IMG/VR virus record: IMGVR_UViG_2907128583_000005
Location: 32,001 to 96,000 of that record
Origin: a virus
Lineage: Duplodnaviria > Caudoviricetes
DNA: 64,000 nucleotides
Strand: one strand, 5' to 3'
Shown here: piece by piece, positions 1 to 64,000 of the stretch
How positions within the stretch are numbered: position 1 is the stretch's first letter
How the letters are laid out: each line of letters opens with the position of its first letter
Translations under genes and position numbers: made by a program
Notes under the pieces: model-generated
Databases searched by the model: none
Seen by the model: the letters and a program-made list of their open reading frames with translations, nothing else
What the model was told of the DNA's origin: nothing

Positions 1-83
1 TTCCCAAAACCCGTCTTGCCAGAATACCCATTGCTTGTATGTTTTTCTCATAATCAGCGCCTCCATTTTGATATGCAATATAC

Positions 84-138
84 AATATGCAAACTCGTAT
101 ATTTGTTTGTAAACCAATAATATACGAGTTTGCATATT
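84..138. promoter_or_regulatory. Perfect 20-bp inverted repeat, probable operator between divergent genes
   Basis: AATATGCAAACTCGTATATT (84-103) and its exact reverse complement (119-138), upstream of HTH gene 202..420 and of a leftward ORF starting near 51. Confidence 0.7.
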
Positions 139-201
139 CAGTCAATAGATATTGATAAAAAATATACAACATCGTATAATGCATTGTATTGAGGTGATAT
201 C

Positions 202-420
202 ATGGCTAAAGTTGTTAGGGTGCGTCCCAATTTGACAAACATTTTGAAAGAAAGGGATATGACCCAAAATCAACTATCTGAACTTAGTGGAGTTCCGCAA
301 GCTTCTATCAGTCGATTCGACAAAAACGAGCGTCACGAAGCAAATATTTTATTCTCGATCTCAAAAGCACTTAATATTTCCATTGAAGATTTATTTGTTG
401 AGGAGCAAGAGGAAGTATGA
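202..420 (+). CDS. XRE/Cro-like helix-turn-helix regulator
   Basis: LKERDMTQNQLSELSGVPQASISRF HTH; RBS GAGGTG. Confidence 0.85.
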   Translation: MAKVVRVRPNLTNILKERDMTQNQLSELSGVPQASISRFDKNERHEANILFSISKALNISIEDLFVEEQEEV

Positions 421-436
421 CCTCTGTGCTCCTTTT
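401..436 (+). terminator. Intrinsic terminator-like hairpin between convergent genes
   Basis: aggagc..agagg / cctct..gctcct followed by a T run. Confidence 0.5.
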
Positions 437-444
437 ATTTATCC

Positions 445-672
445 TCAGATTGGGGTAAGCAGCCTTTCGAGTCGCATGATTTCTTTCTGCTGGTACTGAA
501 TAAGATCAATTGCCTCCTCCAGCGCCATAAGCTTCCAGTCATAGGCCATATCTGATACCTGGTCTATAGTTGTTCCGTATTTCTTAAGACCTTTCTCATT
601 TTGCTTGTCCAGCAATTCTATGATCCGCTGTGTTACTTCCGGACGTTTAATTTCATTTTGAGAGCGCTTCAT
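445..672 (-). CDS. Small phage protein, all-alpha NTP-pyrophosphatase-like
   Basis: KGLKKYG...ALEEAIDLIQY pattern. Confidence 0.5.
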   Translation of the reverse strand: MKRSQNEIKRPEVTQRIIELLDKQNEKGLKKYGTTIDQVSDMAYDWKLMALEEAIDLIQYQQKEIMRLERLLTPI

Positions 673-983
673 TTAATTTCCTCCTCCGTTCTCGGTAGAA
701 TAAGCGTACCACCGTAATACTCCATCTCTGCCTGATTAGGATCACTCACCGGACCCCAATGGTTATTGGTTTGCATGATACGAACAATATCAGTGGCATA
801 TGGTTCGTCTGTGTTAACTACCAGATACGTATTAAGTGGAGGCTTTCCATCCAGAAGCCGCAGCTCCTGAACCTTCCACAAAATCCGAGATAGATCACTT
901 TTCTCACGTTCATCAAGGTATTTATTGATATCCTCATTTTTTAATACGGTGAATTTTACTTGCATTCCGGCTAGTCCTGACAT
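669..983 (-). CDS. Phage hypothetical protein
   Basis: RBS, overlap with neighbours, YLVVNTDEPYA motif. Confidence 0.6.
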   Translation of the reverse strand: MSGLAGMQVKFTVLKNEDINKYLDEREKSDLSRILWKVQELRLLDGKPPLNTYLVVNTDEPYATDIVRIMQTNNHWGPVSDPNQAEMEYYGGTLILPRTEEEIK

Positions 984-1452
984 TTTTCCTCTCTCCTTCT
1001 GCTTGTTTTAAAAGTTTATTGATAGCTCGTTTCCGATCCGCTTTTTCTTTCTTGAACTGCTTGATCGGAATGAATTCTCCTCGTTTTTTAGTGAGTATAT
1101 CTATAGGTAAAGTCGGATATTTTGCTTGGAATAATTTCAATTTGACACGGAATGTCGATGTCTCTACACCCTTGATATCTATTACTCGCTGAGTATCGTC
1201 CAGATTAGTGACCAGAAAATCAGCAATGTAGGTCACTTTTGGTTTCTCCTGTAGTATAAATACAGGGTGGCACTTGAAGTCTTTGATTTCTCCATACTTG
1301 CGCTGACGAAGGAGTTCTTGGCAATACTCTCCCTCTGCTTTGCTATCAAAGAGAGTACCTATCACATCTAGTTCATACCTTTTTACAATCCATTCCTCAA
1401 ATAACGTTCCGTCCTCCGTGACAATGACCTTTTTGGCATTATATTTACTCAT
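934..1452 (-). CDS. DUF1064-family PD-(D/E)XK nuclease
   Basis: MSKYNAKK..FDSKAE..YIADF..IDIKG; probable start MSKY at 1452. Confidence 0.8.
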   Translation of the reverse strand: MSKYNAKKVIVTEDGTLFEEWIVKRYELDVIGTLFDSKAEGEYCQELLRQRKYGEIKDFKCHPVFILQEKPKVTYIADFLVTNLDDTQRVIDIKGVETSTFRVKLKLFQAKYPTLPIDILTKKRGEFIPIKQFKKEKADRKRAINKLLKQAEGERKNVRTSRNASKIHRIKK

Positions 1453-1453
1453 C

Positions 1454-2572
1454 TTATCCAGCCACCCTATAAGGAAGAACAACGTAGAAACTGGACTCGT
1501 CACTCCGAAGAGTGAGAGGCTTTAAAGAACCAGTGTACCCGAGTGTAATTACATCGTTTTCTAAGACCTTCAATGCATCCAGCACATATTTTGCATTCAA
1601 CGTCAGGTTGAAATTTTCTCCGTTGAAACTGATTGGTGTTATGCTTTCTGTTGCCTTACCCGTTTCCTTTCCCTTACCTCGAATATTAATTTCTTTTTCT
1701 GTAACTGAGAATGTAACAGCGTTGTTTTTTTCTTCTTTCGCCAATGTAAAAATAAGATCCAATGATTCAATCAGTTCTTTCCGATTCACTTGTATTTCGG
1801 TAACTGCTTTAATAGCCATAGCATGGGTTGTATCAGGGTAAATCCCTTCTAGAACACGAGAATAAAATATAAATCTTTCTGTTCGTGCGAACGCATATAT
1901 TACTTCTCCGCCAGAAGACTTGGAAAAACCGAATTCTACTTCATCGTTGTCATTTACGATCTTCTGTAACTCAATTATTCCTCTAGCTTCAATAACAGCC
2001 GTGCCGATATTTCCAATATCAAATTCTCTCTCAGCACGGGCCAATCGGTGTCGGTTCGTTGCCACCATTTGAATTTTCCCGGTCTGAAGGATAACGTTTA
2101 CCCCTGTAATGATAGGGTGTGATTTTCCGTCTATATCAGCCGCGAAAACTGTTTTTTTGATCAAATTTTTTAAGTCTTTTCCCTTAATCTCAACAAACTC
2201 ATTTTCATTTATCTCTGGAGGAGCAGGATATTCTTCTGGAGGCATTCCAGTAATCTCAATTTCCTTATTCCGTGACTTTATGGTGACTTGATTCCCATTT
2301 TTAACTTGCAGTTCTATTTTCCCATTGATCTTTTGAAGAATATCCAATAGAACTTTAGGCAGTGCCGCCGAACCAGTCTCTTTGATGTCTATGTTTTCCT
2401 CGACAAATGATTGGATAGTTGCTCGGTCATCGGTACCAGTAACCGTAAGCCTGTCCTCCGTTGCTTCAATCAAAAAGCAACTCAATATAGGGATTATTAC
2501 TTTTGTTGAAATTGCCTTACTGGCATCTTCTAAAGCCTCAGCTAATAGGGAACTGTCCACTACTATATTCAT
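1454..2572 (-). CDS. dnaN: Phage-encoded DNA polymerase III beta sliding clamp
   Basis: 372 aa; IPILSCFLIEA, MVATNRHRLA, SRVLEGIYP, LNAKYVLDALK, VVLPYR. Confidence 0.9.
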   Translation of the reverse strand: MNIVVDSSLLAEALEDASKAISTKVIIPILSCFLIEATEDRLTVTGTDDRATIQSFVEENIDIKETGSAALPKVLLDILQKINGKIELQVKNGNQVTIKSRNKEIEITGMPPEEYPAPPEINENEFVEIKGKDLKNLIKKTVFAADIDGKSHPIITGVNVILQTGKIQMVATNRHRLARAEREFDIGNIGTAVIEARGIIELQKIVNDNDEVEFGFSKSSGGEVIYAFARTERFIFYSRVLEGIYPDTTHAMAIKAVTEIQVNRKELIESLDLIFTLAKEEKNNAVTFSVTEKEINIRGKGKETGKATESITPISFNGENFNLTLNAKYVLDALKVLENDVITLGYTGSLKPLTLRSDESSFYVVLPYRVAG

Positions 2573-2703
2573 AAGCTCTGACCTCCTTCTTCACCGCTTC
2601 CTTCTTAGCATTTGGGTTGCATTCTGGACATGGACCCAATGCCATCATGGAGCCAATGAAACTGTATGCTACCTTACTGCCCCCACATGTTCTGCACATA
2701 TGC

Positions 2704-3660
2704 TTACCTCCTACGTCTATTCCGTCCGCCTACTGGCAGTATTTTTACAAAAGGCTCAATCCGTTCAATAATCCGCTCCGCCTTCTTCTCATGCTGCTTT
2801 CTGTCCATCTCCTTAGCATCCTTTACATTAGCCAAGTGATGCCTCAATTCATTGACGGTCAAATTTGATGTGTAGATTATCGGCAGCCGCTCCATGCGAC
2901 GCTGGAGTATAGGCCCTATTACTTCATCCCTTGTCCAAACGGTCAAGGTCTCAGCTCCAATATCATCAAGTATCAGTACAGAAGCCGTTCTGAGAGAGTC
3001 AAGTTTGTTCTCAACGGTCTCTGTCTTGGAACCAATAGCATCTTTGACTTCCAGCAGAAAATCCGGTACATAGACCATGAGAACATCTATGTCACATTTG
3101 GCAAGTTCTTGAGCAATCGCTCCTGCTATCTTGCTCTTACCTACCCCCATCGGACCATAAAGGTACAAACCTTCTGTCGTCTCCCCTGGAACGAACGTGC
3201 TACAGAACTTCACTGCCGCCGTAATCGCAGCCAACCGCTGCGGATCAGGTTCAATGTCGTCAAAGGTGGCATCCAGAATGTGCGATGGTATATAGTGGCT
3301 CTTGATCCTCTGTCCGATGCCCTGCTGCTTCTCATACTGCTTCAGCAAATCGCATTTCCGAAACCGGAATACCAACTCGTCCAATTGGGTTGGACTCGGT
3401 TCCTCAACGCTCATGTGCCCCTTCTGTTCGTTTTGACATGCTTTTAAGCCGGGGCAAGCGTCGCATGCATCGCAGTATGAAAGATGCTGTGATACATCCC
3501 TGTAGTGCCTTGGACTTGTTAAATCTGCTGTCCGATCAGGATATTTCTGTTTTAGTCGTTGGATCTCAGGATGATTCTCTATGCGCTGGATGGTCGCAGC
3601 TTGGCGTTCGTAAAATCTCGAAGGCACTAAAGCCTTTAATTCTTTTTGGAAGCTTCCCAC
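2704..3660 (-). CDS. dnaI: DnaI/DnaC-like helicase loader ATPase
   Basis: Cys-rich N-terminus, Walker A GPMGVGKS, Walker B LILDDIGAE, YTSN. Confidence 0.9.
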   Translation of the reverse strand: MGSFQKELKALVPSRFYERQAATIQRIENHPEIQRLKQKYPDRTADLTSPRHYRDVSQHLSYCDACDACPGLKACQNEQKGHMSVEEPSPTQLDELVFRFRKCDLLKQYEKQQGIGQRIKSHYIPSHILDATFDDIEPDPQRLAAITAAVKFCSTFVPGETTEGLYLYGPMGVGKSKIAGAIAQELAKCDIDVLMVYVPDFLLEVKDAIGSKTETVENKLDSLRTASVLILDDIGAETLTVWTRDEVIGPILQRRMERLPIIYTSNLTVNELRHHLANVKDAKEMDRKQHEKKAERIIERIEPFVKILPVGGRNRRRR

Positions 3661-3664
3661 ATTA

Positions 3665-4720
3665 TCAGCCTCCTTGCTTTGCTCTTAACTCAGCCAGCAT
3701 TTTTTGTAAATTATCCGTGTTGTATTGCTCGTCCGATTGAAGCACAGAATCACTTTCCTGTTCACACTCCACTGTGACAGTGCTTTGGTCAGTAGTTTGA
3801 CGAGATGCATGCAAGGAATAAATGACCGTAGCACAGTAGCTTACACTTCTAATCTCATCGCGCTTATGCTTGGGTTTGAAATTGTCAAAAGCCTGATCAA
3901 TGCCATCTAAAACAGTTTGAAGTGGTACACCTTCCTTGATTAGCTCGTCTATCGCTTGATCATCAGCAATTGTTATTTCTAGGCCCTTCCCACGACGACG
4001 AAGATATTTATCAGCTACAGCCTGCCGATAATCAATATCCGAAGATGATATTTCATTCTGGTCAGAGTCAGTATCTGTTTCAGAAGTGGCAGGAACGGCA
4101 CCTTGCCGGGAAGACGGTATCCCCTCATCTTTGGAATTGATTTCATTATCAGGCGTTAAACAACAACTACTGTCTTTAATATTGTCTTTAAACATGTCTT
4201 TAGGAGTGCCTTCGTCCTTACTCCCACAAGGGTTTTCACCCTCTTTGACTTCCACTTTTCGTAAGTCGCCACTTACACTTTTCGTAACTCCTGACTTACA
4301 CTTTTCGTAACTTTCCACTTTATCACCCGCCTGTTTACTTACACTTTTCGTAACTTTATATACGGCAAGATTTATTGAAATAAGTTCCTTGAATTTTTCC
4401 TCGTTCCATTCTTTAACGAGACTTACACGCCATTCATCATAATTCTTATTTAAGGAATAAATTTGCTTGCCGTCCCACTCTATTACTTTGCACTGCATCA
4501 GATAGGTAATTTCCTTCTTAGCGTCCTGTATACGTACACCACACAGTTCAAAATTAGTCAGTAGAGGGATTGTTGCACTTTTCTTCTGGCATCCGTAGGA
4601 AAGCCGCAAAATGAGTTTTAATATCTTTTGCTGCCTTTCAGTAAACTTACGGCTTATGATCTCATCCCAAATGCTGTTGGCTATTCCTATGAACCCGTCT
4701 TTTAATTGGGGACTTACCAC
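3665..4720 (-). CDS. Phage replication initiator (lambda O-like)
   Basis: GFIGIANSIWDEI..ILRLSYG N-terminus; internal iterons; directly upstream of the loader gene. Confidence 0.85.
   Translation of the reverse strand: MVSPQLKDGFIGIANSIWDEIISRKFTERQQKILKLILRLSYGCQKKSATIPLLTNFELCGVRIQDAKKEITYLMQCKVIEWDGKQIYSLNKNYDEWRVSLVKEWNEEKFKELISINLAVYKVTKSVSKQAGDKVESYEKCKSGVTKSVSGDLRKVEVKEGENPCGSKDEGTPKDMFKDNIKDSSCCLTPDNEINSKDEGIPSSRQGAVPATSETDTDSDQNEISSSDIDYRQAVADKYLRRRGKGLEITIADDQAIDELIKEGVPLQTVLDGIDQAFDNFKPKHKRDEIRSVSYCATVIYSLHASRQTTDQSTVTVECEQESDSVLQSDEQYNTDNLQKMLAELRAKQGG
4253..4355. repeat. Origin iterons inside the initiator gene
   Basis: ACTTACACTTTTCGTAACT at 4271, 4294 and 4337, plus a partial copy at 4253. 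Confidence 0.85.
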
Positions 4721-4747
4721 TCACCTCACCCCGGTACTTTCTGAATA

Positions 4748-5155
4748 CTATCTAATCCCGCTGGCGTTGTTTCCAAACTCCGCTAGCAGAACTTTTAGGC
4801 TGTATTTTAAAGAGTTAATTACCTGGTCATTACTTTCCACAGCATTACTCCAGCGGACCTTATCAGCTTCTGCATCTGCTTCTTGGATGCGAAGTTCAAT
4901 TACCGCCAATTCTGCACGCTGCTCCCTTAGGTTCTTTGCTGCAATATACGCTTCAGCATAAACGCGTTTCCTCTCAGCATATTTCTTCTTATAGTCCCTT
5001 ACGGCCTCAGCTGACTTGCGCCCTAGGAGAATCTGGACTTCGGTCAACAATTCAATCTTGCGAGCCAGGGTAGCAGGGTAATCATGACTGCATTGATCCG
5101 CAAGACTATAAAGCTCTCCGAGCGTATATTGTTTTTGTAGAGACAATGCAGCCAC
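4748..5155 (-). CDS. Phage coiled-coil hypothetical protein
   Basis: 135 aa ORF in the early operon with RBS. Confidence 0.6.
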   Translation of the reverse strand: MAALSLQKQYTLGELYSLADQCSHDYPATLARKIELLTEVQILLGRKSAEAVRDYKKKYAERKRVYAEAYIAAKNLREQRAELAVIELRIQEADAEADKVRWSNAVESNDQVINSLKYSLKVLLAEFGNNASGIR

Positions 5156-5169
5156 TCCTTAACCCTCAA

Positions 5170-5868
5170 TTAATATTCTTCGCCGTAATAAGTATCAACT
5201 TCGTCTTCATCCAGGATAACCTTGGCTCCAGTCGCAAAAATTTGGAACATCAACTTTTCAAAATGGTAGAACGATGTCATAATATCTTTGTTATTGGAAA
5301 GGTTTTGACCATCAATTTTAGAGTCATAGACGTGTCCTTCTTTGTCCAAGTGGAGTTGATATTTGTATCTGTACTTTGATTTTTCAGAACCCCACGAATC
5401 TCTACTTTCGCTTTCTGGATCAAAATAGATGTGACGATACCCATCCTCCTCGCCTTCCAAAATGAAAGATATTTTTTCACCATCTCGTTCATGGTCATCA
5501 TTCTCATCTTTCTTCATTGCTTCAATCAATTCAGACAACTTGTATTCAGGTTTAATACCAACAAGCATTTGTTCAATGTTTTCTTTAATTTTTTGAACAC
5601 CTTGAATATGGAGAGCAGCATTCAACTGAGATTTAACTTCATTCAAAACCATAAGATTGTATCCGCCGATACCCAATTTTTTCATATCAATTTGCAACTG
5701 CTCTTTTACGTGATTTTCTAGCTCTTTACGAAAATCTCCGTAAGTGCCAAAATACTCTTCTACCACTTTTTTGATAGTAGTCTCAAGTTGCTTTTTAATG
5801 ACCTGCTCAACAAACCCGTCTTTTTGAATAGTTTGCATCGCATCATTTACCAAATTATTTAAATTCAT
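5170..5868 (-). CDS. Phage hypothetical protein, homologous to the frameshifted gene at 29492-30239
   Basis: 232 aa; shared DGxVE..QLE..FxxYGD pattern. Confidence 0.7.
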   Translation of the reverse strand: MNLNNLVNDAMQTIQKDGFVEQVIKKQLETTIKKVVEEYFGTYGDFRKELENHVKEQLQIDMKKLGIGGYNLMVLNEVKSQLNAALHIQGVQKIKENIEQMLVGIKPEYKLSELIEAMKKDENDDHERDGEKISFILEGEEDGYRHIYFDPESESRDSWGSEKSKYRYKYQLHLDKEGHVYDSKIDGQNLSNNKDIMTSFYHFEKLMFQIFATGAKVILDEDEVDTYYGEEY

Positions 5869-5925
5869 ATTATTACGCTCCTATTTTCAATTTTTAAAAT
5901 ACGTGATATACTGCCGTTGAAATGT

Positions 5926-6327
5926 TTATAAAGTGATCGTGTTGGTAGCACGATTGTTTTTCTGGGCTTCTCTGTCGTTTCTTTTGCGGTATAACTTACG
6001 GCAATAGTAATTACAGAAAAGTCCTTCTTCTTTTGGATTAGGAATTTTTTGTCCTTCAAAGACTTCTTTTTCGCAATGCTTGCAGCATCCTATTTTTTTA
6101 CCGGATATCTTGTATCCTGATGACTTAGGAGCCTCTAGCCCTTCATATTCTTCATTTTTAAATTCCTCAAGTTCACTTAATTCAGTAGTAAGCAAATCTA
6201 TTTGAGCATGAATTTCGTCAGTCGGTAATCCGAATTTAACAGCGTCAATGCTGTCCTCATATAACTCACGTAATTGCGCTCTAAGCACCTTAGATCGTTT
6301 ATGATCGTCCAACTCTCTCAGCTCCAT
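5926..6327 (-). CDS. Phage hypothetical protein with C-terminal Cys cluster
   Basis: CKHC...FCNYYC. Confidence 0.55.
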   Translation of the reverse strand: MELRELDDHKRSKVLRAQLRELYEDSIDAVKFGLPTDEIHAQIDLLTTELSELEEFKNEEYEGLEAPKSSGYKISGKKIGCCKHCEKEVFEGQKIPNPKEEGLFCNYYCRKLYRKRNDREAQKNNRATNTITL

Positions 6328-6686
6328 ATCTCCGCCTCAAGTTCGGATATTTTAGCCTTCAATTGCCTTGCTTGTTCCTTCAAAGGTTTCATCTTCTGAA
6401 TACAAACGTGATTAGGCCATGGACTATCTGTAATAGCATATTGAGTTTTATAAATGGCCTGAAGCTTTTGTTCAGTAAGTTCTTTTTCCTTTTGAAGAGA
6501 AAGCTTTTTCTTATCCTGCTCTGTCAGCTGTAGCATCTCAATATCTACCGAATGTTGACAATTCAACCAACAATGCATGAGTAATACAGCGGCTATAAGC
6601 GAGTCTGCTGGTTGATCCAATGTAAATTTGAAGCCTTCATCATCCACAATAGGAATAGAGTAAATGGTTTGCATTTTGCTACTCAT
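6318..6686 (-). CDS. Phage hypothetical protein
   Basis: 122 aa, operon context. Confidence 0.5.
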   Translation of the reverse strand: MSSKMQTIYSIPIVDDEGFKFTLDQPADSLIAAVLLMHCWLNCQHSVDIEMLQLTEQDKKKLSLQKEKELTEQKLQAIYKTQYAITDSPWPNHVCIQKMKPLKEQARQLKAKISELEAEIWS

Positions 6687-6791
6687 TTTGACTTGCTCTT
6701 GCGTTGTATATTACGAACGATAATGGCATGCTGTAATTCGTTTTCGAACCAGATACGAGCCAATTCCGGTAGAGTCATAATCATTCACCCC

Positions 6792-7223
6792 TTAGATATA
6801 GTCTTCTGGACGAAAGTCTTTAACGAAGTAAATGGAATCATCAAAATCAATGCGCCGGATGTGACTGTACTTCGCGACTGAGAACAAAACTTTCAACTTA
6901 CTCCAAATCATGCGGCGATATTTTCCGACCGTTTCGTTAAATTTTCCATCTGTCTCCTTGTAACGATCTTTTGTGAGAGTAATGGACCTGATTCTTACTG
7001 CATCCTGCAACTGATAGCATTCAGCGTCCGTCAGCGTTACACTGTCCCGAACCTCTTGAACCATCATCTGAACTTCTTCCACTTTTTCAGTTACATCCAA
7101 ATGCATTTGCTTAATACCGTCTACGAGGCCTCTAATTGCCATGCCTTGGGCTTCTGTCAGTTGCATTTGCTTTTCAACTACAGACAAAAAATCTGGCTGC
7201 TGATTAGGATTAATTAGTGTCAT
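6792..7223 (-). CDS. Antirepressor C-terminal (ORF6C-like) domain protein
   Basis: IWSKLKVLFSVAKYSHIRRIDFDD pattern. Confidence 0.65.
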   Translation of the reverse strand: MTLINPNQQPDFLSVVEKQMQLTEAQGMAIRGLVDGIKQMHLDVTEKVEEVQMMVQEVRDSVTLTDAECYQLQDAVRIRSITLTKDRYKETDGKFNETVGKYRRMIWSKLKVLFSVAKYSHIRRIDFDDSIYFVKDFRPEDYI

Positions 7224-8341
7224 TTTTCTACCACCTTTCTACCGTTAACAGCTGGACGAAGTTGTTCAATGAAGGCTTCCAACATATCCAAACTTTCAGA
7301 CAACCGTTTCTTTTCAGAGCTACTTGCACTGCCTATTGCCCCCAACATGAACGAAGTAATTCCAACCTTTTGCAGAAACTGTTTCACATGGATACTCACT
7401 TGGATCGTGTTGCTGTCAGCTTCAAAGCGAAGCTTCTTCATTTGAGCAGCGGCCTCCTGTTCGTTGAAGTCGTCTGGCTGCTGGAGTTTGATACTCTCAA
7501 GTTCTTCTTTAGCTCTTTGGTAGCCACTCTTCAATTGTTCAACTTTTAAACGTTCTTTTTCCAAATCATCATTGAGTTTGTTTTTCCAATATTCATCGCG
7601 TTGCTTGAGCTGTGCTTCTGCCTCTTTTTCCTTTTGACGAATGAAAATGCCCGTTTCTTCCTCATGACGCTCTACAGCAGCAGATACTGCATCTTCAAGT
7701 TGATCAGCAGGAATGGCATCTTTGTACTGTCTTTGTAACTCAAGCTTGTCCCGCTCTGCCTGCTCTGCTCTTTCCTCTGCCTCACGCACAGCAGCTTCGA
7801 GCCGAGCTTTGGTTTCTACGAATGCCTTATGAGTGCTGATCAAACCTTCATCAAGCTGTTGAATGATTTCAGGAGTAGCATTTTCTGCAATAAACTTCGC
7901 TTTGTCGTACTGTCTGCCAGAGCCAAAGCCTGCCTGATCCGCTACAATATCCCGAACTTGTCCGGTAGGTTGGTCAGGAAAATTTTCCGTACCTCCAGAC
8001 ATGCGCTCTTTGGCCTTCAAGCGTTCGACCTCTTCAAGTCGCCGCGCCCATTCTACTCGCTCGGAAAAAGTGAACTCCTTACGATGTTCATTCTCGGAAA
8101 TCTCAAGCTGAAGTTGATGCTCAAAATCCTTTATTTCCATGACTCTGACCGTTACTTCTTTCCGACCTAGAAACTGATGCGCTCTTAGTCGCCGCTCTCC
8201 AGCAATTAACTGATAATCTGGTGTTACTACAATAGGATTGATGAGTCCGTTTTGTTCTATATCTCGGGCCAGTTCTTCAATTCCGCCAAAGTCCTTGCGG
8301 ATACGATCACTGACTTTGATCTGATTTATGTCAATTAACAA
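7220..8341 (-). CDS. ParB N-terminal domain protein with coiled-coil tail
   Basis: RIRKDFG..GLINPIVV..LIAGERRLRA..ISENEHR; start approximate. Confidence 0.85.
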   Translation of the reverse strand: MLIDINQIKVSDRIRKDFGGIEELARDIEQNGLINPIVVTPDYQLIAGERRLRAHQFLGRKEVTVRVMEIKDFEHQLQLEISENEHRKEFTFSERVEWARRLEEVERLKAKERMSGGTENFPDQPTGQVRDIVADQAGFGSGRQYDKAKFIAENATPEIIQQLDEGLISTHKAFVETKARLEAAVREAEERAEQAERDKLELQRQYKDAIPADQLEDAVSAAVERHEEETGIFIRQKEKEAEAQLKQRDEYWKNKLNDDLEKERLKVEQLKSGYQRAKEELESIKLQQPDDFNEQEAAAQMKKLRFEADSNTIQVSIHVKQFLQKVGITSFMLGAIGSASSSEKKRLSESLDMLEAFIEQLRPAVNGRKVVEK

Positions 8342-8440
8342 AGTAAATCTCCTTTCTACTCTCCTTATTGTGATAAAATGGAAGTTGTCGAAGCTTATCA
8401 AATTATCAGGAAGGGAGGCACATTAGCATGACTGAATTCC

Positions 8441-8629
8441 ATGGTTGGAAAATTACTAGACCAACTTCTTTTCAAACTCTTCGTTTCTGAAGACGACACG
8501 ACACTGCTCATAAAATGTAATGAAGATACTGTGACAGAGATTGAATTCATTGAATCCGGTTTAAGTGTTAGATATTCAGCAAGACCGATCACCATTAACA
8601 CCGAGGACAAAATCATTATCTTCAAATAA
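8441..8629 (+). CDS. Small counter-oriented phage protein
   Basis: RBS GGGAGG upstream; 62 aa. Confidence 0.45.
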   Translation: MVGKLLDQLLFKLFVSEDDTTLLIKCNEDTVTEIEFIESGLSVRYSARPITINTEDKIIIFK

Positions 8630-8631
8630 AA

Positions 8632-8844
8632 TTATTCGTTGAGTCGAGCGTATTCTTTGACGTGTTCTTTAGATTTTTCAAGAATGCGCTCTGCTTGCGA
8701 ATACGACACTTTGTGCTTGTTAAGTAAACGAAGAATGTCGTAAGCAAGATCACGTCCTTCTGGATATTCTTGCGTAGTCATAATCGCGCTAAGATTATTC
8801 TTGGTTGCAGCACCATTCAGTTGTTCTATATTGGGTGTAGTCAT
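8632..8844 (-). CDS. Phage hypothetical protein
   Basis: RBS AGGAG; 70 aa. Confidence 0.55.
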   Translation of the reverse strand: MTTPNIEQLNGAATKNNLSAIMTTQEYPEGRDLAYDILRLLNKHKVSYSQAERILEKSKEHVKEYARLNE

Positions 8845-8864
8845 TTAGTTTTGTTCTCCTTTCT

Positions 8865-9131
8865 TTAATAAGATTGTTCCAATAACCAATTTTCCAAGAA
8901 CTCACGCGTTTCTCTCGCAGGAAAATACCATTTGCTCCCTACTTTCCGTTTCGGAAATCCTGGATGATAGAAAAATTGTTCTTGTATAAAGTTCCAACTC
9001 ATACATGTACGACGCTTTAATTCAGCCGCATCCCAAAATACGTACTCCACATCAGCTTCTTTTAAAACCTCCGCTATCTTCGATTTGACCAGTTGAAAGG
9101 CTTCCTTTTCGTCAACGCTGACTGACAACAT
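8865..9131 (-). CDS. Excisionase-like DNA-binding protein
   Basis: CMSWNFIQEQF..FPKRKVGSKWYFP; position after cro. Confidence 0.6.
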   Translation of the reverse strand: MLSVSVDEKEAFQLVKSKIAEVLKEADVEYVFWDAAELKRRTCMSWNFIQEQFFYHPGFPKRKVGSKWYFPARETREFLENWLLEQSY

Positions 9132-9143
9132 GTTTATCCCTCC

Positions 9144-9356
9144 TTAATTGTTGTTTTCTTTTAATTTCTTAGGAACCAGCTTGATCTCTAATCCCAAAGC
9201 ATCGCAGGCTTTTCTAAGCGTGGTTTCGTTCCACCGACGACTTCCATTTAGCAAATTGTGCATGTACTGCGGGGAACACCCAACTAAATGAGCTAAATCA
9301 GAAGGATTTAATCCTTTTTCATTTATAAGTGGCCTCATTTGTTCAGAAACCTTCAT
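9144..9356 (-). CDS. Cro-like XRE regulator
   Basis: HTH, divergent from the repressor. Confidence 0.85.
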   Translation of the reverse strand: MKVSEQMRPLINEKGLNPSDLAHLVGCSPQYMHNLLNGSRRWNETTLRKACDALGLEIKLVPKKLKENNN

Positions 9357-9381
9357 TTCATCACCTCCGTTGAAATAATAT

Positions 9382-9540
9382 TAATCTATTTGATTAATTA
9401 AATCAAACGTAAAATTAATCAAATAGATTCAAATAAAAGAATTTTAGATTATTATCCATATAGTTTAATATATATGCTCAATTTTTCGCCTATTTGCTTC
9501 TTTTTAATCTATTTGCTGTTTGTATTTTAATCTATTTGTT
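9382..9540. promoter_or_regulatory. Lysis/lysogeny switch operators
   Basis: AATCTATTTG at about 9383, 9506 and 9529, and inverted at about 9420. Confidence 0.7.
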
Positions 9541-9586
9541 GATATCATTAATTCATCAATTAGTTTAAAAGGAGCGGTCACAGGAC

Positions 9587-9976
9587 ATGTCTAGTTATCC
9601 TAACCGGATAAGAGAGATTAGAAAATCACAAAAGAAATCAGGAGTACAAGTAGCTGAATTTTTAGGAATTACCCCTCAATTTCTATACAATATCGAAAAA
9701 GGAAGCCGAACTTTAAATACTGAGGTGGCTTCAAAATTAGCCGAGTATTTTGATGTAACCGTAGATTACCTTCTTGGCCGTACAGAAGCCGAAAAAGATG
9801 ATCGCCAATATCCAGAGTGGGCCACGTCAAAGGACATTCGGGATTTTAAAACAATACTTGAAGAAGATGCGCCGGTAATGTTCGATGGCATACCAATCTC
9901 AGAAGACGACAAAGAAAAAATTAAACGGGTCATGGAAGCTATGTTCTGGGATGCTAAAAAGAACAAAAAAAATTAA
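9587..9976 (+). CDS. CI/ImmR-like phage repressor
   Basis: NRIREIRK..VAEFLGIT..IEKG..FDVTVDYLLGRT. Confidence 0.9.
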   Translation: MSSYPNRIREIRKSQKKSGVQVAEFLGITPQFLYNIEKGSRTLNTEVASKLAEYFDVTVDYLLGRTEAEKDDRQYPEWATSKDIRDFKTILEEDAPVMFDGIPISEDDKEKIKRVMEAMFWDAKKNKKN

Positions 9977-10056
9977 TTGTTTTGAATGAAATAGCTTTCC
10001 TAAATATTCACTTTGCGCTTTCACCGCTGCGAGGCGGTTTCACATACACAAAAAAC

Positions 10057-10070
10057 GGAACATTTGTTCT
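10057..10070. promoter_or_regulatory. Firmicute LexA (SOS) box upstream of the integrase
   Basis: GAAC-ATTT-GTTC matches GAAC-N4-GTTC just before the RBS. Confidence 0.65.
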
Positions 10071-10085
10071 ATTGGAGGAATAATC

Positions 10086-11273
10086 ATGGCAAACTTTAAA
10101 AGATTAAAGAGTGGTTGGCGGTATCGGTTAAAGTACACCGATCCGTTTACACAGCAACAAAAGGAGAAGTCAGAACGGGGATTCCGTACAAAACCGGAAG
10201 CAGAGTTAGCTGCAGCAGAATTTTTAAAGAGAATAAAACAAGGTTACGAACAGATTGACATGCCTCTCGTCGATTATATAGAAAGTTGGATCATCAACTA
10301 TAAAAAAGGAGATGTTAGAAAAAACACACTTAAACAACATATGAACAATCTAAAAACACACATTAAGCCTTATTTTAAACAATTAATGATAAAAGATTTA
10401 AAACCAGATATGTACCAAAAATTTTTAGATGCTTGTTTAGAAAAAGGCTTAAGCCGAAGAACAGTCGAAATAATTAACTCAACAGTTTACAGTGCTTTAG
10501 AACTCGCAGTAATTCAAGGAAAGTTAGAACGTAATCCTTGCATAGGATCAATTATTAAGGGAGAGAGGAAACAAAAAACTATTGATTTCATTGATTCTGA
10601 GGATATTCCTCGTTTTCTTTATACAGCAAGAGGATATGGTTATATATACTGGATATTTTTCAAGGTGCTGTTGGAGACTGGCATGCGTAAAGGTGAAGCC
10701 GCTGCTTTAAAGTGGTCTGATATTAATTTTAAGGAGAAAAAAATTCACATTAATGAAACTTTGGATTTCCAACCTGATAACGAGGACGAGCTATTCGGGG
10801 AAACAAAAACCTTCAAATCAAAACGAACAATCAGTGTAAGTACATCTCTAATCAACGATCTAAAGTATCATGCTAGTTGGCAGAACCAGAATAAAATTAA
10901 TCTCGGAGAAACAATGTACCGACATGATTTAAATCTCGTTCTATGTAGAAATGACGGACGTCCTATGCCGAAGTCAACACTATTTAACGCATTTAAGCGT
11001 ATCTTGAAGCGCGCTAGTCTCGATGGAGTTTTGCGTATCCATTCTCTTCGTCACACTTACGCAGTGCTCATGCTTGAAGCTGGAGCCGATATAAAGTTTG
11101 TCCAGGAGCAGCTTGGTCATGGTAGTGTGCAGATTACATCTGATGTATACGCACACATTTCTAAAAAGTTAGAGAAACGTAACATAGACAGATATGAGGA
11201 ATACACAAGCAAAATTCTCGGCTCAAACAATTTTAAGTCGGGGGACGTTTGGGGGACACCCCAGAAGAATTAA
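10086..11273 (+). CDS. int: Tyrosine integrase
   Basis: Arm-binding N-terminus; TGMRKGE, HSLRHT, LGH, YAH catalytic motifs. Confidence 0.95.
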   Translation: MANFKRLKSGWRYRLKYTDPFTQQQKEKSERGFRTKPEAELAAAEFLKRIKQGYEQIDMPLVDYIESWIINYKKGDVRKNTLKQHMNNLKTHIKPYFKQLMIKDLKPDMYQKFLDACLEKGLSRRTVEIINSTVYSALELAVIQGKLERNPCIGSIIKGERKQKTIDFIDSEDIPRFLYTARGYGYIYWIFFKVLLETGMRKGEAAALKWSDINFKEKKIHINETLDFQPDNEDELFGETKTFKSKRTISVSTSLINDLKYHASWQNQNKINLGETMYRHDLNLVLCRNDGRPMPKSTLFNAFKRILKRASLDGVLRIHSLRHTYAVLMLEAGADIKFVQEQLGHGSVQITSDVYAHISKKLEKRNIDRYEEYTSKILGSNNFKSGDVWGTPQKN

Positions 11274-11296
11274 TAAACTCCTCTGAAACGTCCCCC
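11240..11296. repeat. Probable integrase arm-type sites near att
   Basis: GGGGGACGTTT (11240-50) and inverted AAACGTCCCCC (11286-96); extra GGGGGAC at 11251. Confidence 0.55.
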
Positions 11297-11340
11297 ATTA
11301 CAACTCCCAAAAAAACCGCATACTCACAGGTTTTTATCTA

Positions 11341-12669
11341 TTAATAAAGCGTCAGATATTGATCACGTTCCCATTGATGTACTTGGGTTCTGTACATATC
11401 CCATTCAATTTCCTTGAGCTCATAGAAGTAAGCCAGAGCATGATCACCCAGTGCATCAGAGATAACCTCGCTCCGAATAAGCTCAGACAAAGCTTCTTTC
11501 AGGTCTGCAGGCAGACTTGGAATGCCTTCTTCAATTCGCTCTTCCTCGGACATCACGTAGATGTTGCGATCAATTGGGGCTGGCAGAGCCATCTGACGTT
11601 TAATACCATCCAAACCTGCTCTCAGCATTACGGCCAGGGCTAGATAAGGATTCGCTGCCGGGTCAGGGTTCCGAACTTCGACGCGAGTGCTCAGGCCACG
11701 AGATGCGGGGATCCGAATCATCGGACTCCGATTGCTTGCAGACCAAGCGACATAACAAGGCGCTTCATAACCTGGTACGAGGCGTTTGTAGGAATTTACT
11801 GTTGGATTCGTGATCGCTGCCATTGCACGTGCATGTTTAAGAATGCCTGCCATATAGTGGCGAGCTGTCTGGCTTAATCCGAGTTCATCCGTCTCATCAT
11901 AAAATACGTTTTCATTGTCCTTAAACAACGATTGGTTGCAGTGCATACCGGAGCCATTCACGCCGAATAAAGGTTTTGGCATAAAGGTAGCATGCAAACC
12001 ATGCTGACGAGCAATCGTCTTAACAACGAGCTTGAACGTTTGAATCTGATCGGCAGCTTTTACTGCATCTGCATATTTAAAGTCAATCTCATGCTGACCA
12101 GGTGCAACCTCATGGTGGGATGCTTCAATTTCGAAGCCCATTTCTTCAAGCTTAAGAACAATTTCACGACGGCAGTTCTCACCCAGATCCATTGGAGCCA
12201 GGTCAAAATATCCACCTTGGTCATTCAGTTCTGTGGTTGGATCGCCTTTTTCATCGGTTTTGAACAAGAAGAATTCAGGTTCTGGTCCGACATTCATCGA
12301 AGTGTAGCCCAGTTCTTCAGCTTCTTTAAGTACACGTTTCAAGATTCCCCGCGGGTCACCTGCAAATGGAGAGCCGTCTGGCTTGTAAATATCGCAGATC
12401 AAACGAGCTACACGATCCGAAGTTACCCAAGGGAAAACAACCCAGGTATCCAAATCCGGATATAAGTACATGTCAGATTCTTCGATGCGTACGTAGCCTT
12501 CTATCGAAGAACCGTCAAACATCATTTTGTTATCCAACGCTTTTTCCAGCTGGCTAACAGGGATTTCAACGTTCTTAATGGTACCCAGCAAATCTGTGAA
12601 CTGCAAACGAATAAAACGAACATTTTCTTCTTCCGCAATCCTAATGATATCTTCTCTGGTATAACTCAC
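11341..12669 (-). CDS. glnA: Glutamine synthetase type I
   Basis: [37 protein letters not shown]. Confidence 0.98.
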
Positions 12670-12794
12670 ACTAACCTCTCCCTTTCTGTAACGACTATAT
12701 GCAAATCGGCTGTATCATAAATGACATAAATGACTTAAATGATGAGACCGTTTTTTAAGTAAAACAACCTTATGCCAAAAGGTAAGCCACAGCA

Positions 12795-13208
12795 TTATCT
12801 TTTGTTGAAAAATCGTGATAATTCGCCTTGGATCAAAGATACCTGTCCTGGTCTTTTGCCTGCAACAAGTTGTTGTTTCAACAAACGATGAAGCTGAGTA
12901 TCGGACATTTCACGGCGTTTGACTTCCGTATCTGCAGTAATAACTGTAGCTTCCTCTGATTCCTTGGTAACCGGATTCATGACTTGTTTAATTCCTGCAA
13001 TGTTAACACCCTTCTCGATCAACGCCTTAATTTCAAGCAGACGCTCTACGTCATTAAATGAAAAAAGACGTTGGTTACCTGATGTACGGGCAGGAACTAT
13101 CAAATTATGCTGCTCATAATAACGAATCTGACGTGCTGACAAGTCCGTTAGCTTCATGACAATACCTATTGGAAATAAGGCCATATTTCTGCGAATTTCG
13201 TCGCCCAT
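12795..13208 (-). CDS. glnR: MerR-family nitrogen regulator
   Basis: FPIGIVMKLTDLSARQIRYYE; upstream of glnA. Confidence 0.95.
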   Translation of the reverse strand: MGDEIRRNMALFPIGIVMKLTDLSARQIRYYEQHNLIVPARTSGNQRLFSFNDVERLLEIKALIEKGVNIAGIKQVMNPVTKESEEATVITADTEVKRREMSDTQLHRLLKQQLVAGKRPGQVSLIQGELSRFFNKR

Positions 13209-13244
13209 TTGTCATCAACCTTCCAGTGATCTATTATTCACCTT

Positions 13245-13296
13245 ATTGTACATTTAGCTGATGCAAAGTGTCAATGATATGTTAGAAAAACTCACA
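13245..13296 (-). promoter_or_regulatory. glnRA sigma-A promoter with GlnR/TnrA box
   Basis: TGTTA-N7-TCACA at 13280-96; -35 TTGACA (13269-74), -10 TACAAT (13245-50). Confidence 0.85.
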
Positions 13297-14545
13297 ATAA
13301 TTTACGTTCTTTCATCGTTTGCAGAGCCATAAGTACTCCATATTTGACATGAGAGTAGGTTAAGCCGCCTTGCATGTAACCAATATAAGGCTCCCGAATC
13401 GGAGCATCTGCGGATAATTCCAAACTTCCACCTTGTATAAACGTACCTGCGGCCATAATAACCGGATGCTCATAACCCGGCATATCCCACGGCTCTGGCA
13501 CCACATGGCTATCCACGGCGGCTGCGCGCTGAATGCCCTGTACAAAAGCAATTAGATGTTCTGGTCCGCTAAAAGAAATGGCCTGAATCAGATCCGTACG
13601 CTCTTCATGCCAAGCAGGTTTGGTCTCAAACCCCATTTCTTCAAAGACTGCAGCAGCGAATATGCTTCCTTTAACTGCTTGCCCCACCAATGTAGGAGCA
13701 AGGAATAGCCCCTGGTATATGCCCCGTGTAGTGCCTAGCATGGCTCCTACTTCTCCACCAATACCAGGTGCTGTTAATCGGTAGGATGCCAGCTCTACAT
13801 ATTGATGTTTACCGCAGATATATCCACCCGTTTCTGCAATACCTCCACCAGGATTTTTAATCAACGAACCTGCCATCAAATCGACACCGACCTGGGTAGG
13901 TTCCAGCTTCTCAGTAAATTCCCCGTAGCAATTGTCCACAAAGACAATAACATCAGGCTTTATCTTCTTCACTCGTGCCGTCATTTCTTCAATATCTGCC
14001 ACACTAAAGGAAGCTCTCCAATCATAGCCGCGTGAGCGCTGGATACCGATCACTTTGGTGTTCGCATGGATTGCGGACTCCACCGCTTTCCAGTCCACCT
14101 TACCTTCTGCTGTCAGCGCTGTCTCTCCATAAGTAACACCAAAGTCCTGCAATGATCCTGTTCCATCGCCAGGCTTACCAATCACTTTGTGTAAGGTATC
14201 ATAAGGTCGCCCTGTAATGTATAACAACTCATCCCCTGGACGCAGCACACCAAATAAAGCCGTAGCGATGGTATGCGTTCCCGAGGCAAAATGCGGACGC
14301 ACCAACGCTGCCTCCGCACCGAACACATCTGCATAGACCTCTTCCAGCACTTCACGCCCCCGGTCATTGTAAGCATATCCCGTTGAACCTGCAAAATGAA
14401 AATCGCTCACTTGCTTGCGCTGGAAGGCCTGAATGACCTTCCACTGATTTGCATCCACAATATGATCTATGTGCTGTATACGTTCTTGTATTTTATGTTC
14501 TACTGTTTCCTGAATTTGCTGGATTTCCGGACTAAAAACTACCAT
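13292..14545 (-). CDS. ynbB: PLP-dependent methionine gamma-lyase family / aluminium resistance protein
   Basis: STGYAYND, FVDNCYGEF, GSLIKNPGGG; conserved hflX-ynbB-glnRA order. Confidence 0.9.
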   Translation of the reverse strand: MVVFSPEIQQIQETVEHKIQERIQHIDHIVDANQWKVIQAFQRKQVSDFHFAGSTGYAYNDRGREVLEEVYADVFGAEAALVRPHFASGTHTIATALFGVLRPGDELLYITGRPYDTLHKVIGKPGDGTGSLQDFGVTYGETALTAEGKVDWKAVESAIHANTKVIGIQRSRGYDWRASFSVADIEEMTARVKKIKPDVIVFVDNCYGEFTEKLEPTQVGVDLMAGSLIKNPGGGIAETGGYICGKHQYVELASYRLTAPGIGGEVGAMLGTTRGIYQGLFLAPTLVGQAVKGSIFAAAVFEEMGFETKPAWHEERTDLIQAISFSGPEHLIAFVQGIQRAAAVDSHVVPEPWDMPGYEHPVIMAAGTFIQGGSLELSADAPIREPYIGYMQGGLTYSHVKYGVLMALQTMKERKLL

Positions 14546-14656
14546 TTACCTTCTTGACCCTCTCTCTTCCGCAGCCTTAGGCTAATCATGTTATATTGTT
14601 ATTCAATTCGAACGATGAGCATTATCATCTTATGGACCTAAAAACATCATTAGATG

Positions 14657-15943
14657 TTAACTTTCTGTGAACTCACTAAGTGCATGACCATACTTTTCGT
14701 ATTCTCCTCTTTGAATTTCTACCTCATAAATGACATCATTGCCATCATACTCTGTCAGCAGTACATCTCCAATTCGATAAAGCACCGATGTTAAATCCCC
14801 ACGTTCCGCAGGAATACGAAATCTCAGTGTGTCACCGCTCAGATGCTCCTGAACCAGTTCGCGAATGCGTAGCAAATCTGCTTCATCAAAAGCACTGATT
14901 TTCAAATAGCCTTCCCCAGAAGGGAGCATTTCCAATTGCTCAGGGGTGCAAGCATCTTTTTTGTTAAACAATACGATCTGAGGCTTGTCCGCAGCCCCAA
15001 GCTGTTGCAGGATTGACTCTACAACTTTCATTTGTTCGTCACGCATGTCTGAGGAGGCGTCCACGACATGTAAAATGAGATGAGCCTCATTGGCCTCCTC
15101 CAAAGTGGCCCGGAAAGAGGCAACCAAATCATGAGGCAGATTTTGAATAAATCCTACTGTATCTGTGAGAATAACTTCTTTGCCACTCGGCAGTTCCATT
15201 GTTCTAGAGGTAGGATCAAGCGTCGCAAATAGTTGGTTCTCAATATATACATCGGCAGCTGTCAGTTGCTTCAACAGTGTTGATTTGCCGGCATTTGTAT
15301 AGCCAACGAGTGCCACCTGGACGATGCCGGCCTTTTGTCTACGCTCCCTGTGTAAATACCGATGACGCGTCACTTCCTCAAGTTGGCGTTTCAGATCACT
15401 GATTCGGTCACGAATGTGACGACGGTCCGTCTCTAGCTTGCTTTCACCAGGACCACGTGTCCCGATTCCGCCACCGAGCCGCGAAAGATTTTTACCGTGT
15501 CCAGACAGTCGAGGGAGTAAGTATGACAACTGCGCCAGTTCAACCTGGATAATACCTTCCCGTGTCTTTGCACGCTGAGCAAAAATGTCCAGAATTAACT
15601 GTGTCCGGTCAATTATTTTGAGATCCAGGCTCTCTTCAAGATTTCGTACTTGAGCTCCCGATAGCTCCTGATCAAAAATAGCTGTATTCGCTCCCAATTC
15701 TTCAGCAACTGCACGCAATTCATCTACTTTTCCTTTGCCAATAAACCATTTTGAGTCCTTGGATTCCCTATTCTGTGTGAGAACGCTCAGCACTTCAACT
15801 CCCGCTGTTTCAGCCAGCTTCACCAGTTCTTCCAACGAATATTCCGTATTGATGCCAGATCGTTTGACTTCATCCGTAATTAGACTGACCAGTACCGCCT
15901 TATCCTGCATTTCGGTTTGTGTATCATGAGTGGAGTTCGCCAT
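14657..15943 (-). CDS. hflX: Ribosome-splitting GTPase
   Basis: GGGIGTRGPGE, GYTNAGKST, FATLDPT, DTVGFI, NKKD. Confidence 0.97.
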   Translation of the reverse strand: MANSTHDTQTEMQDKAVLVSLITDEVKRSGINTEYSLEELVKLAETAGVEVLSVLTQNRESKDSKWFIGKGKVDELRAVAEELGANTAIFDQELSGAQVRNLEESLDLKIIDRTQLILDIFAQRAKTREGIIQVELAQLSYLLPRLSGHGKNLSRLGGGIGTRGPGESKLETDRRHIRDRISDLKRQLEEVTRHRYLHRERRQKAGIVQVALVGYTNAGKSTLLKQLTAADVYIENQLFATLDPTSRTMELPSGKEVILTDTVGFIQNLPHDLVASFRATLEEANEAHLILHVVDASSDMRDEQMKVVESILQQLGAADKPQIVLFNKKDACTPEQLEMLPSGEGYLKISAFDEADLLRIRELVQEHLSGDTLRFRIPAERGDLTSVLYRIGDVLLTEYDGNDVIYEVEIQRGEYEKYGHALSEFTES

Positions 15944-16055
15944 ATTGTTTGCTCCTTTATTTTCATGTCAACTCTCGAACAGAAACCGACCTGATGTCAG
16001 GCCGGCCCTCGTTCGATGTCATACAATTCGATATGATTCAGATTCCTATTATCGC

Positions 16056-16463
16056 CTATCTTTTGTCCATTTTCAAATCCTCTGGTCGCAACGTCATCAA
16101 TTCCTGCTTGCCGGGTTGCCCACTCCTGTACTGATTAAGCAGCCTGACGGCTTGGTGCCGAATCGCTTTTTCGATCACATTACGAACATAACGTGCATTA
16201 CTAAATGCATGGAGACTGTCATTCCGCTCATTTAGCAAATGCTCCTTCATTTTGAGTATAGACTGAGGCATGAGAATATAATCCCGTTCCTTAGCCATCA
16301 TCTCCGAAATTTGAATGAGTTGATCCACAGTGTAGTCAGGAAAATCCAGTTGGATTGGAAAACGAGAAGGAAGACCAGGATTGGTCCGTAAAAAAAAGTC
16401 CATTTCTCCCGAATACCCTGCGAGGATCAAAATAAATTGATTTTTTTGGTCTTCCATGGCCTT
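16056..16463 (-). pseudogene. spoVK: 3' half of host spoVK (AAA+ ATPase), split by prophage 2
   Basis: (KA)MEDQKNQFILILAGY..NPGLPSRFP..FSNARYVRN; no Walker A/B part; position upstream of hflX. Confidence 0.9.
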
Positions 16464-18120
16464 GGCAATTGTTGGTACTTATGTGTTGATTGTCAGATTC
16501 TTTCTCGTGGTTATCAATAAATCCTAGGTGTAAATAAATATTTATTTTATTGTCTTCATTGAGTATAACTTTTTTTATAAATAATCGCGTCACTTTTCTC
16601 TTGGTCTCTGTATCTATATGATCGTTATCGATAAGATATTTAAATGATCTCAATGATTTTTGCACTAATTCAATGTGATTTTTCTTATTAAGTACAGTCG
16701 ATAAGCTTTGGTCTATTGTATGCAATTCCTCTTTTATATCTTTTATCTGTTCATCTACGGCTGACACTTTATCTTCTAAATCCTTCATTGATTTGATTAT
16801 TCCAGCCGCATACATCTCTGTATAACGTTCGCGAGACGCTTCTTTTTCCTGTAGGGACTTTTCCAATTTCTTTTTTTGTTTAAGCAATTCATCAGAGTTT
16901 GAGTTTTCTGATTGTTGTTTAATTATACGTTCAAAAAATTCTGTTGGTTCAGATATAATATTTTTAACGTACTCCCAAACAATTTTATCTACGTAATCAA
17001 CTCTCCAATTACGTCCTTTGCAAATTGGATTGGATTCACCAGTCCCCACTTCATAAGACTTCTTTGTTTTGTGTTGACAAACGTAATACTTCAGCAACCT
17101 ATTCTTAGTTTTCGTAGTCACACCCGACGATACTGCTGCCCCACATCTACCACAACGACAAATTCCCTGTAATAAATAATCTTCTGTGGGTCTTCCGGGT
17201 TTGTTCTTATTTAGTTCATCAAGTCTCTTCTGAATTCTATAGTATGTCTCCATATCAATGTAAACAGGTACAGATATTCTTCTCCATTCTTCTCTTGGTT
17301 GTGGAACTTGTTTCTTTGTTCCATCAGCATTATGGATTACTTTGGTTTTGCCAAAATAATAATTGCCTGTATAGGTTTCATTTTTAAATATTCTACTTAT
17401 CGTAACTTGATACCATCTGTCTTTTTTAGGAGCTGGCACGTTACGTAAAGATAATTCTTCGGCAATCCTAGAACAGCTATAATCTTTATGTAAAAGCATA
17501 TCAACCATCTTCAAATAAATTTCTTTTTCTACGGGATTCTCAACTAGTGTGTCCAATTCAGTATCATAGGTATACCCATAAATTCTGTTTAAACCCGGTA
17601 TTTGACCATTTTTAACCTTTGTAATTCTGCCACGCTTAGTATCTGCTAGTATCTTTGCTTTGTTGTATTCGGCAATAGAACCTTGGATGTTGAAGTTCAA
17701 CATTGATTCTGGACTCGATTTGTCAAAATCAAACTCAACAAACCAGAAATCTTTGCCAAGACCCCATATGCGATTAGACAGTTGTGTTTGTAAATGAAGA
17801 AAACGACTCATCCTGTTGGGATGTAGAAAAATAACATGATCACCAATCCCATACTCCAACAAGAATAAAACATAGTTAATCATAGGGCGATTAGGATTGT
17901 CGCCTGATTCCCCATCTTCTACTAGAACCACTACTTCATCTTCGTTAATACCTTTTTGCTTAGCTAAGTCCATACATCTTTCAACCTGTGACTCGATTGA
18001 ATAATTTTCAACTTGTCCGTCAGTAGATACACGAGCGTAAATAAGAGCCTTGATCTTAGCGACCAAGGCTTCAAGCTCAGTTTTGGTGAATTTTTCTGAA
18101 CCTGTCAAAGTTCTGAGCAT
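16336..18120 (-). CDS. Large serine recombinase (prophage integrase)
   Basis: YARVST catalytic motif, recombinase domain, CGRCG zinc ribbon, coiled coil. Confidence 0.95.
   Translation of the reverse strand: MLRTLTGSEKFTKTELEALVAKIKALIYARVSTDGQVENYSIESQVERCMDLAKQKGINEDEVVVLVEDGESGDNPNRPMINYVLFLLEYGIGDHVIFLHPNRMSRFLHLQTQLSNRIWGLGKDFWFVEFDFDKSSPESMLNFNIQGSIAEYNKAKILADTKRGRITKVKNGQIPGLNRIYGYTYDTELDTLVENPVEKEIYLKMVDMLLHKDYSCSRIAEELSLRNVPAPKKDRWYQVTISRIFKNETYTGNYYFGKTKVIHNADGTKKQVPQPREEWRRISVPVYIDMETYYRIQKRLDELNKNKPGRPTEDYLLQGICRCGRCGAAVSSGVTTKTKNRLLKYYVCQHKTKKSYEVGTGESNPICKGRNWRVDYVDKIVWEYVKNIISEPTEFFERIIKQQSENSNSDELLKQKKKLEKSLQEKEASRERYTEMYAAGIIKSMKDLEDKVSAVDEQIKDIKEELHTIDQSLSTVLNKKNHIELVQKSLRSFKYLIDNDHIDTETKRKVTRLFIKKVILNEDNKINIYLHLGFIDNHEKESDNQHISTNNCQGHGRPKKSIYFDPRRVFGRNGLFFTDQSWSSFSFSNPTGFS
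16455..16485. other. att junction of prophage 2 within spoVK
   Basis: spoVK coding similarity stops at ..AAG GCC ATG (about 16463); AT-rich phage sequence begins. Confidence 0.75.
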
Positions 18121-18164
18121 AAAGTTCCTCCCATTTAAATTATTTCATTATTTTTATGTATTTA

Positions 18165-18317
18165 TTATATATCATTTGGTACTAAATGAGAATACTTTTT
18201 CATGATATTTTCCAACCAAATTGTAAATTCATTATTTATTTCTTCAATCGGTTTGGCTTCTTCTTTATCAGCAATATGTATTGCAACCTCAAAACTATTT
18301 ATGTTACTTCTTTTCAA
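18165..18317 (-). CDS. 50-aa ORF directly upstream of the integrase (not in the ORF track)
   Basis: AGGAGG RBS, TTG start, MKRSNINSFEVAIHIADKEE..PNDI. Confidence 0.55.
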   Translation of the reverse strand: MKRSNINSFEVAIHIADKEEAKPIEEINNEFTIWLENIMKKYSHLVPNDI

Positions 18318-18390
18318 TATGTTCCCTCCTTTCAAATTATGTTGAAAGTAGGCTTATAAATAGTTATCTACTCTCTGTAAAATACTACTT

Positions 18391-18912
18391 TTACTCACAC
18401 TTTCTAATTGTTCTTTTTTTCTTGATCTCTAATTTGTTCCATTCGATTAGCTTATTCTTGATTAGATACGTGAGTGCTACCGCAAAAGAGTCCGATTCGT
18501 CTTCATTTTCAAAAATGATGTTAGAATAAACTTTCTTTATGGTATCCTGTACATACTTTTTAGTGGCATCCCCTCGACAAATAGCCTCCTTGACGGTTTT
18601 TGGTGGATAATATATTTGTTCAGTTTGATAAAAAAGCTTGTTAATGATTCCATGGACTCTATATATGACCTGTGTACTTGTATTAAACCTACTGAATCCA
18701 CGTTCAATTGTTACTACTGTTGGAGGATATTGTTTTATAATCTCTAACATTCTATCTTCTATGTATTTAAGTTTTTGTCCATGAGTAGCAGATTTCTTGA
18801 AATGTGAGGTCGAGATACTTGTAACTAAAATAGGTTTCATTGTATCGAGTTCAAAAATAGTTAATCCAGTACATTCCATACTTAAGTCAAATCCATACAA
18901 GTATTTACTCAT
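18391..18912 (-). CDS. RuvC-like Holliday junction resolvase
   Basis: YGFDLSMECTG, VTIERGF, YPPKTVK, DESDSFAVA. Confidence 0.85.
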   Translation of the reverse strand: MSKYLYGFDLSMECTGLTIFELDTMKPILVTSISTSHFKKSATHGQKLKYIEDRMLEIIKQYPPTVVTIERGFSRFNTSTQVIYRVHGIINKLFYQTEQIYYPPKTVKEAICRGDATKKYVQDTIKKVYSNIIFENEDESDSFAVALTYLIKNKLIEWNKLEIKKKRTIRKCE

Positions 18913-19124
18913 AGTAAACTCTCCATCATCTTCAGTCGATCATCCAAATAATTTGTTTCTAGTTTTACTAGTTCCTCATACTTATCTTCCTTTATAAATC
19001 CATATTTATTGTACATCTCAAGTCTTTTTAGTGTATGTATTTTCAATTCTTTAACAAGCTCAATATTATGACCTACTAAATTCAAATTACCATTCCTCTC
19101 CTGCAAGAATTCTTTTTGCTCCAT
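18909..19124 (-). CDS. Phage hypothetical protein
   Basis: Small ORF coupled to neighbours. Confidence 0.5.
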   Translation of the reverse strand: MEQKEFLQERNGNLNLVGHNIELVKELKIHTLKRLEMYNKYGFIKEDKYEELVKLETNYLDDRLKMMESLL

Positions 19125-19314
19125 TCGCTTTCTTTAAGCAGTCATAGTCATCGTGGACACTCAGACTGTCGAACAAGATCAATATTTCCTCTCCAACTAA
19201 AATATCTTCATTACACCCTGCACAAGTTAAAAACTTATTCACCTCCTCATTTTGTGCATCAGGAAATCTAAACTCATGATATGGACTTTCAAATCTGTCG
19301 AGGTTATTTGCCAT
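19087..19314 (-). CDS. Small putative zinc-binding protein
   Basis: CAGC..H...C. Confidence 0.55.
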   Translation of the reverse strand: MANNLDRFESPYHEFRFPDAQNEEVNKFLTCAGCNEDILVGEEILILFDSLSVHDDYDCLKKANGAKRILAGEEW

Positions 19315-19424
19315 TAATTTATTCTTCTAGAAGCTTGTTTAGGACGATTGATACAATCTCTTTGTACTCTTTCTCGCTAAGCTTCCGATTTAATATTTCT
19401 TCAATTTTTTGCTTATTCATTTTA

Positions 19425-22400
19425 CTATCCATGTAATTTCTCCTTGTCTGTGTATTTTGAATAACCAGTAATCCAAATATCTATCTGGTCAGTTGGCTTA
19501 AAGCCACCATTTCCATCAGGAATTTGTCTTGCTTTCTTTTTAAAACCAGTTATTTCAATCAAATCGCCCTTGTTGATCCTAAGCGATGCATCTCTAGTAT
19601 TAAATGTTTTTTTGTCCATTTTAAATATTCGTTCTTCTCCACGTCTTAAGTTGTATAAAGTAAGCTTAGGAGAATATTTAGTATCTAAGTCGGTAACAAC
19701 GCACCAACTCGCGTTAACATTTGGATATTTTGCATCAGCATAGCCCATATGTTCAATTTGAAACATTATTGTTTCATTCGGCAAAACCTCCGGCACATTG
19801 TTTACTTTTAACTCCTTCTCGATTCTTCGTAACTCAGTCAGTCGGGTTTCAATTGTTTTAGCTACATATGTTTTTTTGTATTTATATTTACCTTCATTGA
19901 ATTCATCAAATATTTTCATAAGATATCCACTATGTCCGAAGTCATCAAAATAATTAAGCATAATCAAAATTTTTAACTGTCTAGAGTTAACAGATGTCTT
20001 CTGAGATATATCTACCAATAAATCAATAAAGTACTCATATGTATTCACTCTTAGTTCAAAAAGTTCTTCTGCAATCTTTGTGTTCATATATTTGATACCA
20101 GACAAGTCAGCATAAATCGAATTGGTTTTTTCATCTGCCACAAAACTTCTGTTATCCGTTCCAAATTTAATGCCACCATCTTTGATGTTGAAACCTCTTT
20201 GCATCTCTTCTTTGAGTAACCCTAATTTGTCTTTATTTTTCTTTTCTGAAAAATGCCTAAGAAGTGATTCATAGAAAAAGAGAGGATAATGGCTCTTGAG
20301 ATATGCACAATAGACCGAATCAAGAGCATAACTGTATGCATGGCTTGCATTAAATCCGTATCCACTTGAATCCTCGATAATTTTCCAAACCTTATCACTC
20401 ATATCGAATGCTTCTTGTTCGGTCACGTTTTCTTTAGCGAGGATTTTATCACTAAATCCTTTCAAAAATCGTTCTTTGAGTGGTTTTACTACAGCAGGTT
20501 TCTTCTTACTGATTGCTTTAATAATCCCGTATGTTTCGTCTGAAGGAAATCCTGCATAGGCAAGTGTAGCCATAGTTTGTTCTTGGTACAATACAAACGA
20601 GTTTTTCATTTCTTCAGTTTGTATTAAATTGTCGAAGCTGCTTATTCCATATGCAAAAGGTTTTCTACTTTCGAATGTATGATACATTGATTTAAAAGAA
20701 GGACGGATTGCAGCAATAAAAGCAGTTAACTCAGAAATATTTTTCGGCTTGTATTTCATTACTTTTTGTGTTGTAGAATATTTCTCAACTTGATTAACTC
20801 CTACGGTTAATCCACTGGCATAAATATCCCATACTTTATCATTATCTTTTATTACATCTAGCAATTCAGTCTCCGAATGAACTTGTAAACCGATTCTTTT
20901 ATAAGTATCATATGTAGTTTTTACAACATCTACTTTGAGAAGATCATTCTTAAGAAATTTTTTGCGTTCAGCGATATCACCATCAATCAAGGCAGCAATT
21001 ACTTCTTTTTTAGTTGATTCGCTCTTTATTCTGATAAGGCCAATTTCTTCTTTAATGTTTCCTTGATAAATTAAGTGTCCACATGGATGAGGCTTTTTAT
21101 CTGAAATGATACCTGTATACTTTTCACTTTCCTTGATTAGATGATGATACTTCTCGTCAACATAATCGTATACATCAATCAAATCTTGTTCATCATCTTC
21201 AGCATATTTTAAGTCGTTCTCATAATTTTCTAACTGCTTGGACACCTCATTTGCAATATCAAAATCAAGGCTTTGTGATTTGGCATATAACTTGAATCCA
21301 GACTTGCGTTTGAAGGTTCCATAAGCAATCATAGGATAAGAATGTCCCTCACCTAGCACTTTTTTCTGAGCAGCAATAAATACTTCAGGATTCCCTAAAT
21401 TAAGATCAAGATCGGGCAGGGATTTTGTTTGCAAAATTCTGCTTTCACTCATAAATCTTTCTGGATACAGATGTACAGGAGCGGAAATTCTATCTACTTT
21501 TGAAAATCCTAGTAGAGTATTTGTATAAAAGGAAACTCCTGAGCCACGACCTGTGGATGTGATAATACCGCCCATACTTACAGCTTCTTTGACTATTTCA
21601 TGGTCAATTAAGAAGTAGTCAGACATTTTAGTATTAACAACAACCGAACCTTCTTTTCGAATTTCATCTATGTATTTTGTATGTTTCTCTTTTGGAATAG
21701 TACTTTTAGTTTCTCTCCACTTACTATTTAAAAGCTGCTTATACTTATGATCTCGCTGTTCCTGTGTTAAATCTGGATATATGGTAGGTAACTTAATGTC
21801 ATTACTAAAGACTTTAATTAAATCAGAATCATAGTCATCAAAATCCATAAAGATCATAGTGTTCTTGATTGCTTGATCTATTTGTGGTTCGTTTAACACT
21901 CCTTGATCCAAAAAGCGCTGCTTAAATGTTTGACCATCTGGATAATCCATAAACCAACCATCTTCATTTTCATATCGAATTCCTTTTGCTTCTAGTACAG
22001 CATTTCTATCCTTAGCTTGTTCAGGATAAATAAAATGACTATCACAACCTGCAATTAATTCAATATTATGCTTTGCCGAAATATCTAATATTCTTTTATG
22101 AAGTTTTCGTTGAGGATCTGTATGGTGCGCTTGTACCTCAAGCATAAAATTCTTACCGAAATATGAGTTCAAATCAAGCACAATTTTTTCAATATCCTCA
22201 TATTGCCAAAAAGCAATACATGCGCTTGTGACAAATACCTCATTAGGATCGAGAGTTGAAATCAGATCCAAATCAACACGAGGCTTGTAATAGTAACCTG
22301 TTTCATTGGCTTCAGAAAGAATCCGATTAATATCTCTTCTGCCCTTTTCTGATTTAGCGAAAATACACATGTGACCATTAGTATTATCTTTTTCAAATCT

Positions 22401-22628
22401 ATCCTTTACCCAGTAAGCCTCTGTGCCAAAAATGAATTTTAAGCCCTCTTTTTTTGCTACATCATATGTATCAAAATACCTTCCTTGAAATCCATGTTCC
22501 ATACTAGAGAGTATCTTATGGTCTAGTTCTTTTGATCTTTTCACATAGTCATCAATTTTAACCGAACAATCTGGTGTAAAAATATTGCTATAGTCTCGAT
22601 GATTATGATAATTACAAAACACACAAAT
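19425..22628 (-). CDS. dnaE: Phage DNA polymerase III alpha (DnaE-type, SPbeta YorL-like); start uncertain
   Basis: PHP domain (HNHRDYS), GRGSG, SLPDLDL, YGFNASHA. Confidence 0.93.
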   Translation of the reverse strand: MCVFCNYHNHRDYSNIFTPDCSVKIDDYVKRSKELDHKILSSMEHGFQGRYFDTYDVAKKEGLKFIFGTEAYWVKDRFEKDNTNGHMCIFAKSEKGRRDINRILSEANETGYYYKPRVDLDLISTLDPNEVFVTSACIAFWQYEDIEKIVLDLNSYFGKNFMLEVQAHHTDPQRKLHKRILDISAKHNIELIAGCDSHFIYPEQAKDRNAVLEAKGIRYENEDGWFMDYPDGQTFKQRFLDQGVLNEPQIDQAIKNTMIFMDFDDYDSDLIKVFSNDIKLPTIYPDLTQEQRDHKYKQLLNSKWRETKSTIPKEKHTKYIDEIRKEGSVVVNTKMSDYFLIDHEIVKEAVSMGGIITSTGRGSGVSFYTNTLLGFSKVDRISAPVHLYPERFMSESRILQTKSLPDLDLNLGNPEVFIAAQKKVLGEGHSYPMIAYGTFKRKSGFKLYAKSQSLDFDIANEVSKQLENYENDLKYAEDDEQDLIDVYDYVDEKYHHLIKESEKYTGIISDKKPHPCGHLIYQGNIKEEIGLIRIKSESTKKEVIAALIDGDIAERKKFLKNDLLKVDVVKTTYDTYKRIGLQVHSETELLDVIKDNDKVWDIYASGLTVGVNQVEKYSTTQKVMKYKPKNISELTAFIAAIRPSFKSMYHTFESRKPFAYGISSFDNLIQTEEMKNSFVLYQEQTMATLAYAGFPSDETYGIIKAISKKKPAVVKPLKERFLKGFSDKILAKENVTEQEAFDMSDKVWKIIEDSSGYGFNASHAYSYALDSVYCAYLKSHYPLFFYESLLRHFSEKKNKDKLGLLKEEMQRGFNIKDGGIKFGTDNRSFVADEKTNSIYADLSGIKYMNTKIAEELFELRVNTYEYFIDLLVDISQKTSVNSRQLKILIMLNYFDDFGHSGYLMKIFDEFNEGKYKYKKTYVAKTIETRLTELRRIEKELKVNNVPEVLPNETIMFQIEHMGYADAKYPNVNASWCVVTDLDTKYSPKLTLYNLRRGEERIFKMDKKTFNTRDASLRINKGDLIEITGFKKKARQIPDGNGGFKPTDQIDIWITGYSKYTDKEKLHG

Positions 22629-22797
22629 GATTACCGACCTCCTAATCCTATAAAATATTGATTTTAATAAAATCTGATATGAATATTTTGCACCTCTCAC
22701 CCCCTTAAATATTTATGAGGCTCATAAAGAACAATCGATGGATTTCTAGCTAAGTTAATTAAGTATGATTGTTCTTTATGGACAAATACAATTTAAT

Positions 22798-23772
22798 TTA
22801 TGGCAATATGATAGATTCTCTTTTATTCATTTCAACATTTGAATTTGATATATCTCGTGGCAAAATATCCATTAAATTTTGCTTAGAAATCTTCACACGT
22901 CTACTCATTATTCTGACAGCTTGGTGTCGAATCGCTTTTTCAATCACATTACGAACATAACGTGCATTGCTAAAATTACTTCTTGAGTCTTTCTCAATCT
23001 GAATTATTTCTCTAAGCTTTATAAGTGCATCAGAGGTAATGTTGTAGTCTTTTTCATATGCCATCTTTACTGCAATTAACATTAGCTCATCTGTTGTGTA
23101 ATCCTGAAAATCTATTTGTATTGGAAACCGAGATGGGAGACCTGTATTTGTTCTAAGAAACATCCCCATCTCATCTGGATATCCAGCAAGGATAATTATT
23201 AAATCATCGCTTCTATCCTCCATGACTTTTACAAGACAATCTATAGCTTCCTTTCCAAAATCTTTATCTCCTCCTCTAGCCAAACTGTAGGCTTCATCAA
23301 TAAAAAGAATACCTCCCATAGCCTTCTTAACAAGATCTCGTGTTTTTTGTGCGGTGTGACCAATGTATTCTCCAACTAAATCTGCTCGCTCTACTTCAAT
23401 TAGATGACCTTTACTAAGGATACCCATTCTGTTTAGCAACTTAGAAGCTATTCTTGCCACTGTCGTCTTCCCTGTACCGGGATTTCCTTTGAATATCATA
23501 TGGTATACCTGATTACTACTTTTAAGACCTTCTTCACTTCTAAGTTTTTGTACCTGTATTAATGCATAAATTTCGTACACAAGTTCTTTTACCTTTTCAA
23601 GTCCAATCATATCGTCTAAATCCTTAAATATGTCTGCTGCGGATTCGTAATGATTACTGGTTAATGGAATTTCTTCGTTTTGTTCAGATATTGCTTCATA
23701 AGCCTCCTGACTTTTAAAAACAACATTGATCCTTGATTCATTAACAGTAATCCTTCTAGAGCTTTCATCCAC
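22798..23772 (-). CDS. spoVK: Phage-encoded full-length SpoVK-like AAA+ ATPase
   Basis: HMIFKGNPGTGKTT, ERADLVGEYIGHTAQKT, LFIDEAYSL, GLPSRFP, FSNARYVRNVIEKAIRHQAVR identical to the host fragment. Confidence 0.92.
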   Translation of the reverse strand: MDESSRRITVNESRINVVFKSQEAYEAISEQNEEIPLTSNHYESAADIFKDLDDMIGLEKVKELVYEIYALIQVQKLRSEEGLKSSNQVYHMIFKGNPGTGKTTVARIASKLLNRMGILSKGHLIEVERADLVGEYIGHTAQKTRDLVKKAMGGILFIDEAYSLARGGDKDFGKEAIDCLVKVMEDRSDDLIIILAGYPDEMGMFLRTNTGLPSRFPIQIDFQDYTTDELMLIAVKMAYEKDYNITSDALIKLREIIQIEKDSRSNFSNARYVRNVIEKAIRHQAVRIMSRRVKISKQNLMDILPRDISNSNVEMNKRESIILP

Positions 23773-23794
23773 AGTAATCACCTCTCGTTGTGAC

Positions 23795-23824
23795 AGTATA
23801 TGCCTAATATGGTCTACAACATGC
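23795..23824 (-). promoter_or_regulatory. Candidate sporulation-sigma (SigG/SigE/SigF-type) promoter for phage spoVK
   Basis: GCATG-N17-CATATACT, 22 nt upstream of the GTG start. Confidence 0.5.
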
Positions 23825-23952
23825 AGGTATGTTTGTTCAAATATTCAACGCCATTAACATAACACTTATTCACTAAGAACTTCAGATATTCAACTTTTAA
23901 TTTTACTTTAATCCTTGTAGCTTCCCTTATTGTATGTATTGTAGGCCGAAGC

Positions 23953-24237
23953 CTACTCAAAGGAATTTAATAACTCATCAAACCTATCCTCATAATCCTG
24001 CTCATTAATTATTTGTTCAATTTTTTCTACTGTAAACTCTTTTTCTTCTTCTAATACTATATGTTTTTCCGATGTCTGAATTATGTTATTGGGAGTTGGA
24101 TAAACTCCAAAGAAAAATAATCTTAATGCCTCCCTTACAATATCACTTTTATCCTTGTGTGGTGGCAAACTATTCCAAGCCTGAATGAGATCATCATCTT
24201 TTTTCGGTCTAAGTCTTGCTTTGGCAGCTATTTCCAT
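23953..24237 (-). CDS. ParR-like ribbon-helix-helix adaptor
   Basis: KSDIVREALRLFF, acidic tail, overlaps the parM stop. Confidence 0.65.
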   Translation of the reverse strand: MEIAAKARLRPKKDDDLIQAWNSLPPHKDKSDIVREALRLFFFGVYPTPNNIIQTSEKHIVLEEEKEFTVEKIEQIINEQDYEDRFDELLNSFE

Positions 24238-25172
24238 GATTTCTTGCCTATCTTCCGATATCCTCTTGTTTGAGCAAACTGATCCATTAAGACTTTATTT
24301 GGAAGATCGAGGTAATCAAAAACAAAGTGAGCTGCACCACCAGCAACCAAATAAATATCAAAGTTCATATTCAGACTCTCAATTTCGTTCTTAATTTGCA
24401 TGGCAAGTGATTTAAATGCCTTTTTAATAAGAGGCGAAATATCGTATCCATTATATTTTCCTGAAATGACATATGGATCTAGTTCATAAAGTTCTGGAGA
24501 AGTCCCAGTCAATTTGTGTATGTAGGCTTGTAGTAATTTATAAGCTTTTTCTACTCCTAGCACTATACTCTTAGACTCTTTCATTATTTTTGAGTCATCA
24601 AGCCCTAAGAGGTTGATTGTATAAAACCCCAAATCTATAGTCAGAATTCGTAATTGAGCGGCTTTCAATTTTGCTATTTTACCATTGTCTCCTAATAAAT
24701 AATCCATTACTATTCCAAGTCCTTGAGGTACTAGCTTACACTTCTCAACTATTGGTTGAACTAAAAAACTCTTTCCTCGACCTTTTTTTATTTTGTACTC
24801 ACCTTGATCAGCCAGTCCCAGCAATTTCTCCTCAAAAGCTTCTCTCTGCTTAAAATAAAAATTAATTGGAAGACCAGTAACTAGATTAACCCTTTCTCTT
24901 CGTGCTAAATAGCCCAATACAGTCTTTAGTAGTATGTCACTTGTTTCAGCTTCTGCCTTATTGTTATTTAATGAAAAGTATTTTATGTCACTGTAGTTAA
25001 GTGCAAGAGTTCCAACAAACATTTCATCATTAAATATAAAATGATTAGCTTCAATATTTTGATCAAACATATCTTTTGCTTCGCCTATAATTGATGGCTG
25101 TCTGTAAATCACCCCTCCCTTTTCTGCCTTAGTCCAACTAAATCCCAGATCTAAGTTAACCGTATTAAGCAA
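24228..25172 (-). CDS. ParM/StbA-family actin-like ATPase
   Basis: LDLGFSWTK, VTGLP, VPQG, IDLGFYT, VAGGAA actin-fold motifs. Confidence 0.88.
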   Translation of the reverse strand: MLNTVNLDLGFSWTKAEKGGVIYRQPSIIGEAKDMFDQNIEANHFIFNDEMFVGTLALNYSDIKYFSLNNNKAEAETSDILLKTVLGYLARRERVNLVTGLPINFYFKQREAFEEKLLGLADQGEYKIKKGRGKSFLVQPIVEKCKLVPQGLGIVMDYLLGDNGKIAKLKAAQLRILTIDLGFYTINLLGLDDSKIMKESKSIVLGVEKAYKLLQAYIHKLTGTSPELYELDPYVISGKYNGYDISPLIKKAFKSLAMQIKNEIESLNMNFDIYLVAGGAAHFVFDYLDLPNKVLMDQFAQTRGYRKIGKKSWK

Positions 25173-25192
25173 AGTGGTATAACCTCCTTAGA

Positions 25193-25255
25193 ATTTGTGT
25201 GAACACATGTACCAGTCTGTCACAATCCATCACACTTGTGTCCATTTGTGTCCTC
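25193..25255. repeat. parC-like short repeats upstream of parM
   Basis: TTGTGTCC twice at a 10-bp period, plus TTTGTGT and related CACA half-repeats. Confidence 0.5.
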
Positions 25256-25461
25256 AATTTCTAATTTGATTATACCACATCTATCTCTTTTATTCTACAG
25301 TTTCATTATATTTAATTTTTTATACGTTTCAAAAACACAGCAAATGATAAAATCAGGATTTTACGTAGAAATCACTATCAATAAATCCTTATAAACATTG
25401 GGTATTTTATGTATCAATGTAGTTCTACATTATTCTTGTTCATTTTGCATTCTTGATGTCG

Positions 25462-25944
25462 TCAAACTTTAGTTGAACTCATATTCAACTGTAATTGATT
25501 ATATTTATGTGTTAGCTCAATAAACCACTCTTTATCGTTCATATCAATAGCTATGTCGATTAAAGTCATGATGCAATCTTTATCTAATAAAAGTTCTTCG
25601 TTTGTCACTGTAGCCACTAAAACAGTGTGTTTATTGTAACTATCTCTTGTTAACACTTCTTCAATCTCATTTATGTATGCTGCAACATTTACTTCTCCGC
25701 CTAACTCTAATTCAATCATTCCCTCAATTTCTTTCAAAGTAAGTCTTCTCTTATAGATTTCCTCACTATATTTAAAAGATACAATCTTTCCACTAAAACT
25801 AATTTTTCTCGAATAAAAATCATATTTACTAGCCATTACATCAACATCAATTTCAATCTTAGGTTCACTAGTGAAATTGCCATAATGCTTCTTGAGAGAC
25901 TTCCTTAAAATTTGAAAAATATCATTTTGATTCAAAAATTTCAT
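25462..25944 (-). CDS. IDEAL-domain protein
   Basis: C-terminal LIDIAIDMNDKEWFIELT. Confidence 0.75.
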   Translation of the reverse strand: MKFLNQNDIFQILRKSLKKHYGNFTSEPKIEIDVDVMASKYDFYSRKISFSGKIVSFKYSEEIYKRRLTLKEIEGMIELELGGEVNVAAYINEIEEVLTRDSYNKHTVLVATVTNEELLLDKDCIMTLIDIAIDMNDKEWFIELTHKYNQLQLNMSSTKV

Positions 25945-26137
25945 ATGTATTATTGATCATCAAAAATGATCATCCTCCGATTGATAATATTCTGTTGTAC
26001 TATTTATTTGCCACTGCCATAGCTTGCTTATGTATTTTGCATATTCTTCATCTGAAATTTGTTTAGAATCTTTCTTGTTATTCATGATTTCCATGTAGTT
26101 TTGAATCATTTTGTACCTCCGATTCAAGCCGAATTAT

Positions 26138-27884
26138 TTAACATAGGTTATTTTTAATATATAACCACCCTTGTGATTCCATCAGTTTTTGGTGATTAAA
26201 GCCTTCTTCTTCTGTTTCATATGTATAAACAACTTCTTCGCGTTCAATCTTCATCGTCGCATCTCCTTTTCTCATTTTACTGGTAACCTTGTATTTATTA
26301 ATTAATGTTAGATGCTCTGTCACAAACCAAAACAATACTCTATCTTTCAATTTCTCATCCAATTTATCGATAGTACTCCAAACTCTATCCATGTAAACAT
26401 TAGGGAATCCGTCCTTATCTTTGTAGGCACACATTTTAAACTCATCTATAAAATTGTTTCTCAATTGTGTTTCATTCATAAAATTCTCCATGTCAAAAGA
26501 CATATACCCATCTCCTCATAAAATGCATCTTTTACTTACATAGTGCTTCAATTGACTTAATTAATTCTTGCTTATCAATACCAACCACTCTGTCTCCCAA
26601 CCTTATCTCCACTTCCGAAGAATCACTGTAAGATTCAAAATCAATTGTTTCTGATGAATATGAGTTATAGCTGTCAGTTAGTAAATCGAGTACTATTTTC
26701 ATATGCTACCTCTTTCATAATTTTAGTTATATTTAAATTTTTGTTTAACCGTTTCAGTTGCTCAATTACATCACACATATACCAATAAAGGTCACTAATC
26801 TCTTCAGATTTGTATCCATCAAGAAAAATCCAGTAACTATCATGTTCGTTTGATATCTCGACTGCTCTAGTATGATATACCTTCTTCCACTCGTGCCTAC
26901 CTTTCAGACCACCGTTTTGTTCTATGTATCTCAATAGTTCTGCATTAAACATTTCGTATAACTCAATGCCTTGCTGAATAGTTTCAAACCCCATGTAACC
27001 CTCAACTGAAATGTTGTACTGATCTTTATCTGAATACCATACCTTACCTTTCCAGACTTCAAAGTCTCCATCATGCATATTGATCAATGTTTTGGGATTC
27101 ATTTTCTTCATTGTTTCATCGAATTTTCCCTGATTATATGCATTGTTATAATAATCAAGCCTAATCTGTTCCATCTCTTTGGAATAAAATATCTCTTCAA
27201 GTTTTTTCTTGTTCATGTAGGCACTCCTTATCTAAGATTATGGATATACATTAAAAAGACTCCATCAATCAGTCCCAGCACAAACCAGCCAAGTTGATTC
27301 CAAGTAAAGTTTCTCTTTAGGTTTTTATAAATTCCTACGTGTACCATTTGTGCCATCATAAACAAAAATCCAATCCAAAATGTAATCACAGTCCCATCTC
27401 CAATCGTCCATTACAATCTCTCAAAATTCCAATAGACCCTATTCGTCAGTTGATCAACAGCTACATTTATTTGATGTCTATTTGTCGTAAAAAGACCATA
27501 CGAATTGCATACAACTGTGAATTTCACTAAAGGAATTTTTGTGTAATTGGCACCTCTGTCTATTAACACTTCGGTTACTGTAGCTCCTACTTGAATTCTT
27601 TTGTACTTAGGAAAGGCTTGTTTAATTAGTTTTTTTGTATATTTGTATAAACCTTTATCCACTAAATTAACTGTCTCCTTTATAAAATATGAGTTTTACT
27701 TCAATTTTCGATAGTCTAAATAATCTAAAACAACACCTAATAAACAAACTCCAGAGAATCCAAACCAAAACCAAGGGGTTGTAGTTTGAGGATAAATCAG
27801 ACCATAAATTGCACCTACTAGACCGCAAGCAGTCATTATAGTTAATAAGTTAATAGTGAAGGTTAAAAGTTGTTTTCTGTTCAA
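26138..27884 (-). CDS. Run of small phage hypothetical ORFs (26138-26503, 26532-26702, 26674-27216, 27411-27662, 27696-27884)
   Basis: Co-oriented short ORFs with RBS; the last has two hydrophobic segments. Confidence 0.55.
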
Positions 27885-28562
27885 TTAAACCACTTCCCAA
27901 TTAGTATAGATTGGTTTCAGTCGTTTTATTGTTCTTTGAAAAGCTTGATGCGCTGCCTGACGCGACACACCAAGTTCAACTCCAATTTCCGATATGCTTT
28001 TCCCTTCAAAAAAGTACTTGTCAGCAACAACTCTTTCCTTCTTCGCCAACAATGCATCCATTTGTTTAACTAAATGTGTATTGAACATTTCATCCTCGAC
28101 TGTCAGATAATCTAGGTGACTGTCATTTGAAATAACCTCAGCAAGCAGTTTTTCTTCATCTGTGCCTTTCGATTTATGAAGGGTTTCATTGAAACTAATA
28201 CTGGAGAACTTACTTCGACATTTCATGCTTTTATATCTGGAATGTGCCATAAATTCTTTCCATACCACTTTTCCAAGATATGAAGTAAATTTAATATTCT
28301 TGTTCGTGTCATATGTATTATAAGCCTTCATTAGTGCTACCATTCCCATACCCAATAGATCATCAAACTCTTCCCGGACTCCTCGTTTATACCAACGGTC
28401 AGCTAGGCTTTTAACAAATGGAATATTATTATTTATAATCTTATCTCTAAGTTCTTTATTGTTTGTTAGCTTTGCCTCTTTAATCAACTCTTCATTGTTC
28501 AAGTTAGGATCTCTTTTATAATTTAAAGTCTTGTTAATCATGTATTTCGCCTCTACGCACAC
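27885..28562 (-). CDS. Phage sigma-70 family factor, sporulation-sigma-like
   Basis: Region 2 (NNIPFVKSLA..DDLLGMGMVALMKA..KFTSY) and region 4 (SEIGVELGVSRQ). Confidence 0.85.
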   Translation of the reverse strand: MCVEAKYMINKTLNYKRDPNLNNEELIKEAKLTNNKELRDKIINNNIPFVKSLADRWYKRGVREEFDDLLGMGMVALMKAYNTYDTNKNIKFTSYLGKVVWKEFMAHSRYKSMKCRSKFSSISFNETLHKSKGTDEEKLLAEVISNDSHLDYLTVEDEMFNTHLVKQMDALLAKKERVVADKYFFEGKSISEIGVELGVSRQAAHQAFQRTIKRLKPIYTNWEVV

Positions 28563-29268
28563 AATGTTCTATGTATGTTCCTTCTTCAGTAATTTCAAGC
28601 AGGTTCATCTGTAGTCCGTAAGCACAGGCTCCATCAATTCCAATCTTATCGCCTTTTGGATCAAACCAAATATCTTCTCTATCATGTAAATGGATGCAGG
28701 GTGTATGACCAAATACAATCTTCTTCTCTAATCCAGTCTTATTGTTAAAGAATATATCTCTAATCCAAATGAAGTCACTCTCAGGTTGATTTCGCCAGTC
28801 TTCATAAAAAGGATTAACTCCAGCGTGAACGAATATGTATTTATCTGTTTCATGATATAAAGGCAGCGACTCTAAAAAATCAATGTGATGCTGATAATGC
28901 TTCCTAATAAACTCTTTTGCTTTTATGTATTGTTCCCATTCAAATCCTTCTTCAAAAAAACTAATCCCACAATAACTCTCTATAGTTTGAAATCCACCAT
29001 TATTAAGCCATTGGGCATCTAATTCTTCAATTTCATTATTTATTGCAGCCACAAACATATCGTCATGATTCCCCTTGAGAGCAATTACACCCCATTCATT
29101 ACGAAGTTGCATTACTTGCTCAACCATCTGCCTACTCTTCTGTCCTCGATCAACATAATCTCCAAGTAGAATGAGTTTATCCTGAGAAGGATTGTACTTT
29201 GCTTTTTTCAATAATGAATTAAATTCGTCATTACATCCATGCGGATCACTAACTGCTAATGTTCTGAT
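28534..29268 (-). CDS. Calcineurin-like metallophosphoesterase (Ser/Thr phosphatase type)
   Basis: SDPHG lies in frame upstream of the track start; GDYVDRG, GNHD, VHAG, FGHT. Confidence 0.9.
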   Translation of the reverse strand: MRTLAVSDPHGCNDEFNSLLKKAKYNPSQDKLILLGDYVDRGQKSRQMVEQVMQLRNEWGVIALKGNHDDMFVAAINNEIEELDAQWLNNGGFQTIESYCGISFFEEGFEWEQYIKAKEFIRKHYQHHIDFLESLPLYHETDKYIFVHAGVNPFYEDWRNQPESDFIWIRDIFFNNKTGLEKKIVFGHTPCIHLHDREDIWFDPKGDKIGIDGACAYGLQMNLLEITEEGTYIEHCVRRGEIHD

Positions 29269-29491
29269 ATGTATTACCCCTTCCTAATGTAGTCAATGTA
29301 TACCCATACAGATTTATATTTGCCACACTTGGTGCAAATCATATGCCGTTTCATTCCAGATTTTTTTACAATTCCGTAAGTAATCATTTCTTCATGTTTG
29401 CGGTCGTTTGTTTCCCATTGGTGATCACAGAACAATTTAAGAATAAGAATTCCCTCCTCTCTATAAAACAAGTGTTTTACAACAATATGTA

Positions 29492-30239
29492 TTAGCTAAA
29501 AGTTGCTTCTGGCTCTGCCTTTACGTCAACATCATCTGATTCAGATTCTGTATCGATGGTCAGTTTAATGTGGTTTTGGGTCAAACTCATCAATAACAAT
29601 TCGAAATTATTCAAGTGTCTTAGTGACTTCAAGTCCATGATTCCATGGTGTTCAATATCCCACCCTTTATCTCTGCTCTCCTTCCATCGATACAATCTGA
29701 TAGATTGATTCATTTCCTCATCTTTCTTACATTCAAAGACTAGGTTTGCGTACTCATAAATACTCCAACTTCTACTTTCATCGTATTCCACTTCTAAACT
29801 CACTTGAGCATATTCATAACTGATACCATCATCATAATTAACTTCAAGCTTACCTGTATCAATATTCTCAGCAACATAATCCATCCACTTTTCATACAGG
29901 CTTGAGACATTCATTTGCTTATCTACATTGTCAGTTGTCATGATACTTTTAAAATTCTGAAGTAGTTGTTTATTCTCAAGTGTTGAATTTTGAAGAACGT
30001 CAACCAGAACAACTGTCTAGTTTAATTATGTATTTTGAATAATCATAAGACTCAAGATATGGAACCATAACCGATTTCACTTTCTCTTCAATAATTTTGG
30101 TGACATCTCCGTAGGATCTGAACAAGTTTTCAAGAGCGTTAACCACTCCTTTCTCTAGTTGCTGTTCAATAAGTTTTTCAACCGTTCCATCCTCAAGTTT
30201 TTTAGAAATTACATCCTTAATACTATTTTCTAGTGTCAT
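29492..30239 (-). pseudogene. Phage protein split by a 1-nt frameshift near 30010
   Basis: Removing one T joins ..KLDS to VLVDVLQNSTLEN..MTTD; homologous to 5170..5868. Confidence 0.7.
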
Positions 30240-30271
30240 TATTAATTACTCCTTTTATCTATTATTTTCAA

Positions 30272-31390
30272 TTATTCAACAACGTCTTCTATAATCTCTT
30301 CGAGCTGCTTAATTGCTTTTTTGGATAAGCTTTGTTTGTGACTGTCTAACCATGAAACGAGTCTTTTATTTACCGATTCTTTCTTTTCTGGTTCTAGAGC
30401 AGGCTTCACATATTTGTGACTTGTTTTAATTGCAATTGCATGAGACGATGAAACATAAACTGGTCTATACTTTGCAGATTTCGATACTTCTGTGTATTCC
30501 TCTTGATTTGAAACAGGAATGGCATTTTCGCCATGTTCATTTCTGAAATCATCATAAACATTATCTACAATCTCTCTAAGTTTGTTGTTTGCATTGGTTG
30601 CATAAGCACTTGTAATATATTGAACATCTGGAGAACTGTTCTTGATCATATCAACAGTCTTATTGGAGTTAACACCACTCAACATCCTAGAGGATAGCCA
30701 TTTTAATTCAAATGAGTCTGCCAACTTTCTATCTCTATCAATCTTTATGTACTCAGGTTTGAAATCATATCCTTGCGTATACTCACTGTAATTGCATACA
30801 AACAACCCATTAACAAACACTTTACCTTTATACTTTTCTTCCTCAAGTATTCGTCCAAAACTGCTTTCAATTATTTTTCCAACTTCCTGCAAATGAAGAT
30901 CAGATTCTACAATATCCTGATACTCTTGATTAGTGATATTCTCAATGATAATAGTTAGATTGTTATCAGGCACTTTTTCCCAAGGATATTTCTTATCAAC
31001 GAAAAAAGTTAGTATTTCTTCGCCATAACGACGACTATTAACAAATCTCGGCTTCCAAACTTCTTTCGCACCATAGTTATAAAAGGTCACTGGTTTATTT
31101 AGTCGGGTCAACACTAGTGTAGCAATTTTATACCCTTCTCCAAATTGACCAATTGTATTTGGATCGTCACGTTTAGATGAAGAGCCAAGCAGGAGAGTTT
31201 TCACATTTAGGACAGAAGACTTGTTTCCAATATGTAGTGCTTGTGCTTCGGCATCAAATTCGAAAAACATTTTATTGTCATCTGATATCGTTTGCTGATC
31301 GAGAGCATTTTGAAATAGTTCACGAATGGCATCTACAAGTGTCCAGTCAGGAACATAGTCTTTTGATAAACTCAGTTCGTATTTACTCAA
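30272..31390 (-). CDS. GHKL (HATPase_c-like) ATPase
   Basis: AIRELFQNALD, LLLGSSSK, IGQFGEGYK. Confidence 0.8.
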   Translation of the reverse strand: MSKYELSLSKDYVPDWTLVDAIRELFQNALDQQTISDDNKMFFEFDAEAQALHIGNKSSVLNVKTLLLGSSSKRDDPNTIGQFGEGYKIATLVLTRLNKPVTFYNYGAKEVWKPRFVNSRRYGEEILTFFVDKKYPWEKVPDNNLTIIIENITNQEYQDIVESDLHLQEVGKIIESSFGRILEEEKYKGKVFVNGLFVCNYSEYTQGYDFKPEYIKIDRDRKLADSFELKWLSSRMLSGVNSNKTVDMIKNSSPDVQYITSAYATNANNKLREIVDNVYDDFRNEHGENAIPVSNQEEYTEVSKSAKYRPVYVSSSHAIAIKTSHKYVKPALEPEKKESVNKRLVSWLDSHKQSLSKKAIKQLEEIIEDVVE

Positions 31391-31422
31391 GTTTCACTCT
31401 TCCTTTCAATAAAACAGGTAAT

Positions 31423-33951
31423 TTACAGGATTCTAAATTCTTTTAATGTCTTCTTTAGTTGTTCGTGTGACAATCTTGAAGCCATATTCCTTGCTCTCTT
31501 CCAAGTTTCTTCGTCAATATCATTATCTCTTAATTCTCGAACCAAAATATTCATTAGTCGTTTAGCATTTTGATTAATCAATTTATACTCATCTCCACTA
31601 ATTGGCGCTGCATTGCCAAACTTATCAATGCCATTGCATACACTACGATCATACATTTCAGTTTCATAGTAATATTTCATCCATTTGATAAAGGATTTCC
31701 GATACTTCTGGTCTTTAAAATATTCCTTATATAAATTATCCATCCTAATTACATCCCTTTCTGAATAAAACTAGACTTTTACAGACTTTTTTTATTAATC
31801 AAAAGTTCAATTTCTTTTAATTGCTCAATATTCAATGTTCCAAGTTTGTTGCTGATGCTGCTAACAAGCCCTTGTTTTTCTTTTGTTTGATTGATATTAT
31901 TCCAATAATCGTTTGGGTCAACATATGCCTTATAACAACCCAATATTCCGCTGTTATTAGTTAATGTTTTCTTATCTAATCTGATAGGATGCTTATCGCC
32001 TTCTTGGGTTACATACACGCTTGATGAATTTATTTTTTGAACGGTAAATTCTTTGAGATTTTCGTCTTTGAATAAAAAGCCTCTTATATTCACATATAAG
32101 GTTTGCCCCACCTCAATTTTTTTCACTAGAATTCTCCTTTTCTCTAAAGTCTATTATACTGATATTTCCACCCGCTTCATTATAGTCAACAAGCGTTCGT
32201 TTAATGCTGTCCAACATGACATTACAATTCTCTTTGCTTGGGTTTTGCGAGATGTTGTAGAGCATATTGGACAATCCACGCATAGTAACTTCTAAGTAAC
32301 TCATTGCTTTGCAAACTCCTTTCTACTTTTAATCAAGTTTTCGACCTCTACCTTATATTCTTCAGGACTTGAATGCTCATAATCCGCTATGTCTTCAACA
32401 TCTTTAAATAGTTGATAGGTTAAGTCATAGAATAACTCTCTATTAGGTAAAGACTCCCGATATGCATTGATCCGATTTTTATATTTATAAATTTGTTCAA
32501 TGCCACAATCTTTCCACATTTTCAACAGTAATAATTCTAATTCGTTCATAACATTGTACCCCCCTCATCTTAATAAAATTAGATTTTTATCTCGTTCTTA
32601 ATTTCTATTTTAATTTGTTCAAACAATTCTATTGCTTTTTGTTGAATTCCCTTAGAGAACATTGACAGACTGATATATTCTGTTTCTGAACACTCCAATG
32701 TCTTTCCAAATAATTTCCCCATCGAGATATCAACTTTAATTTTTGCACTTCCATTAAGTTCATCAGCTTTCCCAAAATAATTTTCACTACTAAGTGAAAC
32801 ACTAATCAGTTCACAATCCACACTACTTTTCATTGAATCATCTCCTTAATTGTTTGCGTAGTTCACTTCAAATGATCTGCAATTCTATTTTTGGGCAATC
32901 TCATTATAATGGCTGCGCCAAAATCATTTAATGCGTCTTCACCCTTAATTGCATCTTCAGGAATCCAAACTTCAAGTTTGACTCGGTAATAGCCCTTGTT
33001 CTTTCCTTTCTTAGATGGCGCGTAAGTGCTAATCATCCCTGAAGGTGGAGCCAAGACCATTAAACTGTCATTATATTTTTCTAACACTTGATCTACATAC
33101 ATCCCAACCATTTCTTTATTAGCTCCAAAAATCACTTTACTCATTATATTTATCCTCCTATTAGTATTATTAATACAAAGTTATATGAATATATCATCTT
33201 GATAAAAGACGGCTTTTACGAAGAGTTACACAAGCAACTTTCCTTCTAATCGATCATATGCGTTTTTTACATTCTCGCTAACTTCTATGTATTTATTATA
33301 ATCTTTAGTTAAATCAATTACTTTGCCGTTTTGTACCGTAAACTGAAGATGATAGTACTGAATATATTTTCTGCCTTCATATTCAGCAAATTTCCTTCCC
33401 AATGTAACTGCCCTTTTAATTTTGTATTCAACATCAGTGATTGAATCACACTTTAAATAACTAATTGGACAACACACTTTAAACTGCTCAATAACTCTGT
33501 TACTTACTTTCATTCAACTGTTCTCCTATGTATTATTTAATTTAATATGATTGATTCATTGTTATATGCTTCAGCAAACTCCTTATAGAATTTATTATTA
33601 TTATCAAATTCATCCTGACCATCTTTAATGCCTAGTTCATAGCACATTTTCCTATGTCCTTCTCTGATTTCCTCAAATGCTTTACTCCAAAATATCTTTT
33701 GTATAATGTTTTGAATCAAATTTAATTCACCTTCCTTCCCGTGAGATTAACGAACTTGCCAAACTTCTCAATCTTATATGGTCTTGGAGAGCTGGACTGA
33801 TATTCCAATAATTCATTATACGTTTTTCGTTAGGCTTAAATTCTATACCTTTAAAATTTGTCTTTTCTCCAATAATAAATGTTGTTGATCTAGGATCACC
33901 ATCAACCCAACAGATATCCAGCAGTGTTTGTGCTTCATGACTTAATTGCAT
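31423..33951 (-). CDS. Run of about nine small phage hypothetical ORFs
   Basis: 31423-31743, 31779-32126, 32113-32304, 32301-32549, 32579-32833, 32863-33144, 33226-33513, 33537-33719, 33727-33951. Confidence 0.55.
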
Positions 33952-33957
33952 GTTTTT

Positions 33958-34467
33958 TCATCCTCTCAGTGACATAAATAAAATGACAAAGTAATTGAAC
34001 AATAAGTGACTGCAAATTGGAACCAGTATGTTATTTGTCTTATTGTAATAGTGGCTCCATATCACACCAATAAATACGTAACCAAGGAAACCTACTAGAT
34101 TCCAATGCGGTAAAGCAAATAAAACAGAACTTAGTATTGAAGCAATCCAAAAGTTATATTTCTTATGTAGTTTCGTGAATAGATACTTTCTACAAATTAA
34201 TTCTTCTGCTATCGGGCTAAAAATTATAGCGTATATATACATAATTGGCGTTTGAAGATGTGCAGTTGGCTGCTGAATAATAAACAATGATGAAAGTTTG
34301 GTTAGAGCAGAGTATCCCATAATGGCGAAACAAAATGAATTAAATATTGCTTCTCTGTTTATTTTAGTATTGATTTGCTTGTAATCTTCCCTGAACCAAT
34401 ACTTACCGTATTTCAGTATTAACCCCAGAATTATTGTTGGAGCTATATTTACAATGAGGGAAAACGT
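33958..34467 (-). CDS. CPBP/CAAX (Abi-family) membrane metalloprotease
   Basis: PIAEELICR, FALPH, HLLFN; frame open upstream to about 34473. Confidence 0.8.
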   Translation of the reverse strand, partial: TFSLIVNIAPTIILGLILKYGKYWFREDYKQINTKINREAIFNSFCFAIMGYSALTKLSSLFIIQQPTAHLQTPIMYIYAIIFSPIAEELICRKYLFTKLHKKYNFWIASILSSVLFALPHWNLVGFLGYVFIGVIWSHYYNKTNNILVPICSHLLFNYFVILFMSLRG

Positions 34468-34518
34468 ATATCGTCACTCCCTTTGTTGTGGATGTTTTTC
34501 ATTTCAACCACCTCCTAT

Positions 34519-34551
34519 TAAAAAAAAGTACAGGCTTCGTTTAACCTGTAC
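34519..34551 (-). terminator. Intrinsic terminator after DHFR
   Basis: agtacagg / cctgtact stem with an A run on the plus strand. Confidence 0.65.
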
Positions 34552-34599
34552 TCATATTATCATATTTATTTATTTTTGTATATAGGTATTTCATTATTT

Positions 34600-35091
34600 T
34601 TATTTATTTACTTCATAGTGAACAATTCTTATTGGATAGCCACTAGATTCTTCTGCTTCAACCTCAATACAATTAATCTCTCTCCATCTGCGATGATCAT
34701 ATAGTGGAAAAAAAGTGTCCCCACTAAACTCTCCCTCGATATGAGTTAGTATCATTTTATCCGAATAAGGAATAAATAACTCATAGACTTCTTTGCCACC
34801 TATTATAAAAGTTTCCTTAGAAGACTCTTTTGCGAATTTCAAGATATCATCTATATTGTTAAAGACTTCACATCCATTTGCTTTATATTTCATGTTTTTC
34901 GTGAGTATAATGTTAGTTCTGTTATTAAGTGGTTTTCCAATACTCTCATATGTTTTTCTTCCCATTACAACGTTATTTCCTGTAGTTTGTGCTTTAAAAA
35001 AGTCCATATCGGCTTTAATTTTCCACGGGAGTCTATTACCGTTACCTATCAACCCATTCTTATCAAGCGCAGCTATAATTATAATGCTCAT
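34600..35091 (-). CDS. folA: Dihydrofolate reductase
   Basis: IGNGNRLPW, VVMGRKTYESI, IIGG, GDTFFP. Confidence 0.95.
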   Translation of the reverse strand: MSIIIIAALDKNGLIGNGNRLPWKIKADMDFFKAQTTGNNVVMGRKTYESIGKPLNNRTNIILTKNMKYKANGCEVFNNIDDILKFAKESSKETFIIGGKEVYELFIPYSDKMILTHIEGEFSGDTFFPLYDHRRWREINCIEVEAEESSGYPIRIVHYEVNK

Positions 35092-35876
35092 ACCGATACT
35101 CGCATTTTAATGGATGGGTGCGATTGATAATCAAGCACCTTTACGTGTTTATCCACATCAAATTCATGAAAGTCTGTTACTGTTGGATCAAGCCACAACT
35201 TAGGGGCAGGATACGATGTACGGTTAAAGATTTCCTTAATAGGCTCATAGTGCTGTTCATACAGATGAGCATTAGTTATTGCTATCATCAATTCTCCAAC
35301 TTGTAAACCTGCTACTTGGGCAATCATATGCACCAAAATGGCTGTCTGAGCTATATTGTAGGGTAAGCCTAAAGCAACATCAGAAGATCTAATAGTTGTA
35401 TGCCAGTTTAACTTACCGTCATTCACATCGGCAATATGATTGAACATACAAGGAGTTAACGACATTTTATCCAAATCGGCAACTGCCCACAAATCAATAA
35501 CCATTCTTCTAGATTGAGGGTTGTTTTTAAGTTCGTCAATCAACTTATTGATTTGATTATGCTTTTTGATTTGAGCGCCATAAGCTTCACCGATAGTACC
35601 ATCAGGCAACTTCCATTCATCCCAAATCTTAATACCTCTATCATTTAACCATTGAACATCGTTCGAACCCTGCTGATAAATCCATAGCATTTCTTTAGTT
35701 AATGTTTTATATCCAGTGAATTTAAGTGTAAGAAGAGGGAACTCTTCAGCAAGATTGAATCGTAATACTTTTCCAAACACTTTTTTGCTACGATCTGTTG
35801 TTCTATTGGTATCTTCGTATCCATTCTCTAGAATATCTCTTACAAGAGCTAAATATTGATTATCAACGGATGACAT
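35088..35876 (-). CDS. thyA: Thymidylate synthase
   Basis: FPLLT, SRRM, LTPCM, RSSDVALGLPYN, HLYEQH. Confidence 0.95.
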   Translation of the reverse strand: MSSVDNQYLALVRDILENGYEDTNRTTDRSKKVFGKVLRFNLAEEFPLLTLKFTGYKTLTKEMLWIYQQGSNDVQWLNDRGIKIWDEWKLPDGTIGEAYGAQIKKHNQINKLIDELKNNPQSRRMVIDLWAVADLDKMSLTPCMFNHIADVNDGKLNWHTTIRSSDVALGLPYNIAQTAILVHMIAQVAGLQVGELMIAITNAHLYEQHYEPIKEIFNRTSYPAPKLWLDPTVTDFHEFDVDKHVKVLDYQSHPSIKMRVSV

Positions 35877-35933
35877 TTTATCCTCTCCTTTTCATAAATA
35901 AAGGCAGTGGAATTACCACCGCCCAAGATTATA

Positions 35934-36713
35934 CTAGTTAAACCGTTTTGCACCAAGCTTAATTTGTCGTTTTACTTCTTCTTCAATCTTAGGTTCTGGA
36001 GCTTCCCAGCCTTCAGGCTTAATTACCTTACCTACTTCATTGTAGTGTGGCTTACCATCAGGGAAAATTTTAGACATGTTTGCTTGATGTACTAAATCAA
36101 AAATTTTATCTGGAATAACAGAAGTCTCAACAAATCCACCTTCAGCAAAATACTTGATGTCAGTAAGAGCATCAATTTGTCCAATTAGACGATCTTCAGG
36201 AAAAGGCTTAGTAAGTTGTTTATCGTAGGTTTCCTCGGCGTTCAGGACTAATTCAGCAAAAAACTTATCGAATCTCTCTTTGTTACCAGCAGTAGCATAC
36301 AACAACTCAATCACTTCCTCAAGAATAAAAGAGGCACGATTGATTGCCAATTTATCTGACAGGATAGTTGGCACATCTGGAGCAGGGCAATTAAATGCCT
36401 TTTGAAATTCACGTACCTTGAAGAAATCACTAGCATGGCTATCATTTTGAATCTTTACATTCTTAAGATGAAGGTTTCCGTTTAAATCAATCTTAATAAA
36501 TCCATCATTAGTAGAAGTCTGCTTATCCTTATATTTTCTGAGCATTTGCGTTTCGAACTTATTTGTACGTCTTTTATCTTTAATGAAGTATGTAACGACA
36601 GTAAGACCATTTAGTTGCCCCTTAACAACACCTTTTACCTTAAGCGGCTTGATGTAAACTTTTTCACCGATATTATAAAATGGTTGTTTTACTTGCTTGT
36701 TATTTTTTTTCAT
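35934..36713 (-). CDS. MazG-like nucleotide pyrophosphohydrolase with an N-terminal extension
   Basis: VREFQKAF, EEVIEL, DALTDIKYF, VHQANMSK, GKVIKPEGW. Confidence 0.75.
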   Translation of the reverse strand: MKKNNKQVKQPFYNIGEKVYIKPLKVKGVVKGQLNGLTVVTYFIKDKRRTNKFETQMLRKYKDKQTSTNDGFIKIDLNGNLHLKNVKIQNDSHASDFFKVREFQKAFNCPAPDVPTILSDKLAINRASFILEEVIELLYATAGNKERFDKFFAELVLNAEETYDKQLTKPFPEDRLIGQIDALTDIKYFAEGGFVETSVIPDKIFDLVHQANMSKIFPDGKPHYNEVGKVIKPEGWEAPEPKIEEEVKRQIKLGAKRFN

Positions 36714-36743
36714 ATGTATAGTTGCTCCCTTTTATTGTTTCAT

Positions 36744-38052
36744 TTATTCTATAAAATAAAAATCTTCATCTCGTAATGATTCTGTATTGGCCTTTTGATA
36801 TGAGTTCCCTTTTAATGAAAAAAAGTCCATAGACTTGGTTTTTGTATCCAGTCCATTAATTACGATCTGATTTACTTCTTCATATTCAAAATAAGGATCA
36901 AAACCGATGTTCTGGAGTGCTTTATTTGCATTATACCTAAGGAACTTTTTAACATCGTGAGTTAATCCAACAGAATCATAAATATCTTCAGTATAATTCA
37001 GCTCATTGTCATATAGTTTAATCAATAGATTTAATGCAAAAGTAGATAATTCTTTCTTTGTTACGTCAGATTGCTTATTGTAAATTTCTTGAGCAAGTAA
37101 ACCGATGTATGCACCATGTATCGCTTCATCCATTTATGTTCCATTGAGTTCGCTATGCTCAATGCGTCTATAGCGACTGCTATGTATTTCTACATAGATC
37201 AGACCATATCACTCACCGTTTAGGTGACTCTCCATTTCCACCGTCAATCGCTTACGGTGTACTCTACTTCCTATGAGGTTTCGATGGTCGTTGCAGGTTC
37301 ATTGTGAGAAAAACCATCTGATGAATATCACCAAACATATCCATCAGTAGCTTCCCATATTTTCACACAATGCTTCCCTCATGATTGCCCTCGTCTTTAC
37401 GTTAGGGGTTCCCATGATAAAGAAGAGTTTTTCATAACATATTGCTATGCTAAGCCGCAATTCTACGGATTATTAAGTTAATGATCTCTCCACTTTGCAT
37501 TAATCGTCCCTGACCATAGCACAGTAATGGATAATAAAATCCACTATAAAATAGGAAGCTTTCGAGATAAACCGATGCAACCATTGCCTTATATAACGAG
37601 ATTTCATCATCCTGTTTAGCACCGTTGTAAACATCAACAATAATTGAAGCTTTCTTCTGCAAGTATTTATTTTCTTTTACCCATTCAAATAACAATTTTA
37701 TATCTTCAGAGGAAGCAAGTGTCATAAAGATATTGGAATATGATTTCGCATGTACTGCATTCTCCATCATAGCCATAAAGTTAAGAACTGCTTTTCTCTG
37801 ATGTCCTTTAACAAGTGCTGTAATCGTGGGCATTCCTGTATTTCCTTGTTCCGTATCTAATAATGTTAAGCCAGCAAGAGCCTTTTTGTATGTATCTTTT
37901 TCAGCGACACTCATGGACTTCCAAGTAAGAAGATCTCCGTTTAAACTTATTTCTTCCGGAAGCCAAAACTGTCTTGTGTTTTGATTGTAAAACATTTGAG
38001 TAAACGAATCTTCTTGAATTGACCAATCAGCCGCATCATATATCTTATTCAT
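36744..38052 (-). CDS. nrdF: Class Ib ribonucleotide reductase beta subunit; exons 38052-37465 and 37130-36744 (324 aa)
   Basis: [24 protein letters not shown]; splicing restores IIR|DEAIHG. Confidence 0.93.
37131..37464 (-). ncRNA. Group I intron in nrdF (334 nt, no ORF)
   Basis: Exon ends in U, intron ends in G; P1 CCGU/GCGG with U.G; P7 GACCA/UGGUC (CAACGACCA, GAUAUGGUCU). Confidence 0.9.
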
Positions 38053-38071
38053 ATCATCATTTCCTTTCCAA

Positions 38072-40171
38072 TTAAACCGAACAAGACAAACAATCGTCTC
38101 TGGAAGTGTCTTTAGTACGCGCATAATATAATGTCTTGATGCCTTTATGGTGGGCATATAAATCAATTCTGTTTAAATCTCTTGTAGTGTGAGTGTCTTT
38201 CATAAATAAAGTAAAGCTAATAGCTTGGTCGATATGCTCTTGGATCGTTGCAATCATATCAACAACACGGAACATATCCATATCATATGCTTCTTTATAG
38301 AAAAACCACGTTTCAGGTGAAAGGTAAGGCATTGGATAATAAGTCTTAGAGTTCCCATATGTACGTTGTTCGATTTTTTCCATAATGGGCATCACCGAAG
38401 CAGTTGACGACTGAACATAAGAAATGCTTCCAGTAGGAGCAATTGCTAAACGATATGCGTTTCTTAAGCCATATTTCATAACAGCATCGCATAACGACTG
38501 CCAATCTTGGATTGTAGGGATATAGATACCATCAAAGAGAGTTATTGCTTTGTCAGTTTTAGGTGCATAATCCTGAGTAGTATACTTTTCAAAGTATTTT
38601 CCCGATGCATATTCACTGTCTTCAAAACGGTAAAACTTTTTCCCAGTCTCTTGCGCAATCTCCATAGATCTCTTTAGCGAATAGTAATTAACCATCATAA
38701 AAAATGTGTTTACGAAATCTCTGGCTTGTTCACTTTCATAGGCAATTTTATTTTTAGCCAAGAACCCATGAAGATTCATTGCCCCCAATCCTACAGATGC
38801 CATTAAATCATTTGCCAAACGAATAGCTGGTGCATTTTTAATTGAAGTTCGTTCAGCCACCTCTGTTAAAGCATCCATCGCAATTTCAACAGTTTCCTGA
38901 ATCGATTTATTTTCCATAACATTCACTATATTCAATGAGCTTAAATTACATGAAACGTCCATACCTAAGATATCTTCTTCGTCATAGTCATTGTATTGAG
39001 ATACTTTTGTTAATTGTTGAATTTCAACACAAAGATTGCTGAATTTTACTTTACCTATTTTTTTGAGTGCATGAACTGCATTTACGTTATCCTCGAACAT
39101 CATATATGGATAACCAGATTCAAATCGTAGAGATGCCATTTTTTCTAGTAATTTTCGAGGATTGATTTTATCTTTTCTTATTCTGGGATTTTCGACTAAC
39201 TTATCGTACATTTCATTTATATCCATATCATCTAAATGAACACCATATTCTTTAAATACCGTATGAGGATAAAATACATATGTGTCTCTATCATCCCTAG
39301 CGAGTTCAATAAATTTATCTGGAATTACAACACCAACAGATAAAGTTTTCACTCGAACATCTTCATCTGCTGAGATTTTTTTTGTGTCTAAAAAGTCATT
39401 AATGTCAGCATGGAAGACATTGAGGTATACAGCACCAGAACCTTGTCTTTGCCCCATCTGATCGGCATATCTAAACGCGTTGTCCAGCAGCTTCATAACG
39501 CCTACGACACCTTTTGTCGCATTTTCTACACCTTTAATTGCTTCTCCTTTTGCTCTAATCTTGGTAAGAGAAAGCGATACACCTCCACCAAGTTTGGATA
39601 GTTGCATTGATGTCTCAATTGCTTTTGAAATATCATTCAACGAATCTCCAACTTCCATAAGAAAACAAGAAACAAGTTCTCCTCTTCTTTTGCGTCCAGC
39701 GTTTAAAAAAGAAGGTGTGCTTGGTTGCAATTCTTGATTAATTAACGCTGTAACTAACTTTTTTGCCTTTTTATAATTTCCATTTGCAAGATAAAGGGCC
39801 ACGATTGCTACGCGATCTTCATAGCGCTCAAGTATTTTTTTCTTGTCGTTTGTTTTAAGAGCATAATCATTGTAGAATTTAAAAGCGCTCATAAATGAAG
39901 GGAATCTGAATTTCTTTGCATATGCAATATCATAAATATTCTTAGTTTCTTTATATGTATATTTATTTAAGAACTCTTCCTCATAGTAGTCATTCTCTAT
40001 AAGGTAGTCCAACTTTTCTTTTAAGTTGTGAAAGAAAACTGTATTTTGATTAATGTGTTCAATGAAATATGTTTTTACAGCCTCTTTATCCTTTTCAAAT
40101 TGATACTGTCCATTATTTTGAATCATTATTTGATTGTTTAACTCGATGTGTTTGGCTATTCTATTAGACAA
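38072..40171 (-). CDS. nrdE: Class Ib ribonucleotide reductase alpha subunit
   Basis: [29 protein letters not shown]-terminal CLSC. Confidence 0.95.
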
Positions 40172-40517
40172 TATTTGTTACCTCCAGTTTCACCTTTTCA
40201 ATGTCATTTAAGTTACCCGATAATTCAAATGTATGAATAAGAGGTGTTTCATATTGTTCTGATATTTTCTTTGCGGCACCATTATAATAACTGCCCCAGT
40301 TCATATTTCCACTACCAATGACACCTTTTAAATTGACATTGTTTTTTCTTAGGAACTTCTCAACTGACAATGGAACCTGCCCAAATCCAGTCGTGTAAGT
40401 GATTAATACGTAAGGTTCATCAACAATTAATCCTTCAACGATCTTTACGCATTTCATTTCAAGTTTCTTTGTAAATCGCTCCACATTACCAGTCAGTGAA
40501 TCATATATAATCAACAT
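40164..40517 (-). CDS. nrdI: Flavodoxin-like RNR activator
   Basis: YDSLTGNVERF, TYTTGFGQVP, SGNMNWG, FELSG. Confidence 0.93.
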   Translation of the reverse strand: MLIIYDSLTGNVERFTKKLEMKCVKIVEGLIVDEPYVLITYTTGFGQVPLSVEKFLRKNNVNLKGVIGSGNMNWGSYYNGAAKKISEQYETPLIHTFELSGNLNDIEKVKLEVTNIV

Positions 40518-40567
40518 TTTTCTTCTCGCATTTAAACCTCCTTATGCCCTACCGCCCACCCATACAA

Positions 40568-42792
40568 TCATTTATGTTTTAGTCTATCTTTTTCTTCTGC
40601 TCTCTTTGCAGAATTGAAACGATTCAGATTACCGACTAAATATCCTGTAACCCTACGAATCCGTGAGATATTCTCTTCATCACTCTCTCCACAAATAGGA
40701 CATTCTTTATTTATCACTCCATCAAAATTACAAGATAAACATTTGTCTATAGGATGATTGACGCTGAAATAACCCATGTTTTTACTTAGTGCATATTGAA
40801 CAATTCTCTTAAATGCTTGCAGGTTGTTCCTTGCATTTCCATCCAGTTCAACATAAGAAATGTGTCCTGCATTAGTTAATTTGTGAAAAGGAGCTTCGCG
40901 CTCAATTTTTTCGTATGCTTTAATCTCATAATAGACTGGCACATGAAAAGAGTTTGTTAGATAGTCTCTATCCGTTACACCCTCAATTTTTCCATATTGA
41001 TCTTGAAGTAATTTTGCAAACTTACCTGCTAGGCTTTCTGCTGGAGTAGCGAAGCAAGTGATATTCATATCATATTCATCAGATTTTTTATCACAATAAT
41101 CTTTGATGTAATAAATGATACTGTATCCCACTTTCCAAGCACTTGGACTTTCACCGTGATGGACTCCAAATAGCGCTTTAAGGCATTCAGCTAGCCCCAC
41201 AAATCCAATGCTAATTGAACCATTACGAAGTAAATCACCAATCTTCTCATTTGGTCTTAGTTTCTCTCCACCAATCCAAGAGCCATTCTGCATCATAAAG
41301 TCACTTGCCTTAGCTGGCTGTTCACACTGAATATTATAACGATGAATTAAACCTTCGAGAGCTACATCAAGAACTTCGTCCAATTTGTCCATAAAACCAT
41401 CAATATCTCTTTCTTCACGACCATTGACTATTCCATATTCGATTCCGAGCTTCGCAAGGTTTATAGAATTAAAAGAAAGATTGCCCCGACCAGACTGAGA
41501 AGGCTCTCCAAAACGATTAGATATTACACGTGTTCTACACAAATAGTTTATATGACATATCGAATCCATATGTCCTCACATTTCTATGAGTATCGGACTA
41601 TCTCTTGGCATTGCTGCCCCTATCTTTTGGATTCCTCTTGGAACCTACTCTACTCACTTCCATCTAAAGATGTGCTTTCGATAGTCTCTAGGCATTTAAA
41701 TAATGGGTCTTAAGGACAAACACCAATATTATTTAGCACGGGATTGCCATATCATTTTTTGACTTAGGTTTCCCCGTTTAGACAGGTTTTATATGAGCAG
41801 TAGATTTATTTACCCATAGTTGCAATTGCTGTATCTGGCTTGTTGGGATCGTAATATTGAAGATTGAAGTCTGCATCTACATTGCAGAAATTCGGAAAGA
41901 GACGTTTGCTTGAACATTCGAGTGCTTTCATGAATAAATCATAATTAGGCTCTCCATCATTCTGATTTATTCCTTTTTTACATTGAAAAATAAGTTGAGG
42001 GAAGATCGCCGTCTCTGAGTGTCCCAACCCATTTATTGATGCTGTTAATAGTGAATCTGAGATTAACCTTCCTTCAGTTGAAGTGCATAAACCAAATGTG
42101 ACGCTGGTAAATGGCACTTGACCTCCAGCACGAGATGCCATTGTATTAAGATTATGAATCAAACTCTCAGACGCTTGATATGTCTCAATCTTTGTTTCTT
42201 CTATTGCATATGTATATGATTTCGGAAATACCTTGCTAAGTTCTGTATTATCTAGATACAGTTGATCATCTTCGACTTCTGTATAAAACTCATTAAAGTA
42301 CTTTTGTCCTTTTCTAAAATGCTTTTTAAATGACTTAGTTACATATGGAGCTAAATCCCAGTCAAATTTTGAAGCTCCACAACCTCCGTATTGGCTATTC
42401 TGTTGACATTGAAAAATAATAGCTGCTTGAGCCATTGCAGTCATGATTGAGTTTGGTGATCTTACAGAGCCTTTATCACTAACTTCAAATCCATTTGCTA
42501 ATAACTTATCAAAGGGAATAAATATGCAGTTGTGTGTCCCAACTGCGTAATGATCTAAATCATGTACGTAAACATATCCTTCATCTATTGCCTTTACCAG
42601 TCTTTCGGGTAGTACAATATTTCGAGCATAAAGCTTACTGAATTCAGAACCAAATCTATTCATTTTTCCACTGTATGATTCACCATTAAGATTTGCATTT
42701 TCTTTTGTTATGTCTTCATTTGTCCCTGAAATAATTCCTTCGCCTAACTTATATATATCGCTCTTATTGTGTTGCGTATGTATCAACTCCAT
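40568..42792 (-). CDS. nrdD: Class III anaerobic ribonucleotide reductase; exons 42792-41812 and 41539-40568 (650 aa)
   Basis: HDLD, TPAES, YLTNSFH, CxxC..CxxC, RRVTGYL; splicing restores MG|CRT. Confidence 0.93.
41540..41811 (-). ncRNA. Group I intron in nrdD (272 nt, no ORF)
   Basis: P1 AUGGGU/GCUCAU with U.G; P10 UCUAC/GUAGA; AGAGACUA and AAGAGAUAGUCC form P7; terminal G. Confidence 0.92.
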
Positions 42793-42795
42793 TAA

Positions 42796-53626: not shown

Positions 53627-56287
53627 TTATTTTGATACGGATATTACATGTGGGATTCCTCGTTGCTTGTCCTTTATAAATACTTCATTCGTATCCAAGT
53701 TAACAATCTGATAATCTCTATACATATCCACGTACCACCACAACACATAAGAAACGTGTTCTAATGAACTCCATATAGTCGCTTTATTGGTAGTCTCAAC
53801 GTCTTCATATGGATGATCAGTACCCGAATCTACATGTAAGAGATACTTATCTGTCGCCACATCTTGAATTACAAACCTGTAGTGTATATCTGTCATTGCT
53901 GTTTCTCCTCTCTGAACGTAGATAATCCTTAATAACATTTATGAATCTGAGTCCTAAAATAAAGTCTCCGTGATTAATATTGGTTTCAGTGGTTGTCCAT
54001 TCTGTTTCATATCCATGCGCAATCAATATAGACTGAATTTCATTTATAAATTCTCCTTGCTCCCCTTGGTTGTACCGATAAAAATTCATTTTATTCCACC
54101 TTATAAAATAGTAGTTTTACTCATCATTTTATTGTTTTTCCATTCGCTCTGCTGCTTCATCAATAAGTGCTTCAAATGATTGTTTAGTCGTTTTAGCCAT
54201 CATCATCCATCCTTCAATTTCCCAAGGCGACATCTCAGTATTGATATCTCGAAACTTGCTTGACAGACCCTGAATCTCTTGTTGAAGATAATAAAATCGT
54301 TTATAAAACCCTACATCTGTTATAATAGGATGTTTTCGTGTATCTGGCTCATGATAAACTGAATTTACATCAGTCCAGAAAATCTCACCGTTCTCTACTT
54401 CTACATACAAATTATCTCCAACCACTTCTTTTACCAATGCTTGCAAACCAATATTAAAATCATTATCACTTCTTGCGATTTCAACATATGTATCTTTTAA
54501 ATAAGAATAATCCTTTGTTTTAATCTTCATTTTTAACTGTCTCCTATAATAGTTTTTATTTACTAACTTTTACTCAGCATAATTATGACGATCTTTAAAC
54601 ATTCTTTTAAATCTCATTAAGGTTACTTCATCTAATCCAAACTCTGTTGCGTCCGCAATTAAAACTAATTCAAAATGTTTGTCTGTGTAATAGTCACTCA
54701 ATGAGAGAAAATGCATTTCATTTACATCGTTATATGTAAAAATTTCGTCCCTCTTTGCATCATAACAAAAGAGATATTCTTTTCCTGCTTCGAAACAATG
54801 ATCCGCTTCTTCGTTTGGTTTTCTTCCATATATGATCATGGACTCTCTACATCTTACTCTAGCTAACATCAATTTCCTTTCGTTACGTCTATTCCCCAAC
54901 ACTATCTCTCCTTTTTATAAAATCTTGTTTTTACTTTTTAATATTTGAATCTACACCGAGTTTTAAATTTATAACTACTCATACTAACTCCAACCAAGCG
55001 TTCAATTTCATCTTTGTACTTCTTTCTTCTAGTCAAGAAATATAATATCTTATTTCTTCGAATTTTTTTTTGTATCTCTTTACTACTCAACCAGAATTCG
55101 TTGAGATCTTTCATTGGTCAATCACTTTCCATTCTCCTGTAGAAATCATCTCTTTAACTTGTTCAATAGAATATTGAAGCTGCCAATACGAGATAGGAGT
55201 TGTAACAATATAGAAGTTACCGCATTTGTCAGCCTTACATTTGACTTCTTTGGTAGTAAAATAAAATGAATCTTTTAGTTCGATTTCGTACTTGGTATTA
55301 CTTTTACTTGTTAACTCATTAAGTTCTTTAAGCAGTGAATACATCGCTTTATCCTTCAAAGAAATCAATTCATTAATATATTCATCAGTAAATTCGTTTC
55401 TTCTCATATCAATTTGTTGCTTTAGATAACTAATCCGTTTTTCTTTCTCTACTCGTTCTACGTGACTCTTCGTGTCTACCTTGGACACAATCCATCTTGT
55501 AGGCTTAACCCCTTGATTGGAATCCGTAATTCTTAGTACTCTACCTGTTTCATAGCCATTTTGAGTGTCACAAACAACTAAATCGTCTTTTTTCAAATCA
55601 ATGTCAGTGTAAAATGCGTATGGTGTTTGACTTCCGTTGTGTTTTACAATTGCAATTTTAGCCATATGTATTATTCTCCTTTTATTTGCTGTATGCCTGA
55701 GACCAATTCTTATATTCATCTGCTCTAATAGCAAAATAATCGCCATCATGTTGAAAACATTTATAAGCAATAAGTGTATTAACCGAGTTTTTAATATTCA
55801 CTCTATCCCCGATAGATACGGGAATCCATTGATACGGCTCATTAATTTCATCAAGCCAAAACAAGAAATTTTCCCATTCTAGCTTTGATACAATTTGAAA
55901 GTTGTCTGCTTTAAACAAATCACCACCTCCTTGTAAAAGTATATTTTTATCAACTCAGAGAGTTGTTTATTCTGCCAATTCTAGATTAAAATTCACCTGA
56001 TGATGAAGTACCCATCCAGTTGCATTTTGGTTAACGTTGTGACAATAATATCTATCTTCTGGAATATCATTATCACTTGCGGGAATAGTATCTAAGATCC
56101 ATAACATATCTTCATTTTCCCAATTGTAGCAATCTAATTGGTCGTCTTTAACCCAGCAGATTCCGTCCAGAATTAGTTCGTTTTTTTCGTTGTATCTAAT
56201 GTTTGGTTCATAGATACTAACTCTATTCTTTTCAATTTCAGCAAACATTTTTACGTTCCCCCTTTCTTCATGAAACTCCTCTTTCAC
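53627..56287 (-). CDS. Run of small phage hypothetical ORFs
   Basis: 53627-, 53847-54089, 54129-54530, 54570-54902, 55111-, 55682-55918, 55967-. Confidence 0.55.
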
Positions 56288-56336
56288 TAATTCTATATTT
56301 CTATTATAATTAGTGTAAAAAGTTAGGAAGTTTACA

Positions 56337-56645
56337 ATGAATAACAGTGTTTCAAAGGTTAAAATTGATGACTATTATACAAATAACGGAACAAGCTTTT
56401 GCGACCTATTAATATATTTAGATGACAATTCAATAATAAAAGCAAAAGCAAAAGAGATTGAAGGAACTTGGATCTTTTATTCTGCCGACTTTACTACTCG
56501 TCCTTGCCCCAACTGTAAGCAAATAGCTTGGTGTCATTGTGCTAAGAAACTTCTTTCCTTCCCAGACAAACCACTTAACAAATTTATAAAACAAGAACTT
56601 ATGGTATATCGCTTAGGAGATCCGTTTAATTACTGGAGTAAATAA
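56337..56645 (+). CDS. Counter-oriented small Cys-rich protein
   Basis: CPNC..WCHC; its stop codon forms the left arm of the palindrome at 56643. Confidence 0.6.
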   Translation: MNNSVSKVKIDDYYTNNGTSFCDLLIYLDDNSIIKAKAKEIEGTWIFYSADFTTRPCPNCKQIAWCHCAKKLLSFPDKPLNKFIKQELMVYRLGDPFNYWSK

Positions 56646-56659
56646 AATTCAAATTTTAT

Positions 56660-57350
56660 TTATTTCTCAATTTTATACGAAATGATCTCAGCACTAACGA
56701 TAGAATCTTCAACGTCTCCAATATCTATTAGTACTCTTTTTTTACCATTAAACAATACTACTTCCTGAATATATCCAGCTTCATCTACGCTGTTAATATG
56801 CTTCTTGTTGAGTTCATGTTCGACGGGAATAAAATCTCCATCTGCAACAGAACTGATAGCCGTCTTAAGGATTGAACTCCCCATTGTGTTTCCCCCAACT
56901 TCATATATTATTGCTCCTTTATAATCTTCAAACATTAGGGTAACTTTCACTTGATGGATATTAGAATATCCAGGGTTGTAAAATTTCATTTGTTTGTCTC
57001 CTTTTCTTTATATAAAATCCAACTTTTATATGGTCACATTAGCATGTTTGAGAGGTTGTTAGCTGTGTATGAAATTCCGATCAACCTCTACTATGTATCA
57101 ATCATCATTTTAATTTATAGAATACTTTTCTAGAGCACATCATGAAAGAACTCGATTCAAAACCTGCATCGTTTACTATAAATAACTCAGCTTCGCCTAT
57201 ACTACTAATACTAGATTCCCACCTACCTAAAACATATAATTCCCCCTCTGTTAAATCTAATCCCCCACATAAATTCTTAGTGATAAAAACATGAGTTGCT
57301 ACGCTTAAATCCTCTGTCGGCTCTAAGCTGGCAAGTTGATGACTAGACAT
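56660..57350 (-). CDS. Two phage hypothetical ORFs (56660-56989, 57105-57350)
   Basis: RBS present for both. Confidence 0.55.
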
Positions 57351-57379
57351 GTGACCATCCCTCTCTGTTTCATATTTTC

Positions 57380-57408
57380 ATTATATTTATTTGTTTAATA
57401 TAAGTCAA
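57380..57408 (-). promoter_or_regulatory. Near-consensus sigma-A promoter, similar to the one at 44372
   Basis: TTGACT-N17-TATAAT. Confidence 0.75.
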
Positions 57409-57459
57409 CAGTTTTATTTCATTATTTATAATTGTTTAACTGACAGTGTTTCAGCTTAT

Positions 57460-57485
57460 AAAAAAGGGAGGTTCTTACGCCTCCA
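57460..57485 (-). terminator. Intrinsic terminator after the primase gene
   Basis: ggagg / cctcc stem with an A run on the plus strand. Confidence 0.6.
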
Positions 57486-57508
57486 TTTAGATAAAAACTA
57501 TATTTTAC

Positions 57509-58582
57509 TCAGACTGATACTTTGAATTTACACTCCTCATATAGAGTATTGAATACATCTTCTCCTCTGTCACATGGACTGTCTTTGTCCTTAAACAAGT
57601 TTCTATTGTCATATAAAGCATACACATTTCTAGTTTTCCCGAACTTAGCTGCTTGTTTTCTTACTGCTTCTACTGGCTTGTCTTTATCTAACGCTATAAC
57701 TATCTCTACATCATGGCTTAATTCCTTTATCATCTCAACCTGCCATTCACTTAGATCGTCACCACTAATAGCAACACAGTTTCGATGACCGTATTGACTA
57801 ATTAACCAGCAAGTTTTTTCACCTTCAAATATCAATATCTCTTTTCTTTCTAATATGTAATACAAGGCTCGATGCCAATTGTAAAGTTCAATCATCTTGT
57901 TGAAATTGATAAGATATAAGAACTTATAAATATTCTTCTCTTCGTAGTCACCAAATATGGTTCTTCCTTTTATAGATACAATATCCCCAAAGCGATTGTG
58001 TATGGGGAAGATTATACGTTGGCTTCTTAAGTCAAAGCCTATTTGAAATTCTCGCTGTATTTCGCATGACACCCCCTCATCTAAATAAGTTTGATGAGGG
58101 TACATGACAAATTGATTTAATATTTCATCATCATAGGTGTCATTCTCAAGGTTACTTAACTCTCTTTTTTTCTTACGTTTCCGTCTAACATCCTTGAGCC
58201 AATCGAGTTGAACTAAACTAGGTGGAGGCATATAGCTGCTGTCTAAAAATTCTTTGTAGCCTAATTGTTCACATATCCATCTTTTAGCTTTAGGCAATCC
58301 TCTTTGTCTGTCATCTTCTGATATTTGATCAAAAACTATATAAGATACTAATCCATAAATATCTATATCTGACTCTCCAAGCGTCCTAATTCTGCTTGAT
58401 AGGCTTTCATTTAAATAAACTTGAACTGATCTTTTATTTGGCGATTCAAATTTGTGGGGGAGTTGCGCCTCGTAGCGATTATTCTTTTTTTCTACATATT
58501 CGCAACCCATTGCTTCTAAAAGTTCTCCAACCCTTGATTCCTCTATGATTCTTTCCTTTATTAACTTCAGATCATTGCTCAT
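57509..58582 (-). CDS. Phage DNA primase (TOPRIM)
   Basis: RIIFPIHN..KGR, IFEGEK, IALDKD, KDSPCD. Confidence 0.85.
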   Translation of the reverse strand: MSNDLKLIKERIIEESRVGELLEAMGCEYVEKKNNRYEAQLPHKFESPNKRSVQVYLNESLSSRIRTLGESDIDIYGLVSYIVFDQISEDDRQRGLPKAKRWICEQLGYKEFLDSSYMPPPSLVQLDWLKDVRRKRKKKRELSNLENDTYDDEILNQFVMYPHQTYLDEGVSCEIQREFQIGFDLRSQRIIFPIHNRFGDIVSIKGRTIFGDYEEKNIYKFLYLINFNKMIELYNWHRALYYILERKEILIFEGEKTCWLISQYGHRNCVAISGDDLSEWQVEMIKELSHDVEIVIALDKDKPVEAVRKQAAKFGKTRNVYALYDNRNLFKDKDSPCDRGEDVFNTLYEECKFKVSV

Positions 58583-58601
58583 GCTGCTCCTCCAAAGGAG
58601 T

Positions 58602-60092
58602 TTAACGTCCATTATTAGGTACGACTACTAATGCTACCTCTTTCCAAATATTAAAATCATAATTCACTTCAAACACTATTTGCTCATCCTCAGATCCTTC
58701 ACGGTTTTTAGGTAGGAACAGAATGAGATATTTTTTCCCCGGGTCTAATTTATACGGTTTCTTGTGCCATCCACCAAAACCACTATCCTTCTCCCAGTTA
58801 TATGGATCTAATTCGTTTTTTCCACCGGGATATTCGTCTGCAAAAATCAATCTGCCAGCCATTACAACGGCTGCTACTTCTACAATCTCTGGTGATTTAC
58901 CAATACAATCTAAATCTATGTATCTAAACTCTTTACCAATTTTAAGTTGAACTGTTGCTATTGTGGCGCAATTATTAGACTCTTCTTTGATACAGTCATA
59001 CAGTTCTTGAGCTGAGTTGGAGAAAGCAAGCCATCGCTCTACGTTCTGTGATAAATCAGGTTTAAATGTATCAAAATAAATATGCTTATAACCTAATGGT
59101 CTATAAAGTTCTATTCTATTAATGACGTCTTCAATTCGATACTTCTTGAGCTGCACGAATTTAATAAAGTCTGGACGGTGTGTCTGCAACCATTCGGCAG
59201 CTTCTTTCAGGGTTTGTTTGATTTCTGCACTAAATCCACCCCTGTTAACCGTATCTCGTGCCACTGGCTTTTTCAAAATTCTTGCGGCAACGGTCACTAG
59301 AAGTCTTGTCCTCCATCTTTTTATCCCTTCTTCATTTGCAAAGATAATTCCTTTTTCTCCGCTCTCAAGTAACCCCAAAACGCCTTTCTCAGTTAAAATG
59401 CTTGATTTCCCCACACCTGAAGGAAGAACGAGATACATTAAGTTTCCAAGCTTTTGCCCGTTGATCTTCTTATTTAGCCTAGGAGACTCGAATAGCGGTA
59501 TTCCTGCATCTTCTCCTGCCTCCAATTGATCAATGGTCTCATCTAGATTATCTATAAGATTGTATTCAATTACTTCTCCACTATTTACATGAGAAAAGGA
59601 TTCTTTGTGTTTAAATTGAAAGAAGCTTTGCATCTGTTTAAGTGACATATTAGCCAATTTTGAAACCAGATTTGTGTTACTAATATCCAATAACCCTTGC
59701 TTTTGAAGATTACGAAGTGACTCATATTTTTGTACTTCGCTAAAATGATATTCATCATTTCCTTTGTCTCCGTCACACTCTGATACGACTTCATCAATTG
59801 TTGAGAAGCCGCCATAATCATTATAATAATCAAAGTATGACTTCTTGCCATTTTCAGAAGGCTTAGATGTAATAAATGAGTAAGTGGTTACATCATCAAA
59901 TAATCGAATACCACTTTCATACATCTCTTTTCCAATGTAAAAGTAGAACCACCATATACCCTCTGTAAAAGTATCTTTACTAATTTTATGGGTTTTATAT
60001 TTACCGTATAGACTTGGTGTGTTCCATAAATAACCGATAAATATAGACTCATGAACTTTCGATGGATCTACAAATTCTTTGATATATTCTAT
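58602..60092 (-). CDS. DnaB-like replicative helicase
   Basis: PSGVGKS Walker A, IFANEE, YFDTFK, TVQL, KNREG. Confidence 0.85.
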   Translation of the reverse strand: MEYIKEFVDPSKVHESIFIGYLWNTPSLYGKYKTHKISKDTFTEGIWWFYFYIGKEMYESGIRLFDDVTTYSFITSKPSENGKKSYFDYYNDYGGFSTIDEVVSECDGDKGNDEYHFSEVQKYESLRNLQKQGLLDISNTNLVSKLANMSLKQMQSFFQFKHKESFSHVNSGEVIEYNLIDNLDETIDQLEAGEDAGIPLFESPRLNKKINGQKLGNLMYLVLPSGVGKSSILTEKGVLGLLESGEKGIIFANEEGIKRWRTRLLVTVAARILKKPVARDTVNRGGFSAEIKQTLKEAAEWLQTHRPDFIKFVQLKKYRIEDVINRIELYRPLGYKHIYFDTFKPDLSQNVERWLAFSNSAQELYDCIKEESNNCATIATVQLKIGKEFRYIDLDCIGKSPEIVEVAAVVMAGRLIFADEYPGGKNELDPYNWEKDSGFGGWHKKPYKLDPGKKYLILFLPKNREGSEDEQIVFEVNYDFNIWKEVALVVVPNNGR

Positions 60093-60111
60093 TGTTACCA
60101 CTCCTAACGAA

Positions 60112-60693
60112 TTACACAAAATCAGAAATGTCTAAATCATCTCGTTTATTAATATATATATTTTTAGTTGTAAGAGATTGATCTCTTTTAGACTCTTGTT
60201 TTTCAACTCGTTTTACTGCTTCTAATTGTTTCTTTTTATTCTGTCTAATTCTCCAAGCATCATTTAAATGGCTCATCATAGTAGAGATTGTATAATTGAC
60301 CTGATTAACGTCGTTCCAATCTCCGATCTTTGTAGACATTGCATATAAGTTGTTTTTCTCAGATAGCCTATAAGCTTCAAGCATTAGAGCATAGTCAGGC
60401 CCTGTTCTCCACTTTGGAATTTTCTTGCCTTTTTTATACTCAAAGCCAGCACGAAGATGCTTTAATCTTGTTATATTTGCTATTGATAGTGTAACTAAAT
60501 CGTGAAACTTTATTATGTATTGATATAACTCATCCCATTGCTCATTTTCAATTCTAGTTGCCTCTTGTTCTTTCTTAAACCTCTCATAACAGTATTCTTT
60601 ATGGTAATACCTTTTGTGTTCTAAAATCATATCTTCTCTAAGTCCATATTGACTGCAAATTGGACACTTAACTGGTCTTGCCAGTTTAATCAC
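60112..60693 (-). CDS. Zinc-finger protein in the replication operon
   Basis: CPIC..YYHKEYC; precedes the helicase. Confidence 0.6.
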   Translation of the reverse strand: MIKLARPVKCPICSQYGLREDMILEHKRYYHKEYCYERFKKEQEATRIENEQWDELYQYIIKFHDLVTLSIANITRLKHLRAGFEYKKGKKIPKWRTGPDYALMLEAYRLSEKNNLYAMSTKIGDWNDVNQVNYTISTMMSHLNDAWRIRQNKKKQLEAVKRVEKQESKRDQSLTTKNIYINKRDDLDISDFV

Positions 60694-60698
60694 CCCCT

Positions 60699-61535
60699 TC
60701 AGAATTTAAAACATTCAAACTCAGGCAATCTCAACAAATTGTTTTTCGTAAACCCTCTATGTTTAACTACGCACTTAATAACTTCTTTAATGTAGACTGT
60801 ACTTTCTGTTTCCTTTACTTTAAGCTGCTGGAATACCTTGTACCCTGCTTTTCTCTCATTTGAGCCTACCGCTAAAGTTAAGACACCTGCTATTCGTTCG
60901 CCATCAGATAGTAGCCAACCAAATTCATCTTTTTTATAACCAGCAATGTAGTACTCACCAACATCATAGGCAATTACTTTAAGCCACTTATCTGATCTTT
61001 TGTCAATCTCATATTTCGAATTTATTTCTTTCTGAACGGTTCCTTCAAGCTTTTGTTGCTTAGTAAGATTAAAGTACTCAACTCCGTGTCCCAAGATGAA
61101 TTTTGTCTTTTTGTAATAATCATTATCCTTAAATGCTGACTCCAGTATCTCTTTACGCTCAATTAACGGCAAGTGGGTAACACTTTTTCCATTATAATTA
61201 ATGATATCGAATGCACAAAAAGTTACTTTGTGTTTACTTTTTCTTGATTTAAACCTTTCCATAACTGATTCAAAATTTGGTTTTCCTTCTGAGTCAGTAA
61301 CAATTAGTTCCCCATCTAGAGTTGTTCCATTTTCAATTGGAATATTATCAATAAGCTCAGGGAACTTGCCAGTTACTTCGTTCTTATGTCGTGTATATAG
61401 CCTTACTCCATCTCGCGTATCTACAAGAAGTCTTATCCCATCAAGCTTTAACTCTGTTAAATGCAAATTACTGTTAAATGGCTCATTGTTATCTGCCTTA
61501 TGCAGAAGCATTGGAGATACAAACATATTCATCAC
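60699..61535 (-). CDS. ATP-dependent DNA ligase (minimal type)
   Basis: ELKLDGIR, LDGEL, AFDI, EGTVQK, WLKV. Confidence 0.9.
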   Translation of the reverse strand: MMNMFVSPMLLHKADNNEPFNSNLHLTELKLDGIRLLVDTRDGVRLYTRHKNEVTGKFPELIDNIPIENGTTLDGELIVTDSEGKPNFESVMERFKSRKSKHKVTFCAFDIINYNGKSVTHLPLIERKEILESAFKDNDYYKKTKFILGHGVEYFNLTKQQKLEGTVQKEINSKYEIDKRSDKWLKVIAYDVGEYYIAGYKKDEFGWLLSDGERIAGVLTLAVGSNERKAGYKVFQQLKVKETESTVYIKEVIKCVVKHRGFTKNNLLRLPEFECFKF

Positions 61536-61608
61536 CCATTTAACAGTATATCAAATGAGTATATGCTATTTCTGCGGTAAGTTATGTATATCGTTTAAAA
61601 TGAAGATT

Positions 61609-61782
61609 TTATTCAATCTCATGATACACTTGTAAAACATTTGCGTTGTCGATTAATTGATCGTGTTCATCCAATACCATAATGAATGAATCATCCATTG
61701 GAATATAGACACCCGTTTCATTGAGGTGCTTTACAATGATCTTCCTAACCTCTTCTAGACTTAGTGTATATCCGGCTGTCAT
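61609..61782 (-). CDS. 57-aa hypothetical ORF (not in the ORF track)
   Basis: MTAGYTLSLEEVRK..HEIE; stop lies in a palindrome arm. Confidence 0.55.
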   Translation of the reverse strand: MTAGYTLSLEEVRKIIVKHLNETGVYIPMDDSFIMVLDEHDQLIDNANVLQVYHEIE

Positions 61783-61994
61783 TCCATCTCCTCCTCGATT
61801 AACTCAAAGCGCTTGACACCATTGTTTGTATATCCAAAGAACATATCTACTGGTCTAGCCCAAATGTTATTATCTTTATCCTTGTAGATCACCAAACCAT
61901 CCATTGTTTCAGTGTGTGTAGCCATACTGACAATTGTGTAGTAATTTCCTTTATAATGCTTGTATCTAGCTCCCTTAGTTACTTCGTACACCAT
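61779..61994 (-). CDS. DUF1653 family protein
   Basis: YKHYKGNYY..ATHTET..VIYK..WARPVDMF. Confidence 0.85.
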   Translation of the reverse strand: MVYEVTKGARYKHYKGNYYTIVSMATHTETMDGLVIYKDKDNNIWARPVDMFFGYTNNGVKRFELIEEEME

Positions 61995-62033
61995 TTATTT
62001 TCCTCCACTATGTATTTTGGTAAAATTGAACTT

Positions 62034-62891
62034 TTACTCAAAAACCTCTTCGTCTGTACTATGTATGTATTGATCCAGCTCTTCTTCGTCGAATACTTTA
62101 TCTATCACTTCTGATACCCATTCTAATGATACTGTGAAATCACTATCTTGTTTTTTCTTATCTTTTATTGCTTCGATTACCGTTTTGAATAATGACAAGT
62201 CTACACCAGTGAGTTGTTCCTCTAGTACTGTCGGGTCGTTTAGATTGAGATCGCCACATTGTAGAATCATCTTCAGATATTGGCCTGCGTTGATTGACCA
62301 CCCTCTTTCAATGTACTTGCGAGAGCGTACAATAGAAGCTACTGGATATTTAGATCCTACATATTTTAAGTCTTTTGTTATAATGGACTCTAAAGCTTTC
62401 TGAGGTAAAACTAATTCATTCTTGTGTGGAATATAATAACAAGTACAATGAACAAAATCGTAGTTTTCGTGGACTTCTTCGGGATCTCCATAAAATCTAG
62501 TAATTAACTGCACATTATCAGATAGTGTAATGGCGTTTGTTGAAAGAAAAACTGGATTAAAACCTTCTTTGTATTTGGCTTTTGCTACTCCTCGACTTGG
62601 TACAAATACACTAACTCTGTCCTTAATTTTTTTAACTGTAGCTCCATATGTATCATTTGTACTTCGATTAAATTTGTTCACATAATATTCTGCTACTTGT
62701 ATACATGACTCTTGATCCATAAAGTAATAATCATAATCATTAGGGTCTTCTTCGAGTAATAGTGAAACAATAGCGCCTCCTGTAATAAATGATTTCTCAT
62801 TAACCAACTTAGCAATTTCTTCATTTTTAATTGACGCAATAAAGCTTCGATGAGCTTCTTGTAGTTTTCTTTTTATGCTTCTAATGTTCAT
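62034..62891 (-). CDS. Nucleotidyltransferase-superfamily phage protein
   Basis: ITGGAIVSLL..NDYDYYF (hGG..DxD), YDFVHC, RKYIERGW. Confidence 0.65.
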   Translation of the reverse strand: MNIRSIKRKLQEAHRSFIASIKNEEIAKLVNEKSFITGGAIVSLLLEEDPNDYDYYFMDQESCIQVAEYYVNKFNRSTNDTYGATVKKIKDRVSVFVPSRGVAKAKYKEGFNPVFLSTNAITLSDNVQLITRFYGDPEEVHENYDFVHCTCYYIPHKNELVLPQKALESIITKDLKYVGSKYPVASIVRSRKYIERGWSINAGQYLKMILQCGDLNLNDPTVLEEQLTGVDLSLFKTVIEAIKDKKKQDSDFTVSLEWVSEVIDKVFDEEELDQYIHSTDEEVFE

Positions 62892-62964
62892 TCAATCTCT
62901 CCTCTATATAATTAGTATTAATATTGATCCTTATCTCATTTTCGTTATTTTTGTATATTTAATA

Positions 62965-63234
62965 TTATTTAATTACTACTTCCATTTCCAAAGCCACAAC
63001 TAACTTCATCAAAAAATCAAAGCTTGGTACATATTTGTTTTCTTCCAGTTGAGTAATTTTAGTGACTTCCACTTTTGCAAGATCAGCCAGCTCGTCAATA
63101 TCTATGTTATTGTCTTTACATTTTTTTACGAGTGCATTTGTCAATTTTGCTTTCATTGCAATTTCTTTTTTCTCATTTTCGGACTTATAGTTTAATCTAC
63201 TTTTCAAATCTGTCCATGTTTTATATTGCTCCAT
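62965..63234 (-). CDS. XRE-family HTH protein
   Basis: ELADLAKV..ITQLEE..PSFDFLMKLVVAL. Confidence 0.75.
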   Translation of the reverse strand: MEQYKTWTDLKSRLNYKSENEKKEIAMKAKLTNALVKKCKDNNIDIDELADLAKVEVTKITQLEENKYVPSFDFLMKLVVALEMEVVIK

Positions 63235-63250
63235 ATTTATCTTTCCTCCT

Positions 63251-63902
63251 TTAAACTAGCAATGTTCCAAAGTTATCACTTACTCTGACTTCGTAAACTC
63301 CTTTAAGTCTCCAAACCTCTTCCTTATGTAGCTTAGTCTTTAAGTGTACAAAGCTAACTTTGATTTTTGGATAATATACTTCTCCATACTCCTTCAACAA
63401 TTCAGGTTGCTTAGTATATACGAAATACTCGTTCAACATATCACCTCCTTGTTTTAATGAAACTACATCATTTCTTTCTCGTATCCAATCTACATTTTAC
63501 GGTAATTTTGTATGTATTTTTTCAATATATAATTCTTCGCTTTGTTGCATTAATGAATCAATTTCATCATTAAGTCGCAATATTTCATTTTTATTATCAT
63601 CTTCTACCGCGACATGTAGTTCCTCGTATTTCCAACCTAATTGATGGTAAAGTTCCGACAGATTTTCATAGAGACTCAAAATATCACCTCCTTCTCGTAG
63701 TGGAATCAACCTTTTATCTTCTTCTTCCTCTTCTTATTCTCGTTCTTTGTATACTGTTATGTTTCTCTATCATCTTATCTTTTTTTCTTATTTCTTTTTT
63801 ATAATTATCAGAGATTTTACCAATATGCTTTTCAATTTTTTTCATTTCCTCGTAAACATCTTTAATATCTCTAGGAACAGAATTTACATAACCTGCGTAC
63901 AT
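63251..63902 (-). CDS. Three small phage hypothetical ORFs
   Basis: 63251-63439, 63497-63709, 63714-63902. Confidence 0.5.

Positions 63903-64000: not shown

What the first reader, a model, noticed from the sequence alone, without database searches (positions are those of the whole stretch)
18378..63716. Integron-like gene-cassette array in a prophage: TAAAA-N6-TTTTA sites at gene junctions
Seen: at least 24 exact and 6 degenerate copies (usually RTAAAA-N6-TTTTAY), all at gene boundaries. All 24 exact-copy spacers differ. In 13 cases an arm begins with the gene's TAA stop codon (e.g. 18391, 26532, 27696, 31779, 44453, 47739, 61609, 62034). In 3 more the stop lies in the spacer (32579, 49899, 50478). 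The RBS of the next gene usually follows directly. I saw none inside the nrd/thy block (33.3-43.0 kb), inside the ligase-helicase-primase operon, in the host genes or in prophage 1. A rough chance expectation with A=T about 0.34 is around 1 copy in 46 kb. Established: inverted arms around a 6-bp spacer is tyrosine-recombinase core-site geometry (dif/pdif); Tn916-type integrases tolerate heterologous 6-bp overlaps; integron cassette stop codons often overlap attC; SPbeta encodes extra tyrosine-recombinase-fold proteins. Inference: a phage system that captures or shuffles promoterless one- or two-gene cassettes. Alternatives: a DNA-binding protein site or an mRNA processing hairpin. No cognate recombinase is visible in prophage 2 within this window.
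Basis: partly seen in the sequence, partly recalled or inferred. Interest (0 to 1): 0.92.

Follow-up and report, generated by a model that had tools for sequence, protein, structure and literature searches.

The report
Addressed gene-swap joints in SPbeta-like prophage
A strict 16-base palindrome sits between the early genes of this large SPbeta-like prophage, and related phages keep each copy's own six-base centre in the same order while the genes between copies differ, so the copies most likely act as numbered crossover joints for swapping genes.

Summary
TAAAA-N6-TTTTA occurs 26 times in the window against 0.67 expected. The genome holds 85 copies, 62 of them in a ~170-kb prophage. It is not the known SPBRE/MrpR operator.

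24 of the 26 window copies have a collinear copy with the identical 6-base centre in a related prophage (G064). For 12 of these, both 60-nt flanks are at chance identity. Identity falls to chance at the first base outside the 16-mer. Centres are as conserved as arms, while flanks are ~82% identical. The same pattern holds for SPbeta versus phi3T.

Best reading (0.55): two-fold symmetric DNA joints whose centre is a position-specific address for cassette exchange, possibly read by the conserved YopP-like tyrosine recombinase, which lies outside the window. The enzyme and mechanism are inferred.

Against exclusivity: many mosaic borders lack the motif.

The integron analogy is only partly supported.

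No paper describing this was found. This scan noted the same thing before, in neighbouring windows and in at least 36 other genomes.

The parts
18378..18393 (.). exact site, centre(+) TACTAC; TAA stop of ORF 18391-18912 in arm
   Evidence: same centre at G064:C10:58143, flanks 24/60 and 29/60
22651..22666 (.). exact site, centre TATTGA, just upstream of the SD of the PolIII-alpha-like gene
   Evidence: G064:C10:62448, flanks 19/60 and 22/60
25348..25363 (.). exact site, centre TCAGGA
   Evidence: G064:C10:65035, flanks 20/60 and 42/60: homology ends at the site
26519..26534 (.). exact site, centre TGCATC; TAA stop in arm; SD at +2
   Evidence: G064:C10:67406 keeps the centre with 1 arm mismatch, flanks 17/60 and 52/60
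27683..27698 (.). exact site, centre TATGAG; TAA stop in arm
   Evidence: G064:C10:67852 (1 arm mismatch), flanks 18/60 and 18/60
29464..29479 (.). exact site, centre CAAGTG
   Evidence: G064:C10:68693, flanks 18/60 and 17/60; flanking ORFs unrelated (149 vs 609 aa, 65 vs 256 aa)
31410..31425 (.). one-arm-mismatch site, centre CAGGTA
   Evidence: same centre, collinear, at G064:C10:70582; flanks 14/60 and 20/60
31766..31781 (.). exact site, centre CTAGAC; TAA stop in arm
   Evidence: G064:C10:70836, flanks 20/60 and 17/60; also in the G016 chain; G069 keeps the centre with changed arms
32574..32589 (.). exact site, centre TTAGAT; stop codon inside the centre
   Evidence: G064:C10:71987, flanks 16/60 and 58/60: sharp break at the site
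33203..33218 (.). exact site, centre GACGGC, upstream of a promoter-like AT-rich stretch
   Evidence: G064:C10:73224, flanks 32/60 and 48/60
36676..36691 (.). exact site, centre TGGTTG, inside the first codons of a PRA-PH-family gene (exception to intergenic placement)
   Evidence: G064:C10:76651, 16/16 with flanks 51/60 and 27/60
43087..43102 (.). exact site, centre GAACTG
   Evidence: G064:C10:82163, flanks 21/60 and 22/60
44440..44455 (.). exact site, centre GGTACA; TAA stop in arm; lies upstream of a strong promoter-like site (44400 to 44372, minus strand)
   Evidence: G064:C10:82916; also in the G069 chain
45066..45081 (.). one-arm-mismatch site, centre TTTGAC
   Evidence: same centre, collinear, in G064, G057, G069, G009 and G066
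46180..46195 (.). exact site, centre TGCGGC, next to a bidirectional terminator-like hairpin
   Evidence: the G064 counterpart has 1 arm and 1 centre mismatch: one of 2 window sites without an identical centre
47726..47741 (.). exact site, centre TACGCC; TAA stop in arm; SD at +1
   Evidence: G064:C10:86995, flanks 20/60 and 18/60; also in G016
48342..48357 (.). exact site, centre TCTCAC
   Evidence: G064:C10:87449, flanks 19/60 and 21/60; also in G069 and G009
49891..49906 (.). exact site, centre GCATTA; stop codon in centre
   Evidence: G064:C10:90352, flanks 20/60 and 15/60
50473..50488 (.). exact site, centre TCACCG; stop codon in centre
   Evidence: G064:C10:91097, both flanks homologous (51/60, 53/60); G009 and G016 have no site at the homologous place
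54104..54119 (.). exact site, centre TAGTAG; SD at +4
   Evidence: G064:C10:93914, flanks 26/60 and 52/60: break at the site
54918..54933 (.). exact site, centre TCTTGT; SD at +5
   Evidence: G064:C10:94367 (1 arm mismatch), flanks 21/60 and 21/60
55262..55277 (.). exact site, centre TGAATC, inside ORF 55111-55770
   Evidence: G064:C10:94545 (1 arm mismatch)
55934..55949 (.). exact site, centre GTATAT; one border of the example slot
   Evidence: same centre in G064, G057, G016 and G009; slot contents differ
56643..56658 (.). exact site, centre TTCAAA
   Evidence: G064:C10:95899, flanks 20/60 and 10/60; also in G057
57013..57028 (.). exact site, centre TCCAAC; private to G000. With 56643 it brackets an extra 109-aa ORF (56660-56989)
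   Evidence: its high-coordinate flank is homologous to the flank of the single G064 site 95899, which carries the centre of 56643
57492..57507 (.). exact site, centre ACTATA; followed on the gene strand by a terminator-like hairpin and a strong promoter-like site
   Evidence: same centre in G064, G057, G069, G009 and G066; flanking proteins only 30% and 44% identical to those of G064
61596..61611 (.). exact site, centre TGAAGA; TAA stop in arm
   Evidence: G064:C10:100444 (1 arm mismatch, centre 6/6); five more distant relatives have no site at the homologous junction
62021..62036 (.). exact site, centre TTGAAC; TAA stop in arm
   Evidence: G064:C10:101125 (1 arm mismatch), flanks 11/60 and 29/60

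Best explanation
The elements are two-fold symmetric double-stranded DNA sites with consensus RTAAAAK-N4-MTTTTAY. They lie at module borders: after a stop codon and before the next SD or promoter.

They serve as crossover joints at which SPbeta-like phages exchange, gain or lose gene cassettes. Each joint's 6-bp centre works as a position-specific address, so only like-numbered joints of two related genomes recombine and gene order is kept.

The most likely reader is a conservative site-specific recombinase that cuts at the two edges of the centre and needs centre identity, as tyrosine recombinases do with their overlap region. The candidate is the YopP-like tyrosine recombinase conserved in this phage family, encoded about 64 kb beyond the window's end.

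Shown: enrichment, placement, symmetry, conservation and collinearity of centres among relatives with unrelated cassettes, and identity islands of exactly 16 bp.

Inferred: that recombination occurs at the sites by a dedicated mechanism, that the centre is an overlap region, and which protein acts.
For: 1. Enrichment: 26 copies against 0.67 expected in the window; 62 of the genome's 85 copies lie in the prophage.

2. Window sites in G064: 24 of 26 exact sites have a collinear site with the identical centre. For 12 of these, both flanks are at or below 26/60 identity.

3. Whole prophage versus G064:
- There are 65 collinear same-centre sites, and 25 of 64 intervals between them are 0-2% covered by BLAST HSPs.
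- In gaps between HSPs, 27 of 30 exact matches of at least 16 nt are the motif.
- Flanking ORFs are often unrelated and of different size.
- Identity is 0.86-1.00 across the 16-mer and at chance at positions -1 and +1.

4. Unbiased test: 17 sites were chosen by flank homology alone. The centre is 6/6 in 15 of them. Mismatches are 3/102 in centres and 4/170 in arms, with flanks ~82% identical. Binomial P = 1.2e-6.

5. Same-centre collinear chains with six relatives have 65, 23, 28, 7, 12 and 8 members. Reversed-sequence controls give 0-3.

6. Example slot 55934-57492: the same two addresses occur in four genomes. The contents are 1542, 1320, 2794 and 2105 bp with little or no homology.

7. Independent pair, SPBc2 versus phi3T:
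- Near-identical blocks start or stop within the motif.
- Of 17 shared centres, 6 are islands, 4 are breaks and 7 are continuous.
- Junctions with the motif break in 11 of 17 cases against 13 of 69 without it, Fisher P = 4e-4.

8. Symmetry: centre position 1 is G/T and position 6 is A/C in four phages, without pairing covariation.

9. Candidate enzyme: the YopP-like protein has an intact R, K, HxxR, H, Y set by my reading of the printed sequence.

10. Co-occurrence: seven phage records with a YopP-like gene carry 34, 30, 23, 33, 30, 17 and 7 sites. Three Spounavirinae of similar size without it carry 1 each.
Against: - No recombination event at a site was observed directly.
- Many mosaic borders lack the motif: 13 of 24 breaks in SPBc2/phi3T and 37 of 59 in G000/G064.
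- In G000/G064 the junction test is not significant (22/8 against 37/30, P = 0.12).
- The phi3T to phi3Ts 's' replacement has no motif at either border.
- The junctions of lab hybrid Hyb2 lie in parent-identical blocks and cannot be assigned to a site.
- The published account reports 15 of 16 lab junctions in homologous regions (10.1101/2020.05.06.055103, passages).
- The arms are only 5-7 bp, far shorter than the 11-13 bp arms of known tyrosine-recombinase core sites (recalled).
- Some relatives lack a site at homologous junctions, for example five relatives at 61596.
- phi3T carries the centre of SPbeta's site 88400 at a different junction, so exchange is not always like-with-like.
- The YopP co-occurrence is confounded by shared ancestry. 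Staphylococcus SPbeta-like (17 sites against 8 in the control pattern) and Lactococcus 949 (7 against 3) are weak.
Confidence: 0.55

Rival explanations
1. The sites are operator-like binding sites for a dimeric phage DNA-binding protein (regulatory, roadblock or architectural). Recombination at them is a passive by-product. Being the only shared sequence between otherwise unrelated junctions, they act as short homology for the phage's own annealing or recombination proteins, as proposed for PeSLs in T4-type phages.
For: - The site has two-fold symmetry with half-site preferences and no pairing covariation.
- The family is known to use a recombinase-fold protein, MrpR, purely as a DNA binder (PMC10516654, passages).
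- Placement is consistent, just before the SD or promoter.
- Many mosaic borders do not need the motif.
- The phage encodes RecJ-like and ligase functions, and SPbeta is annotated with a Sak4-like annealing protein.
Against: A common binding protein gives no reason for each site to keep its own centre. Yet centres are as conserved as arms while flanks are ~82% identical, and they stay 6/6 where arms have changed. Tuning of affinity by centre sequence would tolerate many equivalent centres.
Confidence: 0.22
2. The site is an interrupted-palindrome cleavage or nicking site. A phage endonuclease cuts within the centre, leaving site-specific overhangs. Repair or ligation, using the phage ligase, rejoins fragments of co-infecting genomes in order, so the overhang is the address.
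For: - The form is that of interrupted palindromes with a free centre (recalled resemblance to SfiI/BstXI-type sites).
- An ATP-dependent ligase lies in the window at 60699-61535.
- Centres are conserved.
Against: No candidate nuclease was identified. Cutting one's own genome at 60 or more places is costly. No ends or joints could be examined.
Confidence: 0.08
3. The site is an RNA-level element: an intercistronic A-U hairpin that serves as an mRNA processing site, a translational operator or an insulator in front of each ribosome-binding site.
For: - 21 of 26 sites follow a stop codon directly, and 15 of 26 have an SD-like word within 14 nt.
- All sites of the early cluster lie in transcribed orientation between genes.
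Against: - The commonest arm variants are uncompensated: 24 of 31 single changes at the second arm base break the pair.
- Centre positions 1 and 6 show mirror preferences but no pairing (my count).
- Several sites lie upstream of promoters or after terminators (SPBc2 76171 and 99498).
- A loop that varies among sites should not be conserved per site.
- RNA end mapping was not possible.
Confidence: 0.05

Closest known systems
Heterospecific lox/FRT sites used for recombinase-mediated cassette exchange (engineered Cre and FLP systems; recalled, no paper read here)
   Same: The inverted arms are identical at every site and the short central spacer differs between sites. Sites with the same spacer would pair, so a cassette between two different sites can be swapped without changing order or orientation.
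   Different: Those are engineered, with 13-bp arms, an 8-bp spacer and two or three site types. Here there is a natural array of about 60 or more site types with 5-7-bp arms and a 6-bp centre. No recombinase has been shown to act, and dependence on the spacer is inferred from conservation only.
pdif sites and dif modules of Acinetobacter plasmids (XerC/XerD; PMC6449649, abstract read)
   Same: Multiple copies of a recombinase-type site (inverted arms around 6 bp) flank accessory genes, and the modules recur in different replicons.
   Different: pdif arms are 11 bp and resemble the chromosomal dif site, and the enzyme is the host Xer pair (recalled). Here conservation stops one base outside the 5-nt arms. 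The sites form an ordered array with unique conserved centres and lie in a phage.
PeSLs (promoter-early stem-loops) of T4-type phages (PMC2839356, abstract read; PMC4122927, search listing only)
   Same: Short conserved intergenic motifs in the variable regions of a large phage mark insertion, deletion and replacement borders and are proposed to mediate modular shuffling.
   Different: PeSLs are composite promoter-plus-terminator cassettes with a proven expression role, and they recombine by homology between any copies. The 16-mer here holds no promoter or terminator, and each copy has its own conserved centre.
Integron attC/attI cassette arrays (recalled)
   Same: An array of small genes each bordered by a palindromic recombination-type site. 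Stop codons can lie in the site. One apparent single-cassette insertion is bracketed by two sites (56643/57013).
   Different: There is no integrase/attI/Pc platform next to the array. attC sites are 57-141 bp imperfect palindromes recognised as folded single strands, with little sequence conservation (recalled). Here the sites are 16-bp duplex-type with strict arms and a conserved centre.
SPBRE, the MrpR (YopR) operator of SPbeta (PMC10516654, passages)
   Same: A repeated intergenic element of the same phage family, bound by a protein with a tyrosine-recombinase fold.
   Different: The sequence is different. It is a roughly 15-20-nt word shared by the seven promoter regions compared, unrelated to TAAAA-N6-TTTTA. 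It is found in about 10 promoter regions, not at 30-60 gene junctions. An SPBRE-like word also recurs in this prophage at other places.

Membership tests
Integron | Platform of an intI tyrosine recombinase gene with adjacent attI and Pc promoter at the head of the array | tested here: not met
   PF00589 matches in the prophage lie at C1:4462235-4462732 and C1:4436592-4437110, both outside the window and 64 kb or more from its sites. The only recombinase next to the array is a large serine recombinase at 16336-18120.
Integron | attC sites: 57-141-bp imperfect palindromes with paired core sites (definition recalled) | tested here: not met
   Conservation is confined to 16 bp (18 bp counting the R/Y flanks) and identity falls to chance at -1/+1.
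pdif / dif modules (XerC/XerD) | 28-bp site: two 11-bp Xer-binding arms around a 6-bp centre (definition recalled) | tested here: not met
   The 6-bp centre is met. The arms are conserved over only 5 nt plus a weak R/Y and K/M preference.
Heterospecific lox/FRT-type site sets | Identical arms with site-specific spacers | tested here: met
   All 62 centres in G000 and all 51 in G064 are unique. Centres are conserved per position across relatives.
Heterospecific lox/FRT-type site sets | Recombination occurs only between sites with identical spacers, catalysed by one recombinase | not testable with these tools
   This is only inferred from the conservation of centres. One case of a centre at a different junction in phi3T argues against strict like-with-like exchange.
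PeSL-type regulatory cassettes | The motif contains a sigma70-type promoter and a terminator stem-loop | tested here: not met
   The 16-mer holds neither. Promoter-like and terminator-like sites, where present, are separate and lie downstream of the site.
SPBRE / MrpR operator | Match to the SPBRE word found in the yorE, aimR, yonT, yonP, yonX, yopV and yopM promoter regions | tested here: not met
   The word shared by the seven SPBc2 promoter regions differs from TAAAA-N6-TTTTA (gene list from PMC10516654).
Structured RNA hairpin element | Base pairing maintained by compensatory changes | tested here: not met
   At the second arm position, 24 of 31 single variants are uncompensated. Compensated doubles number 11, where independence would give about 3.4, but 5 of them are T/A, which has a high background. 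Centre positions 1 and 6 pair in 6 of 26 window sites (my count).

The most novel reading that the evidence does not exclude
SPbeta-like phages carry a natural, genome-wide set of about 60 heterospecific recombination sites. A dedicated phage recombinase (YopP-like or YomM-like) exchanges cassettes only between joints with the same 6-bp centre. The phage pan-genome is then shuffled gene by gene while order, stop codons and expression signals stay intact. This would be a built-in, addressed version of recombinase-mediated cassette exchange.
Probability: 0.33. Interest if true: 0.92.

Novelty: new variant of a known kind. Interest (0 to 1): 0.8.

Why it matters
Phage genomes are mosaics, but why their borders fall so neatly between genes is usually put down to selection acting on random events. 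Here a large and experimentally tractable phage family (SPbeta and phi3T of Bacillus subtilis are members) shows a conserved scaffold of short palindromes with position-specific centres. Between these, unrelated genes are slotted.

If the centres are read as addresses, this would be a programmed mechanism for ordered gene exchange. It would explain how accessory genes, counter-defence genes among them, turn over in these phages. It might also give a natural multi-site toolkit for ordered DNA assembly.

The idea can be tested directly in laboratory strains with crosses, site mutations and deletions of the candidate recombinase genes.

Tried and rejected
1. Is it the SPBRE? No. The SPBRE word derived from SPBc2 promoter regions is different.

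2. Megablast of 15 kb of the window against the phage collection found nothing. Distant blastn found only 65-68% matches to SPbeta-family phages. The phage is therefore a distant relative, and close relatives had to be found in genus genomes.

3. RNA test. Raw-read RNA runs X21 and X24 laid no read on window 43001-58000. The contigs of RNA libraries X3 and X4 span the stretch but cannot show ends or strand. This gives no verdict on RNA processing.

4. Lab hybrids.
- The two right-arm junctions of Hyb2 lie in blocks identical between the parents (SPBc2 113663-115066, and 126532-128097 or wider). These blocks are themselves bounded by sites, so homologous and site-specific exchange cannot be told apart.
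- Hyb1 and Hyb3 were not fetched.

5. The phi3T/phi3Ts 's' replacement has no motif at its borders. This counts against exclusivity.

6. Cross-genus addresses. SPBc2 and G000 share 2 centres against 1.5 expected. There is no evidence that addresses are shared between the Bacillus and this genus's phages.

7. Avoidance of palindromic centres: 1 of 157 observed against about 4 expected. This is not significant.

8. Uniqueness of centres within a genome is not by itself informative, since chance would give about one duplicate or fewer.

9. The G...T flank asymmetry, which I first read as G-U pairing, dissolved. Positions -1 and +1 are independent R and Y preferences, and centre positions 1 and 6 are mirror-symmetric.

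10. Lazarevic et al. 1999, the original SPbeta genome paper, is not held. I cannot exclude that it mentions this palindrome.

11. Searches that found no description of the motif: 'SPBRE'; SPbeta + intergenic + inverted repeat + early genes; SPbeta + mosaic + recombination + conserved sequence + gene boundaries.

12. The gene sets come from a crude longest-ORF rule, not a gene finder. The junction counts carry that noise.

13. Complex prediction, structure prediction, fold search and the large protein searches were not used. None can test DNA binding.

Full report
OBSERVATION

The pattern TAAAA-N6-TTTTA occurs 26 times in the window, all between 18378 and 62036. Dinucleotide shuffles give 0.67 (largest 5 of 100). 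The window is C1:4526495-4590494, minus strand, of a 5.96-Mb genome with 45% G+C.

The genome holds 85 copies. 62 lie in C1:4.402-4.572 Mb, a stretch with 34% G+C, and 23 lie in the remaining ~5.79 Mb. One-mismatch copies are also denser there: 44 against 10 per 100 kb.

The genes of window 18.3-64 kb are on the minus strand. Pfam places several functions there:
- a large serine recombinase at 16336-18120, the prophage end;
- a PolIII-alpha-like gene;
- a SpoVK-like AAA gene;
- ribonucleotide reductases;
- RecJ-like, primase-like and ATP-dependent ligase genes.

This is an SPbeta-type early region, but only 65-68% identical to SPbeta-family phages where it aligns at all.

ANATOMY

Read on the gene strand, a site typically follows a stop codon and precedes the next ribosome-binding site. 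With ORFs of at least 40 aa:
- the TAA stop lies in the arm in 9 of 26 sites;
- the stop lies in the centre in 3;
- the stop lies 1-25 nt upstream in 9;
- an SD-like word follows within 14 nt in 15.

The other 11 include sites that lie upstream of strong promoter-like sites (44440 and 57492; the latter also precedes a terminator-like hairpin). In SPBc2, sites 76171 and 99498 lie between a terminator and the aimR and yorE promoters.

The consensus is two-fold symmetric beyond the arms. Position -1 is R and +1 is Y in G000 and G064. Centre position 1 is G/T and position 6 is A/C in all four phages examined. These mirror preferences do not co-vary as pairs: 6 of 26 window sites could pair at positions 1 and 6 (my count).

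The commonest arm variants are at the second arm base, on either side, and are mostly uncompensated (24 of 31 singles). A stable hairpin is therefore not what is conserved. The pattern is that of two half-sites read on duplex DNA.

NOT THE SPBRE

The known repeated element of SPbeta is the SPBRE, the operator of MrpR, a repressor with a recombinase fold (PMC10516654, passages). I derived the word shared by seven of the named promoter regions of SPBc2. It is unrelated to the palindrome. A similar SPBRE-like word recurs in this prophage at other places.

THE MOTIF IS A FAMILY TRAIT

Site counts in public phage records, with the backwards control pattern in brackets:
- SPBc2: 34 (2)
- phi3T: 30 (2)
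- Tsamsa: 23 (3)
- FADO: 33 (1)
- Geobacillus E3: 30 (7)
- Staphylococcus SPbeta-like: 17 (8)
- Lactococcus 949: 7 (3)

Three Bacillus Spounavirinae of 130-149 kb have 1 each.

COMPARATIVE RESULT

Of 92 other genomes of the genus, 10 match the early region. G064 carries a collinear mosaic prophage at the same host site.

Shared centres:
- 35 of 62 exact G000 sites have the identical centre in G064, all in the same order.
- Allowing one arm mismatch, 65 collinear same-centre sites remain. 25 of the 64 intervals between them are 0-2% covered by BLAST HSPs and differ in length.
- For the window, 24 of 26 exact sites are shared, 12 of them with both 60-nt flanks at or below 26/60.

Islands of identity:
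- In the non-homologous gaps, 27 of 30 exact matches of at least 16 nt are the motif.
- Flanking ORFs frequently have no BLASTP match and differ in size, for example 149 against 609 aa.
- Across sites with a non-homologous flank, identity is 0.86-1.00 inside the 16-mer. It is 0.49 at -1 and 0.53 at +1, which is chance given the R/Y preference.

Bias check. To avoid choosing sites by their centre, I picked sites by flank homology alone and projected across the motif. This gave 17 sites in G064:
- the centre is 6/6 in 15;
- there are 3/102 centre mismatches and 4/170 arm mismatches;
- flanks are about 82% identical.

At 82% per base, 15 or more of 17 has P = 1.2e-6. At 90% it has P = 0.003. In G069, three sites keep the centre 6/6 although both arms have changed. 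In G057 and G009 the two sites examined read TGAAA in one arm with unchanged centres.

Same-centre collinear chains with six relatives have 65, 23, 28, 7, 12 and 8 members. Reversed-sequence controls give 0-3.

In the slot between 55934 and 57492, four genomes share both addresses. They hold 1542, 1320, 2794 and 2105 bp with little or no mutual homology.

REPLICATION IN SPbeta

SPBc2 and phi3T share long, near-identical blocks, so borders can be read to the base.
- At SPBc2 86886, identity runs through the left arm and centre and ends in the right arm.
- At 92394 and 92753, homology begins at the motif.
- At 87599, homology ends at the left arm, and phi3T carries there the centre of SPbeta's next site (88400).
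- Of 17 shared centres, 6 are islands by the ungapped count, 4 are one-sided breaks and 7 are continuous. One island, 92394, has gapped homology downstream.
- Matches of Goe12 and SPbetaL2 to SPBc2 end at query position 832, which corresponds to SPBc2 116431, one base past site 116415-116430.
- Among gene junctions with at least one homologous side, 11 of 17 with a motif are breaks against 13 of 69 without (odds ratio 7.9, P = 4e-4).

RESULTS AGAINST, OR LIMITING

- The same junction test in G000/G064 is not significant (22/8 against 37/30, P = 0.12). More than half of all breaks lie at junctions without the motif.
- The replacement that distinguishes phi3Ts from phi3T has no motif at its borders.
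- In more distant relatives, homologous junctions often lack a site (61596 in five relatives; also 50473, 76247, 115819).
- The junctions of lab hybrid Hyb2 fall in parent-identical blocks. The authors report 15 of 16 lab junctions in homologous regions.
- No RNA or DNA reads could be used to look for ends, circles or joints.

The sites are therefore preferred and precisely used borders, not the only ones, and no event has been seen in the act.

MECHANISM

What needs explaining is purifying selection on a centre that differs at every site, is not coding, and is kept when the genes on both sides are replaced. A common binding protein or an RNA hairpin explains the arms but not this.

A requirement that two partners match in the centre does explain it. 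Tyrosine recombinases have such a requirement for their 6-8-bp overlap region, and sticky-end rejoining would have it too.

The arm beginning TAA would also give every cassette a stop codon at the joint.

Candidate readers exist.
- The prophage encodes a YopP-like tyrosine recombinase (C1:4461833-4462906, 28% identical to SPbeta YopP). By my reading of the sequence it has intact R, K, HxxR, H and Y positions.
- It also encodes a YomM-like one with HxxK.
- SPbeta integrates by a serine recombinase. YopP is listed as a conserved core gene with no assigned role (PMC10516654, passages).
- YopP-like genes co-occur with motif enrichment in the records tested. These phages are related, so this is weak support.

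KNOWN SYSTEMS

In working principle the nearest is a set of heterospecific lox/FRT sites. In natural history the nearest are pdif modules and PeSLs. The defining features of integrons, pdif sites, PeSLs and the SPBRE were tested and not met (see Membership tests). I therefore file it under none of them.

NOVELTY

I found no paper that describes the palindrome. The 1999 genome paper could not be read.

This scan has already noted the same phenomenon in neighbouring windows of this prophage and in at least 36 other genomes, with the same reading. Those are unchecked AI notes, not independent evidence. I re-derived the central claim here and added the following:
- the flank-anchored test;
- the junction tables, with their negative half;
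- the phi3Ts counter-example;
- the mirror symmetry of centre positions 1 and 6;
- the controls without a YopP-like gene;
- the unresolvable lab hybrid.

Noticed in passing
window 34566-34590 and 62945-62958 (plus-strand coordinates); also beyond the window: A second repeat, AT-rich and resembling the SPBRE (MrpR operator) of SPbeta, recurs in this prophage and at several places in G064. It is probably the operator set of the YopR/MrpR-like repressor encoded at C1:4497751-4498695.
   Followed up: partly
window 56643-57028: Two sites whose centres differ at 2 of 6 positions bracket one extra 109-aa ORF (56660-56989). G064 has a single site there, with the centre of 56643 and the outer flank of 57013. 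This looks like the insertion or loss of a single cassette together with one site.
   Followed up: partly
window 36676-36691: One exact site lies inside the first codons of a PRA-PH-family gene in the nrd/thy block. It is 16/16 conserved in G064 with homologous flanks. This is an exception to the intergenic placement.
   Followed up: partly
L011-L016 (G057) and L027-L028 (G009), at the places matching window 55934 and 57492: In these relatives the two sites examined read TGAAA in one arm, with the centres unchanged. G069 shows similar second-base arm variants. This may be a lineage-specific arm variant that tracks the specificity of the reading protein.
   Followed up: no
L009 3664-5059 (SPBc2 113664-115059): The block holding the mtbP methyltransferase gene is identical in SPBc2 and phi3T and is bounded at both ends by shared sites. 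It looks like a complete cassette.
   Followed up: partly
window 41806-42792 and 40568-41569: ORF 41806-42792 matches only the first 263 of 562 positions of the anaerobic ribonucleotide reductase profile. The gene seems split or interrupted.
   Followed up: no
window 50730-53251: The RecJ-like ORF 50730-52004 starts at position 43 of the DHH profile, and a further ORF (52340-53251) lies just upstream. Other readers of this scan flagged an interrupted recJ and a LAGLIDADG gene here.
   Followed up: no
window 16336-18120 and 22798-23781: A large serine recombinase lies at the prophage end and a SpoVK-like AAA gene lies inside the prophage.
   Followed up: partly
window 43001-58000: Contigs of two RNA libraries (X3, X4) span the whole 15 kb at word depth 21-47. 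Two raw-read RNA runs with the same species label hold no read, so the strains of those two runs seem to lack the prophage.
   Followed up: partly

Follow-up and report, generated by a model that had tools for sequence, protein, structure and literature searches.

What supplies SpoVK to a lysogen whose spoVK gene has been cut in two by a prophage? The available text of PMC11513918 describes SpoVK as a mother-cell AAA+ chaperone that is needed for spore envelope assembly through the activation of MurG. The question is raised by a 64,000-nt stretch of DNA (positions 32,001 to 96,000 of IMG/VR record IMGVR_UViG_2907128583_000005), referred to here as the window, in which one end of the prophage adjoins host DNA as follows:

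13292-14545: ynbB-like gene, which comes after hflX
14657-15943: hflX, next after the C-terminal part of spoVK
16056-16453, minus strand: C-terminal (3′) part of host spoVK (TIGR02881 profile positions 137-261, E 6e-46)
16336-18120, minus strand: large serine integrase, prophage form, 594 aa (Pfam Resolvase, Recombinase and Zn_ribbon_recom)
16454-16463, minus strand: attR core AAGGCCATGG; attL, at a distance of 174,037 bp and beyond the window, has these 10 nt too
16464-64000, no strand assigned: prophage portion in the window (GC 0.30-0.37 versus 0.42-0.47 in host DNA); the element extends past the window end
G000:C1:4399419-4400003, outside the window: N-terminal part of host spoVK, 174 kb from the C-terminal part

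The original prediction placed a break in host spoVK near position 16463, and this is confirmed by the core found at both attL and attR and by 19 raw RNA reads from a prophage-free strain with the same species label; these reads continue beyond 16463 into sequence of the N-terminal half and therefore place the junction independently. The 3′ part of the host gene shares 96.5% nucleotide identity with the intact gene of the prophage-free G034. The crossover most likely took place at the AA of a spoVK lysine codon, AAG, whose AA opens the core; attL and attR of the G064 element have AA alone in common. The prophage measures 174,037 bp, is SPbeta-like and has a GC content of 33%, versus 45% for the host. 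Its portion in the window encodes replication and nucleotide-metabolism genes, the genes for terminase, portal, tape measure, tail, holin and endolysin being located outside the window. As in other intervening elements of sporulation genes, the element lies within a coding sequence, that of spoVK, and has a site-specific recombinase at one end. The final ~38 codons of this integrase in its prophage form come from host spoVK DNA, and in the circular attP form the protein would be 681 aa long. Over aa 1-556 it is 41.7% identical to the Goe14/SPR integrase (E 5e-114), and the alignment stops at aa 556, which is the att position. The element is thus of the Goe14 type, with a homologous serine integrase, attP within the 3′ coding region of the integrase gene and the crossover at the spoVK lysine codon. 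Membership in the genus Spbetavirus is unlikely because of the 174-kb size and the Paenibacillus host, in a comparison made at the protein level only.

It had also been proposed that the prophage carries, about 6 kb from its end, a full-length copy of the gene that it disrupts. An intact gene of 327 aa is indeed present ~6.3 kb inside the attR end, in the following surroundings:

19425-22700, minus strand: DnaE-like DNA polymerase III alpha gene, downstream neighbour of the phage copy
22798-23781, minus strand: phage-borne full-length spoVK xenologue, 327 aa (324 aa with a GTG start at 23772)
22921-22974, minus strand: gene-conversion tract in the phage copy, encoding FSNARYVRNVIEKAIRHQAV; the partner is host 16152-16205
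23795-23824, minus strand: promoter-like motif, consisting of GCATGTT (23824-23818), a 15-nt spacer and CATATACT (23802-23795)
23941-23956, minus strand: perfect hairpin GTAGGC-TTCG-GCCTAC that overlaps the upstream gene's stop codon
23953-24237: orf94, upstream neighbour of the phage copy together with the parM-like gene
24228-25172, minus strand: actin-like ParM/ALP gene (Pfam ALP_N), upstream neighbour of the phage copy

The GTG at 23772 is the likely true start of the gene, with the RBS AGAGGTGA just before it. The best family of the product is TIGR02881 (spore_V_K; 407.7 bits, profile positions 3-260 of 261), about 140 bits ahead of the next family, CbbX (268 bits); the score lies below the TIGR02881 cut-off of 422.95, yet so do those of the host genes of the genus (414-418). 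Pfam matches are AAA and AAA_lid_6, and the catalytic motifs GNPGTGKT, LFIDEAY, GLPSRFP and FSNARYVRN, which correspond to Walker A, Walker B, the arginine finger (PSRF) and sensor 2, are all kept. Purifying selection on the gene is strong, with dN/dS at 0.033-0.056 in all four pairs of prophage copies that could be measured (0.056 for the pair with G064) and at 0.007 between two native-locus alleles of the phage type, those of G043 and G046.

The prediction of a copy of the disrupted gene stands as far as an intact spoVK-family gene is concerned, but not as a copy of this host's own gene. When the two parts of the host gene are joined in silico, the phage gene is 60.6% identical to it in amino acids and 60.9% in nucleotides, and the SpoVK phylogeny places phage-type and host-type genes in separate superclades with 100/100 support. 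Judged by its sequence, the phage copy is a distant xenologue (61% identity) of host spoVK. A recent duplication of the host gene was considered and is ruled out by the 61% identity at both levels and by the separate superclades. Host-type spoVK genes cluster by genus in the tree; as a side observation, seven of the 21 genes of genus g6 are 'odd'.

Two details of the gene bear on its coexistence with the integrase and with the host gene. The codons equivalent to the attachment site differ, as had been noticed at the outset, the phage copy reading AAAGTCATGGag and the host gene AAGGCCATGGaa. Compared with attB, the site in the phage copy matches at 8 of 10 positions in the core and at 48 of 70 across the wider site, and the AA dinucleotide of the crossover is still present. 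The phage copy may thereby resist self-integration, a possibility that the 22 differences from attB in 70 positions fit, and its divergence just 3′ of the crossover may reflect selection against recombination of attP with the phage's own gene. The integrase and the pseudo-attB in the phage copy form a natural pair in which to study site discrimination by serine integrases.

The second detail is the near-identity already predicted between 22921-22974 and host 16152-16205, which amounts to 51 of 54 nt. Identity over this patch rises to 53/54 against the prophage-free G034 and is 37-46/54 against other phage copies, and other stretches of the two genes with the same amino acids are identical at about 40 of 54 nt. 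A run of 18 consecutive identical codons between this phage and the nearest prophage-free host, and one of 20 between the G064 phage and its own host clade, were each reached in 0 of 20,000 shuffles, with four control comparisons at chance level. Chance or codon constraint as the source of the 54-nt identity is ruled out by this host-clade specificity together with the shuffle test. The patch is a host-clade-specific gene-conversion tract.

The sporulation-sigma-like promoter of the original prediction is present at 23824-23795 and conserved. Its motif, which we take to resemble the sigmaE consensus, is kept with the leader and RBS in 6/6 prophage copies, and among the native-locus phage-type genes of the genus it is kept in four of five and partial in the fifth (G014); the alleles of the G043 group carry the promoter, leader and RBS of the phage copy. 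This conservation holds although synonymous sites are saturated. The phage copy's own promoter looks sigmaE-type, and the different motif upstream of host-type spoVK genes is likewise sigmaE-type in look. In B. subtilis, spoVK is expressed in the mother cell from the sigmaE and/or sigmaK promoters P1/P2, according to the available part of PMC517825. In the intergenic region upstream of the phage copy (23782-23952), no match to a sigma70-type site was found; this region also contains no intrinsic terminator, and none downstream of the gene is convincing. The same 16-nt hairpin recurs in the G064, G066, G057, G009 and G069 prophages, all of which have the gene order parM-orf94-spoVK-dnaE in common with this one, and it probably insulates the phage copy from the parM-like operon. 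In run X9, an RNA contig at 22446-23774 has a depth of 123.8, ~13x that of the flanking contigs (9.3 and 9.1), compared with 114.9 for the contig of host hflX, assembled contigs being a poor measure of level. A discrete RNA contig of the spoVK copy was recovered in one of three lysogen runs, the growth condition of the sample not being given.

Comparative data bear on what the phage-type gene can do on its own. It is the sole spoVK in five of 93 species of the same genus (G043, G046, G054, G081 and G014), where it stands upstream of hflX in the absence of a prophage, and in six of 58 species of the sister genus g13. In four of the latter (G104, G400, G372 and G168), it likewise occupies the native locus upstream of hflX without a prophage, and in G238 and G432 it is separated from hflX by 1.8-2.5 kb of extra DNA. 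That these 11 species have no spoVK other than a phage-type gene, placed at or beside the native locus, strongly supports functional equivalence.

We give a probability of about 0.65 to the reading that the phage copy supplies SpoVK in trans, making excision dispensable, and that prophage decay leaves a phage-type spoVK at the native locus. The complementation in trans that had been envisaged from the start has strong indirect support from the catalytic motifs, purifying selection, the promoter, the RNA contig and the 11 species with a sole phage-type gene; sigmaE dependence, actual complementation in this strain and dispensability of excision are what we infer rather than observe. Under the proposed mechanism, a temperate SPbeta-like Paenibacillus phage inserts through its Goe14-type serine integrase at the AA of the spoVK lysine codon and cuts host spoVK in two. 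The phage xenologue, set apart from the parM-like operon by the hairpin and driven by its own sigmaE-looking promoter, would provide the lysogen with SpoVK activity in trans, so that sporulation would be independent of precise excision. The two spoVK genes, direct repeats 6.3 kb apart, swap short conversion tracts. Over evolution, prophages would decay while their spoVK stays, and in the end state the phage-type gene with its own promoter would be the only spoVK at the native locus.

In developmentally excised elements, by contrast, the interrupted gene is rebuilt, and the phage copy could accordingly be dispensable cargo of an element whose precise excision in the mother cell restores host spoVK, as in SPbeta/spsM and skin/sigK. 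Such excision is established for elements of this kind, as the accessible text of PMC4191935 and PMC5499854 indicates, and in this lysogen the serine integrase and both att sites are intact, with a perfect 10-nt core common to the two sites, so that developmental excision could also rebuild the host gene. The integrase is of the Goe14 type, and the B. subtilis phages Goe14, SPR, SPbetaL2, BUCT082 and BUCT083, which integrate in spoVK, gave no match to a spoVK homologue. G140 has no copy either, although its spoVK is interrupted at the same site by an element of ~154 kb that has this integrase type, parM and orf94, and the copy in G025 contains a premature TAA. Together with the two ytfJ-adjacent relatives described below, which still carry the gene, this argues against an obligate link between spoVK integration and carrying a copy. 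On the other side stand the strong purifying selection on the copy, its own conserved promoter, the 11 species in which the phage-type gene suffices without a host-type one, and the presence of a phage-type copy in all five split-spoVK species of the genus (93 searched), intact in four of them. A directionality factor resembling SprB was not seen in Goe14, according to the available portion of bioRxiv 10.1101/2021.11.22.469490. The three lysogen RNA contig sets contain no attB joint, attP form or loose end, which says nothing either way; the missing attB joint and loose end would weigh only weakly against excision, because contigs drop rare forms. We consider it fairly unlikely that the copy is dispensable in this manner, and complementation and excision are not mutually exclusive routes.

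Prophages integrated elsewhere bear on another alternative, whereby the copy is an auxiliary sporulation gene that the phage retains to its own advantage and its link to a split spoVK is incidental; such a gene might tune or speed envelope assembly for carriage of the prophage into spores, or serve cell-wall synthesis during infection. With the ParM/ALP gene as a marker for related prophages, four were found at other sites, two of which carry the copy. These two, in G009 and G069, adjoin ytfJ and keep the copy in the parM-orf94-spoVK-dnaE slot while host spoVK is intact, and dN/dS is 0.033-0.043 in pairs that include these relatives. No ytfJ copy accompanies the ytfJ-adjacent prophages, with one YtfJ match in each of five genomes searched. 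SpoVK-like proteins are encoded, too, by phages that are virulent or unrelated (Bacillus phage G gp596, 42%; Brevibacillus phage Emery, 36%). The other two relatives, G051 (DnaE 78% identical to that of this prophage) and G016, are at neither spoVK nor ytfJ and lack the copy, against five of five split-spoVK species of the genus that have one. Moreover, the promoter is sporulation-type in look rather than of a phage-type arrangement, the same promoter precedes the gene in phage-free species and the gene can be the host's only spoVK. We regard this alternative as distinctly improbable. When ten genomes of the family with at least two matches were checked for a split spoVK, a check that left out G329 and genomes with four matches, one (G140) was split, one (G390) was without a canonical spoVK and the extra matches in the other eight were AAA paralogues.

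Returning to complementation followed by decay of the prophage, a broader and tentative reading, with the odds somewhat against it, is that phages drive recurrent replacement of an essential gene: they would break spoVK and supply a working xenologue, so that the lysogen depends on phage DNA, and the prophage would later be stripped by recombination and decay, the phage gene and its promoter staying at the native locus. On the same joint and equally tentative reading, there would have been at least one or two such events in one genus and at least four in the other. In support of the main reading, decayed prophage remnants connect the full-prophage and replaced states: G398 retains a 7.3-kb remnant in the order N-half, copy, IS, truncated integrase and C-half, and in G153 the copy adjoins a 78-aa remnant of the host C-half. 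The native-locus alleles of the phage type nest among prophage copies in the tree; AU tests, with groups defined after seeing a first quick tree, reject the six prophage copies as a monophyletic group (p = 0.0035) and only marginally reject a single origin of the native alleles of the genus (p-AU 0.043). On the broader reading, the replaced allele being no longer attB-like, such hosts may resist renewed integration by phages of this family.

The direction of transfer could in principle be the reverse, the native-locus genes being the originals of some Paenibacillus lineages from which phages captured them, as the merely marginal rejection of a single origin, the tracing of the low-GC superclade within the family only and the GC3 of the gene in the G043 group (0.38-0.42, not below the 0.34-0.38 of hflX, so that the gene looks host-adapted) would allow. 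This is very improbable, given that HflX+YnbB trees nest phage-type species among host-type ones, with at least four changes in g13, that the branch between the two superclades is much longer than genus depth, that monophyly of the prophage copies fails the AU test, that total GC at replaced loci is 0.05-0.10 lower in the gene than in hflX versus 0.00-0.05 for host-type genes, that the G398 and G153 copies are flanked by prophage remnants with host half-genes and that native alleles bear the promoter of the phage copy, not the host-type one.

How does this arrangement compare with known systems? In E. coli, phage 21 and e14, both in icd, and likewise the phages whose target is a tRNA gene, carry a duplicate of the 3′ end of the target that keeps the gene functional. 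As in these cases, and in glnA-integrating SPbeta-like prophages that duplicate 106 bases (available text of bioRxiv 10.1101/2021.11.22.469490), phage sequence homologous to the target would here preserve its function and can become part of the host gene. Unlike the partial icd-type duplicate, which abuts attP and forms an in-frame fusion, the homologous sequence here is an entire gene, diverged and with a promoter of its own, that lies 6.3 kb from attR. Target-duplicating integration of the phage 21/icd type was rejected, as the host N-half reading frame at attL stops after a single phage-encoded codon (AAG GCC ATG GTT TGA) and the copy is separate and full-length. SpoVK-family AAA+ ATPases are also encoded by phage G (gp596) and Brevibacillus phage Emery ('stage V sporulation protein K'); unlike the gene described here, these show 36-42% identity only and are not known to disrupt spoVK. 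The authors of the phage G study found no other phage with a homologue, in the available part of bioRxiv 10.1101/2024.12.16.628780. Searches of the full-text literature, with subscription-only papers outside it, yielded no account of a spoVK-integrating phage that carries a copy of its target, or of a takeover of the native locus by such a copy.

Goe14 and related SPbeta-like prophages integrate in spoVK of Bacillus, as described in the accessible part of Kohm et al. (bioRxiv 10.1101/2021.11.22.469490). The element shares with Goe14 the target gene, the crossover at a lysine codon (in Goe14 with an AAG core, in this element with AA to AAGGCCATGG), the position of attP within the 3′ part of the integrase coding sequence, by virtue of which the protein becomes shorter on integration (here from 681 to 594 aa, in Goe14 by 131 aa), and a large siphovirus-like genome with DnaE, RNR and thymidylate synthase genes. 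It differs from Goe14-type phages in carrying a spoVK copy, in its Paenibacillus host and in its size (174 kb versus about 125-134 kb), the similarity being at the protein level only. If the inference of interchangeability is true, natural SpoVK variants as divergent as about 60% identity would lend themselves to the study of MurG recognition by the chaperone.

A further parallel is with the developmentally excised elements skin in sigK, SPbeta in spsM, gin in gerE and yin in yabG, in all of which, so far as the available accounts go, a sporulation gene of the mother cell has its coding sequence interrupted by a prophage or prophage-like element that encodes a serine recombinase, as is the case here. 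In those systems excision restores the gene and there is no second copy, unlike the complete, separately promoted gene found in this prophage. Full prophages, remnants and clean replacements are all seen in living species and offer a testable route for xenologous displacement; the comparative data show that the replacement can become permanent, with a core developmental gene exchanged in situ for a phage xenologue. Prophages within sporulation genes are the textbook case of control by excision, and a replacement gene would here solve the same problem.

The spoVK gene carried by the prophage is, judged from its sequence, a functional SpoVK xenologue of a spoVK-targeting phage lineage. The original prediction of a full-length homologue inside the prophage holds: the ORF is intact and its best family in a profile search is TIGR02881 (407.7 bits; CbbX next at 268). 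The curated cut-off of that family, 422.95, is missed by the copy and equally by the undoubted host genes of the genus (414–418). The Walker A, Walker B, PSRF arginine-finger region and sensor-2 motifs are all intact, the copy shares 60.6% of its amino acids and 60.9% of its nucleotides with the host gene, and the composition is phage-like (GC 0.351, GC3 0.26). Prophage copies compared with one another give dN/dS of 0.033–0.056, and two native alleles give 0.007. GTG 23772 is a likelier start codon than GTG 23781, because the latter falls within the likely ribosome-binding site AGAGGTGA. The copy and its upstream elements are as follows.

22798-23781, minus strand, ORF of the copy, 327-aa protein
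23802-23795, minus strand, -10-like element of the copy
23824-23818, minus strand, -35-like element of the copy

The host spoVK of the lysogen, G000, is interrupted by the same element. The window, the minus strand of G000:C1:4526495-4590494, shifts in GC at ~16.4 kb from host values of 0.42–0.47 to 0.30–0.37 up to its end. Downstream of the junction stand a ynbB-like gene, hflX and the final 133 spoVK codons, matching TIGR02881 positions 137–261 in the profile search; the first 196 codons lie at G000:C1:4399419-4400003. The junctions, attL and attR, are 174,037 bp apart and share the core AAGGCCATGG. A prophage-free strain given the same species label provides raw RNA reads; these cover the host side only, and 19 of them run beyond 16463 into the reverse complement of the end of the N-terminal half, which independently confirms the position of attB; together with the two halves and the core, they bear out the predicted split at about 16463. 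Full prophages split spoVK in six genomes (G000, G064, G066, G057, G025 and G140), and in the four for which a prophage-free relative was used to map the junctions (G000, G064, G066 and G025) the split lies 405 nt ahead of the stop codon. The crossover can be placed at AA, since attL and attR of G064 have only this dinucleotide in common; the G140 junctions, read from sequence, have an equivalent core. In three RNA-seq contig sets of the lysogen, a high-depth host contig spans ynbB, hflX and attR and enters the 3′ part of the integrase gene (window 13200-17329), ending at 16643, 16847 or 17329; hflX transcripts may begin within phage DNA, the spoVK promoter being now 174 kb off.

The integrated element is a large and complete temperate phage. 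Its genes outside the window include those for terminase, portal, virion proteins, a 2454-aa tape measure, tail proteins, holin, endolysin and repressor-like proteins; it encodes ligase, a RecJ-like protein, ribonucleotide reductases, thymidylate synthase, DHFR, a sigma-like protein, a ParM-like actin, DnaE and RuvC inside it. The phage nrdD is split or interrupted, with ORFs at 40568-41569 (minus strand; C-terminal NRDD profile positions 264-562) and 41806-42792 (minus strand; N-terminal positions 1-263) ~240 nt apart. At 36744-37133 (minus strand) an ORF aligns to profile 191-280 of the ribonucleotide reductase small subunit, its final third and no more; an intervening sequence may set the remainder of the gene apart. 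The integrase gene and two further prophage loci are listed here.

16336-18120, minus strand, large serine integrase (domain search)
G000:C1:4498000-4500000 (L132:1446-1982), outside the window, region of an AgrB-like protein
G000:C1:4493500-4494000 (L131:15512-15901), outside the window, region of a MazF-like toxin homologue

A conserved motif stands upstream of all six prophage copies, GCAT(G/T)TT, a 14–15-nt spacer and CATATACTGTC(T/A)(T/C)AACGAG(AG)GTGAT, despite saturated synonymous sites (dS 1.0–1.6 or not computable). It also precedes the four G043-group genes among the native-locus phage-type genes (sole spoVK, no prophage), the fifth of which, in G014, keeps part only. Host-type spoVK genes of the genus differ, with TAATA(A/T), 14 nt and AATACATT. 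The sigmaE consensus is kmATAtt, ~14 nt, CATACAhT, and both upstream motifs appear to resemble it. Of the sporulation-sigma-like promoter originally predicted, the motif itself stands, conserved in those six prophage copies, and its link to sigmaE is a resemblance to this consensus. No sigma70-type site was found between 23782 and 23952. B. subtilis spoVK has two promoters, P1 for sigmaE and P2 for sigmaK (PMC517825). The phage gene at 27885-28562 (minus strand) has a Sigma70 region 2 domain; phage promoters could in principle be read by a phage sigma factor. The gene upstream of the copy is followed by a perfect hairpin (23956-23941), conserved in five other prophages. In RNA-seq run X9 a contig at 22446-23774 has a depth of 123.8, its flanking contigs have 9.3 and 9.1, and the contig of host ynbB-hflX has 114.9. 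Runs X3 and X5 show no such step, with a flat depth of 13.9 and 24.5 across the region. Since contig depth gauges RNA level poorly and the runs come with unstated growth conditions, the X9 contig is suggestive of a monocistronic-like transcript under separate regulation.

Among 93 species genomes of the genus, spoVK is split in five (G000, G064, G066, G057 and G025), all with a phage-type gene. In four the copy is intact and flanked by orf94 and dnaE, some 6 kb from attR; in G025 a premature TAA interrupts the copy, which sits 0.5 kb from attL. Two more (G009 and G069) combine a copy with an intact host spoVK, the parM-orf94-spoVK-dnaE module lying within a prophage that adjoins a shortened ytfJ. 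These prophages (L039:5729-7654 and L042:5492-7437) thus neighbour another sporulation gene, and their serine recombinase, of 495–500 aa, differs from the spoVK type; a search for a second ytfJ gave a single YtfJ match in each of the two genomes, so there is no phage ytfJ copy. A related ParM-like marker occurs in eight of the 93 genomes, six with the copy and two without (G051 and G016); the DnaE of G051 is 78% identical to that of the G000 prophage. In another five genomes (G043, G046, G054, G081 and G014) the phage-type gene is the sole spoVK, upstream of hflX-ynbB and with the prophage absent. In G043, host homology stops ~165 nt ahead of the start codon and restarts ~20 nt past the stop codon.

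The family survey covered 401 genomes. In genus g13, a phage-type gene (66–70% identity) is the sole spoVK match in 6/58 sampled species, directly upstream of hflX in four and separated from it by 1.8–2.5 kb in two; all six come after the host DUF218 gene, where looked at, and gene GC at the replaced loci is 0.05–0.11 below that of hflX. G398 (genus g18) retains a 7.3-kb decayed prophage remnant between its spoVK halves (L125:3652-11902), in the order host N-half, 0.5 kb, intact phage-type copy, IS (IS3-like transposase), integrase C-terminal fragment, frameshifted host C-half and hflX, and in G153 (genus g6) a low-GC copy adjoins a 78-aa remnant of the host C-half. Low-GC spoVK genes occur in 7/21 sampled g6 species (L092-L098, L126), with GC of 0.37–0.43 against ~0.48 for hflX (both measured in G174 and G183), and these odd genes, which may be further replacements, form their own clade beside the phage-type genes. 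G140 (genus g4; L222, L223) has a ~154-kb element at the same spoVK site, with parM, orf94 and a Goe14-type integrase (48.8% identical), in which neither a spoVK copy nor a recognisable DnaE of the G000 prophage type was found. Ten multi-match or low-scoring genomes (G329 and four-match genomes left out) contained no split gene other than that of G140.

The SpoVK tree separates a host-type superclade, in which genera cluster, from a low-GC superclade (support 100*/100* in a quick tree of 60 rows, 100/100 in a careful tree of 26) to which the prophage copies and the native-locus phage-type genes belong without exception, along with the seven odd g6 genes; the phylogeny proposed as a check thereby sets the copy apart from host-type genes. 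Rooted on the latter, the phage-type clade of the genus (99/99) divides in two, one part holding the G000 and G064 prophage copies and the other (96/95) the G043-group and G014 native genes with the G066, G009, G057 and G069 prophage copies. A tree constrained to unite the six prophage copies is worse by 21.7 lnL (p-AU 0.0035) and one uniting the five native genes by 8.75 lnL (p-AU 0.043), for groups chosen after viewing the first quick tree. In HflX+YnbB trees, G014 and the G043 group are nested within the genus, beside five species that have host-type genes, and the six g13 phage-type species require at least four changes.

The near-identical DNA noted between copy and host half is real and beyond shuffle expectation. 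A 54-nt patch is identical at 51/54 positions to the host half and at 53/54 to the gene of G034, the nearest prophage-free species, versus only 37–46/54 to other phage copies; the copy of the sister phage in G064 shows a like pattern against its own host clade. Runs of 18 and 20 consecutive identical codons were each reached in 0/20,000 shuffles, while control runs (two cross-comparisons and two other lysogens) are at chance level, 3–7 codons. The patches are short, recent gene-conversion tracts directed from host to phage, showing that the two spoVK genes recombine. Although the AA crossover dinucleotide is retained in the copy, its sequence differs from attB, as originally noted for the att-equivalent codons, at 2/10 core and 22/70 overall positions (26/70 and 27/70 overall in the G064 and G066 copies). 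Differences cluster directly 3′ of the crossover, where host-type QKNQF faces phage-type RSDDL or similar. Selection against an integrase recognising the copy is plausible, because a crossover of attP with the copy on the same molecule would lead to deletion or inversion of the dnaE-integrase segment.

SpoVK is described as an AAA+ chaperone whose role at the forespore is to activate MurG (PMC11513918). The genomes form a comparative series, from a full prophage with the copy, through a remnant in which host halves enclose the copy, to a clean native-locus phage-type gene with a phage promoter; its most economical account is a phage gene able to do the job of the host gene. The series supports the complementation in trans originally proposed and falls short of proof in the G000 lysogen. 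The prophage may also excise, which is probably the route taken by relatives that lack a working copy (G140, G025 and Goe14). A direct benefit of the copy to the phage itself is conceivable, because the ytfJ-adjacent relatives keep the gene though spoVK is undisrupted.

In the accessible portions of the full-text literature, we found no account of a spoVK-integrating phage carrying spoVK, of host-phage conversion tracts in spoVK or of in-situ takeover of the native spoVK locus. SPbeta-like phages integrating at spoVK, prophages in sporulation genes and SpoVK-like genes in some phages are known already. The closest named integrases are those of Bacillus phages Goe14, SPR, SPbetaL2, BUCT082 and BUCT083 (41.7% identity, residues 1-556, E 5e-114), and the alignment to Goe14-type relatives ends exactly at the att core; the ORF has 594 aa in the prophage, with a tail from host DNA, and would have 681 aa in the circular form. 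According to its description, Goe14 has attP within the integrase gene, an AAG lysine triplet core and spoVK as target (Kohm et al., bioRxiv 10.1101/2021.11.22.469490), and the prophage shares this layout, with attP inside the integrase gene, a lysine-codon core and the spoVK target.
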